Under the pieces are notes generated by a model. The model was not told the DNA's origin and did not search any database. It worked only from the letters and a program-made list of their open reading frames with translations. Shown one piece after another: positions 1-64,000 of a stretch of DNA of 64,000 bases. The position numbers were made by a program, and so were the translations under genes. The stretch spans positions 4,576,001 through 4,640,000 of the forward strand of contig OZ244048.1 of assembly GCA_965215265.1 (NCBI GenBank), read 5' to 3'. The DNA is from Candidatus Poribacteria bacterium (GTDB lineage: Bacteria; Poribacteria; WGA-4E; WGA-3G). Positions within the stretch are counted from its first letter, which is position 1; every line of letters begins with the position of its first letter.

Positions 1-237
1 CCTAGACATCCGGTGCAGCAAAATCTTCAAGGTTTATGAATCGCCATATTATGAACGTAGATGCTATAAAGAGGGCACGCCGTGGGGCAGTAAGAACAGC
101 GCGGTTGCAAACCGCGTCTACAGCTTCTAGGGGATCCTCGCCTCTACCGTGCCATGATAGGACGTGCCGATAGCACAGAAACCGTGAGGGGCGATGATCA
201 TCCGGACGATAAACCTAAAGTAGGGTAACAATGCTTT

Positions 238-1047
238 TTATTTTTCAGTCTGTGGGGCGTTTCCCAGAATCAATTCGGCCTGGTCTGCTGGGGAATAGAA
301 ATAAGAGCCCGGTTTCCATTCTCCGATGTCGCCAATTAACCTGCGTTGGCGTGGCGTGCAGCGTTCCAAGAGTTCAGGGGATGCTTTCTCGTAATCAAAA
401 GGACGGAAACAGTGATGGCTGTAGCAATAAATTAACGTTTTGCGAGGCTGTTCGGATTGGTTTCCGACGACACCGTGCCATAAAGCGTGTGGGAAAAAGG
501 CGGCATCACCGGCTTTGACGTTCAGTTGCACTGCGTCAGGGATGTAAGGGCCATCCGGTATACCGCTCTCGGGAAAAGGGCGATTGTGGGTACCTGGGAC
601 AACGGTAAAATTTCCACTCTGCGGATTATCCAAATCAGTTAGAAAATAGTGAATCTTAAGTTGGAGTGGCGAGCTGGTCTGACTGACGCGGATGCCGCGC
701 ATCGCCTGGCCGCCATCGGTGTGCAAATAACCTTTGTCCTTGGGATTTGGTGGGCGTACTATAACCTCGGACATGCTTAGCTGGATGTAAGGCCCCAACA
801 ATTCAAGGACTATCGGAAATGTAACCGGATGATCGATGAGGTCCACGAAGATATCGTTATCCTCCATGACATTTCGTCTGTCAAAGACAGTATCGGTATT
901 GACACCCTCGGTTTGGCGAAATTCACTGTCCATTTCATCTACCACCGCGCTCAGTTTTTCAATTTCTTGGGCGGTGAGTACCTCTTTCATGAGGAGATAG
1001 CCGTGTTCTTGCCACTGTTGTTTCTGAGTATGCGTTAGGATTTCCAT
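238..1047 (-). CDS. Phytanoyl-CoA dioxygenase (PhyH) family Fe(II)/2-oxoglutarate dioxygenase
   Basis: HxD (YLHTD), VVPGTH and distal His (LWHG) motifs; start moved to the ATG at 1047, downstream of a GGAGA RBS. Confidence 0.85.
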   Translation of the reverse strand: MEILTHTQKQQWQEHGYLLMKEVLTAQEIEKLSAVVDEMDSEFRQTEGVNTDTVFDRRNVMEDNDIFVDLIDHPVTFPIVLELLGPYIQLSMSEVIVRPPNPKDKGYLHTDGGQAMRGIRVSQTSSPLQLKIHYFLTDLDNPQSGNFTVVPGTHNRPFPESGIPDGPYIPDAVQLNVKAGDAAFFPHALWHGVVGNQSEQPRKTLIYCYSHHCFRPFDYEKASPELLERCTPRQRRLIGDIGEWKPGSYFYSPADQAELILGNAPQTEK

Positions 1048-1328
1048 GTTGATAGATTCTCCGCTATTAGCCGATATTGTGTTCATTTTTATATTGTTAA
1101 AAAAATACATGACAAATACGTTAAAGTCAAGTAAAATATGAGGAGGGGTTAGGAAAAGACGGCGAAAGGGTCGGAGATGCTTCCATTTAGGGGAAGTGTC
1201 CTAAAGTTGTTGGGTGGCTGAATGCTGATTTATCGTATTATAGGAGTCGTAGGATAGCCGCCCTTACAGCAATCTATCGTGCCGATAGGTCAAAAATGAC
1301 GAAAAGAGGCAGAAACGGAGGATGTCTC

Positions 1329-2834
1329 ATGCAAGCCAATTCACATCTTTTTACCGATGAACAGATGCGAGGTTTCATTATGCAGGGGTATGTCACAGTA
1401 AAGACAGACTTACCGCGTAGTTATCATGAAACTATCTATCGTAAGACGCAGGAACTGACTGCAAAAGAGGGTAATTTAGGGAATAATATCTTGCCGCGTG
1501 TGCCGGAATTACAAGCGGTTTTTGAGGAGCCGGTCGTGCGCGGTGCATTGACGAGTATTTTAGGGCAGAATTACGTCATGCATTCGCATCGGCATCCGCA
1601 CCAGAATCGTCCGCACAGTGATGGACAGGGGTTTCACAAGGATAGTTATTGGGGATATCAGAAGGTTCGGCACCACTGTCCGCGTTGGGCGATGGCTTTC
1701 TACTACCCACAAGATGTGCCAGAAGAGATTGGGCCCTCTGCGATTCTGCCGGGGACGCAGTACTACAGTACCCGGCTCCGTGAAGGCAACGCCGGGGAAT
1801 TGCCTCTAAGCGGTGAGGCTGGAACGGTAACGATTATCCACTTTGATTTGTGGCATAGAGCGATGGCGAATCGCACGTACAAAACGCGGTATATGATGAA
1901 GTTTCAGTTTATCCGCCTGGAGGAACCGGAGGAACCGGAATGGAACATGGAGAATCCGCAGTGGGACGATGAACAGTGCAAGGGGAACGGCAGCACAGCA
2001 CTGCCTCGCCATGAAGGGACCTGGCGGCATATTTGGAATTGGGTAGCGGGGCAGCAAAATTTGGAGTCTTCTGGCGCGACTAACGGTAACCTATCTGCTT
2101 GCGTAACGGCGCTACAGAACGGAGATCCGGAAACCCGTTCGCGTGCGGCAGACGAATTGGGGCTGTTAGGCCATTCTGCTGCAGAAGCGCTTCCGATGCT
2201 AATTGCTGCGTTACGTGATGATTATGAACCGGTGCGCTTGAATGCCGCTTATGCGCTCGGAACTATTGGTGGTGCAGCGGTACCGGCGTTGATAGAGACA
2301 CTGCGAGATGAAAACGGACCGGCGCGCCGGATGGCGGCATACGCATTGGCAGCCGTTGGTGAACCTGCCGTACCCGCGTTGAGTGAAGCATTAAATCATA
2401 CAGAAGAGGCTGTGCGGCTTGAAGCATCTTACGCTTTAGCACAACTAGGTAGTGCAGCGCGCGAAGCTATGCCGGCATTGATGGCGCGAATTACAGACGA
2501 CTGTGTTGAAGTCAGACGCTATATCGCCGAAGCGTTCGGCAGCATGGGCACCACTGCTGAAGCTGCGGTACCTGCCTTGGGTACTATGCTGGACGGAGAT
2601 GCCGACGATCAGGTCCGGTTTGAATCAGCTTTAGCGTTAGCACAGATTGGCCCGCCTGCAAACGATGCACTCGGTGTGCTTACCGGTGTGCTCTCTGATA
2701 AGAACCGGTACGTGCGTGACAACGCTGTTCTCGCTTTGAAACGGATTGGTACGCCGGATGCAGAAGAGGCATTGTTTGATTATCTGCTGATGTCCCGGTG
2801 GTGTGCGATTACAAACCGTGAAAGTACATTCTAA
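1329..2834 (+). CDS. PhyH-like dioxygenase domain fused to C-terminal HEAT (PBS-lyase) repeats
   Basis: FHKDSY, ILPGTQ and LWHRA motifs, then repeated VRxxAAxALG units; GGAGGA upstream of ATG 1329. Confidence 0.8.
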   Translation: MQANSHLFTDEQMRGFIMQGYVTVKTDLPRSYHETIYRKTQELTAKEGNLGNNILPRVPELQAVFEEPVVRGALTSILGQNYVMHSHRHPHQNRPHSDGQGFHKDSYWGYQKVRHHCPRWAMAFYYPQDVPEEIGPSAILPGTQYYSTRLREGNAGELPLSGEAGTVTIIHFDLWHRAMANRTYKTRYMMKFQFIRLEEPEEPEWNMENPQWDDEQCKGNGSTALPRHEGTWRHIWNWVAGQQNLESSGATNGNLSACVTALQNGDPETRSRAADELGLLGHSAAEALPMLIAALRDDYEPVRLNAAYALGTIGGAAVPALIETLRDENGPARRMAAYALAAVGEPAVPALSEALNHTEEAVRLEASYALAQLGSAAREAMPALMARITDDCVEVRRYIAEAFGSMGTTAEAAVPALGTMLDGDADDQVRFESALALAQIGPPANDALGVLTGVLSDKNRYVRDNAVLALKRIGTPDAEEALFDYLLMSRWCAITNRESTF

Positions 2835-2861
2835 CATTCTAACAGACTAACAGATGGAACC

Positions 2862-4022
2862 GTGAAGATGCTCAACTACGATCTTTTGATTAAAAATGGC
2901 ACACTTATTGACCCAAGGGCGGGTATCCATGCCTGCAAGGATGTCGGATTTGTCAACGGCAGCGTATCAGCGGTTAGTGATGAGATTCCTGCATCTGAAG
3001 CAAGGGAAGTGCTTGATGCAAGTGGCTGTCTCGTTACCCCCGGCTTGATCGATTTGCACGTTCATGTGTTCTACGGTGTGAGTCACTTCGGGATTGAACC
3101 GGATGCGACCTGTTTGGCACGAGGGGCGACAACAGTCGTTGATGCGGGTTCGGCTGGGGCGGATCCCTTCCCCGGTTTCCGGAAATACGTTATTGATGTG
3201 AGCGAGACACGCATCCTCGCGCAGTTAAACATTTCTTCACAAGGCATGCTAACCCGAGAGATTGGCGAATTAGAAAATCCTGACTATGCAGATGTTGGGA
3301 AGGCATGCCGCATGATAGAATTACATCGGGACGTTATCTTAGGGGTCAAGGTGCGCTTGACGCGAGAATCTATCGTTGGTGCCCGGGCGGGTATGTTGCC
3401 GTTACAGAAAGCACGCGAGACTGCAGATGCTGCAGGTCTTCCGCTGATGGTGCATCCGCAAGATGCGTGGTGTGAGTCTATTGATGACATCTTAGCAGTT
3501 ATGGGCGAGCGCGATATTCTGACGCACTGCTTTCACGATATGGCGTGTGGTATCTTAGATGAGAACGGCAGGATCCGAGATGCTGTTCATGCCGCGATCG
3601 AGCGCGGGGTGATATTCGATGTCGGACATGGTGCGGGTTCTTTCAGTTGGGATGTCGTAGAAAACGCAATGGCGCAAGGTGTAGAGCCGGCAACGATTTC
3701 ATCGGATTTGCATACCTACAACGTGGGCGGTCCTGTTTATGACCTGGTGAACGTCGTTAACAAATTCCTGCATCTCGGGCTGTCACTTGATGCAGCATTG
3801 GCGAAGGTAACGAGCGTACCGGCGGAGACTATATTGATGCCGGGGCAGGTCGGCACCTTAGCCGTTGATGCCTGGGGTGATGCCGTTGTGTTCGAACTTC
3901 GCGAAGGCGAATTCCAATTAGTGGATGCACGCGGTAAGATCAGGATAGGCAAACAGAAGCTGGAACCGGTGATTGTTGTCAAAGGTGGCCGCGTCCATAG
4001 ACAGCGACGTTCAGGCGGCTAA
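2862..4022 (+). CDS. Amidohydrolase/deacetylase family metallohydrolase (dihydroorotase-like)
   Basis: PGLIDLHVH, VVDAGSAG, ILTHCFH, FDVGHGAGSF and ISSDLH motifs. Confidence 0.85.
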   Translation: MKMLNYDLLIKNGTLIDPRAGIHACKDVGFVNGSVSAVSDEIPASEAREVLDASGCLVTPGLIDLHVHVFYGVSHFGIEPDATCLARGATTVVDAGSAGADPFPGFRKYVIDVSETRILAQLNISSQGMLTREIGELENPDYADVGKACRMIELHRDVILGVKVRLTRESIVGARAGMLPLQKARETADAAGLPLMVHPQDAWCESIDDILAVMGERDILTHCFHDMACGILDENGRIRDAVHAAIERGVIFDVGHGAGSFSWDVVENAMAQGVEPATISSDLHTYNVGGPVYDLVNVVNKFLHLGLSLDAALAKVTSVPAETILMPGQVGTLAVDAWGDAVVFELREGEFQLVDARGKIRIGKQKLEPVIVVKGGRVHRQRRSGG

Positions 4023-5623
4023 GGGTGCGGTTGCCCTGCTGTGGGTTTCTCCTTCGGTGCGTTAGAATCTGCTCCGAATCGAATGTGTAGTGCTGCTCCG
4101 GGGGCGTGTTGCTTTCCATATAAGGCATGCTTGATACCCCAGAAAGCGACTGTTGTCCCCACCATCATCACAACACCCCACAATGCTGTTTTCCAGAGTA
4201 AGTCAGTGAAGGAGAGAGCGCCGGGGAGTTGTTTCGGCACGGTTTGTGCCCCGACAGCCATCAGCACAGTGCAGATAATGGCGTTGAGAGTAATTACACC
4301 CTCTGTTACCAAGCGGTGCGGACTGAAACCGACTAGGGCACGCTCAAAGTTGAAGATGACAACGCACCACAAAAAGACGAAGTAGAGAAGCTGCCCTTTC
4401 CCGAGCCAGTCAGCAGAAATAAACGGAATCGGCCGGTTGAGATTGACTAGGAGAATCGTACCCAATGCCACGCTGAGTGCGATATAGAAGAGCTCAAACC
4501 AGCCTATCCAGCCTTTGGAATGTCTAAACCAGCCGGCTAATGGCAGGCCAAAGAATCTCTCCGGTAACGGTGCTACTTGCTCAACCCACGTTGTCGTCGC
4601 CTTCCGGTAATTTAGGTAGGTTAGAGCGATGAGTATAAAGGAGACTGCGAACACCTCCATCCAACGTGGGAGCTCTGGATCTGCCTCTAACACGGGTGCC
4701 TGCTTAAACAGAAAGCCGAACGTTACAGCAAGCCCGAGCCCGAAAAAGAGCCCTTGTGTCTGTTCCATTACGCTATGCCAGTTAGTCTGGAGCCCTGTTC
4801 GGATGTAGAACAATTTCAGTAATTGCCCTAAAGAGAAGGCGAGGCCACCCGCAAAGCCGGTCATTAACGTTGCGAAAGCGACTCCACCGAGCTGGTAACG
4901 CCAACAGTATACTAAGACACCTATCACCAGGCCGACGCAGCCTGCCCAATTGTCACCCCGTGGCGGTGTCATTCGAAAACCGAACACGTTCACTAAAAGC
5001 AGGAACGCGGCAAACCAGCCGACCCCCATATACAGAATGAGAGCCGTACCCATGTCCAAACCTCCACGGAAAAGCACCACAATAAGCGCAGCAATAATAG
5101 CAACCAGCGCGGCCAACCAATCGGTATCGTACCAGTAGAGCGGGCTCTCGTGGCGTTGCATCCGTTTTGTTGAAAAAAAGTAATCGATTGCAACGGCCTG
5201 AAGTGCCCAGCCGATGAAGACAGCGCTCATCGGAATAAAGAAGAGGGGCAATTGTTCGTGGCTGAGAAACGCAGGGAGTGCCGTCCCGGCGCCGCCAAGG
5301 GCTGCCCATAAAAAACCGATAACAAACAGATTCGCGAAGCCGTATAGCACCGTGGACGTATGCGGTGAATGCGTATAGCCAATCACCTGCATATAGGACA
5401 TACTGCCCCCGAATGACCAGCCGAGTGCACCAAACATCGCGAAGTAGTGCACGTATCGCCACCAATCCTCACGCCCGGATAACAGGACGATTGCCATTGC
5501 AGCAAGTGCACCAGGCAAGGCTGCACCATATTCATGCCCGAAATTCCCTCGGATCCCCCAGCCAACACAGAGCGATAAACCGCATAGAATTAACATTTGC
5601 CACGGGAGAGTTATCATGTCCAT
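4019..5623 (-). CDS. Uncharacterised polytopic membrane protein
   Basis: 534-aa ORF with many hydrophobic segments; GGAGG RBS upstream. Confidence 0.7.
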   Translation of the reverse strand: MDMITLPWQMLILCGLSLCVGWGIRGNFGHEYGAALPGALAAMAIVLLSGREDWWRYVHYFAMFGALGWSFGGSMSYMQVIGYTHSPHTSTVLYGFANLFVIGFLWAALGGAGTALPAFLSHEQLPLFFIPMSAVFIGWALQAVAIDYFFSTKRMQRHESPLYWYDTDWLAALVAIIAALIVVLFRGGLDMGTALILYMGVGWFAAFLLLVNVFGFRMTPPRGDNWAGCVGLVIGVLVYCWRYQLGGVAFATLMTGFAGGLAFSLGQLLKLFYIRTGLQTNWHSVMEQTQGLFFGLGLAVTFGFLFKQAPVLEADPELPRWMEVFAVSFILIALTYLNYRKATTTWVEQVAPLPERFFGLPLAGWFRHSKGWIGWFELFYIALSVALGTILLVNLNRPIPFISADWLGKGQLLYFVFLWCVVIFNFERALVGFSPHRLVTEGVITLNAIICTVLMAVGAQTVPKQLPGALSFTDLLWKTALWGVVMMVGTTVAFWGIKHALYGKQHAPGAALHIRFGADSNAPKEKPTAGQPHP

Positions 5624-5886
5624 ATCTTTCGCCTCCTATTTCGCCTATGAGGTATAAGGACGAGTCATGCCAATAGAACTAACCGAAGAGCTCATGAAAA
5701 AAAAGAATTACTCCTAATTATGTCATATTAGGGTTTTATTGTCAATAGCAGAGCAAAACTGACCCAAAAATATAAGAAGCACTCAGGCGAAAAAGGTTTT
5801 ATCAGTCAATTTGCATTGCATCTATTTTGGTTCTATGATATGGTAAAAAATATAGAGAAAGTTAAAAGTTCTGCTGGAGAAAAAAT

Positions 5887-7014
5887 ATGAATAGTGTACG
5901 GATAGGTGTTATCGGGTGTGGCGCGATTGCACAAGTTCAGCATCTGCCAAACCTTGCCGAACTTTACAGAGAATTTGAGGTCTCCATTGTCTGCGATTTG
6001 TCGCTCAGGACTGCCAAAGCCGTTGCACAGCGGTTTCACATTCCCGCCTACGTGACAGATTACAACGAATTACTAAAAACAGATGTAGATGCGGTGCTGC
6101 TTTGTCACGGTGATCCGAAGACAGCTGTAGCCCTGGCTGCACTTGAAGCCGGTAAACATGTTTTTATTGAGAAACCGGTCTGCTTCTCAATTGAAGAGAT
6201 GGACGCGATGCTATCTGCGCAACAAAAGGTTGGCACAGTTGCACAAGCCGGCTACATGAAAGTGCATGACCCGGCTTTTCAGCTTGCTAAACGCGAAGTC
6301 GATACCATGGAGAGTTATCGATTCGTTCAGATTAACCATCTGCATCCGAACAATAACTTGCACTTAAGCCAGTTTGACGTGGAACGTTTTAGCGATATCC
6401 CATCCGATGCGTTTAAACCGGCTACCGTCGCGCGTGAGAAGGCGCTTTCGGAAGCAATAGGCGACCTGTTAGCGCAAAATGGACTCAGAAATCGTGTCCG
6501 AAACCGAGCAGAACGTGTTTTCTTTTTACTAGCGGGGAGTATGATACACGATATTTATAGTTTACGCGTTATGTTAGGGGCACCTAGTGAAGTCGTTAGT
6601 GCAGAAGTCTGGTCTGAAGGCCGGGGGGTGAGTATCGTGTTTGCTTATCCGAACGGTGCACGTTGTGTCGCAACATGGGTGGATCTGCCGGATGTGTGGG
6701 ATTTCAAGGAAACGTTAGAGATTTACGGAGATAACAGCCGTGTGCTGGTCTCTTATCCGACCGGGTTCTCGCGTGGAATTCTTTCAGAAGTAACGATACA
6801 CGGCATAGATGCAGCAGGCACATCCTATAGCAAGCACCCTGCAGTAGAGTGGGAAAGTGCATTCGTGCGAGAACTCCGACACTTTCATGCCTGCATCACG
6901 CAAAATGAAGGATGTTATACGTCCCTTTCAGCGGCTCGGCATGATATTTCGCTGATTATTGACATTGTGGAATGTTATGTTAAGCGGGAAGCAGTTACGT
7001 GTGGCAGGCGGTAG
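5887..7014 (+). CDS. Gfo/Idh/MocA family oxidoreductase
   Basis: GVIGCGAIA Rossmann fold; AGKHVFIEKP; HD catalytic motif. Confidence 0.9.
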   Translation: MNSVRIGVIGCGAIAQVQHLPNLAELYREFEVSIVCDLSLRTAKAVAQRFHIPAYVTDYNELLKTDVDAVLLCHGDPKTAVALAALEAGKHVFIEKPVCFSIEEMDAMLSAQQKVGTVAQAGYMKVHDPAFQLAKREVDTMESYRFVQINHLHPNNNLHLSQFDVERFSDIPSDAFKPATVAREKALSEAIGDLLAQNGLRNRVRNRAERVFFLLAGSMIHDIYSLRVMLGAPSEVVSAEVWSEGRGVSIVFAYPNGARCVATWVDLPDVWDFKETLEIYGDNSRVLVSYPTGFSRGILSEVTIHGIDAAGTSYSKHPAVEWESAFVRELRHFHACITQNEGCYTSLSAARHDISLIIDIVECYVKREAVTCGRR

Positions 7015-7047
7015 GCGCGGGTCGGTAAAGTTTCAATTCCGAAATAA

Positions 7048-7076
7048 GCATGGCGAGGTACAAAGCCTCGCCATGC
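7048..7076. terminator. Perfect 11-bp hairpin between convergent genes (terminator or REP-like element)
   Basis: GCATGGCGAGG-tacaaag-CCTCGCCATGC. Confidence 0.55.
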
Positions 7077-7153
7077 AGGAGCCGACTTGAAAACCAAACA
7101 AACATGCGGAAGATACGAGGTAGGAAAACAACCCCAATTAGATTAATTGGGTG

Positions 7154-9160
7154 TTATTCGTTTACCTTGTTTTCCTCGCCCTCTGCTTGAATCGGGCCAT
7201 TTTCCGCTGCTTCAGTTTTAATCATAATTTGCGCGTCTTTCGAGCCAGTCACGACAAAGCCGTCAATAAGGATTTCAACCTCGACACTCGGCGGAGGTCC
7301 ATCGTCCTCTGGAACCGGGAAATCGTCAGGGAGCGGGGGCAGGAATTCTTCCGGAAATTCCTGCGGTAGTTCTCCGTCAGGTGGCTGTTCTCCGGGCGGT
7401 AGCAATGCCTCAGGCGGTGGGGACTCTTCAAGGAATGGAAATGCACCGCCTGTTGGAGTCAAGGTTACCGTGATAAGCCCTGCATCCACCTGATTCTCTT
7501 CCAGTTGTTGAATCAGTTCATCCAGATTTTTAGGTGCACGTTTTTCCGCGTCTTCATCAAAATCTTCAAATTCAAAATGTACGATTGTGTCAAGTGGCGT
7601 ACCAAATTCACCGGGAGAGCCAACGAAACTTGCAGCCGCTCTCACACTTGCGTCGCCAGTTGGAAAATCCTCTGGAATCTCAAGTGTAACTTCTCTCTGA
7701 ATTGTACGTTCGGCACCGGCAGCACTCCAATGCGGAAGGAGTACGATGCCTACCGAAAGCGTTTCACCGGGCATCACTGCAGCGGGTAGGATAATTTCGT
7801 CTATTTCTGCTTTTGCAATCTGAGGGCTGTCCGTAACAGAGATTGACACCTGTTTCAATGTCGCTTTGCCAGCCGTGTTTATCAATGTATCGGTAAAGTT
7901 CTTAATAATTGAATCGGTGTTTCTTAACACATCCATAGACTTGGATGGAGATGCGCTCCGAAAGGATTCGGTATAAACTTTCTCTGTTTCTTGAAAGTGT
8001 AGTGTGACAGCACCTTCGACGGTGCCGGGACTGGTTTCCAGCCGAATGGCTTCCATAGTCGCTAAAGCAACAAGGGGAATGTACTCCTCTTCCCCATAAG
8101 CGACGACGTGATTTTTCTCTATCACAGGATTGTTTCCGGATTGGTAAGAGAACTTCACCGGAATCATTTCCGGGATTTCACCTAGCTCGCCGACAATCGC
8201 CGGGGATAAATCTTTCGTTATCGTGCCGATTGGAGATCCGTAGGCAGAAGCAGATTTATGGGATATGGACAAACGTGATACAATGCCGTGGGTTACGGCT
8301 CTGTAGACTGGTAGTGCAGACTTCCCTTTTCTTGACATAGCATGGCCGAATGCGACAAACTGGTTGTCATAGACCTGGGTTACTGTCCCGAAGCCGAGCA
8401 CGTTGACAATATCTCCGGTTGCTATTGCAGCACCAATCATATCACCAGCAGAGAGCTGGGTGGTAGCTCCGGGTAGCGGTGCAGCCGGAGCCCCGCCGGT
8501 ACCGGCAAGGAATTCAACGAAATCGAGCTTTGAATTGGAAAGCTGTGAAGAGAGTCCTTGGAGCCGATGGGGCTGTATCCCTGTAACGATTACTGGTATT
8601 TTGACCGGCGTGAAAGTCGCACGAAGCGGCGGTGCAGCGGCGGCTAGTTCTTGATCTAGCATTTCACCAAACGTTTGTTGGTGCAGTGCTGTCTCCATCC
8701 AATCGATCGGTGTCACCGAGAACCGATATGGCGGTTGCAGGTAATCCCGGCCGAAAGCGAGTGCACCCATAACCCGTCCAGGCGGACCGACTGGGCTTCC
8801 AGACATGCCTTGTGCAATGCCACCAAAAGCCTTGGCTGACTCATCAATCAACTCACACTCGTACACTGGAAATCCGTAGGGGCCCTGTTGGATGCTCCGA
8901 AACCGAGCTTGTAGAACGACTTTATTTGTCCCCTCAATTACTGTAATGAGTTCCAGAGGCGTTTTGCTCGCCAGCCTTTGTGCTTCATCTTCATACATAT
9001 TCTCAAGCACGACATTACCGACAATTGGCGGTGCACTTAATCCACTGACGGCCTCAACAGTTGTAGCATTGCTGAGTCGTACTGAGTCTTCATCAGATGA
9101 GCAACCCACTTGAGTTAAAATTGCAATAATAATACCCACGAAAACCCCAAAATTTTTCAC
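7154..9160 (-). CDS. SpoIVB peptidase S55 domain lipoprotein with Pro/Glu-rich C-terminus
   Basis: GIAQGMSGSPV catalytic motif, GTVT and AFGH motifs; lipobox-like QVGC. Confidence 0.75.
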   Translation of the reverse strand: MKNFGVFVGIIIAILTQVGCSSDEDSVRLSNATTVEAVSGLSAPPIVGNVVLENMYEDEAQRLASKTPLELITVIEGTNKVVLQARFRSIQQGPYGFPVYECELIDESAKAFGGIAQGMSGSPVGPPGRVMGALAFGRDYLQPPYRFSVTPIDWMETALHQQTFGEMLDQELAAAAPPLRATFTPVKIPVIVTGIQPHRLQGLSSQLSNSKLDFVEFLAGTGGAPAAPLPGATTQLSAGDMIGAAIATGDIVNVLGFGTVTQVYDNQFVAFGHAMSRKGKSALPVYRAVTHGIVSRLSISHKSASAYGSPIGTITKDLSPAIVGELGEIPEMIPVKFSYQSGNNPVIEKNHVVAYGEEEYIPLVALATMEAIRLETSPGTVEGAVTLHFQETEKVYTESFRSASPSKSMDVLRNTDSIIKNFTDTLINTAGKATLKQVSISVTDSPQIAKAEIDEIILPAAVMPGETLSVGIVLLPHWSAAGAERTIQREVTLEIPEDFPTGDASVRAAASFVGSPGEFGTPLDTIVHFEFEDFDEDAEKRAPKNLDELIQQLEENQVDAGLITVTLTPTGGAFPFLEESPPPEALLPPGEQPPDGELPQEFPEEFLPPLPDDFPVPEDDGPPPSVEVEILIDGFVVTGSKDAQIMIKTEAAENGPIQAEGEENKVNE

Positions 9161-9415
9161 TTTGTATTCCTCCCAAATAGAGCTCGGGCTAACTATTTTT
9201 ATCAGTTAGCGATTGTATTTTTCAATTAGATTGTGCAACAACATGTGATACACAGTGTCTTTCATGTTGATTTACCTGCGGGATAACTTCACTATTTTTG
9301 GTTGTTACAATGAATTGCCAGACGATAAGCTAAGCGTGTCCGGTCTATTCATTGCAAGTTGACAAGCCGGCTTAACCGGCAAATATCTTGTAACTATAAG
9401 AGAGTGTGTATAGAT

Positions 9416-10180
9416 TTACCACGCCACCCAGCCGCCATCAACTGCGATGGTCTGTCCGGTAACCCAATTCGCGGCATTCGATGCCAAGAACAAGACGGCA
9501 CCAACCACTTCGTCTACCTCGCCGACTCTTCCCATCGGAATGCGCCGGACCACATCCTCATAAAATTCCTTCCGCTGCAACAGCACATCCGCAAGGGGGG
9601 TGCGGGTAAAAGCAGGCGCGACGGCGTTTACAGTGACGTTGTGCGGTGCCCATTCAACGGCGAGCCCTTTCGTTAGCAGAACTACCCCGCCTTTGCTGCC
9701 TGAATACGCAGTGCGTAGCGGGCCGCCTACGAGCCCCATCGTCGAGGCGATGTTAATGATTTTTCCGTTCTTTCGGGAGATCATCGGTTTAACGAGCGTC
9801 TGTGTTAAAAAGAACAAGCCTTTGAGATTGAGATCATAGATGGCATCCCAATCTTCTTCACTGAGCTCAAGTGCAGGCTTAGGCCGGTTGGTGCCGGCAT
9901 TATTGACAAGGATATCAACGCGTCCCCATACGTCAATAGCTGCTTGCGCGCCGCGTGCAATATCGTTCAGGTCACTAACGTCAAACACCACGGGTTCCGC
10001 CTCTCCGCCCTGTGCCCGAATTTCATCGGCAACTTCTTCCAAGTCAGCGGCGGTTCGGCTGTTCAAAATGAGTTTTGCCCCCATCTGCGCGCCGGCGAGC
10101 GCGATGCCGCGCCCGATGCCCTTTCCGGAACCCGTCACTAACATGACCTTATCCTTCAACTCAAACCCTGGAAATGCCAT
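9416..10180 (-). CDS. SDR family oxidoreductase (gluconate 5-dehydrogenase/KduD-like)
   Basis: TGSGKGIG, NNAG and YSGSK motifs. Confidence 0.85.
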   Translation of the reverse strand: MAFPGFELKDKVMLVTGSGKGIGRGIALAGAQMGAKLILNSRTAADLEEVADEIRAQGGEAEPVVFDVSDLNDIARGAQAAIDVWGRVDILVNNAGTNRPKPALELSEEDWDAIYDLNLKGLFFLTQTLVKPMISRKNGKIINIASTMGLVGGPLRTAYSGSKGGVVLLTKGLAVEWAPHNVTVNAVAPAFTRTPLADVLLQRKEFYEDVVRRIPMGRVGEVDEVVGAVLFLASNAANWVTGQTIAVDGGWVAW

Positions 10181-10215
10181 TTTTCTTCTCCTATTACGTT
10201 CTGAAGAGCTTTAAA

Positions 10216-11073
10216 CTATCCGTCTCTGGAATGAAAGTCTTCTGTCGCTAATTTTAATGTATTTTCTAACAACATTGCACGTGTCATTGGGCCCACTCCA
10301 CCAGGCACGGGCGTGATAAACCGGGCGATATGTTTGACTTCGTCAAATTTTATGTCGCCGACAGCACGATTCTCAAAATGGTTAATTCCGACATCAATCA
10401 CCGTCGCCCCGGTTTTCACCATATCTGCAGTGATGAACATCGGTTTACCAACCGCGACGATAAGAATATCCGCTTTTTTCGTCTCTGCTGCGAGGTTGTT
10501 TGTCTTCGAATGGCAGTATGTGACGGTTGCATCCCGGTTGAGGAGCATCATGCCTACCGATTTACCGACGAGAGGACTGCGCCCGACACAGACCGCGTGC
10601 TTTCCAGCAATCGGCTGTTCTGTCGATTCAATAAGTCGGATAATTCCAGAGGGCGTGCACGGCGTGATGCATTCTCTATTGATGAGTAAATTCCCTAAAT
10701 TGACAGGGTTGAGCCCGTCTGCATCTTTATGAGGCGCGATGGCATCAATAACTGCATGGGCATCAATTTGACGTGGAAGCGGCATTTGCACCAGCAGGCC
10801 GTGTATATCTTGCCGGATATTGAGCGTTTCAATATGGTGAATGAGTCGCTGTTGGGTGATATCCGCCGGGAGACGATGAACTTCTGAATGGAAATGGACT
10901 TTTTCGCAATCCCGTTGCTTATGTTTTATATACAGGGTTGATGCTGCATCATCGCCGACTTGAACAACAGCAAGCCCTGGCGTGAACGTTAGTTTTTTGA
11001 CATCCCGCCGGATTTGACTCCGGATGCGCTGCGCAAGGCGACTCCCATTAAGGATTTCTACCGACAAATGCAT
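10216..11073 (-). CDS. folD: Bifunctional methylenetetrahydrofolate dehydrogenase/cyclohydrolase
   Basis: KDADG, PCTPSG, GRSPLVG, IDVGIN and TPVPGGVGPMT motifs. Confidence 0.95.
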   Translation of the reverse strand: MHLSVEILNGSRLAQRIRSQIRRDVKKLTFTPGLAVVQVGDDAASTLYIKHKQRDCEKVHFHSEVHRLPADITQQRLIHHIETLNIRQDIHGLLVQMPLPRQIDAHAVIDAIAPHKDADGLNPVNLGNLLINRECITPCTPSGIIRLIESTEQPIAGKHAVCVGRSPLVGKSVGMMLLNRDATVTYCHSKTNNLAAETKKADILIVAVGKPMFITADMVKTGATVIDVGINHFENRAVGDIKFDEVKHIARFITPVPGGVGPMTRAMLLENTLKLATEDFHSRDG

Positions 11074-11429
11074 TTTCCTCCGATTCTAAGATAACTCAAA
11101 GGTCGCTCAGTATTCTGTGAATTGTTTTTATAAATACCGAAGAGCAATCCGAGCAGAATTAGCCTCCGCAATTATTATACAATATTTTTATCTTTCTGTC
11201 TACAATTTTTCTTGATACCGTCTGCTAATTCTGTTATCATGTCTATTATGCGAATGCGAAAACTGGGCTCATATCTCTAACAGAACAGTCCCGGGATTCT
11301 ATGCCACGCTGCAGCAATAGGATAGGCACGGCAGCCCCAGAACGGTATTAGCATTAATTCAGTCAATCTGGAGAAGTGAGACTTGTAGAGTGTTTAACAG
11401 ACGATGTTGAAGAAGAGAGGAGAATAAAA

Positions 11430-12602
11430 ATGATTCGAGCCGGTGTAGGGCATTCCCAAAGCCTTTCTACCACGGAAGCAGCCGAACGCGCAACTCTCAT
11501 GGCGATGGGGAATGCAGGTATTGCAAAGGCAGACCTGGCAATTGTGTTTGCAACCATCAATTACCAGACAGAATATCAAGAGTTGTTCAGCTCGGTTCAG
11601 GCGTGCTCTGGTTGTGAACGGCTGGTTGGGGGCAGTGGAATGAGTGTCCTGACTTCAGCCGGGGAATTTGAAGGACAACCGGCACTGGCTGTGATGGTTA
11701 TTCGCAGTGAACAAATGTCGGCCATTTCGTTTAGCATGCAAGGTACTGAATCCGAAATCGCTACCCAAATACGGCGTCGCGTTCACCCTGAGATGCAGGA
11801 GAATTCGCTGTTGATAGTTTTGCCGGATATCCGTTCTATGAATCCTACGGAATTAGTCAAACAGGTCGGGACGGATGGCGAGAAACTTCCTATCGTTGGT
11901 GCGGCGATATCCGGGGATGCGACCGGTGCTCAGATGTACCATTGGGCGGGTCATGAAGCAAGAGAAGGGGGTGTGGCAGGGGTTATGCTGACCGGAGAGT
12001 TTCATACTGAGGTAGGGGTTGCACAAGGCTGTCAACCTGTTGGCAAACCTTATGAAATTACGAAATCCCAAGGGCGCATTATCTTTGAATTAGACGGCAG
12101 TCCTGCTCTGGAACGTTTCAAACAGACATTGCAACTGCTTACGCGCGAGGATATTCGCCAATCGGGGGGCATGGTTTTTGCTGGCATTGCGATGGATGCC
12201 GCGAATCGTGAACCTGCACGCGGAGACTTCCTGATTCGCAATCTGGTTGGAGTGAATGAAGAACATGCTGCTATTGCACTATCAGAGAAAGTTGAGGATG
12301 GGCAATTAGTTCAATTTCATCTGCGTAACGCGCCGGCGGCAAAAGCTGAAATCCGCTCGATTATAGAGCAATTATCAGAAAAAACGTGGGAACACCCCCC
12401 TGCTTTTGGGCTCTATTTTAACTGCTTAGGCCGTGGCAAAGGGCTCTATGGCGAATTAAATCACGACATTACAGTTATCGAAGAGAAGTTTCCTGGGGTG
12501 CCGGTTATCGGATTTTTCGGGAATTCAGAGTTCGCACCGATTGGTAACGAGAACTTCGTGCATACGTATACCGGCGTGCTTGTCCTGTGTTCAGCTGCCT
12601 AA
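11430..12602 (+). CDS. FIST N + FIST C sensory domain protein
   Basis: VAQGCQPVG, FLIRNL, FHLRN, NCLGRG and GFFGNSE motifs; start placed at MIRAGVG. Confidence 0.85.
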   Translation: MIRAGVGHSQSLSTTEAAERATLMAMGNAGIAKADLAIVFATINYQTEYQELFSSVQACSGCERLVGGSGMSVLTSAGEFEGQPALAVMVIRSEQMSAISFSMQGTESEIATQIRRRVHPEMQENSLLIVLPDIRSMNPTELVKQVGTDGEKLPIVGAAISGDATGAQMYHWAGHEAREGGVAGVMLTGEFHTEVGVAQGCQPVGKPYEITKSQGRIIFELDGSPALERFKQTLQLLTREDIRQSGGMVFAGIAMDAANREPARGDFLIRNLVGVNEEHAAIALSEKVEDGQLVQFHLRNAPAAKAEIRSIIEQLSEKTWEHPPAFGLYFNCLGRGKGLYGELNHDITVIEEKFPGVPVIGFFGNSEFAPIGNENFVHTYTGVLVLCSAA

Positions 12603-14707
12603 TTTCCTGAGGAGGTCAGACGTTTCTGCTGTTGTTGTAGATAGTGTTTGACTGCATTTGCATCAGTTGCTTGGATGCCTAGAGTCCCGGCTTCGTCAAT
12701 CAGGATTTCAATTTGCACTACCCGTTTCTCATCATCTGCCAAAAGCAGCTTTTCTGCGTTTTTATACGCCTCTGCGGCGCGGGCAGTTTCACCCAATTCT
12801 TGGTGTATCACTGCGATGTACACGTAGGCAGCAGCGAGCCTTGGGGAGTTTGGACGGAGCTGGATAAACTCCTCAAACGCAAATCGGGCTTCTGTGTAAC
12901 GCCTATCCTTGTAATGGACGCGCCCGATGCGAAATTGTGCCCTATCCGCAAAACTATCCTTATACCCGACGGCGAGGTACCGGTCGCGTTCCGGATAGCC
13001 AATCGTCGTCTGGTACGCTTCCAGTGCATCGTTGTAGCGGTTCAGTTTGCTGTAGAGCTCGCCCAGCTGGAAGTTTGCCATCATCGCCTGCAAAGCATCT
13101 GGGTGCTGTTCAATCACATTTTGGTATACACTGAGCGCCTTATGCAGATTAGAGAACTGTTCAGCGTAAATAATCCCTGTGCGATAGAGTGCCTCGGCAG
13201 CATAAACGGATTGTGATTTTCCTGCGAGGGTTTCAACAAATTCCACCACTTCTTGGTACGCTTGGATGGCTTGGGAATAGTCAGTTAATTGCCGTTCATA
13301 GATGGTGCCTATTTGCAACAGGGCTCTCGTCTTTTCAGTATCGTTTAACGTTTCCAACTGAATATGAGTGCGCAGGTTTTGTATGGTGGCATGGTGTGCC
13401 ATTGAAGGGAGCTGTGCCGCTGTCTGCTTCGCATAGACTGTGCCAGGTGCGGTCGAGATGAGGGCTTGGGCGATAATTAATGCCTCTGCAAAGTTGTTAT
13501 TTCCTATTGCTTCTTGCAGTCTCTCATATTCTACCTTCGACATCTCCTTCTGCAATTTTACAATCTTTGCCTGAATCAGCGACTTCACCTCGGAAACATC
13601 CTTGTCATACATTGAAATCTGCCCTAAGTAACCCGGTTGAAGATGAGGTAGGTAAACGTAAAGGAACGTTTCAAACGCCTCTACAGCCTTAGGATAGTTT
13701 CGGTTCTGTTCATGACAGATGCCTATCCAATAGTGAACTGCGTGCATATTCCAGAAGTTCGGATATTTCTGTTTGAGTTCTTCAAAAACGAGAAGCGCCT
13801 TTTGGATGCTTTGATTAGGAGGTGTCGTGTGAGTTTGCCCTGGCAATGCAGCTGCTGTTCGATAGAGATTTGCCAATTGGAAGAGCGCCTCTGCAGCGAA
13901 ATTGCTAGTCGGGTACGTATCGACGACCGTCTGGTATGCGTCAATTGCGTCAGACAATTGGTTGAGTACGGTATGCCTGAGATGTGCAATTCGCCATTGT
14001 GCCTCTGGTGCAACGGGTGCCTCCGGGTAGGCTTTCAGCAAGAGCTTGTAAGCTGCAATTGCCTCTTCTGGCCGATTGAGCTGGGCATGGTTACGGTAGA
14101 GCTCAGCTATCTGAAATTGGGCGATGGCCCCAAGTGGGGTACCTTGATATTGGCGAACATGTGCTTGCTGGACTTGTAGTGCCGCGAGCGCAGTCCGAAT
14201 ATCGCGAATTTTCTGTAAACCGGTCTTATGCACAAAGTGCGTGGCGGGTGCCAATTCAACGAGGAGATGGTAGGTTTGCATCGCCTCTTCGTATTTCCCC
14301 ATTCGGCAGTAGACATCGCCTTTCTTAATAGAGGCAAGGAAGAGCTCCTCACTCGGCAGTCCTTTTTTCTCTAGCTGCAGGATTTTGTCGTAAACCTGCA
14401 CCGCCTCTGCATACTGCTGTGTATAGTTAGAATGGATTTCTCCAATCTGGTAGTAGCACCAACTTTGCACTTCAACGTCTTTGGCAGATCCGGCAAGAAC
14501 CGCAAGTTTATCTACTGCTTCTGAGTAGCGGCCGCCTCGAATTAAGACGTTCACTTCCTCAAATTGTGCATGAGCGACAGAGAGTATCGTCATACTGAGG
14601 AGAAATATCAGCCCTGCCTGTATCAAACGTCTAATTGTCTGCTGCATTCCGACTCCTATACGGTTTGTACTCTTCTGGATGGTTAGATTTTGATAGTATT
14701 GTGCCAT
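12599..14707 (-). CDS. Secreted tetratricopeptide-repeat protein
   Basis: Many TPR units (AxFQIAELY, ALYRTGIIY); signal peptide ending AHA; true start may be the downstream MQQTIRR. Confidence 0.8.
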   Translation of the reverse strand: MAQYYQNLTIQKSTNRIGVGMQQTIRRLIQAGLIFLLSMTILSVAHAQFEEVNVLIRGGRYSEAVDKLAVLAGSAKDVEVQSWCYYQIGEIHSNYTQQYAEAVQVYDKILQLEKKGLPSEELFLASIKKGDVYCRMGKYEEAMQTYHLLVELAPATHFVHKTGLQKIRDIRTALAALQVQQAHVRQYQGTPLGAIAQFQIAELYRNHAQLNRPEEAIAAYKLLLKAYPEAPVAPEAQWRIAHLRHTVLNQLSDAIDAYQTVVDTYPTSNFAAEALFQLANLYRTAAALPGQTHTTPPNQSIQKALLVFEELKQKYPNFWNMHAVHYWIGICHEQNRNYPKAVEAFETFLYVYLPHLQPGYLGQISMYDKDVSEVKSLIQAKIVKLQKEMSKVEYERLQEAIGNNNFAEALIIAQALISTAPGTVYAKQTAAQLPSMAHHATIQNLRTHIQLETLNDTEKTRALLQIGTIYERQLTDYSQAIQAYQEVVEFVETLAGKSQSVYAAEALYRTGIIYAEQFSNLHKALSVYQNVIEQHPDALQAMMANFQLGELYSKLNRYNDALEAYQTTIGYPERDRYLAVGYKDSFADRAQFRIGRVHYKDRRYTEARFAFEEFIQLRPNSPRLAAAYVYIAVIHQELGETARAAEAYKNAEKLLLADDEKRVVQIEILIDEAGTLGIQATDANAVKHYLQQQQKRLTSSGN

Positions 14708-14714
14708 GCTTTGT

Positions 14715-15344
14715 CTACCTGAGGCGCTGCAGATGCGTATTCGCTACCTTTGCGAAATGCGTGCCTTGTGCCTGCTCCTTTACTCGCTGGAATCGACCGG
14801 CTGCCTCCCAGGCATCGTTTCGGAGATGCCCGGTAATCAGAGCGTCCTCTAGGCTTCGTTGAATGTACTCTTGTTCGTATTGTTTAATTCGGGCATCGGC
14901 GGATTCGACGCTGCTGACACGCAAGGCCGGCTGTTGTTCAAAAGGTTTGGTAAAGAAGACCGTTATTGCAATTAGCACAATAGCTACAGCACTGGCGGTG
15001 ACTGTTCGCTGCCAACGCGCTAAAGGACGCTGGGGCCATTCAAGTAATATCTGTGCCAGGTGCCGGAGGTGCGCCTGGAAAGTCCGCTTATCTGTCGAAG
15101 AACTAGCAGCGAGACGCTTGTAGACGTTCTTCTCAATATCTCGGAGGGCAAGCACCGGCACGTCTAATTCAAATTCCGTCTCCTCTGTCAGGTCAAGAAC
15201 CGCTTTAACAACTCGAACTGCTTCGGTGCAAGTCGCACAATGCTTGAGATGTTTTTCAAAGGTATCGACTTCCGGCTCAGATAAAAGATTATAAACGTAA
15301 TCAATAGCATGGTCTTCAAACTTTTCACAACTTTGCATAAACAT
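14715..15344 (-). CDS. Zinc-finger (zf-HC2) transmembrane anti-sigma factor
   Basis: HLKHCATC (HxxxCxxC) motif; one TM helix; directly downstream of the ECF sigma gene. Confidence 0.85.
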   Translation of the reverse strand: MFMQSCEKFEDHAIDYVYNLLSEPEVDTFEKHLKHCATCTEAVRVVKAVLDLTEETEFELDVPVLALRDIEKNVYKRLAASSSTDKRTFQAHLRHLAQILLEWPQRPLARWQRTVTASAVAIVLIAITVFFTKPFEQQPALRVSSVESADARIKQYEQEYIQRSLEDALITGHLRNDAWEAAGRFQRVKEQAQGTHFAKVANTHLQRLR

Positions 15345-15356
15345 CCTCCTTTTTCG

Positions 15357-15938
15357 TCAAATTTCATGATTTTCCCAGAGCGGCCGCAGGAGAGTTTGTA
15401 AGCGTTTGACGGCCCGGTGCAGATGAATCTTTACCGTGCCCTCTGCCATACCGAGGGTTTCCGCTGCCTCTTTAATGGAAAACCCTTCGTAGCGGCATAG
15501 CATGAAAACGGATTTCTGCTTAGCGGACAGTTGCGCGACAGCTTCGCGGATAATCCGGCCCCGTTCTTTCTCCTCTAGCAGTTTAACGGGATCGCTCGCA
15601 AGATCGGTGGCTATCAGCCTGGATTCCGGGATTTCTTCATCCTCTAATAAATAGACAGGGTTACGTGCTTTCGCACGATGATGATCGACAGCAAGGTTAG
15701 AGGCAATTTTATAAAGCCATGTCGAAAATTTGGCCTTGGGCTGCCAATTATCGAGGGCACGATATACCTTGACAAACACTTCAATAGTGATATCCTCCGC
15801 ATCCTCATAATTCTTGACAGAACGGAACAGATAGGAGAAAATTCTGGATTTGTAGCGTTTCATCAATTCGTCAAAGGCACTCTGATGACCGGCTTGAAAC
15901 TGAGCAACTAACTTCTCATCGTCAATCCAATTATCCAT
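15357..15938 (-). CDS. ECF-type sigma-70 family RNA polymerase sigma factor
   Basis: FSTWLYKIASN (region 2) and EGTVKIHLHRA (region 4.2); start placed at MDNWIDD. Confidence 0.9.
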   Translation of the reverse strand: MDNWIDDEKLVAQFQAGHQSAFDELMKRYKSRIFSYLFRSVKNYEDAEDITIEVFVKVYRALDNWQPKAKFSTWLYKIASNLAVDHHRAKARNPVYLLEDEEIPESRLIATDLASDPVKLLEEKERGRIIREAVAQLSAKQKSVFMLCRYEGFSIKEAAETLGMAEGTVKIHLHRAVKRLQTLLRPLWENHEI

Positions 15939-16293
15939 AATTCCTGCTACATAAAACGAAGCGAACAGAGAACACACTAGTGGGCGATGCGAGGGCTCGC
16001 TTGTTGCGGGATTTGCATAAACTCTTATTATTTCAAACGATGGCACTCAAAAAAAGTTTACACGTTTTTTGTATATTTCAGCACATCAACGCCTGATGTT
16101 TTTCTAAAATCTTTACAAATCTCGTATGAGCCTTTCGAGGTTATGAATTCTAAACATAAAATATCTCTGGCGAGATTTGTGCGAGGTTGTTCATTAAATC
16201 CATCGGTGACGGGCTGAAAGATTGGAATCAATGAAAAAAGGCGGCATGCCGGAGCCACGTGCCCTAGTTAGGTGAATTTACATCTCACTGAGT

Positions 16294-16374
16294 TTACTCT
16301 TGTGCCTTAAGCGTCGCCCAGCATTCTGTGAGTTTACCGTCCGCACTCAGATGCCCTTTCAAGCGGGTTGTCTG
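16294..16374 (-). other. In-frame post-stop tail A: QTTRLKGHLSADGKLTECWATLKAQE*
   Basis: Follows the TAG of 16375..17298 in frame; homologous to 60417..60497 and 60752..60832. Confidence 0.8.
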
Positions 16375-17298
16375 CTACGTGTCGGTGTGGTTGTCAGCTG
16401 CCTCCAGCTGCCGCACGAGTTCTGCACGCAGCGCCGGAGATAAATGAAGTCCGGCTAACCGCTCATCGGGAGTGAGTCCTTTGACGCGCTCATCGGCACT
16501 TAGGCGTGCTAACATATCGGTGCGTTCTTGAGGGCTCAAGCGGGACAGCATGTCCGCACGCTCCTCCGATGTCAGTGCAGACAGCAGCTTCGGACCTAAA
16601 GTCGTCGCAACTTCGCGAAGACGACTCTGAAAGAAATCTTGACGGCCTTCCATTTCACAAACCTCCTCCGTGACTTCCGGCTGCAAATACAACGCGGAGT
16701 CAAAATATAACGTATTCTCTTCCGTTATCACCCGCCGCAGGAACGCACGAAACTGTTTCTGCGACGACGCAAACAGCAGCAACCAATAATTCGGCTCAAC
16801 CACCTCCACTTCATTGCAAACCAACAGATGCACCGGCACGCCATCCATCAACCGATAATGCCCTGCCGCCAATGGCTCCCACGGCTCCCCAAAAGGCGGA
16901 CGGGAGAGCAGTGCCCGCGGCTTCCGAGACGACACTATCGTCAAGGTAACCTCCGTGTCTGGCACCTTATGCGCTGCGAGATAACCACGCGCACGCATAC
17001 AAATCCGGTGATACGCCGAGGCATTCAACGGATCGTTCTGCCCTTTGAATTCGAACAGATTATACGTCCGTAAGTAAGAGAGCAGCGGGTGCGCACGCAC
17101 TCTCGTGCGTGCCGCCGCGCTTTCGAGGAGAGCGAGTGCATCTATACGCTGCGGCAACCGGTTGACTTCTATCTCTGTCTGGATAGAGGCACCCAGCCCA
17201 GAGAACAGCAGGGCGAGGAACTCTTTGAAGAAAGGGTCCCAAAACTGCCGTTTGCTTTGTGTTTGTTTGGATGTCTCTGGTGCCGTAGTTTGCCTCAT
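16375..17298 (-). CDS. Rpn-like PD-(D/E)XK nuclease-fold protein, copy A
   Basis: WDPFFK, ExEV..PQRID and LFEFK motifs; C-terminal LSxxERxxxL helical repeats; close paralogue of 59316..60416. Confidence 0.65.
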   Translation of the reverse strand: MRQTTAPETSKQTQSKRQFWDPFFKEFLALLFSGLGASIQTEIEVNRLPQRIDALALLESAAARTRVRAHPLLSYLRTYNLFEFKGQNDPLNASAYHRICMRARGYLAAHKVPDTEVTLTIVSSRKPRALLSRPPFGEPWEPLAAGHYRLMDGVPVHLLVCNEVEVVEPNYWLLLFASSQKQFRAFLRRVITEENTLYFDSALYLQPEVTEEVCEMEGRQDFFQSRLREVATTLGPKLLSALTSEERADMLSRLSPQERTDMLARLSADERVKGLTPDERLAGLHLSPALRAELVRQLEAADNHTDT

Positions 17299-17331
17299 CT
17301 ATCTGCTTAGGTGCTCCACTTCTCATAATAA

Positions 17332-17361
17332 AGTATAGCAGCTTCTCTGTTATTTTGTCAA
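17332..17361 (-). promoter_or_regulatory. Sigma70 promoter of Rpn-like copy A
   Basis: TTGACA-N18-TATACT with extended -10 TG; same boxes and spacing in the two other copies. Confidence 0.75.
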
Positions 17362-17413
17362 GGCAGTCTCCAGATTTCGCTTCTCAAGGCGGCCTCGGTG
17401 CTTCTCTGAAAAC

Positions 17414-17457
17414 AAAAAAAACCAGGGGCAGCCATGTGAGGGTGGCTGCCCCTGGTT
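17414..17457 (-). terminator. Intrinsic terminator after LRR gene A (repeated element, copy 1)
   Basis: AACCAGGGGCAGCCA-loop-TGGCTGCCCCTGGTT followed by a U-run. Confidence 0.85.
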
Positions 17458-17508
17458 TAGGTTAGGTTAACTTAGATTTCACTGAGTTTATTCTTCCGAG
17501 TTAAGTTG

Positions 17509-19153
17509 TTAATTTGCCAGAGGCGAGATATCCGACACTTGCGTATCACTGAGATCCAGCACTCTCAAGTTCGTGAGGTTTGCCAGCGGCGTGACATCCG
17601 ACACTGGCGTACCCCCAAGATCCAACTCTTCCAAGTTGGTGGCGTATTCAAGTCCAGTCAGATTTCTAACGTCTGAGCCACTTAAATCTAGGCTTGTCAA
17701 GCCGAGCATATGTACCGAGGTCACAGCCGTCCCCGCGGAGATGTCGAGTGTCTCCTTGATTGCCGCAAGGAGCGTCTCATCCGGAATATTCACCTCGACG
17801 CTTGTATTTACAGGCACCGTCAGCGTATTCGAGGCACGGCTCAGGTTGCCCACTATGTCCATTGTGGCATCCGCTGGCACCGTTATTTCCACATCTCCGT
17901 CAAAAGCAGACGGCGGCGTGATAGTCGCTCTGTAGACTTTGAAGGCGGAACTATGTTTCACCAACCCCAGATCATCATTCGCCGGCGCAGAACCGGGATC
18001 CCGATGGTCTAAGCCGATTAACATCGGGGCTGAAACCTGCCAATCAGCCGTGGTGGTGCCTAGTGTCACCGCGGTGTCATCTACCTTGAGCGTGATGTCC
18101 GTCGCCTCGAAGCCTCGCGTGGTATCTGCAATCACACCATCAGCGTCATTTCCAATCCCATAATTGTAGAATAGGAATTCCACATCAAAGGACTCTGTCT
18201 GAGTGTCAGGTTCGGTAACAGGCGGATTGGGCTCTGCCGCTTCAAACGGTGCAAAATTCACATAGGCGGTGCGGTAACCCGTCTCAACATCATGAGTATC
18301 ATCCTTGATCAGGCCGTGGATCCTCACGCTCGCCCGGATAGTATCTATGAGATAGTTAAGACCGTCATGATCAGAAGGGGTCGGCAGCGGATGACTCCGG
18401 TCGTAAAAAATCTGCATCTTGTCATAGTAGATCCTCACATTACTCTGGTCAGTTTTCCACTTATCAGTATTGCCGGTGTTCTCGACGGGGTTCTCGACGG
18501 TAGCAGCTTTATCTATGATGAAATTATTTGCATCGTCAGAATAGGGATCCGGAGTGCGATCTATAACAACGCCATCGCCGAAAACGTCATCACCGTCTTG
18601 CACCTCGTATCTGAAATATACGACTTTATTATCGGTTCGCGCACCGGTCCTTACTGAATCATAGACGGCAGCTAGCTCAGTAGTGCCATCGGGGCGGGTG
18701 GTCTCACCGTCCATATCTAGCGCCAGGGCCGGCAGAGCGGACGTTCCATCGTGCTGGACTTTGACATCTATATCAAATGTCAACTTAAAAACGATTTCAT
18801 CTGTACTACCGAAAAATTTAACCGCTAGGCCCGTGGTGGGGTTGGAGTACCCCGGAGCAGTAAGAATGCCCGATGTATGGTTTGCTAGTAGATTCTTCCT
18901 AAAATTTCCACCCCGCTCCCAATCTGCAATTAACCGTGACCTGCTGTCCGCATAGAGCGAATCGCCTGTATGTGGACCTTCACTCTCTATCTCAACCGAC
19001 TCTAACATCGGTTTATCTGCCTGCACGGTAGCCATCGGTGCGGCTAACATCGCAATCCCGGCTATCGAAATTACAGATGAGATAAATCCGCCACTCAACA
19101 CGCAAATAAAACACTTAACATATAGAAGGGGGGGGGTGCATTCTTCTCTTCAT
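17509..19153 (-). CDS. Secreted Ig-like + internalin-type LRR protein A; out of frame at the poly-C tract as sequenced
   Basis: ORF 17509..19101 has an Ig-like segment, a VNIPD cap and LRRs (LTNLxxLDL); the RBS-linked ATG at 19153 joins this frame only if C9 becomes C8. Confidence 0.75.
19128..19136 (-). repeat. C9 homopolymer in the leader-peptide coding region of LRR gene A
   Basis: Nine G on the + strand at 19128-19136. Confidence 0.85.
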
Positions 19154-19644
19154 CTTATCTAACTCCTTGTTATTCTTTATCCCGTGATGGAATAAACTTT
19201 ATAGTCTTCTGACTAAGTTATAGAACCCAAAAAAAAACACTTTAGCTATATTATACCATAAAACAAAACGCGAAAAAAAAGCCGACTTTTTTCTCTTATA
19301 TCTATCATGATACCCGCAATCTGAGAAAATTCAATTCTTTTTTTTCGAATTCCTGAAATTGAGCCTTGTATCTATTTGCAGACGAATTTAGACACAGGGC
19401 TCCAAACGACTTCGTCACACTTATAGAAACGTTATGGGTTGTAAAAGGGTTACAATACAAAAAATGTCAATCCATTTTACGGATGTTGCCTCAAACGGTT
19501 TCGGCAACTCACTTTGTAAAGTTAATTATACCTGCAATCTAAAAGAAATGTCCACTCTTTTGCTCTTATATACTTAAGTATACCACTACCTACACTTGTT
19601 GGGGGATGGAAATATCAACCCGCTTTCCGATCTTTGTTGTGCAC

Positions 19645-20754
19645 TCAGTATGCCGCTTCGTAAAGGCTTACAAAGTCTTGCGTCTCTAGCGGATGTGGGT
19701 TAAATTGTGCGGTCCACTGCGCCGCGGCTTCTGCCGCCAATGGCGGTATTTGGCACGCTGGGATGTTAAAATCTCGCAGTCTCGACGGCAATTCGGCACG
19801 CTGTTTGAATTTGACAATGCACGCTGCTAAATCTCCGTCTGGATATAATTGGCTATACAATTCTCCTACACTCTTGCTATTGTATAGAATAACATGTGGT
19901 AACATCAATCCGACAGCGAGTCCGTGTGTGATACCGTAGTTTGCTGTCAATGGGTTTGCGCAGGCGTGTGCGGCCCCCAGCATCGAATGTTCAATGGCAG
20001 CCCCTGCGAGATAGGCACCGAATAACATGTTGCCGCGTGCCAGGTGCGGTGTTGCTCTAAGGCTCTGCTCAAAATTTGCTGCTAATACCTGCCATGCACG
20101 TTCGCCGAACATCTGTGACATCGGATTGCGTTTTGTAGAAACGAAGCTTTCTATCGCATGCGCAATTGCATCAATCCCGGTAGCAGCTGCAACTGATTTT
20201 GGTAAACTTGCAGTGAGAGTCGGATCGAGAATTACGACGTTGAATATCGCCTTTTTGTCACCACACGCCATCTTGATGTGCGTTTCTGCTTGGGCTATCA
20301 GTGCGAAGGATTGCGCCTCGCTTCCTGTACCCGTCGTCGTCGGAATCCCAATAGACGGGAGCATCGGCTGAGTTGCTCTGTTTACACCCCAGTAGTCCTC
20401 CATCTTTCCCCCATTTGTGAGCAAAAAGTTGACTCCTTTCGCGCAATCCATCGCGCTGCCACCGCCGAGCCCAATAATGAGCTCTATCGGTGCGTTCGTT
20501 CTCGCAAATGCTACTGCAGCTTCAACATGCTGCGTTGTCGGATTCGGTGCAACCTGAGAAAAAACGGAGACACGAACGCTCGCTGTCTCCAACACATCTA
20601 TTGCCCGTGCCGCGATGCCTGCCTGAACGATGCCAGCGTCCGTTACGAGCAGCACCCGCTTGATCCCGAAGTCCTCTGTCAATTCTGGGAGTTTCTCTAA
20701 CGTATTTTCGCCAAAAATCACGCGCTGTGTGAACTCAGAATCAAACGCTTCCAT
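19645..20754 (-). CDS. Iron-containing alcohol dehydrogenase family protein
   Basis: GGGSAMDCAK, PTTTGTGSE, DAIAHAIE and HGLAV motifs. Confidence 0.9.
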   Translation of the reverse strand: MEAFDSEFTQRVIFGENTLEKLPELTEDFGIKRVLLVTDAGIVQAGIAARAIDVLETASVRVSVFSQVAPNPTTQHVEAAVAFARTNAPIELIIGLGGGSAMDCAKGVNFLLTNGGKMEDYWGVNRATQPMLPSIGIPTTTGTGSEAQSFALIAQAETHIKMACGDKKAIFNVVILDPTLTASLPKSVAAATGIDAIAHAIESFVSTKRNPMSQMFGERAWQVLAANFEQSLRATPHLARGNMLFGAYLAGAAIEHSMLGAAHACANPLTANYGITHGLAVGLMLPHVILYNSKSVGELYSQLYPDGDLAACIVKFKQRAELPSRLRDFNIPACQIPPLAAEAAAQWTAQFNPHPLETQDFVSLYEAAY

Positions 20755-20885
20755 CTTACGACCACCGTTTTACAAAACATTCTCCGATTGAGAGAGAGTT
20801 TTTGATTCTTTCATGCTTTTGAAAAAAATCACCGCGACCCCTTCAGAAATAGCCATCAGTTATACAAAAGTTGAGTGCGGTTAAA

Positions 20886-23828
20886 CTAATTACGTGCTTC
20901 AGGTATAACCGTGAACGTCACCCGGTTTCCATCCCGTAACACGATGACCTGAATCGGTTCTCCAATTTTCACTGCATCTAGGGCGTAGGTATAATCGTAG
21001 ATGTTGGCAATCTGTTGCCCACCAAATTCAACGATGATATCTCCGCCTTTTAAGCCTGCTTTATCAGCCGGCCCTCCTGCGCGGACACCTGAGAGTTTGA
21101 CACCTGCAATTTCAGTGGTATAGTCCGGAATCGTACCTAAATAGGCACGCAGCGTATCCCGAGAACCCCCACCACCTTGGCTCCGCTCGACTTCCTGATA
21201 GTCGAGACGTTCCGGTGCAGCCGCCACGTCTAAAATGAGGCCATGTCCCAACTGAACCAGGCGCGCCATGCCCTCATAATTGAGAGTTGCCGGGTCATCG
21301 GTTGGACGGTTGTAATCCTCATGGGCACCCGTGAAGAAATTCAGTACCGGTATCTTCTTTGGATAGAAGGCTGTCACATCCGTCGGTAGGTAAGGATCAG
21401 CTTGTAGCGTCAAGTTAAAACCGACTGGCACATTCCGTTTCTCAATCAGGGCAGGCCAACCCGACGAAGAACCGACACCTTGAAGTATCAACTTATTCTC
21501 GCGTAGTCTGCCTACCATATCAAAATTGATGTAGGCTCCAACTTTCTCTAATGGGATGCCCCCATGTTCAACGAAATAGGAGGAGCCGATCAGCCCCAAT
21601 TCTTCACCTGACCAGAGTGTGAACAGAACGCCTCTTTTAAGCTGATCACGTGATTCATTGAGCAGGGCAGCCAGCTCCAAAACAACAGCAGTACCGGAGG
21701 CGTTATCATCTGCACCGTTGTGAATCTGTCCCTCCTCGCCTTTCCGGGCTAGCGAACCGGTTTCACCGTAGCCGATGTGGTCGTAGTGTGCACCCACAAT
21801 GACGTACTCTGTTTCATCGTTAGCTTCCACTGCCGGAAGCAAGGCGACCACGTTCCTATCCTTTTTCTTTACCTTCTCAATAGAAACCGTGATTTTGACC
21901 TTCACATCTGGAAGCGCAAATTGTCCGACAAAGTGTGGATTTTCCTGATCGAGCTCGGATTGGATCGCTTTTAATTCTTTCCCCGAAGGTGCGAAGAGCT
22001 CTTTTGCTACAGTATTAGTAATCGATGCAGCGACAATCCCTGAATCGGCCAGGCTGCTATCAAACTTCAGGGGAATGAGTTCACCGGCGTTAGGAGAATT
22101 CGGACCAGCAACCACCAGAAACGCCTTTGCGCCATGTTCGCGTGCCTGCATCGCCTTATAACGTAAACCTGCATAACGATTCAGTTGCTGCCGGCGCTCA
22201 GATGAGACATCTTCTGGGACATAACGCAGGGCAACAACTATTTTGTCTTTCACGTCTATGCCAGCATACGCGTCGTATCCTTCGCCTATTTTTCCAGGAA
22301 CCGAGAACCCGTATCCGACAAACACAACCTCACCCTCAACCACACCGTTGCGTGAGAAGGAGAGCGGCACAAAATGTGTTTCTACATCGAATTCTGTCAC
22401 GGTTTCGGCATCTCCGCCACGTTTTGTTATCAAAAACCGGTTTTCATTCGGAATAATCTTCCTGCCGGCAGTGTATTCAAATGTCTGAAAGTAGCTTCCT
22501 GCATCACCGTAAGGTTTCAGGTTAAGCTGCTTGAACTGTGCAGCGATATAATCTGCTGCTTGTTTGGCCCCCTCGGAGCCGGTCATCCTGCCTTCAAGTG
22601 CATCGGAAGCGAGAAATTCGACGTGCTTTTGAATGTTAAGCTTCGCATCTCGTGCGGGCCCTGGTTTACTTAGATCTGCTTTTGGCTTTTGAGTTTCGGG
22701 TGCTGCTGCAAGTGCTGCTAAGGCTGCTTCGTGATTCCACTCAGCGAGATAGAGTTGTGAGATGCCTTGGCTGTTCCGATTGGATGTCCAGCACAACTTG
22801 TTCCCATCAGGCGAGAAAACCGGGAGCCCATCAAAGCCATCTTTATATGTCACGCGAATCGGTTCGTGTCGGCCTGCAGCATCAACGAGGTACAACTCAA
22901 AGTTGGAAAAACCTAATTTATTTGAGGCAAAAATTACGTAATTTCCAGAGGGGTGGAAATAGGGTGCCCAAGACATGCTGTCAAAGTCAGTGAGCCGTCG
23001 CACGCCGGTACCGTCCAGCCGCATCGTGTAGATATCCGCCTCGCTGCCATCCGCTGTGAAATGCCGCCACACGATGTGCTGACCGTCCGGGGTAAAGAAC
23101 GGACCGCCGTCGTAACCCGGCCAATCCGTCAGACGTTGCTGATCCGAACCGTCTGCGTTCATTAGGTAAATCTCCCCGAAATACGCTGGATCTATTTCTA
23201 ACTGTTTCAATTCCTTCGGTGTCAGCTGGCTTTTCGGATAGGCATGACGCAGTGAGCAGAAAACGATACGTTTGCCATCCGGAGAATAGGATGCCTCTGC
23301 ATCGTAGCCTGGTGCAGTTGTCAGCTGCTTGAGGTCGCTGCCATTACGATTTGCAGAGAAGATATCCATCGCTTCATCGTAATCCCAACTGTAACGCCGC
23401 GTTTTCCCAGAGCTCCGGAACGCCAATTCCTCTTCCTGCTTCGCCGTTGCAAATCTATCGTGATGCGTTGAGGCGTAAAGCACCTCCTCACTGCCGGGGC
23501 GAAAGAATGCGCACGTTGTTTTTCCGTATCCAGGTGAGACGCGATGCGTAGCACCGCTCAACAAATCTAACAGATAAATTTGATAGAACGGATTATCCGG
23601 TTCGCGTTCGCTCTGGAAAATCAGCGAATTGCCGTCTTGTGAAAAATAACCCTCGCCGGCACGTTTGCCTGCATAAGTCAACTGCCGGATGTTGCTGAGC
23701 AAGTTTGACTCTTCGGCATGCACGTTCGCATCTTTACTTAGAAATGCTGCAGCACACATCGCACACAAAAAAAATATCCACGTATTTGGGCCGGTCGTCC
23801 GGCCCGTCATTCCGCTCACGAATCGCAT
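20886..23828 (-). CDS. M28 family peptidase with N-terminal TolB-like (PD40) propeller, PA and PDZ domains
   Basis: FSPDG repeats; GAHYDH, NGADDNASG, GEELG and NFDMVGR motifs; C-terminal GGPADKAGL PDZ domain. Confidence 0.9.
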   Translation of the reverse strand: MRFVSGMTGRTTGPNTWIFFLCAMCAAAFLSKDANVHAEESNLLSNIRQLTYAGKRAGEGYFSQDGNSLIFQSEREPDNPFYQIYLLDLLSGATHRVSPGYGKTTCAFFRPGSEEVLYASTHHDRFATAKQEEELAFRSSGKTRRYSWDYDEAMDIFSANRNGSDLKQLTTAPGYDAEASYSPDGKRIVFCSLRHAYPKSQLTPKELKQLEIDPAYFGEIYLMNADGSDQQRLTDWPGYDGGPFFTPDGQHIVWRHFTADGSEADIYTMRLDGTGVRRLTDFDSMSWAPYFHPSGNYVIFASNKLGFSNFELYLVDAAGRHEPIRVTYKDGFDGLPVFSPDGNKLCWTSNRNSQGISQLYLAEWNHEAALAALAAAPETQKPKADLSKPGPARDAKLNIQKHVEFLASDALEGRMTGSEGAKQAADYIAAQFKQLNLKPYGDAGSYFQTFEYTAGRKIIPNENRFLITKRGGDAETVTEFDVETHFVPLSFSRNGVVEGEVVFVGYGFSVPGKIGEGYDAYAGIDVKDKIVVALRYVPEDVSSERRQQLNRYAGLRYKAMQAREHGAKAFLVVAGPNSPNAGELIPLKFDSSLADSGIVAASITNTVAKELFAPSGKELKAIQSELDQENPHFVGQFALPDVKVKITVSIEKVKKKDRNVVALLPAVEANDETEYVIVGAHYDHIGYGETGSLARKGEEGQIHNGADDNASGTAVVLELAALLNESRDQLKRGVLFTLWSGEELGLIGSSYFVEHGGIPLEKVGAYINFDMVGRLRENKLILQGVGSSSGWPALIEKRNVPVGFNLTLQADPYLPTDVTAFYPKKIPVLNFFTGAHEDYNRPTDDPATLNYEGMARLVQLGHGLILDVAAAPERLDYQEVERSQGGGGSRDTLRAYLGTIPDYTTEIAGVKLSGVRAGGPADKAGLKGGDIIVEFGGQQIANIYDYTYALDAVKIGEPIQVIVLRDGNRVTFTVIPEARN

Positions 23829-23856
23829 GTTCTAGCTCCTCTTGTAGTTCTTCATG

Positions 23857-24708
23857 CTACAGGTACTCCGCTGCCATCTCTTTGAGGAACGCCAGCCCGT
23901 CTGTTGCGAGGCTCTCCGCACTGGGGGCGATGTCGCGCCAAATGCATGTGGCGGCGGCAATCTCTTTGACAGCCGGGGTAAACGACTCAATGACTAACCA
24001 CCTATCATAATTAAGGCTGCCAAGTGCACCAAAAACCTCTGGCCAATTCACCAGCCCTGTGCCGGGGGTGCCCCGGTCGTTTTCACAGCAATGGACGTGA
24101 TGCAGAAAATCGCCTGTTTCTTGTATCGCCTTCCCTTGATTCTTTTCCTCAATGTTCATGTGGAACGTATCGAGATGTACTTTAAAGTACGGGCTTTTAA
24201 CCGCCTCTGCGAGTTTGACTGCATCTTCGGCAATATTGACAAAGTAAGTTTCAAACCGGTTGAGCGGTTCACTGGCAAGCGTTACGCCATGTTTGCCTGC
24301 AAATTCAGAGACTTCTTGCAGACCTGCAACGCACCAATCCCACTCCTGCTGGTTTCTTGCGCGTCCGACCAGTTTTCCGACTGCACTATACATAGGTCCA
24401 ACGTATGTATCGCCGCCTAACTCTGCAATAATTTCAATTGCACGTTTTAGGTAAACTTTCGCATTTTCGCGAATCGCCGGGTCTTCGTCTATTGGGTTTC
24501 TATCGGGGCTCATGATATTGCAGCCGATCGCTTGCAGTCCTGTCTGTTTGAGAACTGCTTGCGTATACGGAATATCGACGGTTTCCGGGTCAAAAATTGG
24601 AATTTCAACGCCATCAAACCCCATTTCGGCGACTTTCGGAATCAGTTCCACCGTTTCCCGGTCAAACTTATCCGCCCAGAGTAGTAAATTAACACCAAAT
24701 TTTGGCAT
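23857..24708 (-). CDS. D-psicose/D-tagatose 3-epimerase family sugar epimerase
   Basis: EPLNRFET, LDTFHMNIEE, ENDRG and IESF motifs. Confidence 0.85.
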   Translation of the reverse strand: MPKFGVNLLLWADKFDRETVELIPKVAEMGFDGVEIPIFDPETVDIPYTQAVLKQTGLQAIGCNIMSPDRNPIDEDPAIRENAKVYLKRAIEIIAELGGDTYVGPMYSAVGKLVGRARNQQEWDWCVAGLQEVSEFAGKHGVTLASEPLNRFETYFVNIAEDAVKLAEAVKSPYFKVHLDTFHMNIEEKNQGKAIQETGDFLHHVHCCENDRGTPGTGLVNWPEVFGALGSLNYDRWLVIESFTPAVKEIAAATCIWRDIAPSAESLATDGLAFLKEMAAEYL

Positions 24709-24878
24709 TCTTTTTCGTGCTCCTTATTGAGTCTTTTACTTCACTTAATGTAATATAGCATAAATCGCGAAGGATTTCAAGGGTATTTGGCCCTCTTTTT
24801 CTGTTCCGAGATTTTAAAGGGCATACTCTCAAAAGATAAGGAAGGTACTGTTCGTGTGCTTGTGTTGTATCTGTATCG

Positions 24879-26195
24879 CTATTTGTTAGTCGAGGCAAAT
24901 AGGTATTTCCGTGACAATACTGTCAGGGATACGCCGCGTGCGATGAGGAGCACGGTCAGCGCTCCCCACAGCCCATGATTCCCGAACGGGCTCAACAGAT
25001 AAACAGCACCTAAGAAGAGCAGCGTTGAGAGGATAACTGAATTTCGTAAAGCTTTAGACGCAGTGGCCCCGAGGAAAATGCCATCCCAAATGTAGGCGGC
25101 GACGTTGATGACCGGTGCAACAACAATCCAAAACAGATAAGGTTTCGCTCGCGTCACCAACTCGGTTTGCGTCGTGAAAGACCTGAGTAAAGGTTCCGCA
25201 AACAGACCAAAAAGCAACATTAAGCACAACCCGAATAGAAATGCCCAGGAGAAGACCGTGCGTGTTGTCCGTTTCAAGTTCTGCATATCGCGCGCCCCTT
25301 TGTACTTGCCGACGAGGCTCTCCGCAGCGAAAGCGAAACCGTCAATTGCATAGGACATAAGATTAATAAATTGAAGCAGGATCGTGTTAATTGCTAACAC
25401 AGTATCACTCAAGCCAGCAGATTTGGCGGTGAAAAAAGCGTGACTAAAAACGAGACAACTCGTGCGGATGAAGATGTCGCTGCTAATGTATACGAATCTC
25501 TTAAGTTTAGACGGTGCGAGAACAGCGCGCAGGTCTGCCCCGCTAACGAGGCTCCAATAACGCGTAAAAAATAGAATAACTGCCAAGAGTAGGCCGATAT
25601 ACTGTGCGATGACGGTTGCCAAAGCGATGCCATCTATGTCCATACCGAAGAATTTAATAAACAGTAGATTCAGTCCTATGTTCACGCAGTTAACGAGAAT
25701 CGTTAATAGCATCGGATAGTGTGCATTCTGTAAACCCAAAAAAACGCCGTGGAACGCGTGTAGGCAAAGTGTCGCAGGGGCGGCAGCGATGCGGATGTGA
25801 AAATAGACACGAGCCAGCCGTTCAACTTCCGTGCTGGCATCAATCAAGGCGAAACTGATATCCGCAAATAAGCGTTGAAGAACGAGCAGCAGAATGCTGC
25901 CTGTTAGTGCGATGAGAAGCCCTCGCATCAGTAAATGTCCGCACTCCGGTTTATCTTTTTTCCCGAATGCTTGGGCAACGAGTCCTGTCATCGCCATTCT
26001 CAGGAACCCAAAGCCCCAATAGATAAAACTGAAGATAACGCCCCCGATGCCGACAGCACCGAGGTAGTATTCGGAACCCAACCGCCCCATCAGTGCTGTG
26101 TCAACAGCACCCAAGAGAGGTATAGAGAAATTGCTAAGGATATTTGGAATCGCGAGACGGACAATCTGCTTATTGAGACTTTCAGGTTTGTGCAT
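24879..26195 (-). CDS. dinF: MATE family efflux transporter (DinF-like)
   Basis: LAIPNILSN, PLLGAVDTA, FGFLRM, DIFIRT and DGFAFAAE motifs. Confidence 0.8.
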   Translation of the reverse strand: MHKPESLNKQIVRLAIPNILSNFSIPLLGAVDTALMGRLGSEYYLGAVGIGGVIFSFIYWGFGFLRMAMTGLVAQAFGKKDKPECGHLLMRGLLIALTGSILLLVLQRLFADISFALIDASTEVERLARVYFHIRIAAAPATLCLHAFHGVFLGLQNAHYPMLLTILVNCVNIGLNLLFIKFFGMDIDGIALATVIAQYIGLLLAVILFFTRYWSLVSGADLRAVLAPSKLKRFVYISSDIFIRTSCLVFSHAFFTAKSAGLSDTVLAINTILLQFINLMSYAIDGFAFAAESLVGKYKGARDMQNLKRTTRTVFSWAFLFGLCLMLLFGLFAEPLLRSFTTQTELVTRAKPYLFWIVVAPVINVAAYIWDGIFLGATASKALRNSVILSTLLFLGAVYLLSPFGNHGLWGALTVLLIARGVSLTVLSRKYLFASTNK

Positions 26196-26423
26196 CGGTT
26201 TTTCCGTTCGGTTGTGTTCTATTTCTGTTACGCACAATTTACCTGAAATGCCGATGAAACGCAAGCAGGGCTATTTAGTTTTCGGTTTCTCGAAACAGCC
26301 CGGGAAAATACCAATGCTAAAAAACTACAAACGAAGCTGTGCTGAAGAAAATTCTTAGATTCTGAAACCAACTATAAAAATTCTTTTGCAATTTCGGGTA
26401 AAATTCGCTATACTATTATAACA

Positions 26424-27320
26424 ATGAAAGATTGGTGTTATGAATTTGCCACCAAAATGATCGGAGCATTCGTCCGTTGTTTGCCGCATTCGGTTGCATT
26501 AGTTGTCGGCGGTTTCTTAGGACGGCTAGGCTTCTGGTTGGCAGCTCGGGAACGCACGGTTGCATGTACACAACTGGAACGGAGCCTGAACTTATCGGAT
26601 GGCCAGCACGTCCGTTTTCTGGTGAAGAGATGCTTTGAAAACCTTGGGAAGACAGCGATTGAATTCCTACGGTTTCCGCGGATGAGTGCTAGAGATTTTC
26701 AGGAATATGTCAGGTTTGAAGGTGTGTCGCATGTGAAAGATGCGCTCGCGCGTGGGAAGGGTGCTATTATCCTGAGCGCGCACTTCGGGAATTGGGAGCT
26801 GCTTGCAGCAAGCTTCTCGGCACATGTCGCCCCACTGACACCGATTGTCCGCGAATTGCGTTCAGTGCGTTTAAACGCGTTGGTGCAAGCCTATCGTGCA
26901 GAGGCGGGGTATGTAACGATTGACAGAACCCGCGGCTTGCGACACGCACTTCGATGCCTTAAACGCAATGAATTGATTGGAATTGTCGCAGATGTCGATA
27001 CTCGCGTTAACGGTGTGTTCGTTGACTTTTTCGGGCGGCTCGCCTATACCCCATACAGTCCCGTGGCAATCGCACTCAAAACCGGCGCGGCGATACTACC
27101 GGCTTTTATTGTCCGTCAATCCGACGGAAGTCACCGGGCAATTATTGAACCACCCCTGGCGCTGCAACGCACCGACGGGAGAGAACTAGAACTTGTTATT
27201 AATACGCAAAAATTTACCAAAATTATTGAAGCATACATCCTTCAATATCCAGAACAGTGGATTTGGATGCATGAACGGTGGAAAACCCGTCCTAACGCCG
27301 AACGGAAGCAGGCATGCTAA
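26424..27320 (+). CDS. Lipid A late acyltransferase (LpxL/HtrB family)
   Basis: HFGNWE, FVDFFG and PEQWIWMHERWK motifs. Confidence 0.85.
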   Translation: MKDWCYEFATKMIGAFVRCLPHSVALVVGGFLGRLGFWLAARERTVACTQLERSLNLSDGQHVRFLVKRCFENLGKTAIEFLRFPRMSARDFQEYVRFEGVSHVKDALARGKGAIILSAHFGNWELLAASFSAHVAPLTPIVRELRSVRLNALVQAYRAEAGYVTIDRTRGLRHALRCLKRNELIGIVADVDTRVNGVFVDFFGRLAYTPYSPVAIALKTGAAILPAFIVRQSDGSHRAIIEPPLALQRTDGRELELVINTQKFTKIIEAYILQYPEQWIWMHERWKTRPNAERKQAC

Positions 27321-27321
27321 G

Positions 27322-27873
27322 ATGCACTTATCTGTACTCTGGTTAAGCATCTGCCTTGTTTCCTTGCTATCCATAAGCTGCAGGGATACGGAAAAACCGG
27401 TCGCTGAACCGGTTGCGGGTACACCCGGGCAAAAACTCGACAGGTTTTCTACGCAACACACCGAAGCCGGTACACTCAAATGGACGTTAGTGGGTGAGGC
27501 TGCGGCTTCTTTTCAGCAGGATTTTGTTGAAGTGGACAATCCGACGGTCGAAATTTTTGAGGACGGTAACGTTTCTATAAAACTAACGAGTAAAAAGGGG
27601 ATCCATTTTCTGAGAGGTACTGAGAAAGACAACTTGCATCTATCCGGGAATGTCGTCGGAATGAGTAATGATGGCGAATTATATACGGAAGAACTACATT
27701 GGCTCAACCGCACAGGCTTATTATACGCACCCAATCAGGCAACAGTTGTGCGGGGCGATTCCACTTGGACCGGGGTTAAAATGCAAGCAAATCCGACACT
27801 TGAAACAGTCAAAATGGAAAAAAATCAATTCAAAATTTATACAAAAGATGAGAAAATAGATGAATTACAGTAG
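27322..27873 (+). CDS. lptC: LPS export periplasmic protein LptC (lipoprotein-type N-terminus)
   Basis: LSGNV and LYTEELHW beta-jellyroll pattern; position upstream of lptAB; LSISC lipobox-like. Confidence 0.75.
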   Translation: MHLSVLWLSICLVSLLSISCRDTEKPVAEPVAGTPGQKLDRFSTQHTEAGTLKWTLVGEAAASFQQDFVEVDNPTVEIFEDGNVSIKLTSKKGIHFLRGTEKDNLHLSGNVVGMSNDGELYTEELHWLNRTGLLYAPNQATVVRGDSTWTGVKMQANPTLETVKMEKNQFKIYTKDEKIDELQ

Positions 27874-28900
27874 CATTCAGAAGGCTTGCGAATTACGGTA
27901 CATTAAAAAAGGCAATACCCGGCATTTCTCTTATTACCTATGTCTCTTATGTCTCTTTGTGGGTTCTGTGGTCCTCACAGCGCTGGCAGAAGATACAGCA
28001 GCGCCCGAAAATAGCGACGAAGTTATTCAAATTGAAACCGAAACCCCGTCTGAAGAGACAGAAGAGAAAGCTGATGTTCCAGAGAATGATGGTAAAGCTG
28101 ATGAAAAAAATAGTGATGGCAGTCCGCCACCACAAAAAACAGACAGGCAAACGGGGACACCTGAAACTGGAACGGACGAGGCAGATGAAGAAGGTGAAGA
28201 AATTAACGGCAGTGCAGACAATCTGGAAAGATATGAAAAAGACGGCATAACAATTCTTACGGGAAACGTCAAAATCTTACGCACCAACGGCTACTTGCAC
28301 GCGGATAAGGTGACTTTTTATACTGAACCAGAAACAGACACAACGGTCCGGACAGTTGCAGAAAGCAACGTCGAAATTCGAGATGCAGAGCTCTTTGCAA
28401 CATGTGAACATGCTACCATGGACCATCTCACAAACACAATTATCCTCAAAGAGGACGTGGTGGTGATTCAAAATAAAGATAGACTGGAAACGACGCTTTT
28501 CACCTATAATAGAACGACCGGAAAACAGTTTGCCGAAGGGAATGTTAAGTTTAAGGTTCGAGTTACAGAAGCGGAACCGGTGCCTGCAGAAGAGACACAG
28601 ACAGAGACAGGCGAAGAGAGCGACGGTGCTAGTGGAGACACACCGCTATCAGTAACAGATGAAGAAGACAAAGAACGCACAGAAGATGAGAAAGGGCAAA
28701 GTGACGAAACAGCGACAGAAAAAAAAGTGGAAACTCCTGAAAATGCTAATGAGCAGGACGGACAAGAAAACGGAGATGGCAACGCCGGGAAAGAAGACGG
28801 TGAAAACCCGCCAGAAGCAGACGAAGATTCGGAAACTTCTGGAGAAGAGAGCGAAGCTCAAGATGAAAAGCCTGAAGAGGAGGCAACGGAGCAAGATTAG
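27860..28900 (+). CDS. lptA: LptA/OstA family protein with long acidic extensions
   Basis: LTGNVKI and ADKVTF OstA-like core; lies between lptC and lptB. Confidence 0.7.
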   Translation: MNYSSIQKACELRYIKKGNTRHFSYYLCLLCLFVGSVVLTALAEDTAAPENSDEVIQIETETPSEETEEKADVPENDGKADEKNSDGSPPPQKTDRQTGTPETGTDEADEEGEEINGSADNLERYEKDGITILTGNVKILRTNGYLHADKVTFYTEPETDTTVRTVAESNVEIRDAELFATCEHATMDHLTNTIILKEDVVVIQNKDRLETTLFTYNRTTGKQFAEGNVKFKVRVTEAEPVPAEETQTETGEESDGASGDTPLSVTDEEDKERTEDEKGQSDETATEKKVETPENANEQDGQENGDGNAGKEDGENPPEADEDSETSGEESEAQDEKPEEEATEQD

Positions 28901-29724
28901 TGACTATAGAACTTCAAACACACAGTCTTGTAAAACGGTATACGCGCCGGGGCGTACTTGTTGTTAACGAAGTGAGTTTATCCGTTAGACAAGGTGAAAT
29001 TGTAGGGTTGCTCGGGCCGAATGGGGCTGGCAAATCAACTACGTTCTATATGGTAGTCGGGTTAATACAACCGAATTCGGGACGGATTACCTACGGTGGT
29101 AGGGATATCACCTTTATGCCGATGTACCAACGTGCCCGGCTCGGCATCGGTTACCTCGCGCAAGAGACCTCCATTTTCCGGAAACTGACAGTTAGAAAAA
29201 ACCTTGAGGCAATTCTGGAAGTGCAGCGTACCCCGAAGGAGGAGCGAGAATCGCGTATTCAGGAATTGACAACAGAATTGGGTATCTCAGAGCTCTTAGA
29301 GCGGAAAGCGTATACGCTCTCCGGTGGTGAAAGGCGGCGGGCTGAAATAGCACGAGCACTGGCTGCCGATCCTGCGTTCATTTTACTTGATGAACCGCTC
29401 TCTGGTATAGATCCTATCGCGATCGCGGATATTAAGCTGCTCATCGCACATTTACGCGAACGAGACCTCGGGATTCTCATCACAGACCACAATGCCTCTG
29501 AGACGCTCGACATTGTTGACCGGGCATACCTTATCGCCGACGGAAAGATTACGGTATCAGGAACCCCAGAGGAACTCGTCAACAACCAGCTGGCGAGGGA
29601 ACTCTATTTTGGGCACCACTTCCACTACCGACTCGTAAACTCTGGAAGAAGCGAGGCACCGAACCCCCTAAATACTGCCACTGCTTTAGATACTGAACGC
29701 AGAACACCTCAAGGCGGTACTTAA
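28900..29724 (+). CDS. lptB: LPS export ABC transporter ATP-binding protein
   Basis: GPNGAGKST, LSGGERRR, LLDEP and ITDHN motifs. Confidence 0.92.
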   Translation: MTIELQTHSLVKRYTRRGVLVVNEVSLSVRQGEIVGLLGPNGAGKSTTFYMVVGLIQPNSGRITYGGRDITFMPMYQRARLGIGYLAQETSIFRKLTVRKNLEAILEVQRTPKEERESRIQELTTELGISELLERKAYTLSGGERRRAEIARALAADPAFILLDEPLSGIDPIAIADIKLLIAHLRERDLGILITDHNASETLDIVDRAYLIADGKITVSGTPEELVNNQLARELYFGHHFHYRLVNSGRSEAPNPLNTATALDTERRTPQGGT

Positions 29725-29769
29725 TTCGAGACATGCACGACATATCTGCTTGATGAAGGGGTATATAAA

Positions 29770-31545
29770 ATGATCAAGCCTAAGATGAACCCTACACCTC
29801 AACTGAAACATAAAGTTGTCATAACGCCTCAGTTGCAGCAAGCAATTAACGTACTTGGTATGCCTCAGGGGGAACTCAAGCAATTTATCGCACTAGAATT
29901 GGAGGAGAACCCACTTCTGGAAATTAAAGAGGAATACGAAACGGTGCTGCTTGAAGAAGCAGAGGCAAATGAATATGTCGTGGATGTACATACGAAGGAG
30001 GAGGCTGTTGATGTCGACTGGGAATTAGTGCTGAATGACCGAATTTCAACGAGTGAGTGGACAAATACACGTTATGCAGAAACAGATGAACCGTCTATAG
30101 ACATCGCGGCACCTTTGTCACTGCACGATTACCTGATGGAGCAACTGCAGCATGGCGAATTCGACGAAATCGAATCTCTTATTGCAGAGCACATCCTCGG
30201 GAATTTAAATGACGATGGACAACTCCAACTGAAACTGTTTGAAATTCCACGCAAATTTGAAAGAGAATTGGATAAGAGAAATATATCCAGGAAATTGCAC
30301 ACTGTTATTGAGAAGAACCTGCAAAACGTAACCGGCGACAGTACGAAGTGGTTATCATCATCAGCAACTGTTCAGTTAAAAACCCCGGATGCTGTTGGCG
30401 ATGGAGGCCGTTGGAAAATCATTGACTGTGAGAACCGTAATACCTATACTATCGTAACGAATGGAACGGCTCCGCTCGATTTTTATCAACTCACTTTGGA
30501 GGATATCGCCGAGGAAGTTGGCTGTGACGTAGCCATGGTCGAACAGGTCCTTCGTAAAATTCAGAACACTTTTGAACCCGTCGGCATTGCTTATAGAGAT
30601 GTAAGGGAGGCACTGCTGATTCAGATTCGCAATTATGATGCTACTAACAGTGATGAGCCACATCCGCTCGCGGAAGCGATCTTGGAAAATCATTTTACCG
30701 GTTTGTTGCATCAGCAGTTAGATGAGATAGCAGAGGCATTAGGGGTAGATATCTCGGAGGTTCAAGACGCAAAACGGTGGATTGGGACGTTGTCTCCGTA
30801 TCCGGGCCGCGGTTTTTCACATCCGAATACAAGCATGGCGAGAAATGTCGGGGCAACTGGCGCTATTGATTACGCGGTGCCTATCCTCCCTGATGTTGAA
30901 ATTCGGCGCGTGGATTTCGGTGCTGCTACTGCAGATGAGCCATTTCATGTTATCATTGCCGACGACGACATACCGCGATTGAAGTTAAATTCTTACTACG
31001 TCAACCTCCTGCAAACCTCCAGCCCGAAACTTGATTCGGAAGCAAAAGCCTGGATAGAAGAACGGTATCGCGATGCCTCTTATTTAATGAACAGTATAGC
31101 ACACCGCGAACGGACAATTGTCCGAGTTACAAAAGCAATTTTCGAGGAACAATCAAAGTTCTTAACCGAAGGTATAAGTGGGATCGGACCCTTAACGCTC
31201 AGTACAATTGCTGAACGGATCGGTGTCCACGAGTCAACAGTGAGTCGCGTCACAAGCAATAAATATGTTGAAACGCCTTACGGTTTATATCCGTTAAGGT
31301 TTTTCTTTAGCAATGAAGTAACCACTGCGCACGGGGAGGGCGTTTCCGCCCGCCAGGTTAAAGTGCACATTAAGAAACTAATCCAGGGAGAAGTTCCAGA
31401 GACACCACTCAGTGACCAGGCTGTCAGTGATGCCTTGAAATCAAAAGGGATTCACATTGCCCGGCGGACTGTACAGAAATATCGTGAAGAATTAGGTATT
31501 CCATCATCTCGGCAAAGACGGCAAAGACGCAGTGCTAAAGTTTAG
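29770..31545 (+). CDS. rpoN: RNA polymerase sigma-54 factor with an internal insertion
   Basis: TPQLQQAI, HESTVSR and RpoN box ARRTVQKYRE. Confidence 0.93.
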   Translation: MIKPKMNPTPQLKHKVVITPQLQQAINVLGMPQGELKQFIALELEENPLLEIKEEYETVLLEEAEANEYVVDVHTKEEAVDVDWELVLNDRISTSEWTNTRYAETDEPSIDIAAPLSLHDYLMEQLQHGEFDEIESLIAEHILGNLNDDGQLQLKLFEIPRKFERELDKRNISRKLHTVIEKNLQNVTGDSTKWLSSSATVQLKTPDAVGDGGRWKIIDCENRNTYTIVTNGTAPLDFYQLTLEDIAEEVGCDVAMVEQVLRKIQNTFEPVGIAYRDVREALLIQIRNYDATNSDEPHPLAEAILENHFTGLLHQQLDEIAEALGVDISEVQDAKRWIGTLSPYPGRGFSHPNTSMARNVGATGAIDYAVPILPDVEIRRVDFGAATADEPFHVIIADDDIPRLKLNSYYVNLLQTSSPKLDSEAKAWIEERYRDASYLMNSIAHRERTIVRVTKAIFEEQSKFLTEGISGIGPLTLSTIAERIGVHESTVSRVTSNKYVETPYGLYPLRFFFSNEVTTAHGEGVSARQVKVHIKKLIQGEVPETPLSDQAVSDALKSKGIHIARRTVQKYREELGIPSSRQRRQRRSAKV

Positions 31546-31666
31546 TTCACGTAATATGAGTTCAGCTGGCCCGTCTAAAAAAACATGCTGGCTAAACTCG
31601 CAACACGCGGAGCAGAAGGTTGATATCAACTTAGCCTTATGGGTTCCGGAAAAAAGAAGGATGGTT

Positions 31667-32239
31667 ATGAAAATTAACATTAGCGGACGCCAATTAAAAA
31701 TCACGGATGACATCCGGGATTACATCCTCAAACGTAGCGATAAAATTGAAACCCGTTTCGGAGAAATACAAGAATTAAACGTCGTGCTCAAATCAGAAAA
31801 ACATAGGTTTGAGGCAGAGATGATCGTAACAGCGCCACGAGCGTCTTTTCATGCAGAGAGCCACACGCATGAAATTTTCTCCGCGCTAGACATTGTGACG
31901 GACAAAATTATGAACCAGATCCGCCGTTATAAGGAGCGTGTTGTTAAAGATCGGCGGCATCGCCTACCGCATCGTGAAGTCGTCGCACAGTTGAATCCTG
32001 AAGCAGTGGATAGCGAAACAGAGGATAAGACGCTTGATGAACCTGTTATCGTTGCTCTACCTGAGAAGTACGCATCAAAACCGATGAGCGTAACTGAGGC
32101 GTTAGCAGAATTACAAACCTCCGGAGAGCCGCTGATCCTCTTTTTAAATTCTGATACACAGCAGGTAAATCTACTCTATCAAGCGGACGAGTTGATAGAT
32201 GCAAATGCGTACGGTTGGGTAGAACCGCAGTTTACCTAA
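31667..32239 (+). CDS. hpf: Ribosome hibernation promoting factor (long HPF)
   Basis: MKINISGRQLKIT, QIRRYK and KPMSVTEA motifs; follows rpoN. Confidence 0.88.
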   Translation: MKINISGRQLKITDDIRDYILKRSDKIETRFGEIQELNVVLKSEKHRFEAEMIVTAPRASFHAESHTHEIFSALDIVTDKIMNQIRRYKERVVKDRRHRLPHREVVAQLNPEAVDSETEDKTLDEPVIVALPEKYASKPMSVTEALAELQTSGEPLILFLNSDTQQVNLLYQADELIDANAYGWVEPQFT

Positions 32240-32372
32240 GCACACCGTGATGTGCATGGAGCGGCTTGTTGCCCCCGCACGCTTAGGGATACCCTTTAAA
32301 TAAACCGGGGGCTCCCTTCCGGATCTGCATGATTGACGTTTGCATTGAGGAAGCAGATTGCTATAAAACATT

Positions 32373-35033
32373 ATGACAAATCTTCCGAAAATTTACGAAC
32401 CTCAAGCGATTGAGGACAAATGGTACCAATTCTGGCTGAAAAATAGGTACTTCCACGCAGCCGATAGCTCGGAGCTGCCCCAATTTTCTATTGTAATTCC
32501 ACCACCAAACATTACGGGGAGCCTTCATATCGGACACGCGCTTGACAATACATTACAGGATTGTCTTATCCGATGGCGCAGAATGCAGGGATACAATACG
32601 CTCTGGATGCCCGGGACAGACCACGCCGGGATTATGACCGAATTGGTTATGGAGCAGAAACTAATTGAAGAAGGGACGAATCGGAACGCTCTCGGTAGAG
32701 AAAAGTTTGAGCAGCGGATGTGGAAATGGAAGGAAGAATCCAGTGGATACATCGTCTCACAACTTCAACAATTGGGATGTTCTTGTGACTGGGAACGGGA
32801 ACGTTTCACATTAGATAGCGATTTTGCTGTAGCTGTCCGGACCGCTTTTGTTCAACTCTACAACCAAAATCTCATCTATCGCGATACCTATATGGTGAAT
32901 TGGTGCCCACACTGCAACACAGCTGTAAGCAATCTTGAAGTGGAGACGCGAGACATTGATGGCCATTTCTATCATATTCGCTATGCCGTTAAGGAGAGTG
33001 ATGTTCAACTTGAAATTGCCACAACTCGTCCCGAAACGATGTTGGGCGATACAGCCGTTGCTGTACACCCCGCAGATGAGCGATACCAACACTTAATTGG
33101 GAAAACAGCAATTCTTCCGATCCAAAACCGGGAGATTCCTATCATCGCAGACGAATACGTAGATAGAGAATTCGGGACTGGGGCTTTGAAGGTTACACCT
33201 GGGCACGATCCGAACGATTATCTTATTGGGCAGCGGCAAAATTTAGAACAACGCACGATTTTCACTTTGGATGGCCACATGAACCAAAACGCAGGAGAAA
33301 AGTATTTTGGTTTATCCCGATGCGAGTGCCGCAAACAAATTGTCGCAGACTTGCAAAGCGAAGGTTATCTGGTTAAAACCGTTCCGCACCGCCATGCTGT
33401 CGGCCATCACGACCGGTGCGGTACCATTGTTGAACCTATCATCTCCTTGCAATGGTTTATGAATGTCCGGCCCCTCGCGCAACGCACTATTGAAGCGGTA
33501 AAAAAAGGGGACGTGAAGTTTATTCCGGAACGCGAAACCACACGCTTCTATCATTGGATGGAAAACATTGAACCGTGGCCGATTTCACGCCAACGGTGGT
33601 GGGGACATCGGCTACCGATCTGGTATTGCAACGCTTGTGACACGGTGCTTGCTGCAATCGAAACCCCACAACAGTGTCAATGCGGCGCAACCGAAATGAC
33701 TCAAGATGAGGATGTACTCGATACATGGTTCAGCTCAGGACTCTGGCCCTTCGCTACAATGGGCTGGCCCCAAAATACAAAAACCTTGGAAACGTTTTAT
33801 CCCAACTCCGTGCTCGTCACCGGCTGGGATATTCTCTTCTTCTGGGTGTCCCGTATGATGATGCTCGGACTTGGTTGTATGAATGAGGTTCCGTTCCGCA
33901 CTGTTTATCTTCACGGGCTTGTTGCCGACGAAAAAGGGGATAAAATGAGCAAATCAAAAGGCAATAGCATCGACCCGCTTGAAACTATCGCAACGTACGG
34001 GACTGATGCCTTCCGGTTCGCCCTTGCAAACGTCGCGACACCAATCCCTTATGTACCGCTCCCTGAATCCCAAATTGAAGCCGGTAAACGGTTTGCAAAC
34101 AAGATATGGAATGCGGCACGATTTACACTGATGAACCTTCAAAAGCACCCACGTCCGGAAAACACCCAGCCAGATACTGTGCAAGAACCGCAAGCGCTCG
34201 AACTCGCTTGGATCCAGAGTAGACTTAGCCATGCCATCAAAACGACAACAGATGCACTAGAAAATTTTCGATTCCATGAGGCCGTACAAACAGTCTATGC
34301 CTTTCTCTGGCATGAATTTTGTGATTGGTACCTTGAATTCACTAAACAACGACTTGCTCAGGCGGAGCCTGAAGCTTTGTGGGTAGCAGCGGAGGTCTTG
34401 GAAAAGAGCGTCCGGCTCCTTCACCCCTTTATGCCGTTTATAACTGAGGAGATTTGGCAGCAATTGTTGCATAACCGGGTCGGTGCTGTTTCTGAAGCGG
34501 CAGAGTCTGTTACTGTAGCACATTGGCCAGAATCCGCTGGCGAAAACCCACACGTAGAAGCGACTATGGGAATAGTGATGACTGTTATTGATAACATCCG
34601 GAGCATACGCGGGGAATTGAATGTCCCAATCCGTGCTGCTGTAAAGGTACTCATCCAGGCACCAGATGCTGAGAAACGGGAACGTCTAAGTACATACCTT
34701 GGACAGTATCTCCCTGCTTTCATGCGTGTTCACAGCATTACAATTGCTGAGAGCCTATCAAAACCGCCTGCTTCTGCTGAAGCAGTCATCGACGGGCTCG
34801 TCATCTATATCCCTCTTGAAGGTGTCATCGATCTGGAGGCGGAACGCGCAAGACTTAGCAAACGACACCGACAAGTGATAAAGGATGTTACAGCAGCCCA
34901 GAACACATTGGATAATCCCAATTTCATCAATCGGGCACCCGCGAAAGTCGTCTCACAAAAACGCGCACAATTGGAACGGCTCTTGGCCGAACAAGAAAAG
35001 TTATCTCAAAGTTTGTCCGTCTTAACGGAATAA
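32373..35033 (+). CDS. valS: Valine--tRNA ligase
   Basis: PPPNITGSLHIGH, PGTDHAG, TTRPET and KMSKS motifs; C-terminal coiled coil. Confidence 0.97.
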   Translation: MTNLPKIYEPQAIEDKWYQFWLKNRYFHAADSSELPQFSIVIPPPNITGSLHIGHALDNTLQDCLIRWRRMQGYNTLWMPGTDHAGIMTELVMEQKLIEEGTNRNALGREKFEQRMWKWKEESSGYIVSQLQQLGCSCDWERERFTLDSDFAVAVRTAFVQLYNQNLIYRDTYMVNWCPHCNTAVSNLEVETRDIDGHFYHIRYAVKESDVQLEIATTRPETMLGDTAVAVHPADERYQHLIGKTAILPIQNREIPIIADEYVDREFGTGALKVTPGHDPNDYLIGQRQNLEQRTIFTLDGHMNQNAGEKYFGLSRCECRKQIVADLQSEGYLVKTVPHRHAVGHHDRCGTIVEPIISLQWFMNVRPLAQRTIEAVKKGDVKFIPERETTRFYHWMENIEPWPISRQRWWGHRLPIWYCNACDTVLAAIETPQQCQCGATEMTQDEDVLDTWFSSGLWPFATMGWPQNTKTLETFYPNSVLVTGWDILFFWVSRMMMLGLGCMNEVPFRTVYLHGLVADEKGDKMSKSKGNSIDPLETIATYGTDAFRFALANVATPIPYVPLPESQIEAGKRFANKIWNAARFTLMNLQKHPRPENTQPDTVQEPQALELAWIQSRLSHAIKTTTDALENFRFHEAVQTVYAFLWHEFCDWYLEFTKQRLAQAEPEALWVAAEVLEKSVRLLHPFMPFITEEIWQQLLHNRVGAVSEAAESVTVAHWPESAGENPHVEATMGIVMTVIDNIRSIRGELNVPIRAAVKVLIQAPDAEKRERLSTYLGQYLPAFMRVHSITIAESLSKPPASAEAVIDGLVIYIPLEGVIDLEAERARLSKRHRQVIKDVTAAQNTLDNPNFINRAPAKVVSQKRAQLERLLAEQEKLSQSLSVLTE

Positions 35034-35101
35034 TATCTGGATTTCTGTGGGGCTCAGGCTTGTAGTTTATCTCCCCGCCCATGTCCGGAAGGAGCACCAA
35101 A

Positions 35102-35509
35102 ATGGAGATTGAGAATAATGAAAGATGCTTTGTTTGCGGTATGAAAAATCCGTTCGGTTTGCAAGTTAAACCCGAAATTCTTGCAGATGGTGCACAAGTG
35201 AGAATTGAATGTACGCCACCAGCGCATTTGCAAGGCTGGGCGGATGTGTTGCATGGAGGTATTCTCAGCACCTTGTTGGATGAAGCCATTACCTATATCG
35301 GTATAGCGACTTTTGGCAAACCGGCTGTCACTGTGCAACTTGATGTTCGATTCCGCAATCCCTCTCCAACAGGTGTGAAATTAACTGTTTTAGCACAACG
35401 GATAAAGGCATCATCCCGCTTGGTTTTAGCTGATGCAAGTGTCACTCTGTTCGATGGAACGGTCGTCGCTACTGCTAGTGGGAAAGTCATGTTAGCAAGT
35501 CGTAGCTGA
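35102..35509 (+). CDS. PaaI family (hotdog) thioesterase
   Basis: CFVCGxxNPxGL and LHGGILSTLLDE motifs; AAGGAG RBS. Confidence 0.85.
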   Translation: MEIENNERCFVCGMKNPFGLQVKPEILADGAQVRIECTPPAHLQGWADVLHGGILSTLLDEAITYIGIATFGKPAVTVQLDVRFRNPSPTGVKLTVLAQRIKASSRLVLADASVTLFDGTVVATASGKVMLASRS

Positions 35510-35530
35510 ACATCGCGGGCAAACGAAAAA

Positions 35531-37174
35531 ATGCCAAAGCAGCACAATCAGTTTTCTATACAAAAGACATGCGATACGGATGTTCTTATCATCGGAAGCG
35601 GTGCGGCAGGTTTGCGTGCTGCGCTGTCCGCTGGGCAACGTGCTAAAGTGACGCTCATGACAAAGTCCGTTCTCAAAGAGAGCAATTCGCAGTACGCCCA
35701 AGGCGGCATAGCCGTTGCTATGAACGTAGATGACACAGTCGCGCTGCATGTAGAAGATACTTGTAACGCGGGGGACGGGCTTTGTGAATTAGGTGCTGTT
35801 GAGACGATGGTATCGGAAGGGGTGCCGCGCGTAACGGAGCTCGTTGAGTGGGGTGCCAATTTTGATTGGGAGGGTACCCTCCCACGGTTTACGCGAGAAG
35901 CAGCCCATAGCCGACGACGCATTGTACACAAAGGCGATGCAACCGGACGAGAAACCACAGATGTGTTAATCCAACGCGTTAATGCCGCAGAACAGATCGA
36001 TGTTTTAGCGAACTCCTTCGCTATCGATTTTTTTATAGCAGATGGACGGTGTTATGGCGTTATCGCAGTTGTTGAGAACGAACTAGTATGGTTTCGGGCA
36101 AAAGCCACTGTCCTCGCCACTGGCGGACTCGGGCAGCTCTATCCGTGCACCTCAAATCCAGCGGTTGCAACAGGTGACGGCTTCGCTGCAGCTTGGCGTG
36201 CTGGATGTGAACTGATTGATATGGAATTTGTTCAGTTCCATCCGACTACGCTCTATCTCCAAGGTGCGCCGAATTTTTTGATTTCAGAGGCTGTACGCGG
36301 CGAAGGAGGAACGCTGATAAATATCCGCGGCGAACGGTTTATGGATAAATACCATCAAATGGGCGAGCTCGCACCACGTGATGTCGTCAGCCGGGCTATC
36401 TGGGCAGAAATGCGCCAAACTGGATTTCCATGTGTCTATTTGGATATCACCCATCAGCCGGCGGACTTTATACTGCAACGTTTTCCAACCATCTCGGATA
36501 TGACACGACACCATGGATTAGACATCTGCATAGACTTAATTCCAGTCCGTCCCGGAGCACACTTTATGATGGGCGGGATTCGGACGAACATTGAAACTGA
36601 AACAAATATCCAGGGGCTGTATGCTTGTGGCGAAGTCGCATGCACCGGGGTTCACGGGGCAAACCGCCTGGCGAGCAACTCCCTATTAGAGTGCCTCGTT
36701 TTTGGGGCACGCGCCGGGGGGAATGCCGCCGCATTTGCGGATACGGTAGCAGACCTTCATCTTCAAAATATAGAGCAGAGCCTATTAGCCGGAGAAAGTT
36801 GTACACTCGACGGCATCGAAACCGCAAAGACAACAATCCGAGAAACGCTGTGGAAAAACGTCGGCATCGAACGAAATGGCGAGGGTTTAGGAGAAACGCT
36901 CGCCGAATTGGGAAAATTGGTTCAACTAAACGTGCATCGTACTGTCCACAATGGTTCTCTGCCGCCCTATGCAACCAGCACAAACATCGCGGCATTTGAA
37001 ATGTTGAATATGCTGGAGACTGCTTATCTCATCACTGAGGCCTCGCTCATCCGGACAGAGAGCCGGGGGGCACACTACCGCACCGACTTCCCTGAGCGGG
37101 ATGATTCCGTCTGGCAACAGCGCATTATTCTCACCCGTGGGAAAGCCCCTCAGTTAATAGAGTTAGACGGATAA
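35531..37174 (+). CDS. nadB: L-aspartate oxidase
   Basis: GSGAAG, AQGGI, EAAHS, QFHPT, HGANRLASNSLLE and ESRGAH motifs. Confidence 0.93.
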   Translation: MPKQHNQFSIQKTCDTDVLIIGSGAAGLRAALSAGQRAKVTLMTKSVLKESNSQYAQGGIAVAMNVDDTVALHVEDTCNAGDGLCELGAVETMVSEGVPRVTELVEWGANFDWEGTLPRFTREAAHSRRRIVHKGDATGRETTDVLIQRVNAAEQIDVLANSFAIDFFIADGRCYGVIAVVENELVWFRAKATVLATGGLGQLYPCTSNPAVATGDGFAAAWRAGCELIDMEFVQFHPTTLYLQGAPNFLISEAVRGEGGTLINIRGERFMDKYHQMGELAPRDVVSRAIWAEMRQTGFPCVYLDITHQPADFILQRFPTISDMTRHHGLDICIDLIPVRPGAHFMMGGIRTNIETETNIQGLYACGEVACTGVHGANRLASNSLLECLVFGARAGGNAAAFADTVADLHLQNIEQSLLAGESCTLDGIETAKTTIRETLWKNVGIERNGEGLGETLAELGKLVQLNVHRTVHNGSLPPYATSTNIAAFEMLNMLETAYLITEASLIRTESRGAHYRTDFPERDDSVWQQRIILTRGKAPQLIELDG

Positions 37175-37204
37175 AGCACCGGGGGCATCTCTTGTAGGTT
37201 TATC

Positions 37205-39496
37205 TCACTCACTCACTTTCCCGATAACCGAACCCGTCAACCGTTTCTGTTGCCCTATCCGTTTGCCCTCTTTGGTCGAATTCACCGCTGGTGCTTCGCG
37301 CTGCCCGTAAATTTCGACATAATTATCATAACTATTAATAACTTTTTTGATATGCAGACGCGTCTCTCTAATCTTAATTTTTTCTACAAATTCGTCGAGA
37401 TCCGCTATATTCTTAGATTTTATCCATCGTCTCATGCGGCCGGGTCCACCGTTATATGCACCGGTTACAAGCATGGCGTTATTGTCAAAAAGGGAATTAA
37501 GATAGGCAATGTACTTAGTCCCCATTTGGATATTGATTTCGGGCTGTTTGAGCATCGTAGTGCGGAATCGTCGGATTTTGAGTTGACGTGCGAGAAGCTT
37601 GCCCGTAGCAGGCATGATTTGCATCAATCCAATAGCGCCTGCCCAACTGATTGCATCAGCACGATAACGGCTCTCTTCCAAAATCATCGCGTAGATTAAG
37701 TATTCGTCTACCTGATAGGACACAGCGTATTTCCCAATTAGTGACGCATAGTAGCGTGGATAGAGTACTTCGCGGAGTTTCCTGGTCTGCGAGGTATCAG
37801 TATGCACAAAAGTCTGGTTTTGGAGTGCTTGTTCAGCCACTTCTCGTGCCCGGTCATACCGTGCTGTCTGTTCATAACAGTTAATCAACGCATAGAAAGT
37901 GTCAAATGCAGTTTGCAGCTCTCCGTACTCAATCTGGTAGTTTAGCTGGGCAATGGCATCCTCATAAAGATGGAGTTTCATTAAAGCGTTGGCTTGTTTA
38001 GGTAAGGCGGCCTGAGCTGGAAGTTCTGCGTCGGGGATGGCCCTCGGTTCTAATTCAGAGCGAGAAAGCCCTAAAATCGCCTTTGCCCTGGCACTATAAT
38101 ACCAATAGTTGGCTTTGGCGACTTGTGTGTAGAGCTCTTGGGCGAGCGCCGGTCTGTTTTGCCGTTCCTGGATTTTTGCCATCCAGAAATGCGCGCCCAT
38201 TGCGTAACGGTTCCCCGGAAAATTTTCTTTTAAACCTTTAAAAGCGTTGTAGCTTTCCTCATATCGCTTTTGGTCAAAACGCTGCCAGCCTATTCGCCAG
38301 CCGGCAACATCGGCATAAGGACTCTTTGGCGCCGCCTGGATTAACTGGGTGTAGGCTTTGAAGGCAGCAGCCACATTCCCGCGCTTTTCCTGGATTTGCG
38401 CGAGTGCGTAAAGCGCATCATCCACTAATTCACTCCATTCGTAGGCTTTGACGAAGCTTTCAAGACGTTTTGTGGCGGTTTTGAGGTGGCCTTTGAGCCG
38501 GTAGCACTGCGCTGTTTGATATTCGGCGCGTGTCAAATAGTCGCTTTGGTGGCCGAGTGCTACCACAACGTTATATTTCTTAATAGCTGTGTTATACCAT
38601 TTTCTTCCCTGATAGCTCTGCCCCAGAAAGTAAAATGCTTGGCCTCTCAACTTCAGGTCTTTCGTAGAAGTAATCCTTTCAAATTCGAGGGCGGCTGCCT
38701 TCCAATTTTTACGGTTTAAAAACACACGTCCACAATTCAACCGGTCCTCAGCTGTGAGGGTGAACCTCTTGTGATTTCTTGAGAGCCGTTTGAGTCGGCC
38801 GAGGGACTCTTCTGCAATATTATCGGTATAGTTTTCCTGAAGAAGTTGCTGATAGATTTCAAAGGCGGCAGCAGTGTTCCGGAGCCCTTCCTCACACTGC
38901 CCGCGTGCATAAGCCGCTTTTCGAACATAGCGTTTGTCATCGCTGAGTTCCGATAAGAACGCTTTCGCTGCTGTCCACTGCTTCTGTTTTAAGTGCAGTT
39001 CAACCAGAGCCCACTGTGCTTGGGCACGATAGAAACTGTCTGGATACTCTTTGACGATACGCGAGTACCATGCTCTCGCCTTGCTCTTATTGTTCATCTT
39101 TTCATAAATCTGGGCGAGACGATAAATGGCGCTATCCGCCAATGGATATGTATGTGACGCGACGCGTGCGTAGCTGCCAATTGCTTTCGCGCGATGCCCC
39201 AATTTTTCATAGCAGTAGCCTAACACATGATGAATCTCCTGCCTTTCCGGCTCGGACAATGCCACGCGTAATAAACCCTCTAATTTGGGGATAGCACGCT
39301 TGTAGTGCCCCTTATCTATGAATCTAAAAGCAGCGAATTTAGCCCCCTCGCTACTTGAATCGTGCACGATATTATCAGCATAAACGAACGTTCCTGCAAT
39401 AAAACAACTATAAACCAGGAACGCAACACTGAATAAAATCTTTCCCCAATTTTCCCAATCCCTTGTCGACTTTTGTGTTCTCAGAAAAAAAAGCAT
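37205..39496 (-). CDS. Soluble lytic transglycosylase with TPR repeats
   Basis: EES, GLMQIMPAT and AYNGG SLT motifs; N-terminal TPRs. Confidence 0.88.
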   Translation of the reverse strand: MLFFLRTQKSTRDWENWGKILFSVAFLVYSCFIAGTFVYADNIVHDSSSEGAKFAAFRFIDKGHYKRAIPKLEGLLRVALSEPERQEIHHVLGYCYEKLGHRAKAIGSYARVASHTYPLADSAIYRLAQIYEKMNNKSKARAWYSRIVKEYPDSFYRAQAQWALVELHLKQKQWTAAKAFLSELSDDKRYVRKAAYARGQCEEGLRNTAAAFEIYQQLLQENYTDNIAEESLGRLKRLSRNHKRFTLTAEDRLNCGRVFLNRKNWKAAALEFERITSTKDLKLRGQAFYFLGQSYQGRKWYNTAIKKYNVVVALGHQSDYLTRAEYQTAQCYRLKGHLKTATKRLESFVKAYEWSELVDDALYALAQIQEKRGNVAAAFKAYTQLIQAAPKSPYADVAGWRIGWQRFDQKRYEESYNAFKGLKENFPGNRYAMGAHFWMAKIQERQNRPALAQELYTQVAKANYWYYSARAKAILGLSRSELEPRAIPDAELPAQAALPKQANALMKLHLYEDAIAQLNYQIEYGELQTAFDTFYALINCYEQTARYDRAREVAEQALQNQTFVHTDTSQTRKLREVLYPRYYASLIGKYAVSYQVDEYLIYAMILEESRYRADAISWAGAIGLMQIMPATGKLLARQLKIRRFRTTMLKQPEINIQMGTKYIAYLNSLFDNNAMLVTGAYNGGPGRMRRWIKSKNIADLDEFVEKIKIRETRLHIKKVINSYDNYVEIYGQREAPAVNSTKEGKRIGQQKRLTGSVIGKVSE

Positions 39497-39784
39497 ATCT
39501 TTAATTCCTATTGTGGTTTTTCATCTTTCGGATGCGAATTCGCGTGAATTAAACAGTCATTACCAAATTCCTACGATGGGATACGGCCAGCTCATTAGTC
39601 GAGTCTCAAAAATAGATAAACCTCCCCAATTTACTTATATTGTAACGTTTATTAATCGCAAACAGCAACAAAAAAAATAAGGATAACAGCAGGTATAGAA
39701 ATCACTTGCTAAATAGGCGATGTACTGCTATACTTAACAGTAATCTAATTGCGCAATGAATATTGCGCGCAGAGGAGGATGTTC

Positions 39785-40561
39785 ATGGAAATTGTAGCAC
39801 TTGGGAAAACAGGATTAGAGGTTTCACGCCTTTCAATTGGCACCGGATCAAACGGATGGAATGGCAGGTCAAATCAGACAGACTTAGGGCTGGAAGGCCT
39901 ACGCGACCTGCTGTTATTTTCACATCAAAAAGGCGTTACGTTCTGGGATACTGCAGACCAGTACGGGAGCCACCCGCATGTCAGGGAGGCTCTCAAGCAC
40001 GTGGACCGGAGTAGTGTAACAATTACAACTAAAACGGTATCACGTACACGTGAGGAAGTTGAATCGGATGTCAAGCGATTCCTGCGGGAAATCGCGTCAG
40101 ACTATGTGGACATTGTGTTGCTCCACTGCTTGACTCAACATGATTGGCCATCCCGCTATCCGGATGCCATGGAGGCACTGGTCCGGTGTAAGGAGCAGGG
40201 ATTGATTCGCGCACACGGTGTCTCCTGCCACGATTTTGGTGCGTTCCAGACATCGGCTATGACAGACTGGGTTGATGTTGTACTCGCACGGATTAACTAT
40301 GCAGGAGTACACATGGACGCATCACCTGCAGATGTTATCCGAACAATGGAACAGATGACATTTGCTGGCAAAGGCATCTACGGCATGAAGGTACTTGGCC
40401 AGGGTAAACTGGCTAAGGAAGCAGGTCGGACACGAGAGGCAATCGAATTCGTGATGCAGCTGCCGTGTGTTCACGCTATGACTATCGGCATGACATCCCG
40501 CAACGAAGTTGAAATGAATGTGCAAATTATTAATCAATTAGAAGAGAGTTTACATGCCTAA
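39785..40561 (+). CDS. Aldo/keto reductase
   Basis: LGKTGLEVS, WDTADQYG and DYVDIVLLH motifs. Confidence 0.88.
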   Translation: MEIVALGKTGLEVSRLSIGTGSNGWNGRSNQTDLGLEGLRDLLLFSHQKGVTFWDTADQYGSHPHVREALKHVDRSSVTITTKTVSRTREEVESDVKRFLREIASDYVDIVLLHCLTQHDWPSRYPDAMEALVRCKEQGLIRAHGVSCHDFGAFQTSAMTDWVDVVLARINYAGVHMDASPADVIRTMEQMTFAGKGIYGMKVLGQGKLAKEAGRTREAIEFVMQLPCVHAMTIGMTSRNEVEMNVQIINQLEESLHA

Positions 40562-40763
40562 GCTCCAACCCTTAAAGAACGTGTAACGCGCGGTAGGGGG
40601 GTAGGTGAGGCACCTGTCTGAAAACGTTATCACGAACCAAACTGCCGGCATTCCTGGTAAGATGAACTAGCATTCAACGCTATAACGATACCGGTGCCTC
40701 TTCCTCAACCTCAACAAATATCATCCGGTATTTAGACCGCTTTAGTGTTCGTAAAATAGGAGC

Positions 40764-40860
40764 GGATAACTTCAAACAAGGCAGCAAGCGGACAAAGCAG
40801 ATTGCGTGTGAAGAGAGACAAAGGATACTGGGATAACTTCAAACAAGGCAGCAAGCGGAC
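40764..40860. repeat. Two identical 30-bp direct repeats separated by 37 bp
   Basis: GGATAACTTCAAACAAGGCAGCAAGCGGAC at 40764-40793 and 40831-40860. Confidence 0.85.
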
Positions 40861-40921
40861 CCATTTTTTGAGGAGTCCATTTCGCAGCGCAGGCAATATT
40901 GCCTGAGATATGAGAAAAATC

Positions 40922-42367
40922 ATGGATAAATACGAAACAGTCATCGGTTTAGAAATCCACGCAGAATTATGTACACAAAGTAAATTGTTCTGCCATTGCG
41001 CGTATACCTTCGGTGCCTCAGCGAACGATTGCACTTGTCCTGTCTGTCTAGGGATGCCGGGTACCTTGCCTGTTATGAACACGCGCGCAGTGGAGTTCGC
41101 TGTACGTGCAGGCTTGGCGATGGGATGCCAAATTGCTTCATACAGCAAATTTGATCGTAAAAACTATTTTTATCCCGATTTGCCGAAAAACTACCAGATT
41201 TCGCAGTACGATTTGCCGTTGTGTCAAAATGGGCAGGTGACGTTTGACTTTAACGGTAAACTTCGCACCGTTGCACTCCGCCGAATCCATCTCGAAGAAG
41301 ATACCGGCAAATCCGTACACGCCGAAGTGACCGGAGACGCAACGCGGAGTTTCATGGATTTTAATCGCGCCGGGGTACCGCTATTGGAAATCGTAAGTGA
41401 GCCTGAACTCCACTCGCCCGCCGAAGCAATCGCCTACTGCCGTGCAGTTAAAGAAATTTTAGAATACATTGCAGTCAGCGATTGTAACATGGAAGAAGGA
41501 AGCCTACGTTGTGAACCGAACCTGTCTCTCCGTCCGAAGGGCAGTACTGAATTGGGAACACGCACAGAGATTAAGAATAAAAACTCCTTTCAGGAACTCT
41601 TTGACGCTATGGAATACGAGGTGAAACGGCAGACACGAATCTTGGATGCAGGCGGTGAGATTGCACAGGAGACGCTGCTTTACAACGCAAGCACAGGGAA
41701 GACCGCGGCTATGCGTGGAAAGGAAGAAGCGGATGATTACCGTTATTTCCCAGAACCAGACCTCGTTCATGTTCAAATCGATGCAGAATCGCTGGCTGAA
41801 ATCCAATCCACGCTCCCAGAGTTGCCTGCAGCACGACGCGCACGTTTTATTTCGGACTATCGACTTTCACCTGAAAATTCCCAATTTTTGACAGCTACAC
41901 CCCAATTGGCTGACTTCTTTGAGGACACAGCACGACTCAGCGGCGAACCGACTGCAGCCGCCAATTGGATAATGGGCGATCTGGCGCGCCTCCTCAATGC
42001 CGCACAGATTCAGATTCAGGAGGCAAAGGTAACACCACCGCATCTGAGTCAACTCATTGAGTTGATTAACAACGCAACTATCAGCGGCAAAATCGCAAAA
42101 TCGGTGCTTGATGAGGCGTTCGAGACAGGGAAAATGCCCAAGGAGATTGTCAAAGAGAAAGGATTAGCACAGATTACTGACTCCTCCGCAATTGAAGAGA
42201 TTATCTTACAAGTTGTGGAAGAACATCCAGGACCAGCACAGGATTATCGCAATGGCACAAAAAAGGCACTCGGATTCCTCGTTGGACAGGTGATGCGTGC
42301 AACAAAAGGGAAAGCGAATCCGCAGCTGGTGAATCGCATCTTGACACAAGTGTTGACTGCAGACTGA
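40922..42367 (+). CDS. gatB: Asp-tRNA(Asn)/Glu-tRNA(Gln) amidotransferase subunit B
   Basis: VIGLEIH, RKNYFYPD, HLEED and YRYFPEPD motifs. Confidence 0.97.
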   Translation: MDKYETVIGLEIHAELCTQSKLFCHCAYTFGASANDCTCPVCLGMPGTLPVMNTRAVEFAVRAGLAMGCQIASYSKFDRKNYFYPDLPKNYQISQYDLPLCQNGQVTFDFNGKLRTVALRRIHLEEDTGKSVHAEVTGDATRSFMDFNRAGVPLLEIVSEPELHSPAEAIAYCRAVKEILEYIAVSDCNMEEGSLRCEPNLSLRPKGSTELGTRTEIKNKNSFQELFDAMEYEVKRQTRILDAGGEIAQETLLYNASTGKTAAMRGKEEADDYRYFPEPDLVHVQIDAESLAEIQSTLPELPAARRARFISDYRLSPENSQFLTATPQLADFFEDTARLSGEPTAAANWIMGDLARLLNAAQIQIQEAKVTPPHLSQLIELINNATISGKIAKSVLDEAFETGKMPKEIVKEKGLAQITDSSAIEEIILQVVEEHPGPAQDYRNGTKKALGFLVGQVMRATKGKANPQLVNRILTQVLTAD

Positions 42368-42376
42368 AAGCAATTC

Positions 42377-42490
42377 ATGGATATCACTCAGATACGAGAT
42401 AAACTATCTCAGATTAGACAGATGGGTTATATGGAAACCTGCAAGAAGAAGATATCTATTTTAGTTATCGTTCAGGAACAACTGATATGA
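42377..42490 (+). pseudogene. Internally deleted remnant of a probable MvaI/BcnI-family restriction endonuclease
   Basis: 37-codon ORF MDITQIRDKLSQIRQMGY... resembles the N-terminus of that family; its stop overlaps the methyltransferase start (ATGA). Confidence 0.45.
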
Positions 42491-43767
42491 GTGAAATCAA
42501 ACATAAATACAGAGACGAAACCTGGGATTTTCAATCTGCCAATACCAAAGAATATACCCACTGCTTCCATATTTATCCAGCAATAATGATTCCGCAAATC
42601 GCACGAAAACTTCTGAATCGATATGGCGTGAAAGGCGGATGGTTGCTTGATCCGTATTGTGGCACCGGGACCTCGTTAGTTGAGGCTTCTCTCTTTGGCA
42701 TGCACAGCGTTGGCTGCGATATCAATCCCCTCGTGCGGTTGGTAGCTGCTGCTAAGTTGACACCAATCCCCTTAAAGATGCTTGATCAACACTTGACTAA
42801 ACTGAACCATTGCCTGTTTCAGACTGAATTTTCCAACACAATGCCGGCGGATACGCACGTTCCTAATATCAAGAATCTGGAATATTGGTTCTCTACATAC
42901 ACCATTAAATACCTTGCTTTCCTTCGAAGATGGATTCGCGATGTGGAAAATGAGGCAGTTCGGAACTTTATGTGGATTGCCTTCTCGGAAACCGTTCGAG
43001 AGGTTTCCTATACCCGTAACGGTGAATTTAAGTTGTATCGAATGCCTACACATAAACTCGCACATTTTGAGCCGGATGTTTTCGGGATTTTTCGCAAAAA
43101 ACTGAGCAGAAACCGACACGGGCTCGCGGCGTTCCTTCAAAAACGAAAAAATGTTGAAGCGACGATTTCTAACGCGAACACTGCCCACGGCGAAATCCCG
43201 ATGCCGAAACCACCGGGCGGGTATAACGTGGTAATTACATCACCACCGTATGGCGATTCACAAACTACAGTCGCTTATGGGCAATTTTCGAGACTCTCCG
43301 CAGAATGGATAGGATGCCCCAATGCACGAAAAATTCATCGCATCGCAATGGGAGGACATCAAACAGACCAAAAATTGGGGGACTCCCCAGTAGCAGACGC
43401 TATTGAAAAGATTCGTTCTATTGATGAAAAACGGGCACGTCAGGTCTCTGCTTTTTATATAGACCTCAGGAAGAGTATCTGCACGGTTGCGAAGATGCTC
43501 GCTACTAATTCAACAGTCTGCTACGTTGTCGGAAATCGGAAGGTTAAAGGTGTCACATTACCTACAGATGCATTTATCCGTTATGCATTTAACACGCATC
43601 GCTTTGCACATACGGAAACTATTGTCAGGAACATTCCGAGCGCATGCCCAAGAGAAATAGCCCCGCCAACGTCGCACGACAAACAGATACAACGATGCAC
43701 CAGGAACATATTGTCATTTGTGAGAGAACAGGACGCTGTACAGCACAATCTGGGCAACCTTAACTGA
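42487..43767 (+). CDS. N4-cytosine DNA methyltransferase (M.MvaI-like) with a probable frameshift near the C-terminus
   Basis: HIYPA, DPYCGTGT, TSPPY and VVGNR motifs; the expected RMPxxNSPxN tail lies in another frame from 43641. Confidence 0.8.
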   Translation: MSEIKHKYRDETWDFQSANTKEYTHCFHIYPAIMIPQIARKLLNRYGVKGGWLLDPYCGTGTSLVEASLFGMHSVGCDINPLVRLVAAAKLTPIPLKMLDQHLTKLNHCLFQTEFSNTMPADTHVPNIKNLEYWFSTYTIKYLAFLRRWIRDVENEAVRNFMWIAFSETVREVSYTRNGEFKLYRMPTHKLAHFEPDVFGIFRKKLSRNRHGLAAFLQKRKNVEATISNANTAHGEIPMPKPPGGYNVVITSPPYGDSQTTVAYGQFSRLSAEWIGCPNARKIHRIAMGGHQTDQKLGDSPVADAIEKIRSIDEKRARQVSAFYIDLRKSICTVAKMLATNSTVCYVVGNRKVKGVTLPTDAFIRYAFNTHRFAHTETIVRNIPSACPREIAPPTSHDKQIQRCTRNILSFVREQDAVQHNLGNLN

Positions 43768-44072
43768 AGAGGCGTTCATAAATTATTTTTAGTCAAATCA
43801 GCCTATCCGCTTTGAAAGCACGCCCCGATTTCAGGACCGGAGACGTTTCGCAGCTGCCCTAACAAGAGCATTTCCGGATATCCGATAAGGAGATGTAACC
43901 GGCGCTCTGTATTAACCTGGCGACTGTTGCACACAAATCATGGAATGGGCTCCAGAATAACACGAGCCACACCAGAAAAAAAATTGACATCGTTCCCAAC
44001 CATCTGGTAAAATATGTGTAAAAGCATGACGACGCTTCACTATTAGCAAATAGCATAGTAAGGAAAGTTTAA

Positions 44073-44762
44073 ATGGAAGCAAAGATTTTGATCGTTGAAG
44101 ATGAGCGTGACATTGTAGATTTGTTGCGATATAACTTGCGTGATGCAGGCTTCAAAACAGATTACGTGAGGAACGGAGCCGATGCACTGCAACGTGCAGT
44201 TGATGAGCAACCGGACCTCATCTTATTAGATTTGATGCTCCCGGAAGTGGATGGCCTCATCGTGTGCCGCTTGTTGAAAAACGACCCGCGCACCAGACAT
44301 ATCCCTATCGTGATGCTCACCGCTAAAATTGAAGAAAGCGACCGGGTTACCGGGTTGGAACTGGGCGCAGATGATTATATCCCGAAACCTTTTAGTCCCA
44401 GGGAAGTCGTGTTACGGGTTTCCGCTGTGCTCCGACGCCTCAAAGCCGGACAAGAGACAAAAAATACAAATCAAATCAAAACACATGGACTGACTATCGA
44501 TTTTGACAAACATCAGGTGTTAGCTGAAAATGAGACTATCGACCTTACGGCTACCGAATTTAAACTCATCACGATGTTTGCGCGTTCACCTGGACGCGTC
44601 TTTACTCGCGATATTCTCATGGACGTTATCTGGGATCAAGATTATTACGTCATGGACCGGACTATCGATACACACGTCAGCCGCCTTCGACGCAAACTGG
44701 GCACCTTTGGTAAACATATTGAGACGGTACACGGGGTCGGGTATCGGTTTACAGAACAATAA
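44073..44762 (+). CDS. phoB: OmpR/PhoB family response regulator (probable PhoB/PhoP)
   Basis: VEDE, LLDLMLP, KPFSPRE and DRTIDTHVSRLRRK motifs; next to phoU/pst. Confidence 0.75.
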   Translation: MEAKILIVEDERDIVDLLRYNLRDAGFKTDYVRNGADALQRAVDEQPDLILLDLMLPEVDGLIVCRLLKNDPRTRHIPIVMLTAKIEESDRVTGLELGADDYIPKPFSPREVVLRVSAVLRRLKAGQETKNTNQIKTHGLTIDFDKHQVLAENETIDLTATEFKLITMFARSPGRVFTRDILMDVIWDQDYYVMDRTIDTHVSRLRRKLGTFGKHIETVHGVGYRFTEQ

Positions 44763-44897
44763 AGCGGTGTGACTTGGGGGCTCCCTAAAATTTGCAATGC
44801 CCGCTCTTATCTGTTATATTGGTTATATGCGAACACGCGGTTTAACGCAAGTTCTATGGTCGCGATGTCCGCTCTGTTTAACCAAGATTTTTTTCGA

Positions 44898-45019
44898 AAA
44901 GGAACATAGATGAAGATGAAAATGAGTTTGGGAGCTGCAACGGCTACCCGTTTGATTCAGAAAGGAACACAGATGAAGATGAAAATGAGTTTGGGAGCTG
45001 CAACGGCTACCTGTTTGAT
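44898..45019 (+). repeat. Tandem duplication (period 63 bp) of RBS + start + first codons
   Basis: AAAGGAACA(T/C)AGATGAAGATGAAAATGAGTTTGGGAGCTGCAACGGCTACC occurs twice. Confidence 0.85.
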
Positions 45020-45437
45020 GCTGATACTGTCAGTCTGCAGTGCACCTTTTATTGCTCACGCGCAACAGCACTCCGTCATGACTGATGCGAAAACCGCAGC
45101 CGAGCACGATGCAGAAGCCGATGTCAATAAACTTTTATGGTTTGGGGCAGGCACCCTGCTTTCCAGCATTGCACTGTTTGACTCGGGCTGTCTCGTCTCT
45201 ACAGCGGGGTTGGGCGGTTCATATCTCTATCAGCCTTCACCCCCCTCGGATCGGTTTCTAGGAAAATCGCCGGAGTACGTCGCTATCTATACAACAGCCT
45301 ACAAATCCAGAGTTGGGAGCCTACAGCTCCGTTGGGCAGCAGCAGGATGTGCTGGCGGCGGTCTGATAATTTTTGGCCTCATCCAATCTACTTTTTCAGT
45401 CGGATTCCAGGCATCGATTTCATTGGGGCTGCTGTAG
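44910..45437 (+). CDS. Hypothetical secreted or membrane protein (alternative start at 44973)
   Basis: Signal peptide ending AHA and two hydrophobic segments; duplicated N-terminus. Confidence 0.6.
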   Translation: MKMKMSLGAATATRLIQKGTQMKMKMSLGAATATCLMLILSVCSAPFIAHAQQHSVMTDAKTAAEHDAEADVNKLLWFGAGTLLSSIALFDSGCLVSTAGLGGSYLYQPSPPSDRFLGKSPEYVAIYTTAYKSRVGSLQLRWAAAGCAGGGLIIFGLIQSTFSVGFQASISLGLL

Positions 45438-45466
45438 AAACCTCTATTTTGAGACCTGACTTCTTT

Positions 45467-46120
45467 TCACAGAGACGAATGTTGGTGTCGGATAACATTA
45501 CCTTCTACGAGGTAAAACACCTCTTCTCCGATATTCGCGGCTAAATCCCCTATCCGCTCTAAATGCCGGAAGAGGAGCAAAACGCTAATGCCGGGCGAAA
45601 TAAGTTTTGGGTGTTCCGCTAAAATGTCTAGGATTTCCCGTAATACCCGTTCATAGATAGCATCAATCTTACTGTCGCGGGCACGGATTTTTTGTGCCAG
45701 TTCGGCGTTACGATTAACAAAAGCATCTATCGCGTCTTTGACTAACTCCAAGATGAGCTCCGAAACATAAGGCAGATCCACGAACGGCTTAAAGGGTGGA
45801 TATTCCAATAATTCCAGGCTCCGTTTTGCGATAGTAACACTTTTGTCGGCGATTCTCTCAATGTTTCGCGAAATCTTCATCGCCGAAGTCAGAAACCGTA
45901 ACTCAAACGCGACAGGTTGATGCAGAGCAATCAGTTGGATACACGCGGATTCGATCCGGTTTTCAAAAAGGTCAACGGTATCATCTGTTGCAATAACTGC
46001 ACGCGCTAAGACTTCATCGCGCGTTAACACCGATTGTACCGCTTGGTGTAGCATGCGCTCTGTAATGCCCGCCATCTCTAAAAGTTGATGCTGCAGCACC
46101 TTAAGTTCCATTTCCAACAT
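45467..46120 (-). CDS. phoU: Phosphate signalling complex protein PhoU
   Basis: HQPVAFELR, IERIAD and LERIGDLAANI motifs. Confidence 0.92.
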   Translation of the reverse strand: MLEMELKVLQHQLLEMAGITERMLHQAVQSVLTRDEVLARAVIATDDTVDLFENRIESACIQLIALHQPVAFELRFLTSAMKISRNIERIADKSVTIAKRSLELLEYPPFKPFVDLPYVSELILELVKDAIDAFVNRNAELAQKIRARDSKIDAIYERVLREILDILAEHPKLISPGISVLLLFRHLERIGDLAANIGEEVFYLVEGNVIRHQHSSL

Positions 46121-46195
46121 TTTTAGTCTTATGTACCTGGGTTTGTGTTATCTACGTGTCTGCAGAGCAATAGCCCCCGGTTAGTTTTCGCATGA

Positions 46196-46969
46196 TTATC
46201 CCAGTCTTCCGGTAACATACTGTTCAGTTCTTTCATCTCGCGGATTCGTAAAAATCTTTTTCGTTGCATCAAATTCGATTAATTCACCAGCATAGAGGAG
46301 GCCAGCAAAATCAGAGACACGTGCCGCTTGTCGTCTTTTACTTGTAACAAAAATCAGCGTGTACTGCTTTTTCAGATTCCGGATGAGTGCCTCAACTTTA
46401 GCGGTTTCCATCGGGTCCAATTCGCGGCACGGTTCATCAAAAATCAATACTTCAGGATTGCTGGCGAGTGCACGAGCAATACAGAGGCGCTGCTGCTGCC
46501 CAATAGTGAGTAGTGCCGGCGTTTTGTCCAAAATGCATGAGACTTCATCCCACAGCGCGGCAGCTCTGAGGCTTTTCTCTACAATTGCATCAAGCTCTCC
46601 TGACTGGGTTATACTAGAAATCCGTGGACCGTACGCAACATTCTGGTAAATAGATTGCCGGAACGGAATCGGTTTGTCGAACACCATCCCAATTTGCCTG
46701 CGAATCTGCGTTGCGTCCAAGCTTGATGCATAAAGGTTTTGATCCTTAAAAAGAATTTCGCCTGTGAGTTTGAAGTTAGATGTGAAGTCATTTAACCGAT
46801 TGAGGCATCGTACCAGGGTACTCTTACCGGAATTAGATGGCCCGATGAGTGCTGTCACCTGCTGAGACTTTACGTCAAAAGATGAGTCGCGTAGAATCTG
46901 TCTATTGCCGTACCAGACGTTTAGATTACGTATCTTTAACACAGATGCGTCTTTTAATAATGCACCCAT
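46196..46969 (-). CDS. pstB: Phosphate ABC transporter ATP-binding protein, divergent paralogue 3
   Basis: GPSNSGKST, LRAAALWDEV and YVTGRLG motifs; degenerate signature LTIGQ and H-loop replaced (VTSK). Confidence 0.75.
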   Translation of the reverse strand: MGALLKDASVLKIRNLNVWYGNRQILRDSSFDVKSQQVTALIGPSNSGKSTLVRCLNRLNDFTSNFKLTGEILFKDQNLYASSLDATQIRRQIGMVFDKPIPFRQSIYQNVAYGPRISSITQSGELDAIVEKSLRAAALWDEVSCILDKTPALLTIGQQQRLCIARALASNPEVLIFDEPCRELDPMETAKVEALIRNLKKQYTLIFVTSKRRQAARVSDFAGLLYAGELIEFDATKKIFTNPRDERTEQYVTGRLG

Positions 46970-46990
46970 AAAAAACTCCGGATTTTGTGC

Positions 46991-47605
46991 TTAGGCGAAA
47001 CGTTTCTGTGAATGCCGTTCAAGCATATTGGCTGTGCAGCTAAAGAACAGTGCGCCACCTAAAGAGAACCCAATTTCAATCCTGGGTGTATTAAATACAC
47101 TCGTCGCAACTATCGGTATGATAGTTTGAATACCAATAAGCATTCCTGCAACAGCTAGGGCACGTGAAACTGCACGGCACATTCCAGCCAAGATCGAGGG
47201 ACAAGCCAACGGTAAAATGTGGTTCCTTAACACTTGCCACCTGTTGGATCCGAGTACATACGCCGCTTCGCGCAACGGTGTGTCAATCCTCTGAATCCCT
47301 TGTTGCGTTGACTGAATCGCGACAGGCATGACTATTAAAACAAATGTGAGCGCACTCGTGCTGAAGCGCACGCCGCCTTCTCTAAAGATGAAAACCTCTA
47401 CCCCCAAAAATCCGTATAAAATTGAGGGGATGCCGGCTAATATAGCAACCGTGCCTTCAACCGCGCGACGCACCCAGTTCGTTTTCGGAAGCCACTCTTC
47501 CATATAAACCCCGGCGAGCCCACCTATGAAGAGGGAGAAAAGCACGACTGGAAACATAAGATAGAGATTTGCTATCAAGCCCGAAAAACTGGATGATGCT
47601 TCCAT
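46991..47605 (-). CDS. Short PstA-like ABC permease
   Basis: LAGIPSILYG and REAAYVLG (EAA loop) motifs; only 204 aa. Confidence 0.65.
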   Translation of the reverse strand: MEASSSFSGLIANLYLMFPVVLFSLFIGGLAGVYMEEWLPKTNWVRRAVEGTVAILAGIPSILYGFLGVEVFIFREGGVRFSTSALTFVLIVMPVAIQSTQQGIQRIDTPLREAAYVLGSNRWQVLRNHILPLACPSILAGMCRAVSRALAVAGMLIGIQTIIPIVATSVFNTPRIEIGFSLGGALFFSCTANMLERHSQKRFA

Positions 47606-47635
47606 TGTAATTCCTACGCGTTTTTCAGTACGAGC

Positions 47636-48409
47636 TTACCCGTACCGCATTTGGACATAATCTGCAGTCTTCGAATTCTGCGGTGTTTGAAACAGTGCCT
47701 GCGTTTCTCTATGCTCAATCAGTTCTCCCAAGAACATGAAAATACACTCATCGCTCACGCGGCGTGCTTGTGCCATGTTATGCGTCACGATGACGAAAGT
47801 GTATTCTCCGGCAAGTATTTCCATCAATTCTTCAATAGCCTGGGTGCCTTTTGTATCCAGGGCAGAGCACGGCTCATCCATGAGAATAATCTTCGGTTTG
47901 AGCGGCAAGAGTCGTGCAATACAGAGCTTCTGCTGTTGTTCAAGTTGTAGTGAGGTTGCACGTACCTTTAACTTATCCTTCAAATCATCCCAAAGAAGAA
48001 CCGAGGCGAGAGATTCTTCAACAATAGCATCTGCTGCTGCTCGCGACAGGTGCCACAGCGGTGAATGTATCCGCAATCCGAATAGGATGTTTTCATAAAC
48101 CGAAATTGGTAACGGATTCGGTCTTTGGAATACCATGCCGACGGTCTTTCTCAATTCCGGTAAAGCGACATCCACATCGTAAATATTCTTGCCTAATACT
48201 GTAATTTCACCTTTTGTGGTAACATTACCATATCGTTCATTAGCTCGATTGAAACAACGGAGCAACGTGGTTTTCCCACAGCCGGAGGGACCAATAAGCG
48301 CAGTTATTTGGCCCTCCACTATTTTTACATTGACATTGATGAGTGCCTGAAAATCCCCATACCAGAGACTGAGCGCTTTGGTTTCAATGCTGTAGTTTTT
48401 AGTTTCCAT
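47636..48409 (-). CDS. pstB: Phosphate ABC transporter ATP-binding protein, paralogue 2
   Basis: GPSGCGKT, DEPCSALD and VTHNMAQA motifs; signature degenerate (LQLEQ). Confidence 0.85.
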   Translation of the reverse strand: METKNYSIETKALSLWYGDFQALINVNVKIVEGQITALIGPSGCGKTTLLRCFNRANERYGNVTTKGEITVLGKNIYDVDVALPELRKTVGMVFQRPNPLPISVYENILFGLRIHSPLWHLSRAAADAIVEESLASVLLWDDLKDKLKVRATSLQLEQQQKLCIARLLPLKPKIILMDEPCSALDTKGTQAIEELMEILAGEYTFVIVTHNMAQARRVSDECIFMFLGELIEHRETQALFQTPQNSKTADYVQMRYG

Positions 48410-48507
48410 ATGCTACTATATCCTGAAATGTCTGCCAAAACCCGGATGCAAGAGAGACACAGTCTACGTTATTCTGTATGAACCCTGGCTTCGTGCTAAT
48501 TTACTTT

Positions 48508-49266
48508 TTATCCGAAGTTCCCGTTGACATAGTCGTAGGTGGATTGATTCGCCGGGGTTTCAGAGAAAATCACCTCAGTTTTGTCAATTTCAACAAGCTC
48601 CCCATTGAGAAAAAAAGCGGTTCGGTCGGCAAGTCGTTTTGCCTGTTGGACGAGATTGGTGACAAGCAGTATTGTCATATCAGCACTGAGGGTTTTCAGG
48701 ACCGATTCAATCCGCATCGTTGTAACCGGATCGACAGCGATAGAAAATTCATCAAGGCAGAGAATTTCCGGCTGATGTGAGAGTGCCCTTGCAATGGTTA
48801 ATCGCTGTTGTTGGCCTCCTGACAGTTTGGTTCCGAGCGTATGTAACCGATCTTTTACTTCATCCCACAAAGCAGCTTGTTGAAGACATCGCTCAACGAT
48901 ACCATCTAATTCTGACTTTTTGGACAGCCCCGTTGTCCGCGGTGCAAAAGCGACGTTGTCATAGATGGATAGCGGCAATCCGACTGGCAAGGGTAGCACC
49001 ATGCCGATGCGTCGACGCAATGCATAGACATCTCGAATGGTGCTAACATCTACGCCCTCCAGTTTTACTGTGCCTTCAAAAGTCGTGCCAGACGTGAATT
49101 CAAGCGTTCTGTTAATCACCTTCAGCAACGTTGTTTTGCCTGATTGCGCAGGTCCGATGATGCCGAGAATTTCGTTTTCGTAGACATCAAAGGAAATTCT
49201 ATTGAGGGCACGTTTCGTGCCGTAGTCGACGCTGAGTTCCGATACCTCAATTTTCTTTGTCTGCAT
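48508..49266 (-). CDS. pstB: Phosphate ABC transporter ATP-binding protein, paralogue 1
   Basis: GPAQSGKT, LSGGQQQR and DEFSIAVD motifs; H-loop replaced (VTNL). Confidence 0.85.
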   Translation of the reverse strand: MQTKKIEVSELSVDYGTKRALNRISFDVYENEILGIIGPAQSGKTTLLKVINRTLEFTSGTTFEGTVKLEGVDVSTIRDVYALRRRIGMVLPLPVGLPLSIYDNVAFAPRTTGLSKKSELDGIVERCLQQAALWDEVKDRLHTLGTKLSGGQQQRLTIARALSHQPEILCLDEFSIAVDPVTTMRIESVLKTLSADMTILLVTNLVQQAKRLADRTAFFLNGELVEIDKTEVIFSETPANQSTYDYVNGNFG

Positions 49267-50023
49267 TTTGTGGCGTTGCCTCGTGCTGTTTGTAAGCAGT
49301 CGGATCGTTATCCGGCGCATCTGTTTCCTCTGATCCTCGCCGTTCTGAGCGTGCCTCTGTCAAGACAGAGGCTAACAATCCGGAAGGGATTGCGATAAGC
49401 CCAACACCGATTAGCGTTACGAGTGCTGTAAAAATTTTTCCACCGGTCGTGATTGGATGAACATCGCCGTAGCCCACCGTGGTTAACGTCACGATTGCCC
49501 ACCACATTGCATCAAAAATCGTCCCAAAGTCTTCCGGTTGGGCCTCTTTTTCAAAATAATAAATGCCGCACGCAGCGAGATAGACTAACATTAACGATAG
49601 AAAAGCAAGCGCGAACAGCTCTCTTTTCACTTCGTTTAACGCCTCTGTCAGCCGGTCAACTGCAAGGATAAATCGCGTCGCCTTAAAAACTCTGAAAATC
49701 CGAAGAAATCTGAAGATACGAAGAACCCGGAAACCTGTTAACTGAAACAACGTCGGTAAAATCGCAAGCAAATCAATGATGCCAAAGAAACTAAAAATGA
49801 AAGCACGTCTTTTCGGCGCAGCGTAAATCCGAAGGATATACTCCACAGAAAACACCGCGAAAAAAGCATAGTCGACTATCAAAAAATGCGTCGCGTACGG
49901 GTCATTCTCCGGCCTACCTGACTCTAAGGCAAAGGCAATCGCAGCTGCAAGAATCAGGAACTGGATGACGAGCGTGAAAACCCGCCCTTCTATCAAAATT
50001 CTTAATTTTTCTCTGCTTTCCAT
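49247..50023 (-). CDS. Voltage-gated potassium channel (Ion_trans family)
   Basis: S4 segment RVLRIFRFLRIFRVFK and TVGYGD selectivity filter. Confidence 0.9.
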   Translation of the reverse strand: MESREKLRILIEGRVFTLVIQFLILAAAIAFALESGRPENDPYATHFLIVDYAFFAVFSVEYILRIYAAPKRRAFIFSFFGIIDLLAILPTLFQLTGFRVLRIFRFLRIFRVFKATRFILAVDRLTEALNEVKRELFALAFLSLMLVYLAACGIYYFEKEAQPEDFGTIFDAMWWAIVTLTTVGYGDVHPITTGGKIFTALVTLIGVGLIAIPSGLLASVLTEARSERRGSEETDAPDNDPTAYKQHEATPQNADKEN

Positions 50024-50092
50024 ATACTAATCCGAATAACCGTGGCAATAAGGTTCTTTACACTAAAATCCATTTGAACCCAGAGCGCTACT

Positions 50093-51010
50093 TCACCACT
50101 TTTTTCGGGTGCGAAGGTATACCCGCAAGACAATCGCGGCGGCGTTAACGAGCAGCACACTTCCTACCAGCACAATCGCCGTACCGTAAGGGATGCCCTC
50201 GGCTACGTCCGGAACTTGGGTTGAAATTGTAAAAAGATGCAACGATAAGGCCATACACTGGTCTATTATATTGTAAGCGAAAACGTCTCCTTCTGCAATA
50301 GCTTTATAGAAAACCGCACCGGTAAACATAATAGGAGCCGTTTCACCGGCGGCACGCGAAACTTGCAAAATCACACCTGTTAAAATTCCGCTGATTGAAT
50401 TCGGTAACACAATCCGACGAATCGTTTGCCAGCGTGTAGCGCCGAGATTCCAACATGCCTCACGAAACGCCATAGGTACAGCATTGAGCGCCTCTGTCGT
50501 ACTTGCAATGATAACAGGAAGCGTCATAATTGCAAGCGTGAGGGATGCCGCTAAAATAGATTCGTCTAAACCAGCAAATAGGACAAAGGCACCAACGCCA
50601 AACAACGCATGCACAATGCTCGGTACGCCCGCGAGATTCACGACTGCAAGATTAACAATACGGGTAAACCAATTTTCACGTGCGTACTCATTCAGATATA
50701 CAGCTGCAAATACGCCAATCGGCGCAGACACTAATAAGGAGACTACCACTAAATAGATTGTACCGAGAAACGGGGCCCACAGACCCCCTGCACGCATATT
50801 ATCTTTCGGATTCGTAAATAGAAATTCCCAAGAGAGCACCGGGAGTGCCTTATACAAAAGGTAGCCGATAATGAGCAACAGCGGCAGAATCATAAAGGAG
50901 GTCATGATAAAAAAGAAAATCCTCACCACGGTTTCTGTCCATCGCTTCCGTCTTCCAATCTCGGTTTCTGTAAACATTGATCCGGAACGGGTTTCTAAAT
51001 TCTTATTCAT
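50093..51010 (-). CDS. pstA: Phosphate ABC transporter permease PstA
   Basis: NLAGVPSIV and RAAGETAP motifs. Confidence 0.92.
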   Translation of the reverse strand: MNKNLETRSGSMFTETEIGRRKRWTETVVRIFFFIMTSFMILPLLLIIGYLLYKALPVLSWEFLFTNPKDNMRAGGLWAPFLGTIYLVVVSLLVSAPIGVFAAVYLNEYARENWFTRIVNLAVVNLAGVPSIVHALFGVGAFVLFAGLDESILAASLTLAIMTLPVIIASTTEALNAVPMAFREACWNLGATRWQTIRRIVLPNSISGILTGVILQVSRAAGETAPIMFTGAVFYKAIAEGDVFAYNIIDQCMALSLHLFTISTQVPDVAEGIPYGTAIVLVGSVLLVNAAAIVLRVYLRTRKKW

Positions 51011-51028
51011 ATTTCCTCTAAGCGTGTC

Positions 51029-51982
51029 TTAACTTTGCCGTATGCCTTTGATGACCAGGTCTGCTATGAGGTTAACCATAAATGTAAGCGTAAAGAGCAG
51101 GATGCCAATGATAAAAAGCACCTGATAGTGTTCGCTGCCTCTCGCAACTTCCCCCAATTCTGCAGCGATAGTTGCTGTGAGGGTGCGGATCCAAGCTAAA
51201 GGGCCATCCGGAATATTAACCGAGTGCCCGGTTGCCATCAGCACCGCCATAGTTTCGCCAATAGAACGTGCTGCGCCGAGTAAGACTGCCGCCAATAGCC
51301 CATTTTTCGCAGCCGGTAATAGGACACGGTAAATCATTTGCCAACGCGTCGCACCGAGTGCCTCAGCGGCTTCCCGGTAAGAATCCGGCACTGCTTTCAA
51401 CGCATCTTCTGCAATAGAGACAATGATCGGGACACTCATCAACGCGAGCATAATGCCACCATTTAGCATCGTTAAACCGATCGGCGCGTTAAATACAGCT
51501 ATAATGAGTTGATTCATCAGCGTTAACCCGATGAAACCCCAGACGACAGAAGGAATCGCAGCAAGTAACTCTATAATAACTTTGAAGGTTTCTCGCAATT
51601 TCGCACTGCAGAACTCCGATACAAAGATTGCAGCGCCAAGCCCAAATGGAACAGCCAGAAACATCGCTAACGCTGTCACACTAAAAGTGCCCAAGATCAG
51701 CGCCAAGGTACCGTACCTTTTATTATTCAATGAGGTAGGATACCATTCCGGGCTCGTAAGAAACTCACCGAGCTCTAAACCACCGAAAAGGAACCCTGCC
51801 CCTTCACGGAACACGAAGAAAAAAATTCCGAACACGAAAAGGATCGAACTGATACCGCATAAACGGATAAACAGTTCAATTACCAACTCTGATATTTTTC
51901 GTAGAATGCTCATTTTTTTAGATGATTGTGAATACAAATTCATTGTAGCAGCATCAGATATTTCTTGTTCTGAGCAATACAA
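51029..51982 (-). CDS. pstC: Phosphate ABC transporter permease PstC
   Basis: ELLAAIPSVVWG and RSIGETMAV motifs. Confidence 0.92.
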   Translation of the reverse strand: MYCSEQEISDAATMNLYSQSSKKMSILRKISELVIELFIRLCGISSILFVFGIFFFVFREGAGFLFGGLELGEFLTSPEWYPTSLNNKRYGTLALILGTFSVTALAMFLAVPFGLGAAIFVSEFCSAKLRETFKVIIELLAAIPSVVWGFIGLTLMNQLIIAVFNAPIGLTMLNGGIMLALMSVPIIVSIAEDALKAVPDSYREAAEALGATRWQMIYRVLLPAAKNGLLAAVLLGAARSIGETMAVLMATGHSVNIPDGPLAWIRTLTATIAAELGEVARGSEHYQVLFIIGILLFTLTFMVNLIADLVIKGIRQS

Positions 51983-51993
51983 AAAATCTGTCC

Positions 51994-52959
51994 TTATTGG
52001 TTATCCTCTCTTTTTAGCGGCACAAAACCGAGTTTCTCAACAATCTTTTGTCCTGCTGGTGACAAAATCCAATCTAGATAGGTTTTAACCTCGCCCGTGG
52101 GTGTACCGAGAGAGTACATATACAGCGGACGGGCGATCGGGTACGTTTTAGCAAGCACGTTTTTGAGATTGGGCGCATAATACGGGGCATTAGGTTCAAC
52201 TGCTACTTTTAACATCTTAACATGAGTTGTCGCATAGCCCATGCCACTATAGCCGATAGCACACGGCGTTCGTTCTACAACCTCTACGACATCTTTAGAG
52301 CCGTGTAAATCGAGAGAACCGAGGGCGAAGTCTCGTGCTTTTCCCAAGAGTGCTTCACGAAAATAGAAATAGGTGCCTGAGTTCGACTGTCTACTGATAC
52401 GGATAATTTTATCACTTGGGCAGCTTGCGTGTGCTATGCCCAGCTGGCTCCACTTCGCTATAGTTCTGTTCTCACCATAAATTGCAGCAAGTTCGGAAAT
52501 CGTAATCTGTTCCAACGGGTTATGCTGATTCACGTACACTGCCAAAGCATCATACCCAACGATAAATTCTTGGGGGACTTTGCCTGTATTTTTTTCTGCT
52601 TGATCCAATTCCTTAGGTTTTATTTGACGGCTACAATTCGCAATATCCACAGTACCGTTAATTAACGCCGCTACCCCAGTTCCAGAGCCACCGCCCGATA
52701 CCTCCACAGCAGCCGTTGTACTCACACCTATGTAGGCTTCTGCCCATGCTTGTGCCAGATTGACCATCGTATCAGAGCCTTTATTTTTGATAATGAACTG
52801 CTTCTCTTTTTTTACTGCGTTTCCAATTCCTCCACTCGGAGAACAGCCGGTGAAAACAGTGCAACCAGCAAAAAATAGAATAACAGTACTTAGGAGGCGT
52901 AAGTCTACCCGTGGCGCTGCTAACAAACCATTTTCTTCCATCTGTTTACCTTTCTTCAC
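51994..52959 (-). CDS. pstS: Phosphate ABC transporter substrate-binding lipoprotein PstS
   Basis: KGSDT, GGGSGTG, RQSNSGT and YPIARPL motifs; FTGC lipobox. Confidence 0.92.
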   Translation of the reverse strand: MKKGKQMEENGLLAAPRVDLRLLSTVILFFAGCTVFTGCSPSGGIGNAVKKEKQFIIKNKGSDTMVNLAQAWAEAYIGVSTTAAVEVSGGGSGTGVAALINGTVDIANCSRQIKPKELDQAEKNTGKVPQEFIVGYDALAVYVNQHNPLEQITISELAAIYGENRTIAKWSQLGIAHASCPSDKIIRISRQSNSGTYFYFREALLGKARDFALGSLDLHGSKDVVEVVERTPCAIGYSGMGYATTHVKMLKVAVEPNAPYYAPNLKNVLAKTYPIARPLYMYSLGTPTGEVKTYLDWILSPAGQKIVEKLGFVPLKREDNQ

Positions 52960-52979
52960 AATATCTGAAATTTAATCTA

Positions 52980-53013
52980 ATTATAGCATGGAATTGTTAC
53001 GAAAATAAGACAA
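52980..53013 (-). promoter_or_regulatory. Pho box and -10 element upstream of pstS
   Basis: Minus strand TTGTCTT-attt-TCGTAAC, then 10 nt, then TATAAT; matches E. coli Pho-box geometry. Confidence 0.6.
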
Positions 53014-53457
53014 AATTAAAAATTTTTGGGCAACCGGGTTATCGTGGCGGACATCTACGTGCGAATTGGCGAATGTTCTCGGCATCTTGCATCGTTATGT
53101 CCGTGACACGCTTAACCGCACGGTGAAGTGGGTCTATCGGCAGACGGCACCGAAAGGGAATATCGCGGGGACGTGGAAGGGCACGCACCACAACTGCAGC
53201 GATGACGAAGTGCCAACAGATCTTGCCGGACAGCCGAAGATGTTTGCGGTGCCGCTTTTTTGGATTAAAAGGATTTTGGGAAAAACTTTGCATTTTACGG
53301 TATTTTGTGATATGATTTGTATTATCAGCTTCAGTGACGCTGAAATTCCAACGGCAGACTGGAATTCAGAGCGATGCAGGTGGAAAAACTGATAGAGAAC
53401 TATGGAATCCATGTCGTGCTTGCAGCAACATTTGTCCAGGGGTTCAGAAAACAAAAT

Positions 53458-54141
53458 ATGAAAACATGTGTCATTATCTTCGCGAAGTATCCGATTCCGA
53501 ATCATGTTAAAACCCGACTAATTCCGTATCTATCGCCGGAACAAGCGGCAGAATTATACGGAGTGTTTCTTGCCGATTGGTGCCAGGCAATTGCTGAACT
53601 CAGCGGCGTGGCTCGTATTATCGCGTATACACCTCCGGAGAAGCAAGCAGCTTTACAAGCATTAATCGCGGGGGATGCTACCTATATTCCGCAAGTAGGA
53701 ACCGGGCTCGGGAGTCGTCTGATCTCAGCAACACAATGGGCATCCGGAGAAGGGTACGAAAGGATTATAATCGTTGGTTCAGACAGCCCTACGTTACCGC
53801 TTTCGTACGTCTCTGAAGCGATTGTCATCCTTGCAACGCGGGATATCGTCATCGGGCCGAGCATAGATGGCGGGTATTATCTCATCGGATTTTCCTCACC
53901 CAATATTTCGTTGACGGTTCCGTTTGTGTTTCAGGAGATTCCGTGGAGCACCAGCTCTGTTTTTGAACAAACAGTGGCGCGAGCATGTTTAGTCGATGCC
54001 ACGTTAGGACTACTGCCACCATGGTACGATGTGGATACGCCTGCAGATGTAGCGTTTTTGAAAGCGCATTTAGCGGCTATGAGAGTTGCAGGTGATAAGC
54101 TACAAGCAGTTAGCACAGAACGTTTATTATCAGAATTGTAG
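53458..54141 (+). CDS. DUF2064/TIGR04282-type CofC-like glycosyl/nucleotidyltransferase
   Basis: FAKYP..VKTRL, GSDSPTL, GPSIDGGYYLIG and WYDVDT motifs. Confidence 0.8.
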   Translation: MKTCVIIFAKYPIPNHVKTRLIPYLSPEQAAELYGVFLADWCQAIAELSGVARIIAYTPPEKQAALQALIAGDATYIPQVGTGLGSRLISATQWASGEGYERIIIVGSDSPTLPLSYVSEAIVILATRDIVIGPSIDGGYYLIGFSSPNISLTVPFVFQEIPWSTSSVFEQTVARACLVDATLGLLPPWYDVDTPADVAFLKAHLAAMRVAGDKLQAVSTERLLSEL

Positions 54142-54259
54142 TCGCCTCAGCAACTTTCGCTGCGCAGAATATTTGCAGAGGCAAGTTTTAGCTCTGATAG
54201 CAAAAATTTTCATATTAAGCTAGACAACGTTTTTCAGATAGAGAAAAGGAGTATTGAGA

Positions 54260-54991
54260 ATGGGACAATTAGACGGAAAATTTGCAATTGTGACAGGCGG
54301 CAATCGCGGGATTGGGAAAGGAATTGCGAAAGGCTTGGCCGCTGAGGGCGCAAGCCTCACTATCGCCGCGAGAAACGCCGAACTCTTAGAGCAAACCGCC
54401 AGCGAAATCCAAGCCACCGGTGCTTCGGTGCTGACGGTTCCAACCGATGTAACGGATGAACAACAGATTAAAGCACTCTTCGAAAAGGCGATGGCGGAAT
54501 ACGGCCAACTGGACATCCTGGTAAACAACGCAGGCGCTTTTGATGGAGGACCGATCGACGAACTCTCAACCGAGGCGTGGGACCGGGTGATTGGCGTAAA
54601 CCTGCGTGCACCGTTCCTCTGTACACGCGAAGCTGTGCGAATTATGAAAGCACAAGGCCAAGGCGGACGTATCATCAACGTTGGAAGTATTTCCGCACAT
54701 CGCGTCCGGCCCCGGACCGCACCTTACAGTGCCAGTAAATTCGGCATTTGGGGATTAACCCAAGTAACTGCATTGGAAGGAAGGCCGCACGGCATCACCG
54801 CTAGCTGCTTACAGCCTGGGAATACATATGTAGAACGGATTCAGAAGCGCCCGCAGGCCCCCGTCGAAGCGATGATGGATGTAGACGAACTGGCAAAAGC
54901 CGCTGTTCTCATGGCAACATTGCCCCCTAATATTAATATGTTGGAAGCGACAGTCCTTCCGGTAGGACAGCTCTATGTCGGGCGTGGCTAA
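54260..54991 (+). CDS. SDR family oxidoreductase
   Basis: TGGNRGIG, NNAG and YSASK motifs. Confidence 0.88.
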   Translation: MGQLDGKFAIVTGGNRGIGKGIAKGLAAEGASLTIAARNAELLEQTASEIQATGASVLTVPTDVTDEQQIKALFEKAMAEYGQLDILVNNAGAFDGGPIDELSTEAWDRVIGVNLRAPFLCTREAVRIMKAQGQGGRIINVGSISAHRVRPRTAPYSASKFGIWGLTQVTALEGRPHGITASCLQPGNTYVERIQKRPQAPVEAMMDVDELAKAAVLMATLPPNINMLEATVLPVGQLYVGRG

Positions 54992-55246
54992 GGCTGCAGT
55001 CTAAAAAAAACAGTGGGTTTTGTAGATTCATGGCCACTTAGATTCGTCTATTTCGGAGAACAATAGCCTGGAACCTTTGGCATCACTTGTAGATGAAAAA
55101 GCAGCTTTCTTCAGGCCTCCAATTAGGTCCGATGCCTTACTATTTCAATAAAATGATGCCCAATTTCGGCATTCATGATTTCATTGAGAATTGGAATCAG
55201 TAGGACGTTACAAAAACGACAAGGTATATTGAAATCTTTGTCCGCT

Positions 55247-56041
55247 TTACAGAGGCAAACCTAACATACCGCTGAGATAGAAATAAGCCTCCTCAGTATA
55301 CCGGGGGAGGTTCTCGGGGTCCGCCACTTCTAATTCAACTGTCAGGTCGCCTTGGTAATTTACTTCTTGCAGCGTGGCGATAATTTCCTGTAACGCAAGG
55401 TCGCCGCGTCCAATCCCGACTGAGACAGCACCGAGGTGATCTTTGAGATGGACAGCATAGATGCGTGAAGCAAATTGGCGAATCGCAGCAAATATGTCTA
55501 CACCCGATGTATGGAAATGGCCGGTATCAATACATATCCCGACCCGCTCATCAGGAACAGCATCCAATATGCGTTGGAAATCCTCAGGTTGTTGCAGAAC
55601 ATTGCCGTGGTGTGGCTCAAGTGTCAGTTTAATAGTGCTTTCTGACGGTATGCGTGCTAATACCTGTTTTAGACAGTCTAGGACCCTGTCTAACGCACCC
55701 GGTTCCGTCCTGCGTTGTGCGCCGCTTGTTGTGAGGTGCGTCGCGTTCAACGCCTCAGCGATATCCACACATTTTGCTATCGCTTCTGCACGTGCTTGTA
55801 CATCGGCAGCATTGTGTCCACCCCAGCCCGGCGGATAGAGTCCGGCACATTTCATGCCCGATTCATCAATTTTTGACTTCATGCTGGCCGGCTCAAATTC
55901 GTGCACAGCGTCAACGCTCCATATTAAGGGACCGTGGATTTCCATGAACCGGTAACCGGTTGTAGGGGCGTATTCCAAAGTTGCAGCGACTTCATCTTCA
56001 GCATAGCCTCGGTAGCAGATAGAGGCACAGATAATGTCCAT
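55247..56041 (-). CDS. Sugar phosphate isomerase/epimerase (AP endonuclease 2 TIM barrel)
   Basis: LEPHH, IDTGH, VHLKD and VELE motifs; AAGGA RBS upstream of 56041. Confidence 0.82.
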   Translation of the reverse strand: MDIICASICYRGYAEDEVAATLEYAPTTGYRFMEIHGPLIWSVDAVHEFEPASMKSKIDESGMKCAGLYPPGWGGHNAADVQARAEAIAKCVDIAEALNATHLTTSGAQRRTEPGALDRVLDCLKQVLARIPSESTIKLTLEPHHGNVLQQPEDFQRILDAVPDERVGICIDTGHFHTSGVDIFAAIRQFASRIYAVHLKDHLGAVSVGIGRGDLALQEIIATLQEVNYQGDLTVELEVADPENLPRYTEEAYFYLSGMLGLPL

Positions 56042-56278
56042 AAAAAAATGTTCCTTTTGACCGAACTTGTAGCAGAAATCTACGAAGCCCGACATGAATA
56101 GGAATTTACTTACCCTTTTTGAAGGTGAGCAATAGTTTATTCTTAACACGACTCTAGGTGGGAATATTGTAAACTTCCCGCAATTAGATGGTAGCATATT
56201 CTTCAAAATTTATCCATTGAAATCAGCACATCAACAAGCATCACCATTGAGAAAAATAACGCTTGGAGCAAAATAGCG

Positions 56279-56689
56279 ATGATTCAGCACATTGAGATAA
56301 CTTTACCTGAGTACCCGCGTGGTTTTCATCTCATCACAGACGACATTCTAAAATCCATAGATGAGATACCAGAGTCCGGCATCCTACATCTGTTTATTAA
56401 GCATACCTCAGCAGGATTGACTATCAATGAAAACGCAGATCCGACTGTCCGAACGGATTTTGCACGCAGCTTCGATCAGCTCGTTAGAGAGCACGAACCT
56501 TTCTATCAGCACACATTAGAGGGCGCTGACGATATGCCTGCACATATCAAAGCGGCGCTCGTTGGCTTTTCCGTATCCATTCCAATTGTGAACCATCAGC
56601 TAAATTTAGGGGTGTGGCAGGGCATTTATCTGTGCGAATTCCGGAATCGAGGGGGAAAGCGAAATTTAACGGCGACGCTCTATGCCTAG
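56279..56689 (+). CDS. yjbQ: YjbQ (UPF0047) family protein
   Basis: HTSAGLTINENADP, DMPAHIK and LGVWQGIYLCEFR motifs. Confidence 0.9.
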   Translation: MIQHIEITLPEYPRGFHLITDDILKSIDEIPESGILHLFIKHTSAGLTINENADPTVRTDFARSFDQLVREHEPFYQHTLEGADDMPAHIKAALVGFSVSIPIVNHQLNLGVWQGIYLCEFRNRGGKRNLTATLYA

Positions 56690-56762
56690 CCAAAATGATA
56701 GCCAGCTCCTAATCTAGACTGTCTTTTAGGTTAGGTTACTCGCATCCGTTTGTGCTACGCAT

Positions 56763-57331
56763 TCAATTGGCTCCGTCACTTTCCCAATCCATCTGATACT
56801 TGATGTCGTAGTTGATGATGAAATCTAATTCCTCATCCGTGAAGCCTTAGTGCCGCGCAAGGACGCGGCAGATCTTGTCGATGATGGATTTGGACACCCG
56901 GTGGTTTTGTAGGTTGTCTCCTTGCGTTGTGCGTGGTGCTTTAAATCCTGTATCAAATCAGCGGAGAGTGCAGAGAGATTCTGATTTATGGATTTTTCCA
57001 TTTGCGCAACGCCGATACGGAAATTTCGAATTTCATGTAAGTTTAAAGCACGGCAATCGGAGAGAATAACATACCACTAGTAAGATAATGAACTGTTCAT
57101 TGTCGCTACAACAACAACTGCATCTAGGGCTGTTGTTAAATATAGGGGTTTGAGATCTGTTGAGATCTTCTCTCCGTCTCGTTGGTTCCAAAAGTAAAGA
57201 ATAAAGTCCATTGCCCGAATCCAATAGCAAGGTGAGTTCTGGAAATAGATTGTGTAGGGGGCCCGTCTCGTGGTGAGAGGCCCCTCTAAGCCTGAGAATT
57301 GAGTCAGCTTTTTCCATATCCTATATTCCAC
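56763..57331 (-). pseudogene. 3' fragment of a type IIG (Eco57I-like) restriction-modification gene
   Basis: ...MNSSLSY*WYVILSDCRALN...KTTG, then a frameshift, then SKSIIDKICRVLARH*GFTDEELDFIINYDIKYQM; two in-frame stops and one frameshift. Confidence 0.7.
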
Positions 57332-57342
57332 ATCTTTTTAAT

Positions 57343-57371
57343 TTGACAAACACTTCTTCTTGAGGTATAAT
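57343..57371 (+). promoter_or_regulatory. Perfect-consensus sigma70 promoter upstream of LRR gene B
   Basis: TTGACA-N17-TATAAT. Confidence 0.8.
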
Positions 57372-57643
57372 TAAAATCAAATAACCCTTTGCAGGGTTAG
57401 AAGAGAGCAAAAGTGTTCTTTAAAAGTGAAAGAATGAGTTGACGTGTCCGTTGGCAGTTTGTGAATGCACTGCATTTTTTGGAAAGGGATTCACAAACAC
57501 GATTTCATTTTTTGAACACCTGTGTGCCCGTCTTACGAATTGGCAAAAAAGGTTGAAAACGTAGTCTGTTAGGAAACTTAGTCCGAACTATAAAATCAAG
57601 TTTATTCCGTCACGGGATAAAGAATAACAAGGAGTTAGATAAG

Positions 57644-58956
57644 ATGAAGAGAAGAATGTATCCCCCCCTCTATATGTTAAGTGTTTTAGTTCTATTATTA
57701 ATCGCTGGGCTTGTTATGCCGTTTACAAACACCCCTTAACCTGTTCCATTCTATTTTGCATCACGCTTTCGTTACTCATTGCCCCCCTGGCAGTGAGCCA
57801 AAGTCCAGTAGTGAACATTCCGGATGCGACGCTCCGTGCGGAAATCCAGAAGAGCCTCAAACCCGCGGGGGGGGCTATCACCCAGGCAGATATGCTCCGC
57901 TTGACACGCCTCGATTTGAGAAACCTCAATTCAGATGAACGATCAAACGTTAGCAATCTGACAGGACTTGAATTCGCAACCAACTTGGAAGAGCTGGCTC
58001 TCAATGATACGCAAGTGTCGGATATCTCGCCGCTGGCAAACCTCACCAACTTGAGATGGCTGCATCTCAAGCGTACGCAAGTGTCGGATATCTCGCCGCT
58101 GGCAAACCTCACCAACTTGAGATGGCTGCATCTCGAGGATGCGCAAGTGTCGGATATCTCGCCGCTGGCAAACCTCACCAACTTGGAAACGCTGTATCTC
58201 TCGGGAACGCTGTCGGATATCTCGCTGCTGTCAACCTTCACCAACTTGGAACATCTGTCTCTCGGGGATACGCAAGTGTCGGATATCTCGCCGCTGTCAA
58301 GCCTCACCAACTTGGATTGGCTGGATCTCGGTGGTACGCAAGTGTCGGATATCTCACCGCTGTCAAACCTCACCAATTTGGAAACGCTGTATCTCAGGGG
58401 TACGCAAGTGTCGGATATCTCGCCTCTGGCAGGCCTCACCAACTTGAGAAGGCTGGATATCACTAATACGCCAGTGTCGGATATCTCGGCACTGTCAAGC
58501 CTCACCAACTTGACAGTGATAGGTTTTGCGGGTTCGGTGGTGAACATTGCGGATGAGACGGTCCGTGCGAAAATAGAGGAGACACTCAACATCTCCGCGG
58601 GGACGGCTGTGACCTCGGCAGATATGCTCCGCTTGACAAGCCTCGATTTAGGTGGCTCAGACGTTAGCGATCTGACTTTCCTTCAATCTGCAACCAACTT
58701 GGAAACGCTGAATCTTGCGGGTGCGGTGGTAGAAAATATCTCGCCTCTGTCAGAGCTCACTCGTTTGGAAACGCTAGATCTCTCGGGTACGCAAGTGTCG
58801 GATATCTCGCCGCTGTCAAGCCTCACCAACTTGGAAGAGCTGGATCTCGGTGGTACGCAAGTGTCGGATATCTCTCCACTGTCAGAACTCACCAACTTGA
58901 AAAAGTTGGATCTCAGTGATACGGAAGTGTCGGATATCTCAGCCCTGTCAAAGTAA
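57644..58956 (+). CDS. Secreted internalin-type LRR protein B; out of frame at the poly-C tract as sequenced
   Basis: ORF 57793..58956 has two VNIxD caps and 22-aa LRRs; the reading frame stays open back to the C7 tract; the RBS-linked ATG 57644 joins it if C7 becomes C8. Confidence 0.78.
57662..57668 (+). repeat. C7 homopolymer in the leader-peptide coding region of LRR gene B
   Basis: atgtaT-CCCCCCC-tctatatg. Confidence 0.8.
57980..58953 (+). repeat. 66-bp coding tandem repeats (LRR units) in two blocks
   Basis: Recurrent CAAGTGTCGGATATCTCGCCGCTG...CTCACCAACTTG scaffold. Confidence 0.9.
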
Positions 58957-59151
58957 CATGGAGGTAAAGTCGTGTTGGAATCAGGCGTTTCGGACACCGG
59001 TCGCACCTCTGGCCACTTCACTTCCCTGATGCACGCGTCATCAACCTGCGGCGCGAGAGTGCTTATCGCGATAAACTGGATCTGGAACGGCGTTCGCCAG
59101 TGCAAGCCATCACCGCAGTGAGCTCTAAGTTAAACTAAACTAAACTAAACT

Positions 59152-59195
59152 AACCAGGGGCAGCCACCCTCACATGGCTGCCCCCGGTTTTTTTT
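59152..59195 (+). terminator. Intrinsic terminator (repeated element, copy 2), preceded by (TAAAC)n
   Basis: CCAGGGGCAGCCA-loop-TGGCTGCCCCCGG followed by T8. Confidence 0.85.
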
Positions 59196-59252
59196 GTTTT
59201 GGATAGAGAGAAGCGTCGAGGCCGCCTTGAGAAGCGACATCTGGAGACTGCC

Positions 59253-59282
59253 TTGACAAAAAAGGAGAAAGGCTGCTATACT
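59253..59282 (+). promoter_or_regulatory. Sigma70 promoter of Rpn-like copy B
   Basis: TTGACA-N18-TATACT with extended -10 TG. Confidence 0.75.
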
Positions 59283-59315
59283 TTATTATGAGAAGTGGAG
59301 CGTCTAAGCAGATAG

Positions 59316-60416
59316 ATGAGGCAAACTACCGCACCAGAGACATCTAAAGAAACACAAAGCAAACGTAAACTCTGGGACCCTTTCTTCAAAGAGTTCCTCG
59401 CCCGGCTGTTCTCTGGGCTGGGTGCCTCTATCCAGACAGAGATAGAAGTCAACCGGTTGCCGCAGCGTATAGATGCACTCGCTCTCCTCGAAAGTGCCGC
59501 AGCCCGGGCGAGAGTGCGTGCGAATCCGCTGCTCTCTTACTTACGCACGTATAATCTGTTCGAGTTCAAAGGGCAGAACGATCCGTTGAATGAATCGGCG
59601 TATCACCGGATTTGTATGCGTGCGCGTGGTTATCTCGCAGATAAGCAGGTGCCTGCAACCGAGTTAACCCTCACAATAGTGTCGTCTCGGAAGCCGCGGG
59701 CGCTGCTGACACATCCGCCTTTCGGGTTGCCGTGGCAGCAGCTCGCCCCGGGACATTATACCCAGGCAGGTCTGCCGGTGCATCTGTTGGTTTGCAATGA
59801 AGTGGCACTGGTTGAGCCGAATTATTGGTTGCTGCTGTTTGCGTCGTCGCAGAAACAGTTTCGTGCGTTCCTGCGGCGGGTGATAACAGAAGAGAATACG
59901 TTATATTTTGACTCCGCGTTGTATTTGCAGCCGGAAGTCACGGAGGAGGTTTGTGAAATGGAAGGACATCAAGATTTCTTTCAGAGTCGTCTTCGCGAAG
60001 TTGCGACGACTTTAGGTCCGAAGCTGCTGTCGGCGCTGACTACGTCGGATAGATTGGCTCTGTTGAATGCGATGCCCGCGGCAGAACGGGCCGATATATT
60101 GGCGAGTTTACCCGCCGCAGAACGGGCTGATATGTTGGCGAGTTTACCCGCCGCAGAACGGGCTGATATGTTGGCGAGTTTACCCGCCGCAGAACGGGCC
60201 GATATGTTGGCGAGTTTACCCGCCGCAGAACGGGCGGATATGTTGGCGAGTCTACCCGCCGCAGAACGGGCGGATATGTTAGCACGCCTGAGTCCCGATG
60301 AGCGCGTCAAAGGACTCACTCCCGATGAGCGGTTAGCCGGACTTCATTTATCTCCGGCGGTGCGTGCAGAACTCGTGCGGCAGCTGGAGACAGCTGACAA
60401 TGACACCGACATGTAG
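59316..60416 (+). CDS. Rpn-like PD-(D/E)XK nuclease-fold protein, copy B
   Basis: Same motifs as copy A; expanded 12-aa C-terminal repeats. Confidence 0.65.
   Translation: MRQTTAPETSKETQSKRKLWDPFFKEFLARLFSGLGASIQTEIEVNRLPQRIDALALLESAAARARVRANPLLSYLRTYNLFEFKGQNDPLNESAYHRICMRARGYLADKQVPATELTLTIVSSRKPRALLTHPPFGLPWQQLAPGHYTQAGLPVHLLVCNEVALVEPNYWLLLFASSQKQFRAFLRRVITEENTLYFDSALYLQPEVTEEVCEMEGHQDFFQSRLREVATTLGPKLLSALTTSDRLALLNAMPAAERADILASLPAAERADMLASLPAAERADMLASLPAAERADMLASLPAAERADMLASLPAAERADMLARLSPDERVKGLTPDERLAGLHLSPAVRAELVRQLETADNDTDM
60075..60290 (+). repeat. Six 36-bp coding tandem repeats (PAAERADMLASL)
   Basis: CCCGCCGCAGAACGGGCxGATATGTTGGCGAGTTTA units, contiguous and in frame. Confidence 0.92.
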
Positions 60417-60497
60417 CAGACAACCCGCTTGAAAGGGCATCTGAGTGCAGACGGTAAACTCACAGAACGCTGGGCAACGCTCAAATCGGAAGAATAA
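60417..60497 (+). other. In-frame post-stop tail B: QTTRLKGHLSADGKLTERWATLKSEE*
   Basis: Follows the TAG at 60414-60416 in frame. Confidence 0.8.
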
Positions 60498-60531
60498 ACT
60501 CAGTGAGATTTAAACTAAATTAAACTAACCT

Positions 60532-60574
60532 AACCAGGGGCAGCCACGCTCACATGGCTGCCCCTGGTTTTTTT
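60532..60574 (+). terminator. Intrinsic terminator (repeated element, copy 3)
   Basis: CCAGGGGCAGCCA-loop-TGGCTGCCCCTGG followed by T7. Confidence 0.85.
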
Positions 60575-60672
60575 GCTTTGGATAGATGGTTCTGCTTTTG
60601 TGCCGGAAAATCCGATGCCCTGGTGCGAGTCAAAACACGCTCCGTTTTCGCACCGGGGCTCCAAAAAAAGGG

Positions 60673-60832
60673 TTGACAACATAAAAGCGAGGCTGCTATA
60701 CTAGAAATAAAGAGAGTGCTGGTGGCAGCTGACAACCACACCGACATGTAGCAGACGACGCGGTTGAGAGGACATCTGAGTGCGGATGGAAAACTCACCG
60801 AACGGTGGACAACACTCAAGGCGCAAGAGTAA
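60673..60832 (+). other. Third, 'empty' unit: promoter + last codons of the Rpn-like gene + TAG + tail C
   Basis: TTGACA-N18-TATACT at 60673-60702; ...AADNHTDM* ends at 60751; QTTRLRGHLSADGKLTERWTTLKAQE* at 60752-60832. Confidence 0.75.
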
Positions 60833-60891
60833 GCGTGCGGATGAGTTTGTCTCAACCTAACCTCAATAGGGGACGCTCCTCTCCGGAGCGC

Positions 60892-60990
60892 ACAGTGCTA
60901 AGCAACTTCTCTTTTGATGCCAATGGCGACGCGATTTACGACCCGGTTATCCTCAACGTTAAGCATCGCAAATTTCAGGTCTTCGAGTAG
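60892..60990 (+). pseudogene. 3' fragment of a probable branched-chain amino acid-type ABC substrate-binding protein gene
   Basis: TVLSNFSFDANGDAIYDPVILNVKHRKFQVFE* resembles the FDxNGD C-terminus of LivJ-like proteins. Confidence 0.5.
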
Positions 60991-61153
60991 GGTGCTTACG
61001 GGCTACCTCCGCCGTGCCTCCCCGCAGAAGTCTCCCTCAAGATTCGCAGCGACGATGTGCTAACGAAATAGCCCTATTCACAAACACTTCGCAAGTTTGA
61101 CACAGTTTCCAATTTATGCTAAAATTGTTAATAAACTTAAGGAGGAGTATCAA

Positions 61154-61963
61154 ATGCACGGAAATCTAAAAGGTACCGGTTATAAATTCACATGGCTTAT
61201 CTTAGTCCTTTCAGCCGTGTGTCTGTTCGCTGTCAGTTTGACTCACGCAGTTGAAGAAGAGGACATCCTTGTTTACTACTCGTTTGACAAACTCAATGGG
61301 AAGGTCTTTCCAGATGACTCTGGTAATGGGAACGATGCCGAGCTCGTTGGCAAGGGTTCTCTGGTTGATGGACAATTCAAAAAAGCGGTTCATCTAAGCG
61401 GTGGCGGCATTGTCCAAATGAGCCCCGCCAATGATTTTATTGTACCGATTGGCGAGAACGGCGAGATTACGATGGAGGCCTGGTTTTACCTGAATGAACA
61501 CGCCTCGTACGATGGGATTATCTCTATTGAGGCTGCTGCCGGCGGGTGTTGCGAATTCCGGACTATGGTAGACCCCGATTTTAACCCGTTTTGGGATGCT
61601 GGACACCATGCTGATAAACAGTTGGCAAATTTCCAATTTGAATTGGACGAATGGTACCACTACGTACTGGTTGCAGATGGCAAGGACGGCAAAATCTACG
61701 TCAACGGCGAGTTTATCGGGGAGCAGCCTGAGAATTTTAAGTGGCCGGAGTTCAAAGAGGCGGCGATTTACATCGGGGCCGGGGAAAACCCGACGCTCCA
61801 TAAGGTGGAGGACGCAATTATTGATGAGGTGGTTATCTACGCAAAAGCTTTGACCTTGGCGGAGATTCGCGAATCTATGGAATTGAGCATCCCAGGCGTG
61901 CTGGCTGTGGATGCACGCGATAAGTTGACAACCACTTGGGGAGACCTGAAAGACAGTTTTTAA
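61154..61963 (+). CDS. Secreted LamG-like jellyroll protein with C-terminal VDARDKLTTTWGDLK motif
   Basis: YYSFD, DDSGNGND, WYHYV, IYVNG and IIDEVVIY motifs; signal peptide ending THA; GGAGGAG RBS. Confidence 0.85.
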   Translation: MHGNLKGTGYKFTWLILVLSAVCLFAVSLTHAVEEEDILVYYSFDKLNGKVFPDDSGNGNDAELVGKGSLVDGQFKKAVHLSGGGIVQMSPANDFIVPIGENGEITMEAWFYLNEHASYDGIISIEAAAGGCCEFRTMVDPDFNPFWDAGHHADKQLANFQFELDEWYHYVLVADGKDGKIYVNGEFIGEQPENFKWPEFKEAAIYIGAGENPTLHKVEDAIIDEVVIYAKALTLAEIRESMELSIPGVLAVDARDKLTTTWGDLKDSF

Positions 61964-62037
61964 TTTCAATCGACGGACGAGACGGGACTGCTACCGTCTC
62001 GTTTCCAATAAAATTTGAGCACAAATAAGGATCGGAT

Positions 62038-62433
62038 ATGAAACTCGGTTTTTTATCAAAAATTTTTGAAGGTGCCTTGAGCATCGAAAAAACCTACAAC
62101 GAATGCGACAAAGCACTCAGCGAATTGAGGGTATACAATCAGAACCGTCAGAAGGGACAGCTTCCGACAGAGAAAAAGGAGGCGTTGGATGCCGTTGTCA
62201 ACACTGCACTTGAGAACGCAAACCGCATTCTCAGCAAGGAGGGCGAGCGGAATTGGCCGGGCGTGTTCCGGGAAATGCACAAAAATTTAGCCGACATCTA
62301 TTTGGAACTAGATCAGTACGACAAGGTTCGCGAGGCTTGTGAACGGTTGCAAGACTATGGTACGACTGGCAAACAGGATGCGGATGCTGTGATGCAGAAT
62401 CTCAAGGAGAAAGAGGGAAACGCCTCTGAATAA
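62038..62433 (+). CDS. Hypothetical helical (TPR-like) protein
   Basis: 131-aa ORF with AAGGA RBS; HKNLADIYLELDQYDK is TPR-like. Confidence 0.6.
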   Translation: MKLGFLSKIFEGALSIEKTYNECDKALSELRVYNQNRQKGQLPTEKKEALDAVVNTALENANRILSKEGERNWPGVFREMHKNLADIYLELDQYDKVREACERLQDYGTTGKQDADAVMQNLKEKEGNASE

Positions 62434-62579
62434 ACTCGTACGCCTATTGTAGCGGAAACTGTTTGGAATCGTGCTGTTCTTGAAAGCTGCATTCAAAGCC
62501 TCTGGTGAGATTTTTTACGCCTGCAATCGTGCCTGAAATCTTCCGCTGCTTAGTCCTTCCCATACACGAAGAGTGAAAA

Positions 62580-64000
62580 ATGCAGTTTCTCAATCCTTCC
62601 GGGTTTTATCTCCTCTTTACGATTCCGCTTGTAGTAGCACTACACTTTCTGAAGTTGCGTCGGCAAACCTACCTAGTGCCCAGTCTCATGCTGTGGCGCT
62701 CTGCTGCTGAAGATCGAAAGGCCAACGTTCCGTTTCAGCGCCTCCGGAACTACCTGCCTCTGTTGTTACAAGTCCTATTTCTGATACTGCTCACGTTAAG
62801 TGTTGCGCGCCCTGTGCTTTATCGTCCTGGATTCATGCAGGGGAAAGCGATTCTAATTATTGACAATTCCGCCAGTATGCAGTCCACGGAGATGGGGAAA
62901 ACCCGCCTAGAATTGGCCAAGGAGGAGGCGCTCCGGCTCATCCGAGATGTTTCAGCAAGCGGCGGCATGATGGTATTGGTAACACAGGCTGCCGAAAACT
63001 ATATTCAACAAGCCTTCACAACCGATGCCGAAAAATTGCACCAAGCCGTAAAAAACATAGCCCCTACCGATGCAGTCAGCAGTTTGGGACCTGCGTTTGA
63101 TGCTGTAGCACACTACGCCGATTCAACGCAAGACCGCGTCTTCTTCATCAGTGATAGTTTCCACAATCTTCCGGAGATCGCTCTACCGCTCCATAAGATT
63201 GGTGTCGGCAGCGAAGCAGAGAATGTAGGCATCGTGCAGTTCCGTTTGGAATTGGAAGCGCAAGAGTATTTGGTGCTAATCAGCATTCACAATTGGACCG
63301 ATACCCTCATAGAACTTAACGTAGCCTTAAAAGTAGAAGGGAATCTGCTTGATGAAAAACCGGAACCAGTTCCTGTGCCTGCGGGCAAAACCCAGCCTGT
63401 TCTGTTTTCTGGGGATGCTACCGGCTTAGAAGGTTTGGTTATCAGTGCGCACCTTGAGGTAGTAGATGACTTTCTGCTTGATAATACCGCCTCAGCACTC
63501 CTGCTTACACAACCTCCGTTTCAGATTGAGTTAGTCAGCAATCGGGAACATCCGTTATTGATACCGCTTTTGAGAACGTACGGCAGCCATGTGAAGCTGC
63601 GTCGAGTCTTTACCGGGGCCTATCACGGAAGCGGTGAAACAGATGTCACTATTTTTGACCAGTTTGCTCCAGATACTGTTCCGATGGGAGCTGTCATCTT
63701 TCTCAATCCAACTGTTGTAGAAGACGGTTACCTGCTTGCGCCTAACGTTAACGTTGTTGAAACGGAGACACGCCGCACACCTACTAAACCAGATGGGCAC
63801 GGGGGAACAACGCAATTACAGACAACTGCCAGAAAATCTGTTCAGGTTATTGAGCAGGATAAAACGCATCCGGTTATGAGAGGGATATCGCTGATAGGGG
63901 TGCCGCTAAGCCGAGCAGAGGCTCGCGAATTACCGAACTGGGCTCGTTCTCTAGTTGAAACTGAGAAGGGTTCACTGATATGGCTCGGTAACGATGTCGG
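62580..64000 (+). CDS. BatA-domain + VWA domain protein (runs off the window end)
   Basis: MQFLNPSG...PLVVALHFLKLRR..VPSLMLW; IIDNSASM MIDAS motif; absent from the ORF track, consistent with no stop before the window end. Confidence 0.8.
   Translation, partial: MQFLNPSGFYLLFTIPLVVALHFLKLRRQTYLVPSLMLWRSAAEDRKANVPFQRLRNYLPLLLQVLFLILLTLSVARPVLYRPGFMQGKAILIIDNSASMQSTEMGKTRLELAKEEALRLIRDVSASGGMMVLVTQAAENYIQQAFTTDAEKLHQAVKNIAPTDAVSSLGPAFDAVAHYADSTQDRVFFISDSFHNLPEIALPLHKIGVGSEAENVGIVQFRLELEAQEYLVLISIHNWTDTLIELNVALKVEGNLLDEKPEPVPVPAGKTQPVLFSGDATGLEGLVISAHLEVVDDFLLDNTASALLLTQPPFQIELVSNREHPLLIPLLRTYGSHVKLRRVFTGAYHGSGETDVTIFDQFAPDTVPMGAVIFLNPTVVEDGYLLAPNVNVVETETRRTPTKPDGHGGTTQLQTTARKSVQVIEQDKTHPVMRGISLIGVPLSRAEARELPNWARSLVETEKGSLIWLGNDV

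What the first reader, a model, noticed from the sequence alone, without database searches (positions are those of the whole stretch)
16270..60832. Repeated module coupling a secreted LRR gene to an Rpn-like nuclease gene and an orphaned sorting-motif tail
Seen: the same gene order occurs at about 16270-19220 (minus) and 57575-60575 (plus). The order is: shared leader with RBS and MKRRM start; LRR gene; TAA-rich pentamers; near-identical terminator; TTGACA-N18-TATACT promoter; near-identical Rpn-like gene; TAG; 26-codon tail. The LRR gene bodies differ (Ig-like region plus few LRRs versus LRR only) while the frame around them is conserved. Known: Rpn/YhgA-type PD-(D/E)XK proteins are described as recombination-promoting nucleases and as anti-phage toxins, and sponge symbionts are rich in LRR proteins. 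Inference: this is a cassette-like system in which a variable secreted LRR cargo travels with a nuclease or toxin-antitoxin gene that stabilises, mobilises or reshuffles it. I know of no description of this arrangement.
Basis: partly seen in the sequence, partly recalled or inferred. Interest (0 to 1): 0.88.

Follow-up and report, generated by a model that had tools for sequence, protein, structure and literature searches.

The report
Phase-variable LRR genes paired with nuclease
This bacterial genome carries about fifteen copies of a two-gene unit: a gene for a secreted leucine-rich-repeat protein, whose start codon is followed by a slippery run of C's that probably switches it on or off, and a neighbouring nuclease gene built like known toxin-antitoxin defence genes.

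Summary
The window's two modules belong to 15 leader-bearing LRR loci and 17 near-identical nuclease genes in a 4.83 Mb single-contig genome. Ten of the 15 leaders are directly followed by a full nuclease gene.

In 14 of 15 leaders the MKRRM start is followed at once by a C7-C9 run. The ATG is in frame with the LRR ORF in 6 copies and out of frame in 8, including both window copies. The genome holds 100 C/G runs of 8 or more, far above expectation. Nine of 10 other tract-linked ORFs tested are DNA methyltransferase or restriction-modification genes. That is the signature of slipped-strand phase variation. Population-level switching could not be tested, because only contigs were available.

The "Rpn-like" gene is a PD-(D/E)XK nuclease with D53/E83/K85. 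It is not a PF04754 member. It does mimic Rpn architecture: a helical C-terminal domain with 12-aa repeats (17 copies, 17 different lengths) and a conserved internal SD+ATG.

I found no transposon ends. Three of 40 relatives have the gene, mainly as a single copy; the two examined lie away from LRR genes. Shared tail/terminator/promoter repeats can explain the linkage by recombination. This is a new variant of known kinds.

The parts
57343..57371 (+). Consensus sigma-70-type promoter (TTGACA-17-TATAAT) about 270 nt upstream of the copy-2 leader ATG. It lies inside the stretch shared by about 12 genomic copies.
   Evidence: 12 of 12 matches; repeat coverage begins near 57300
57575..57700 (+). 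Copy-2 leader: conserved 5'UTR, AAGGAG at 57629-57634, ATG at 57644-57646 (MKRRM).
   Evidence: (15 genomic copies at 75-100%)
57662..57668 (+). C7 homopolymer directly after MKRRMY. The ATG frame ends at TAA 57737-57739 (31 aa). The LRR frame is the +2 frame, so this copy is OFF.
57646..58956 (+). Open frame of the class III (LRR-only) cargo gene, 436 codons. The ORF listing places the first start at GTG 57793. A G8 run lies inside it at 57867-57874.
   Evidence: (LRR_4 E=1.3e-72)
59130..59199 (+). (TAAAC)n pentamers, which give TAA in all three frames, followed by an intrinsic terminator (stem 59152-59189).
   Evidence: (D5)
59253..59282 (+). Promoter of the nuclease gene (TTGACA-18-TATACT, with TG).
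59316..60416 (+). RLN copy 2, 366 aa. RLN is my label for the Rpn-like nuclease. It has a PD-(D/E)XK N-domain with D53, E83 and K85, and a helical C-domain.
59942..59960 (+). Internal GGAGGAGG (59942-59949) plus ATG 59958-59960 (Met215). This is a candidate internal start for a 152-aa C-terminal protein.
   Evidence: present in 17 of 17 close copies and in the G004 and G038 orthologues
60039..60319 (+). 36-nt tandem repeats encoding ERADMLASLPAA. Copy number differs between all paralogues.
   Evidence: (D2)
60417..60497 (+). 26-codon tail after TAG (QTTRLKGHLSADGKLTERWATLKSEE). It carries the C-terminal motif KLTxxWAxLK.
60510..60579 (+). Second pentamer-plus-terminator unit, 91% alike to 59130-59199.
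   Evidence: (D5)
60673..60832 (+). Second copy of the nuclease promoter (60673-60702), followed by a remnant of the nuclease 3' end plus tail (60718-60832). This looks like a decayed tandem cassette.
   Evidence: (D3)
19090..19225 (-). Copy-1 leader, ATG at 19153-19151.
19128..19136 (-). C9 homopolymer (G9 on the + strand). The ATG frame gives MKRRMHPPPSIC and stops at 19117-19115. The cargo frame is +1, so this copy is OFF.
17509..19149 (-). Open frame of the class I cargo gene, 546 codons: an N-terminal body of unknown family plus C-terminal LRRs.
17419..17458 (-). Intrinsic terminator after the copy-1 cargo gene.
   Evidence: (I19)
17332..17361 (-). Promoter of the nuclease gene, copy 1 (TTGACA-18-TATACT, with TG).
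16375..17298 (-). RLN copy 1, 307 aa, with the fewest repeats.
16294..16374 (-). 26-codon tail after TAG, copy 1.
   Evidence: (I12)

Best explanation
The window holds two members of a species-specific multigene family of secreted, internalin-like LRR proteins. There are 15 leader-bearing loci and about 19 family genes.

Poly-C switch. Expression is probably switched on and off by slipped-strand length changes in a C7-C9 run placed right after the shared MKRRM start codon. Both window copies are in the OFF frame.

Nuclease gene. Each LRR gene is usually followed, behind its own terminator and under its own promoter, by a gene I call RLN. RLN is a PD-(D/E)XK nuclease of an uncharacterised family. 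Its architecture parallels Rpn toxins with intragenic antitoxins: a nuclease N-domain, then a helical C-domain with a hypervariable repeat number and a conserved internal ribosome-binding site plus ATG.

Linkage. It most likely arose because the unit [LRR gene - tail/terminator - promoter - RLN - tail/terminator] is what gets duplicated. The near-identical leader, tail, terminator and promoter segments then let homologous recombination reassort LRR bodies and add or delete RLN cassettes.

Shown: the anatomy, copy numbers, frame states, nuclease fold and catalytic triad, repeat variation, purifying selection, and restriction to this lineage.

Inferred: real switching in cells, toxin-antitoxin or defence activity of RLN, and recombination as the cause of the linkage.
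For: Poly-C switch:
- All 14 tract-bearing leaders have ATG AAG AGA AGA AT[GT] followed by C7-C9. Six are in frame with ORFs of 522-626 aa and 8 are out of frame. A 15th locus has no tract and is in frame.
- C/G run counts are about 1500-1600 at length 5, about 250 at length 6 and 30-36 at length 7. They then stay at 44 for length 8 and 46 for length 9, giving 100 runs of 8 or more.
- Runs of C/G of 8 or more show a two-frame break in 31 cases against 9 intact. The figures are 0 against 40 for C/G of exactly 7, and 10 against 107 for A/T of 8 or more. This argues against general homopolymer miscalling.
- Nine of 10 ORFs from 10 other tract families are N6_N4_Mtase, Eco57I or Methylase_S.

Cargo:
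- Six of 6 representatives scanned carry LRR_4.
- In-frame N-termini read as signal peptides, for example MKRRMHPPLYILSILVLLFIAVLCMPSHVQA (judged by eye).

RLN:
- K85 is invariant, and D53 and E83 are at least 90% conserved in 60 homologues.
- The AF2 model has pLDDT 93.9. The top Foldseek hits are PD-(D/E)XK nucleases: AF1548, NucS, the R2 endonuclease and Hjc, with probability 0.84-1.0 and E 0.01-0.1.
- All 17 close copies are intact with the triad kept, and median dN/dS is 0.27.
- The 17 copies have 17 different lengths (307-453 aa) because the number of 12-aa repeats varies.
- GGAGG plus ATG at Met215/216 is present in 17 of 17 close copies and in 2 of 2 distant orthologues.
- Rpn proteins have separately translated, repeat-variable C-domains that act as antitoxins (PMC10400941, passages read).

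Linkage:
- Ten of 15 leaders are followed directly by RLN.
- The tail-plus-terminator unit is duplicated on both sides of RLN.
- The RLN tree conflicts with cargo class: the copy beside a class III gene at 1073 kb pairs with the copy beside a class I gene at 1370 kb, at 96% identity and support 0.995.
Against: - No read-level evidence shows that any tract varies within a population. The only runs available were assembled contigs, and these break at the module. The 8 OFF states could therefore be assembly errors at C8-C9.
- MutS1 and MutL are present, so no repair defect boosts slippage.
- RLN matches no Pfam, NCBIfam or PADLOC model. hhalign against the genome's own 24 PF04754 genes gives probability 0.2.
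- The RLN C-domain model (pLDDT 84.9) finds no RpnS structure. Its best PDB match has E 0.7.
- No homologue was found on plasmids or phages.
- The internal SD could simply reflect Glu-Val codons.
- A heptamer, GTTAAGT, follows 55 of 100 tracts. A plain slippage model does not explain it.
Confidence: 0.55

Rival explanations
1. RLN is an active recombinase or mobilising nuclease that moves or reshuffles the LRR cargo, so the module is a true mobile cassette system.
For: - The linkage is tight. Fifteen of 17 close RLN copies sit behind an LRR-family gene or in tandem behind such a copy.
- The RLN tree is incongruent with cargo class.
- The copy-2 module sits at a synteny break. Orthologues of its two flanking genes lie far apart by coordinate in G001 and G004. 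In G002 they lie near opposite ends of a contig, so their separation is unclear.
- E. coli Rpn proteins were reported to contribute to RecA-independent transfer (PMC5350276; title and start of abstract seen).
Against: - No terminal inverted repeats or target duplications were found, and repeat coverage fades unevenly at both borders.
- RLN has its own promoter and terminator.
- Three leader loci lack RLN, and 2 RLN copies lack an LRR neighbour.
- In G004 and G038 the orthologue is single-copy among housekeeping genes.
- rpn genes are reported not to behave as insertion sequences (PMC10400941, section 5 passage).
- Flanking direct repeats of tail plus terminator suffice for RecA-type exchange.
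Confidence: 0.2
2. This is an ordinary paralogous gene family with no switching. The frame differences are homopolymer-length errors of the assembly, and all LRR genes are really in frame.
For: - Eight of 14 tracts would need only a one-base correction.
- Long C/G runs are error-prone in long-read assemblies (general knowledge).
- No reads were available to check this.
Against: - The errors would have to go both ways: five tracts too long and three too short.
- A/T runs of 8 or more inside long ORFs are intact in 107 cases against 10, and C/G runs of 7 in 40 against 0.
- The excess of runs of length 8-9 and their concentration in methyltransferase genes and this LRR family are real whatever their exact lengths.
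- The tract persists in 14 paralogues whose bodies are only 32-78% identical.
Confidence: 0.2
3. The poly-C run is a site of programmed transcriptional slippage or ribosomal frameshifting. Every copy then gives some full-length protein constitutively, rather than switching heritably.
For: - The cargo frame is open from immediately after the ATG in all OFF copies.
- Polymerase slippage on long homopolymers is known (recalled, not from a call).
Against: - In-frame and out-of-frame copies coexist with both +1 and -1 offsets, which a single programmed shift does not predict.
- Slippage is best documented on A/T runs (recalled).
- The same tracts occur in both orientations relative to genes and in mid-gene positions.
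Confidence: 0.1

Closest known systems
5' homopolymeric-tract switching of Listeria monocytogenes inlA (Orsi et al. 2010, PMC2831843; abstract read)
   Same: An LRR surface-protein gene carries a homopolymer a few codons after the start. A length change truncates the product to a few residues: 8 aa in inlA, and 12 or 31 aa here.
   Different: - Here the run is poly-C of 7-9, not poly-A.
- It sits in a conserved leader shared by 14 paralogues.
- The proteins are not members of the Listeria internalin families. NCBIfam scores are 35-266 bits against cut-offs of 1050-1600.
Rpn (YhgA-like, PF04754) toxic nucleases with intragenic antitoxin RpnS (PMC10400941, passages read; PMC5350276, listing only)
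   Same: - PD-(D/E)XK N-domain with a helical C-domain.
- Repeat number in the C-domain varies between copies.
- A candidate internal start is present.
- Gene arrays occur, and there are no transposon ends.
- One of 60 homologues carries DUF4351.
   Different: - There is no PF04754 match, although that model finds 24 other genes in the same genome.
- hhalign gives probability 0.2.
- The repeats are 12 aa long, not 4 aa.
- The C-domain model finds no RpnS structure.
- No activity has been tested.
Phase-variable DNA methyltransferases, or phasevarions (PMC5909438, PMC7383803; titles and starts of abstracts seen)
   Same: Simple repeats in methyltransferase genes of restriction-modification systems. 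Nine of 10 non-LRR tract-linked ORFs tested here are such genes.
   Different: They are described in host-adapted pathogens. Here they share a tract type, and an adjacent GTTAAGT heptamer, with an LRR family.
Multigene surface-protein families with a repeat switch in a conserved leader, such as Neisseria opa and Mycoplasma vlp/vsp (recalled from memory, no call)
   Same: Many paralogues each carry an independent repeat in or near the signal-peptide region. Flanks are conserved and bodies are variable.
   Different: Here the switch is a homopolymer rather than a pentamer or a promoter poly-A, and each gene is paired with a nuclease gene.
Eukaryote-like repeat proteins of sponge symbionts (PMC3909097; title and start of abstract seen)
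   Same: An expanded repertoire of repeat proteins, including LRR.
   Different: My two searches found no paper linking such proteins or sponge symbionts to phase variation. The organism's identity was not established here. One RLN homologue is labelled Candidatus Poribacteria in its source.

Membership tests
Rpn / YhgA-like (Pfam PF04754 Transposase_31) | Significant match to the family HMM | tested here: not met
   No Pfam hit for the N-domain even at E up to 10 and none for the full proteins. The same model finds 24 other genes in this genome at 80-101 bits. A profile of 60 RLN homologues does not find those genes (best E 9.8), and hhalign gives probability 0.2.
Rpn / YhgA-like (Pfam PF04754 Transposase_31) | PD-(D/E)XK nuclease core with catalytic D...E.K | tested here: met
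   K85 is invariant, and D53 and E83 are at least 90% conserved. The model has pLDDT 93.9. The top fold matches are PD-(D/E)XK nucleases. The triad is kept in 17 of 17 copies.
Rpn / YhgA-like (Pfam PF04754 Transposase_31) | C-terminal small domain (RpnS/DUF4351) translated from an internal start, with variable repeat number | tested here: inconclusive
   Variable 12-aa repeats are present, giving 17 lengths in 17 copies. SD+ATG is conserved. However, DUF4351 occurs in only 1 of 60 homologues, no RpnS-like fold match was found, and translation was not tested.
Rpn / YhgA-like (Pfam PF04754 Transposase_31) | Toxicity or DNA damage blocked by the small protein; phage defence | not testable with these tools
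   No experiment was possible. PADLOC gave no hit.
Simple-sequence-repeat phase-variable (contingency) loci | Long homopolymer within or next to the 5' coding region, whose length sets the reading frame | tested here: met
   A C7-C9 run begins 17-18 nt after the ATG in 14 loci, with 6 in frame and 8 out of frame.
Simple-sequence-repeat phase-variable (contingency) loci | Tracts over-represented in the genome and concentrated in surface and restriction-modification genes | tested here: met
   The genome holds 100 C/G runs of 8 or more, against a decay that predicts a handful. Nine of 10 other tract-linked ORFs are methyltransferase or restriction-modification genes.
Simple-sequence-repeat phase-variable (contingency) loci | Tract length varies within a population or between isolates at one locus | not testable with these tools
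   Only assembled contigs of public runs were available, and they break at the repeat. A metagenome pattern scan gave 5 unrelated hits.
Internalin-like secreted LRR proteins | LRR domain plus N-terminal signal peptide | tested here: met
   LRR_4 is present in both window genes and in 6 of 6 other representatives. Signal-peptide-like N-termini appear in the in-frame copies (judged by eye, no predictor run). The proteins score far below the cut-offs of the named Listeria internalin models, so they are not members of those families.
Insertion sequence / transposon | Defined ends (terminal inverted repeats), target-site duplication, and a transposase of a known family | tested here: not met
   No terminal inverted repeats border the module. 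Repeat coverage fades unevenly at the borders. No transposase family was hit.

The most novel reading that the evidence does not exclude
A host-associated environmental bacterium, possibly a poribacterial sponge symbiont, runs a contingency-locus repertoire of about 100 poly-C/G switches. These switches independently toggle about 14 secreted LRR host-interaction proteins and more than 10 families of DNA methyltransferases. They carry a lineage-conserved recognition element (C8-11 ... GTTAAGT), which is found in 13 of 24 genomes of the family and in none of 16 genomes from sister families. The genome's roughly 50 Rpn-type PD-(D/E)XK nucleases (26 RLN and 24 PF04754) act at or near these elements. 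They could drive tract-length change or cassette exchange, or act as addiction modules that keep each switchable gene from being lost.
Probability: 0.12. Interest if true: 0.9.

Novelty: new variant of a known kind. Interest (0 to 1): 0.64.

Why it matters
LRR and other eukaryote-like repeat proteins are the leading candidates for how sponge and other animal symbionts handle host recognition, yet how they are regulated is unknown.

A family of 14 LRR genes, each with its own mutational on/off switch, would give a population of symbionts a combinatorial surface repertoire. That strategy is so far known mainly from pathogens. The prediction can be tested directly by counting tract lengths in reads.

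The work also defines a new PD-(D/E)XK family that has converged on, or diverged beyond recognition from, the Rpn toxin and intragenic-antitoxin design. It further exposes a conserved heptamer beside poly-C tracts that current models of phase variation do not explain.

Tried and rejected
- Reads. The look-up of sequencing runs listed 17 runs, all kept as contigs, and no RNA holder was listed. I laid four of them. Long contigs cover the unique flanks (to about 57017 and from about 60690) but break inside the module. Every contig over 57661 carries the base of other paralogues. No tract-length information could be drawn from this, and a 'goes back 1420' joint is explained by the two promoter copies and by paralogous tandem arrays.
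- Leader DNA in relatives. It was found in 0 of 40 genomes.
- Empty site. Orthologues of the two genes flanking copy 2 exist in G001, G002 and G004. None shows them side by side, so no empty site could be defined.
- Metagenome pattern scan for the leader. It gave 5 chance hits without a poly-C run.
- The search for related loci in genome contigs. It gave one remote hit at 27% identity, which I did not use.
- Other negative searches. Rfam found nothing in the window. PADLOC, NCBIfam and a PDB sequence search gave nothing for the nuclease domain. There were no plasmid or phage homologues.
- C-domain fold search. No significant match was found.
- Rejected: the 150-nt repeat at 16050-16200 as a module end. 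It has about 98 degenerate copies with no tie to RLN.
- Rejected: a mismatch-repair defect as the cause of the tracts. MutS1 and MutL are present.
- Considered for the GTTAAGT heptamer, none convincing: a promoter hexamer, a quick stop codon for the OFF frame, a conserved N-terminal peptide, and a transposon end. The heptamer occurs in both orientations relative to genes and in different reading frames.
Supplementary files of papers were not consulted. Dataset S1 and the SI figures of PMC10400941 may bear on how far RpnS/DUF4351 variants reach.

Full report
**1. Observation**

The window is bases 4,576,001-4,640,000 of a single-contig genome of 4,833,177 bases.

A repeat search confirms an inverted pair of modules:
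- 16268-17421 against 59193-60523, in three arms at 88-96% identity.
- The leaders 19122-19202 against 57595-57675, at 91%.
- Two terminator units inside copy 2, 59130-59199 and 60510-60579, at 91%.

The two LRR genes have different bodies: 17509-19101(-) has an unknown N-terminal body plus two to three LRRs, and 57793-58956(+) is all LRR, with LRR_4 at E=1.3e-72. The two near-identical genes are 307 and 366 aa long.

Other features are also confirmed. The TTGACA-18-TATACT promoters and the terminators match consensus scans. TAG is followed by an open 26-codon tail in both copies.

**2. Scale**

blastn and a six-frame protein search of the whole genome give the following:
- 15 leader copies.
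- 17 close copies of the second gene, at 79-100% aa identity.
- 9 distant paralogues, at 40-53%.

Ten leaders are followed directly by a full copy, one by a 159-nt remnant, and one by another LRR gene and then a copy. Three have only the terminator.

All 15 leader loci encode paralogous LRR proteins. They fall into three body classes: class I includes window copy 1, class II has no window copy, and class III (LRR-only) includes window copy 2. Six of 6 representatives scanned carry LRR_4, and one also has Lamin Tail Domains.

Four further family genes lack the leader or carry a variant of it. Of the 17 close copies of the second gene, 15 lie behind an LRR-family gene or in tandem behind such a copy. 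The copies at 3038267 and 1734121 do not.

**3. The missed feature: a poly-C run after the start codon**

Aligning the leaders shows AAGGAG, then N9, then ATG AAG AGA AGA AT[GT], then two bases, then C7-C9, in 14 of 15 loci.

Translating from the ATG gives:
- Six loci in frame with ORFs of 522-626 aa.
- Eight loci out of frame, of which five need -1 and three need +1.

Both window copies are out of frame. Copy 1 (C9) gives MKRRMHPPPSIC-stop. Copy 2 (C7) gives a 31-aa peptide. In every OFF copy the cargo frame is open from just after the ATG.

The in-frame forms read as Sec signal peptides, with basic MKRRM, a hydrophobic core and an A-x-A-like end. I judged this by eye; no predictor was run.

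The shared leader nucleotides are read in different frames in different classes (LYILSILV against LLYVKCF). The conservation is therefore at DNA level.

One locus has an interrupted tract (C8-A-CC-T-CC) and one has none. Both are in frame.

**4. Genome-wide context of the tracts**

C/G runs fall from about 1,550 at length 5 to about 250 at length 6 and 30-36 at length 7. Counts then stay at 44 for length 8 and 46 for length 9, with 10 longer. That makes 100 runs of 8 or more.

Many of these lie at the 5' ends or in the middle of ORFs of multi-copy families, in either orientation. I tested ten tract-linked ORFs from ten different tract families. Nine are DNA methyltransferase or restriction-modification components: six N6_N4_Mtase, two Eco57I and one Methylase_S.

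A crude test for two long frames abutting at a run gives:

| Run type | Broken | Intact |
|---|---|---|
| C/G, 8 or more | 31 | 9 |
| C/G, exactly 7 | 0 | 40 |
| A/T, 8 or more | 10 | 107 |

General homopolymer miscalling therefore does not explain the pattern. An error mode specific to long C/G runs cannot be excluded without reads. MutS1 and MutL are present.

This combination is the classical signature of slipped-strand contingency loci: long G/C runs, surface-protein and methyltransferase genes, and a mix of ON and OFF states. The closest single analogue is the 5' poly(A) tract of Listeria inlA, itself an LRR protein (PMC2831843, abstract).

I could not show switching. The only public runs holding this DNA are kept as contigs, and these break at the module.

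**5. An unexplained heptamer**

In 55 of 100 tracts, GTTAA[GC] lies within 30 nt on the 3' side of the C-run.

The pattern C8-N(4-16)-GTTAAGT behaves as follows:
- It matches 66 times in this genome, with overlapping matches counted.
- It occurs in 13 of 24 other genomes of the same family.
- It occurs in 0 of 16 genomes from three sister families.
- The reversed control pattern matches nowhere in the 41 genomes.

The heptamer occurs in several reading frames and in both orientations relative to genes. It is therefore a DNA-level element. In the leader it supplies the TAA that ends the 12-aa OFF peptide. I have no tested explanation for it.

**6. The second gene (RLN)**

Sequence searches:
- No Pfam, NCBIfam or PADLOC model matches the N-domain. 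Only the C-terminal repeats touch MgtE_N.
- A full HMMER scan of 1.84 billion representatives finds just 243 relatives at E up to 0.001.

Nuclease domain:
- In an alignment of 60 relatives, K85 is invariant, and D53 and E83 are nearly so.
- The AF2 model has pLDDT 93.9. Its best PDB matches are PD-(D/E)XK nucleases: AF1548, NucS, the R2 endonuclease domain, Hjc and restriction enzymes, at E 0.01-0.1 and probability up to 1.0.

Relation to Rpn:
- The genome separately holds 24 bona fide PF04754 Rpn genes.
- The RLN profile does not find them, and hhalign gives probability 0.2.
- RLN is therefore a PD-(D/E)XK nuclease but not a demonstrable Rpn member.

Even so, RLN copies the Rpn design described by Zhong et al. 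(PMC10400941, passages):
- All 17 close copies are intact, keep the triad and show median dN/dS of 0.27.
- Their lengths are all different (307-453 aa), because the number of ERADMLASLPAA repeats and of a second short repeat varies. The genome's own PF04754 genes vary in GIEQ/GIER/GREE four-residue repeats in the same way.
- A GGAGG lies 8-9 nt before a conserved Met215/216 at the domain boundary in 17 of 17 copies. AAGGAGGT lies before the matching Met in the G004 and G038 orthologues.
- One of 60 homologues carries DUF4351.

Against this, the C-domain model (pLDDT 84.9) finds no RpnS-like structure.

**7. Why the two genes travel together**

RLN has its own promoter and is separated from the LRR gene by a strong terminator. 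It is therefore not co-transcribed with the LRR gene by design.

The 26-codon tail is the true C-terminus of four large LRR plus Lamin-tail proteins. Its motif KL[TASV]x(x)W[GA]x[LIVM]K ends 64 of the genome's 8,544 ORFs and never occurs internally. Forty-nine of those 64 have a signal-like N-terminus.

The tail follows the RLN stop (always TAG) in 10 of 20 occurrences. It starts at exactly the base where it starts in the large proteins.

The unit [promoter-RLN] is therefore bracketed by direct repeats of [tail]-pentamers-terminator and by repeated promoter copies. That arrangement allows gain, loss and tandem amplification by homologous recombination. Tandem arrays and a decayed second cassette at 60673-60832 are indeed present.

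The (TAAAC)n pentamers give TAA in all three frames. This suits a family whose frames shift.

The RLN tree is partly incongruent with cargo class, which is consistent with exchange. I found no inverted ends or target duplications, and coverage by other copies fades unevenly at both borders.

**8. Distribution**

- The leader is absent from 40 relatives at DNA level.
- RLN homologues occur in 3 of 40 relatives, at 39% identity and mainly as a single copy. There is none in the one genome of the same genus.
- In G004 and G038 the homologue sits among housekeeping genes, with no LRR gene within about 5 kb.
- No plasmid or phage homologue was found.
- One homologue is labelled as a hypothetical protein of Candidatus Poribacteria by its source. 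The window organism itself was not identified.

The pairing is therefore a lineage-specific expansion, not a conserved system.

**9. Verdict**

Its mechanistic core, that the nuclease moves or reshuffles the cargo, is unsupported.

The best reading is a phase-variable LRR family co-amplified with an Rpn-analogous nuclease gene through shared flanking repeats. I put my confidence at about 0.55, limited mainly by the lack of read-level tract data.

Two literature searches found no paper that links sponge symbionts or Poribacteria with phase variation. Those searches cover only the held library.

Noticed in passing
Genome-wide; in the window at 19105-19136 (-) and 57662-57689 (+): A conserved element, C8-11 followed 4-16 nt later by GTTAAGT, often preceded by TTTA. 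It accompanies 55 of 100 long C/G runs. It occurs in 13 of 24 other genomes of the same family, in none of 16 genomes from sister families, and never for the reversed control. Its function is unknown.
   Followed up: partly
Genome (outside the window), e.g. G000:C1:3023059-3024651, 225160-226614, 2240491-2243211: At least nine families of DNA methyltransferase or restriction-modification genes carry C/G runs of 8 or more at their 5' end or mid-gene, and many are out of frame. They are candidate phasevarions.
   Followed up: partly
Genome, 24 loci, e.g. G000:C1:70807-71952, 3218098-3221736 (three in tandem): There are 24 bona fide PF04754 Rpn genes whose lengths differ through the number of four-residue GIEQ/GIER/GREE repeats. 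Thirteen of the 24 have a long C/G run 1.3-6.6 kb upstream on the same strand. Some follow genes for secreted proteins.
   Followed up: partly
window 16050-16200: A degenerate dispersed repeat of about 150 nt, with about 98 copies at 70-93% identity. It shows no special link to the modules.
   Followed up: yes
window 61097-61963 (+) and 63 other ORFs in the genome: An extreme C-terminal motif KL[TA]TTWGxLK ends 64 ORFs, most of which have signal-like N-termini. It is probably a sorting signal of unknown pathway. Relatives hold 35-52 matches each to the window's LamG-like protein 61097-61963, which carries the motif.
   Followed up: partly
window 57867-57874: A G8 run lies inside the copy-2 LRR ORF and is currently in frame. 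The paralogous segment at 58595-58649 has the run interrupted (D7, 17).
   Followed up: no
window 16268-19225 and 57575-60832: The two modules are in inverted orientation about 38 kb apart, with arms up to 567 nt at 88-96% identity. They could mediate inversion of the segment between them. This was not tested.
   Followed up: no
window 44888-45013: Two tandem 63-nt copies at 90% identity, each containing AGGAAC..ATGAAGATGAAAATG (D6). I did not examine them.
   Followed up: no
window 14715-16046 (-): An ECF-type sigma factor-like ORF (229 aa) and a putative anti-sigma ORF (209 aa) lie directly beside copy 1. The annotation is by eye, with no family search.
   Followed up: no

Follow-up and report, generated by a model that had tools for sequence, protein, structure and literature searches.

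Coding-like tails behind Rpn-like nuclease genes of a Candidatus Poribacteria genome are probably stranded ends of a surface-protein gene

Results

Tails and nuclease genes in the window

We analysed a window of 64,000 nucleotides, which corresponds to positions 4576001-4640000 of the single 4.83 Mb contig (C1) of the genome G000. The window carries Rpn-like nuclease genes in units A and B, LRR genes upstream of them, a LamG gene and three copies (A, B and C) of a short coding-like tail (Table 1). The initial annotation had reported these tails as TAG followed by 26 codons and TAA, in frame and without indels, and we found all three exactly so at the positions it gave. Our recount of the codon differences between tails B and C also returned its 12 synonymous and 4 amino-acid-changing codons, and the corresponding figures are 5 and 3 for tails A and B, and 10 and 3 for tails A and C. 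The accompanying description of three like units holds for the tails, which are present in all of them, but not for the nuclease gene, since unit C has only the promoter and the last ~11 codons of one. Thus, what stands in front of tail C is a gene stub and not a gene. The tail C region is covered by overlapping contigs of the sequencing runs X5, X6 and X7 without differences. At 3' of this tail, the end of an orphan reading frame (window 60860-60990) has no nearby start and resembles another gene's 3' end, with an 81%-identical 55-nt match at C1:982173.

Table 1. Features of the window (positions are those of the whole window)
Feature	Position	Strand	Remarks
Tail A	16294..16374	-	R18C; family hairpin lost just 3' of tail
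Nuclease gene, unit A	16375..17298	-	Rpn-like; 307 aa
Remnant of the tail's very end	17488..17508	-	behind unit A LRR stop; without motif Trp
LRR gene, unit A	17509..19101	-	ends without tag
LRR gene	57793..58956	+	ends at its own TAA, without tag
Relic of LTD gene middle	58993..59116	+	aa 643-681; remaining gene including tail deleted
Upstream copy of LTD-family terminator hairpin	59157..59184	+
Sigma-70-like promoter of unit B nuclease gene	59253..59282	+	11/12 consensus matches
Nuclease gene, unit B	59316..60416	+	Rpn-like PD-(D/E)XK; 366 aa; D53, E83, K85; predicted internal GGAG-ATG start at 59958; variable C-terminal repeats
TAG stop of unit B nuclease gene	60414..60416	+	deletion joint; G = last base of LTD Leu codon before tail
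Tail B	60417..60497	+	detached last 26 codons and stop of LTD secreted-protein gene; 2 synonymous differences vs intact genes' tail
LTD-family 3' UTR	60498..60575	+	CTAAA/CTAAC runs and terminator-like hairpin (60532-60569)
Second copy of nuclease gene's sigma-70-like promoter	60673..60702	+
Gene stub	60718..60751	+	last ~11 codons and TAG of deleted second Rpn-like gene
Tail C	60752..60832	+	older, divergent tail relic; different hairpin 3' of tail
LamG secreted-protein gene	61154..61963	+	same C-terminal motif; resident flanking gene, 3' neighbour of uppP in four relatives

We then collected the tail copies of G000 from a tblastn list, leaving out two matches that end ordinary tagged genes as well as every weaker match. 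As a result, 24 copies were obtained, of which 4 end an intact ORF, 10 follow TAG, 5 follow a nuclease-gene TAA and a spacer of 25-150 nt, and 5 follow the stop of an LRR gene; 14/24 copies are thus not behind TAG. The TAG joint occurs on both subtypes of the nuclease gene (8 type-1 and 1 type-2). All ten TAG tails are in frame and eight keep the motif intact, whereas its Trp is lost in two, by a deletion in one case and by W>R with a long extension in the other. The absence of indels is true of tails A, B and C, but these three are not typical, as other copies in the genome show frame-breaking deletions, 5' truncations, W>R and a lost stop.

The tail is the native end of an LTD gene

The four tails at intact genes are the in-frame ends of ORFs of 900, 902, 1090 and 1412 aa, which bear lamin-tail (PF00932) and LRR domains; CTG precedes the tail, and the four are identical to each other. 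Hence, the earlier proposal that the tails represent the 3' ends of genes for secreted proteins was borne out for 4/24 copies by direct fusion to an intact ORF. In the sister species G001, seven ORFs end in the LTD tail region, and this region is present in 23/24 genomes of the same family, mostly within long open frames among the matches listed. The C-terminal motif lies near the end in 117/117 LTD homologs from other genomes (117 of the 120 homologs listed, out of 669 found, the other 3 being G000 proteins; the W and K positions served as anchors). Furthermore, the simple-repeat spacer and hairpin at 3' of the tail look like the 3' UTRs that some relatives have at their intact genes, and UTRs of a similar kind stand behind intact LTD genes of G000 itself and of certain relatives, among them L041, L032 and L042. 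Since the tail ends intact ORFs, the same region recurs in relatives and the 3' UTRs are alike, the tail is the native end of the LTD gene.

The CTAAA/CTAAC runs before the terminator (window 60498-60531 and 59120-59156) recur in the LTD 3' UTRs of other genera (L032, L041, L042), which suggests that they are a conserved cis element. LTD C-terminal matches number 38 in G002, 20 in G007, 17 in G013 and 15 in G004, against 4 intact genes in G000. Within G000, two loci have the LRR and LTD parts in one fused gene and two others have them as separate genes (C1:2389896-2394134, 2496467-2499739, 1757126-1761573 and 4105382-4110039), and the N-terminal passenger domains of the LRR genes vary from cassette to cassette.

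The same motif ends other proteins as well, including the LamG protein of the window, as the initial annotation had pointed out. Among 109 matches in ORFs of at least 120 aa, 105 end within 16 aa of the C-terminus, and 104 of these within 12 aa. A hydrophobic N-terminal stretch is found in 91/99 motif-tagged ORFs of at least 150 aa, compared with 680/1,942 other long ORFs. The presumed role as a sorting signal would fit the position of the motif and its cargo. A T9SS C-terminal sorting domain (TIGR04183) has been reported on Poribacteria proteins without the secretion genes in the available text of Kamke et al. (PMC3909097). The motif described here resembles that domain in being a C-terminal address on many secreted proteins, but consists of a short peptide, and no TIGR04183 match was obtained for the LamG protein or the LTD protein. 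In the literature, as far as titles, abstracts and accessible text reach, we found no description of this motif, and only the T9SS-type domain in PMC3909097.

Anatomy of the Rpn-like nuclease

The nuclease proteins of the window matched no nuclease model in Pfam, NCBIfam or PADLOC, including PF04754, PF12784 and TIGR01784. Among 91 homologous sequences, 6 matched TIGR01784 (E<=0.01) and 4 matched DUF4351, and the nearest named Atlas clusters were PF04754 (16% of members) and DUF4351 (66%), with a score of 0.90. The alignment of these 91 sequences has D53 and K85 invariant and E83 in at least 90%. A structure model of the unit A paralog (pLDDT 92) was compared with PDB entries by VIA-align, giving Z 9.6 for 1y88 (rmsd 3.1, 114 aligned), 9.4 for 2vld (3.1, 105) and 8.7 for McrBC 6hz4 (3.6, 117). 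A Foldseek search had no match at E<=0.001, and a sequence search of the PDB returned none of significance. As judged from the alignment and the predicted model, the nuclease thus shows the PD-(D/E)XK fold and its catalytic residues.

All 17 type-1 copies in G000 are open, and a GGAG-rich site precedes an in-frame ATG in 17/17 contexts (15/17 with the strict pattern). The C-terminal repeats, mainly of 12 aa and some of 8 aa, number 2-13 in type-1 genes. The type-2 paralogs (C1:1762079-1763796 and 4101304-4104858) are followed by tandem stand-alone small C-terminal copies, each with GGAG-ATG, one of which has an early stop. We also noted four near-identical repeats (C1:437312, 1720339, 4202031 and 4366229) that consist of the nuclease promoter and a decayed internal-start region with no ORF. 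We obtained 32 matches to the family in G000, and one match each, at ~41% identity, in 3/40 relatives.

The features in common with Rpn and the RpnL/RpnS pair, as described in the accessible part of Zhong et al. (10.1101/2023.05.02.539157), are the PD-(D/E)XK fold, a predicted internal RBS-ATG and a C-terminal part of variable repeat number. The rpn arrays treated there are also alike in their patchy occurrence, with expansion in individual strains, in their variable ends and tandem duplications, and in having stand-alone copies of the small protein downstream, here seen at the type-2 paralogs. In contrast to those arrays, the window proteins match no family model and the repeats are mainly of 12 aa (some 8) instead of 4. 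The nuclease is therefore Rpn-like by anatomy and not a member by model score; it probably works like the RpnL/RpnS toxin-antitoxin pair.

The amber codon is a deletion joint

When the intact LTD gene was compared with the genome by blastn, the homology started at the G of TAG, gene nt 2628, in 9/10 TAG copies, the tenth falling below the listing threshold of that search. LTD-type sequence runs up to exactly 60416 also in contigs of runs X1, X5 and X6, which come from three studies, one of them possibly of the source sample. The amber codon is the nuclease stop joined to the end of the LTD cargo gene.

Other copies preserve further parts of this gene. The relics form a deletion series that comprises aa 801-823 with W>stop (4 copies), aa 643-681 (4 copies), the last 10 codons (4) and the last ~5 codons (4); in the four copies that hold aa 801-823, whole or in part, a Trp codon has become a stop and the frame is broken. 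Additional relics start at aa 845, 869, 877 or 882, those from aa 845 and 882 running to the end, and four loci, including window 58993-59116, have aa 643-681 or part of it without a tail. One deletion would be enough to explain all of the TAG copies, so that their reading frame would be a single one-in-three event.

Every one of the 17 type-1 nuclease genes is preceded by an LTD 3' end or a relic of it: by an intact LTD gene in 4 cases, by an LRR gene with remnants in 9, by no more than a relic in 1 and by another nuclease gene and tail in 3. Two cassettes (C1:1076415-1076954 and 3454274-3454780) have the same downstream gene fragment, indicating that flanking DNA was copied along with the unit. 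An Rfam search gave one match, at chance level.

Synonymous variants are shared and private changes look like decay

The synonymous bias that had been read as a coding signature is far above chance, but the changes private to detached tails look like decay. Synonymous sites make up 18.3 of the 78 sites of the tail, and 18 of 22 shared variants are synonymous (binomial p=1e-8), although one of these 18 calls falls in the K6I codon and is path-dependent. Among 16 gap-free tails, the shared variants (18 synonymous, 4 amino-acid-changing) differ from the singletons (1 and 9; Fisher p=2e-4), which fit the neutral synonymous share of 0.235 (p=0.47) and are located, every one, in a detached tail. The shared residues also occur in the 117 intact relatives (R6 in 25, A24 in 63 and Q25 in 24), whereas 7/9 private residues occur in 0/117. 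H8Y, counted as private, is nevertheless common among these relatives (26/117), and K6I is common to two detached tails and found in no intact protein.

Two controls did not reach significance: singletons of the open nuclease genes are 17 synonymous and 31 amino-acid-changing, compared with 1 and 9 in the tails (p=0.15), and changes polarised on G001 stand at 4:1 in the intact lineage against 6:12 in detached tails (p=0.13), while 8/9 unpolarised changes are synonymous. No intact gene with a tail or codons of the C type was found, the four intact G000 tails being identical, and a search of metagenome contigs with a degenerate tail pattern and the nuclease protein gave no match. In view of these two controls, and since codons of the C type were seen in no intact gene, some TAG tails may be under weak selection.

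All four gametes are present for 94/171 site pairs within the 81 nt of 13 tails (three identical intact copies dropped), which means that the tails are mosaics. Since no intact C-type gene was found, the donors of the old synonymous haplotypes would have to be postulated. A DGR variable region was considered and rejected as a source of the variation, because the variant sites span all four bases and the shared ones are mostly third-position, with no adenine specificity.

Cassettes occupy sites that are empty in the sister species

The synteny of 8 units was compared with one genome, that of G001. Ten of the 16 cassette flanks pair into 5 empty sites there, and 6/16 are unpaired. Two of the five sites are simple insertions, one with a 75 bp gap and one with adjacent flanks and extra DNA inserted. 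The other three pair flanks of different units: the left flank of window unit B and the right flank of the 2.39 Mb unit are 27 bp apart in G001, the left flank of the 2.39 Mb unit and the right flank of the 4.11 Mb unit are 44 bp apart, and uppP, at 1.37 Mb in G000, and the LamG gene of the window are 2.1 kb apart in G001. The latter two genes are adjacent in G002, G004 and G012. All three swapped pairs are oriented as expected from a crossover inside cassettes; one synteny break within the window falls where no cassette was seen. Between uppP and LamG, G001 carries an unrelated 284-aa ORF (L107:11609-12463), so this intergenic site took an insertion twice.

None of the seven LTD genes of G001 lies at these empty sites, and the unit DNA of the cassette had no match in 40 relatives. 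In 20 loci, the shared blocks stop at differing positions. As for the hallmarks of insertion sequences, fixed ends, terminal repeats and target duplication were not found; the single clean insertion tested had no end repeat longer than an 8 nt G/T run. Contigs of four of the 23 runs listed (X1, X5, X6 and X7) break at the repeats, and the joints listed match paralogous units. Two other models were discarded, namely retro-copying, since the 3' ends have no fixed position and in many cases extend into promoter or nuclease DNA, and descent from resident paralogs, since the cassette sites are empty in G001.

Discussion

We consider it likely that the tails are stranded ends of LTD genes behind the nuclease, left by a lineage-specific cassette of adhesin and Rpn-like genes that was duplicated, partly deleted and spread, and that rearranged the chromosome. 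Each tail would be a relic, made of the last 26 codons and the terminator of a secreted LTD/LRR surface-protein gene with the C-terminal motif of the Poribacteria type. In the G000 lineage, an Rpn-like nuclease gene came to sit directly behind the LTD terminator, as is seen at the present loci. The block of LRR gene, LTD gene, tail, terminator, promoter and nuclease gene may then have been duplicated in tandem and copied to new intergenic sites, which are the sites found empty in G001. Deletions from one nuclease stop to the tail of the next block probably stripped the cargo stepwise; the series of relics is on record, and internal deletion after duplication would be its cause. The shortest of these steps fused a nuclease stop to the tail in frame and thereby made the TAG, a joint that we observe directly and that may have arisen once. 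The synonymous signature would mostly have been gained while the tails belonged to working genes. Recombination and gene conversion among the copies, evident as mosaicism and with intact genes as the presumed source, would keep and mix this signature while each detached copy drifts. The tail and terminator may also serve as portable homology, with crossovers inside cassettes rearranging the chromosome, as the three swapped flank pairs indicate.

Programmed stop-codon read-through and pyrrolysine decoding are known for in-frame coding-like sequence after UAG, and the first of two earlier models held that programmed or selected amber read-through extends the nuclease, or its small internal product, by the C-terminal tag. 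The conserved frame of the ten TAG copies with the motif kept in eight, the presence of the joint on both nuclease subtypes and the two non-significant selection controls speak for it. However, one deletion can account for all TAG copies; the tail persists equally where a stop-containing spacer separates it from TAA, where it is out of frame downstream of an LRR stop and where the gene stub precedes it, the 14 copies elsewhere than behind TAG being in part in such unreadable contexts; and the private changes are decay-like. Unlike in read-through and pyrrolysine systems, the TAG here is a deletion joint, and the decoding machinery was not found: none of the 49 ARAGORN tRNA genes of G000 is a CUA tRNA, no PylS match was obtained in this 95% complete genome, and prfA (RF1) is intact and above the cut-off. 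The selenocysteine tRNA at C1:2081521-2081614 concerns UGA and not UAG. As 562 long ORFs of G000 end in TAG, with a median open frame of 15 codons after the stop, the same as for TAA and TGA, TAG is an ordinary stop in this genome. Moreover, the hydrophobic N-terminal stretch of 91/99 tagged ORFs is found in 0/17 internal products, although this test is crude, because 9/17 full-length nucleases pass it and are not separated from cargo, the stretch in these apparently being helix 1 of the nuclease fold. We therefore regard programmed or selected read-through as very improbable. Ordinary leaky read-through, judged from the sequence, may be possible, and the additional notion that leaky UAG read-through tags some of the nuclease molecules is about as doubtful as the programmed form. 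It is extremely improbable that the detached tails are translated alone as small decoy peptides. An ATG does open a ~60-codon frame ending in the motif in 2/4 long-spacer copies (spacers 3' of C1:4028813 and 2922775), but the remaining two are frameshifted or broken, the frame so opened differs from that of the LTD relic, and the TAG-class tails have, as was claimed from the beginning, no in-frame ATG.

The second earlier model, in which a promoter-nuclease unit inserts just before the tag and cuts the cargo from it, so that excision would rejoin the two as in a phase switch, agrees with the untagged LRR genes upstream of units with the tail downstream, and with the fused LRR-LTD-tag ORFs at 2 loci. 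This reading is already contradicted by the anatomy of the units and is almost certainly wrong: the nuclease unit sits behind the tail and terminator of its cargo, as at the 4 intact loci; excision would re-tag 0/9 LRR genes, because in 9/9 LRR-headed units all shared sequence comes after the TAA of the LRR gene itself; and untagged LRR genes also directly precede intact LTD genes at 2 loci. Integrative elements duplicate the 3' ends of their target genes as attL and attR, and the cassette is similar in that a detached in-register gene end and terminator lie beyond the inserted block, usable as homology. The tail and terminator could be a selected DNA attachment site, where a repeat-flanked nuclease cassette excises from and integrates at LTD 3' ends by single, nuclease-stimulated crossovers. 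Direct repeats flank the nuclease at several loci, all 17 genes are at the same place, mosaicism of the tails is strong, the family is expanded in the G000 lineage only, and the ends often reach part-way into a further promoter or nuclease start, all of which favour such a site. Nevertheless, the relics vary in length, the ends are not fixed and the block takes its cargo along. Complete cassettes, LRR/LTD cargo included, are located where G001 has empty sites, and correspond to 0 of its 7 LTD loci, so that a simple entry of the nuclease into resident genes is not what happened. We noticed no integrase in the ORF listings of the units, and no clear circle joint was seen among those listed for four runs. 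In their available text, Zhong et al. (10.1101/2023.05.02.539157) found no evidence of autonomous transposition of rpn genes and put their movement down to recombination or hitchhiking. We hold this attachment-site function to be improbable, and participation of the nuclease in the copying of the cassette is also unlikely. A broader scheme would be a transposase-free mobile cassette, whose unclassified Rpn-like nuclease promotes recombination at the tagged-gene 3' end and terminator and in this way multiplies together with adhesin-like cargo, shuffling LRR and passenger domains and rearranging the chromosome, while the repeat-number specificity of the internal antitoxin keeps the 17 copies addictive; it has an outside chance.

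Returning to stranded LTD-gene ends as the preferred explanation, a detached gene end is nothing unusual, rpn arrays have been described before, and the cassette is a variant of them. According to the portion of Zhong et al. available (10.1101/2023.05.02.539157), rpn genes have no terminal repeats or target duplications; their ends vary, they are duplicated in tandem, their small genes are duplicated as well, and specificity depends on repeat number. The difference is that the genes in G000 travel with LRR/LTD surface-protein cargo and relics of the cargo 3' end, undescribed in that portion. At the level of titles and abstracts, we found no description in the literature of a coupling of rpn-like genes to LRR/LTD surface-protein cargo and rearrangements, or of this cassette.

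These results remove an apparent case of bacterial amber read-through, and expose a trap, in that a coding signature behind a stop may come from intact paralogs and be kept by recombination. The relics confirm one uncharacterised C-terminal motif that is common to LTD proteins and about 100 small secreted proteins. The genome also offers a clear example from nature of Rpn-like genes that have expanded as a family together with surface-protein genes and that sit at genome rearrangements, and it bears on how rpn genes move, for which recombination or hitchhiking is named in the accessible text of Zhong et al. (10.1101/2023.05.02.539157).
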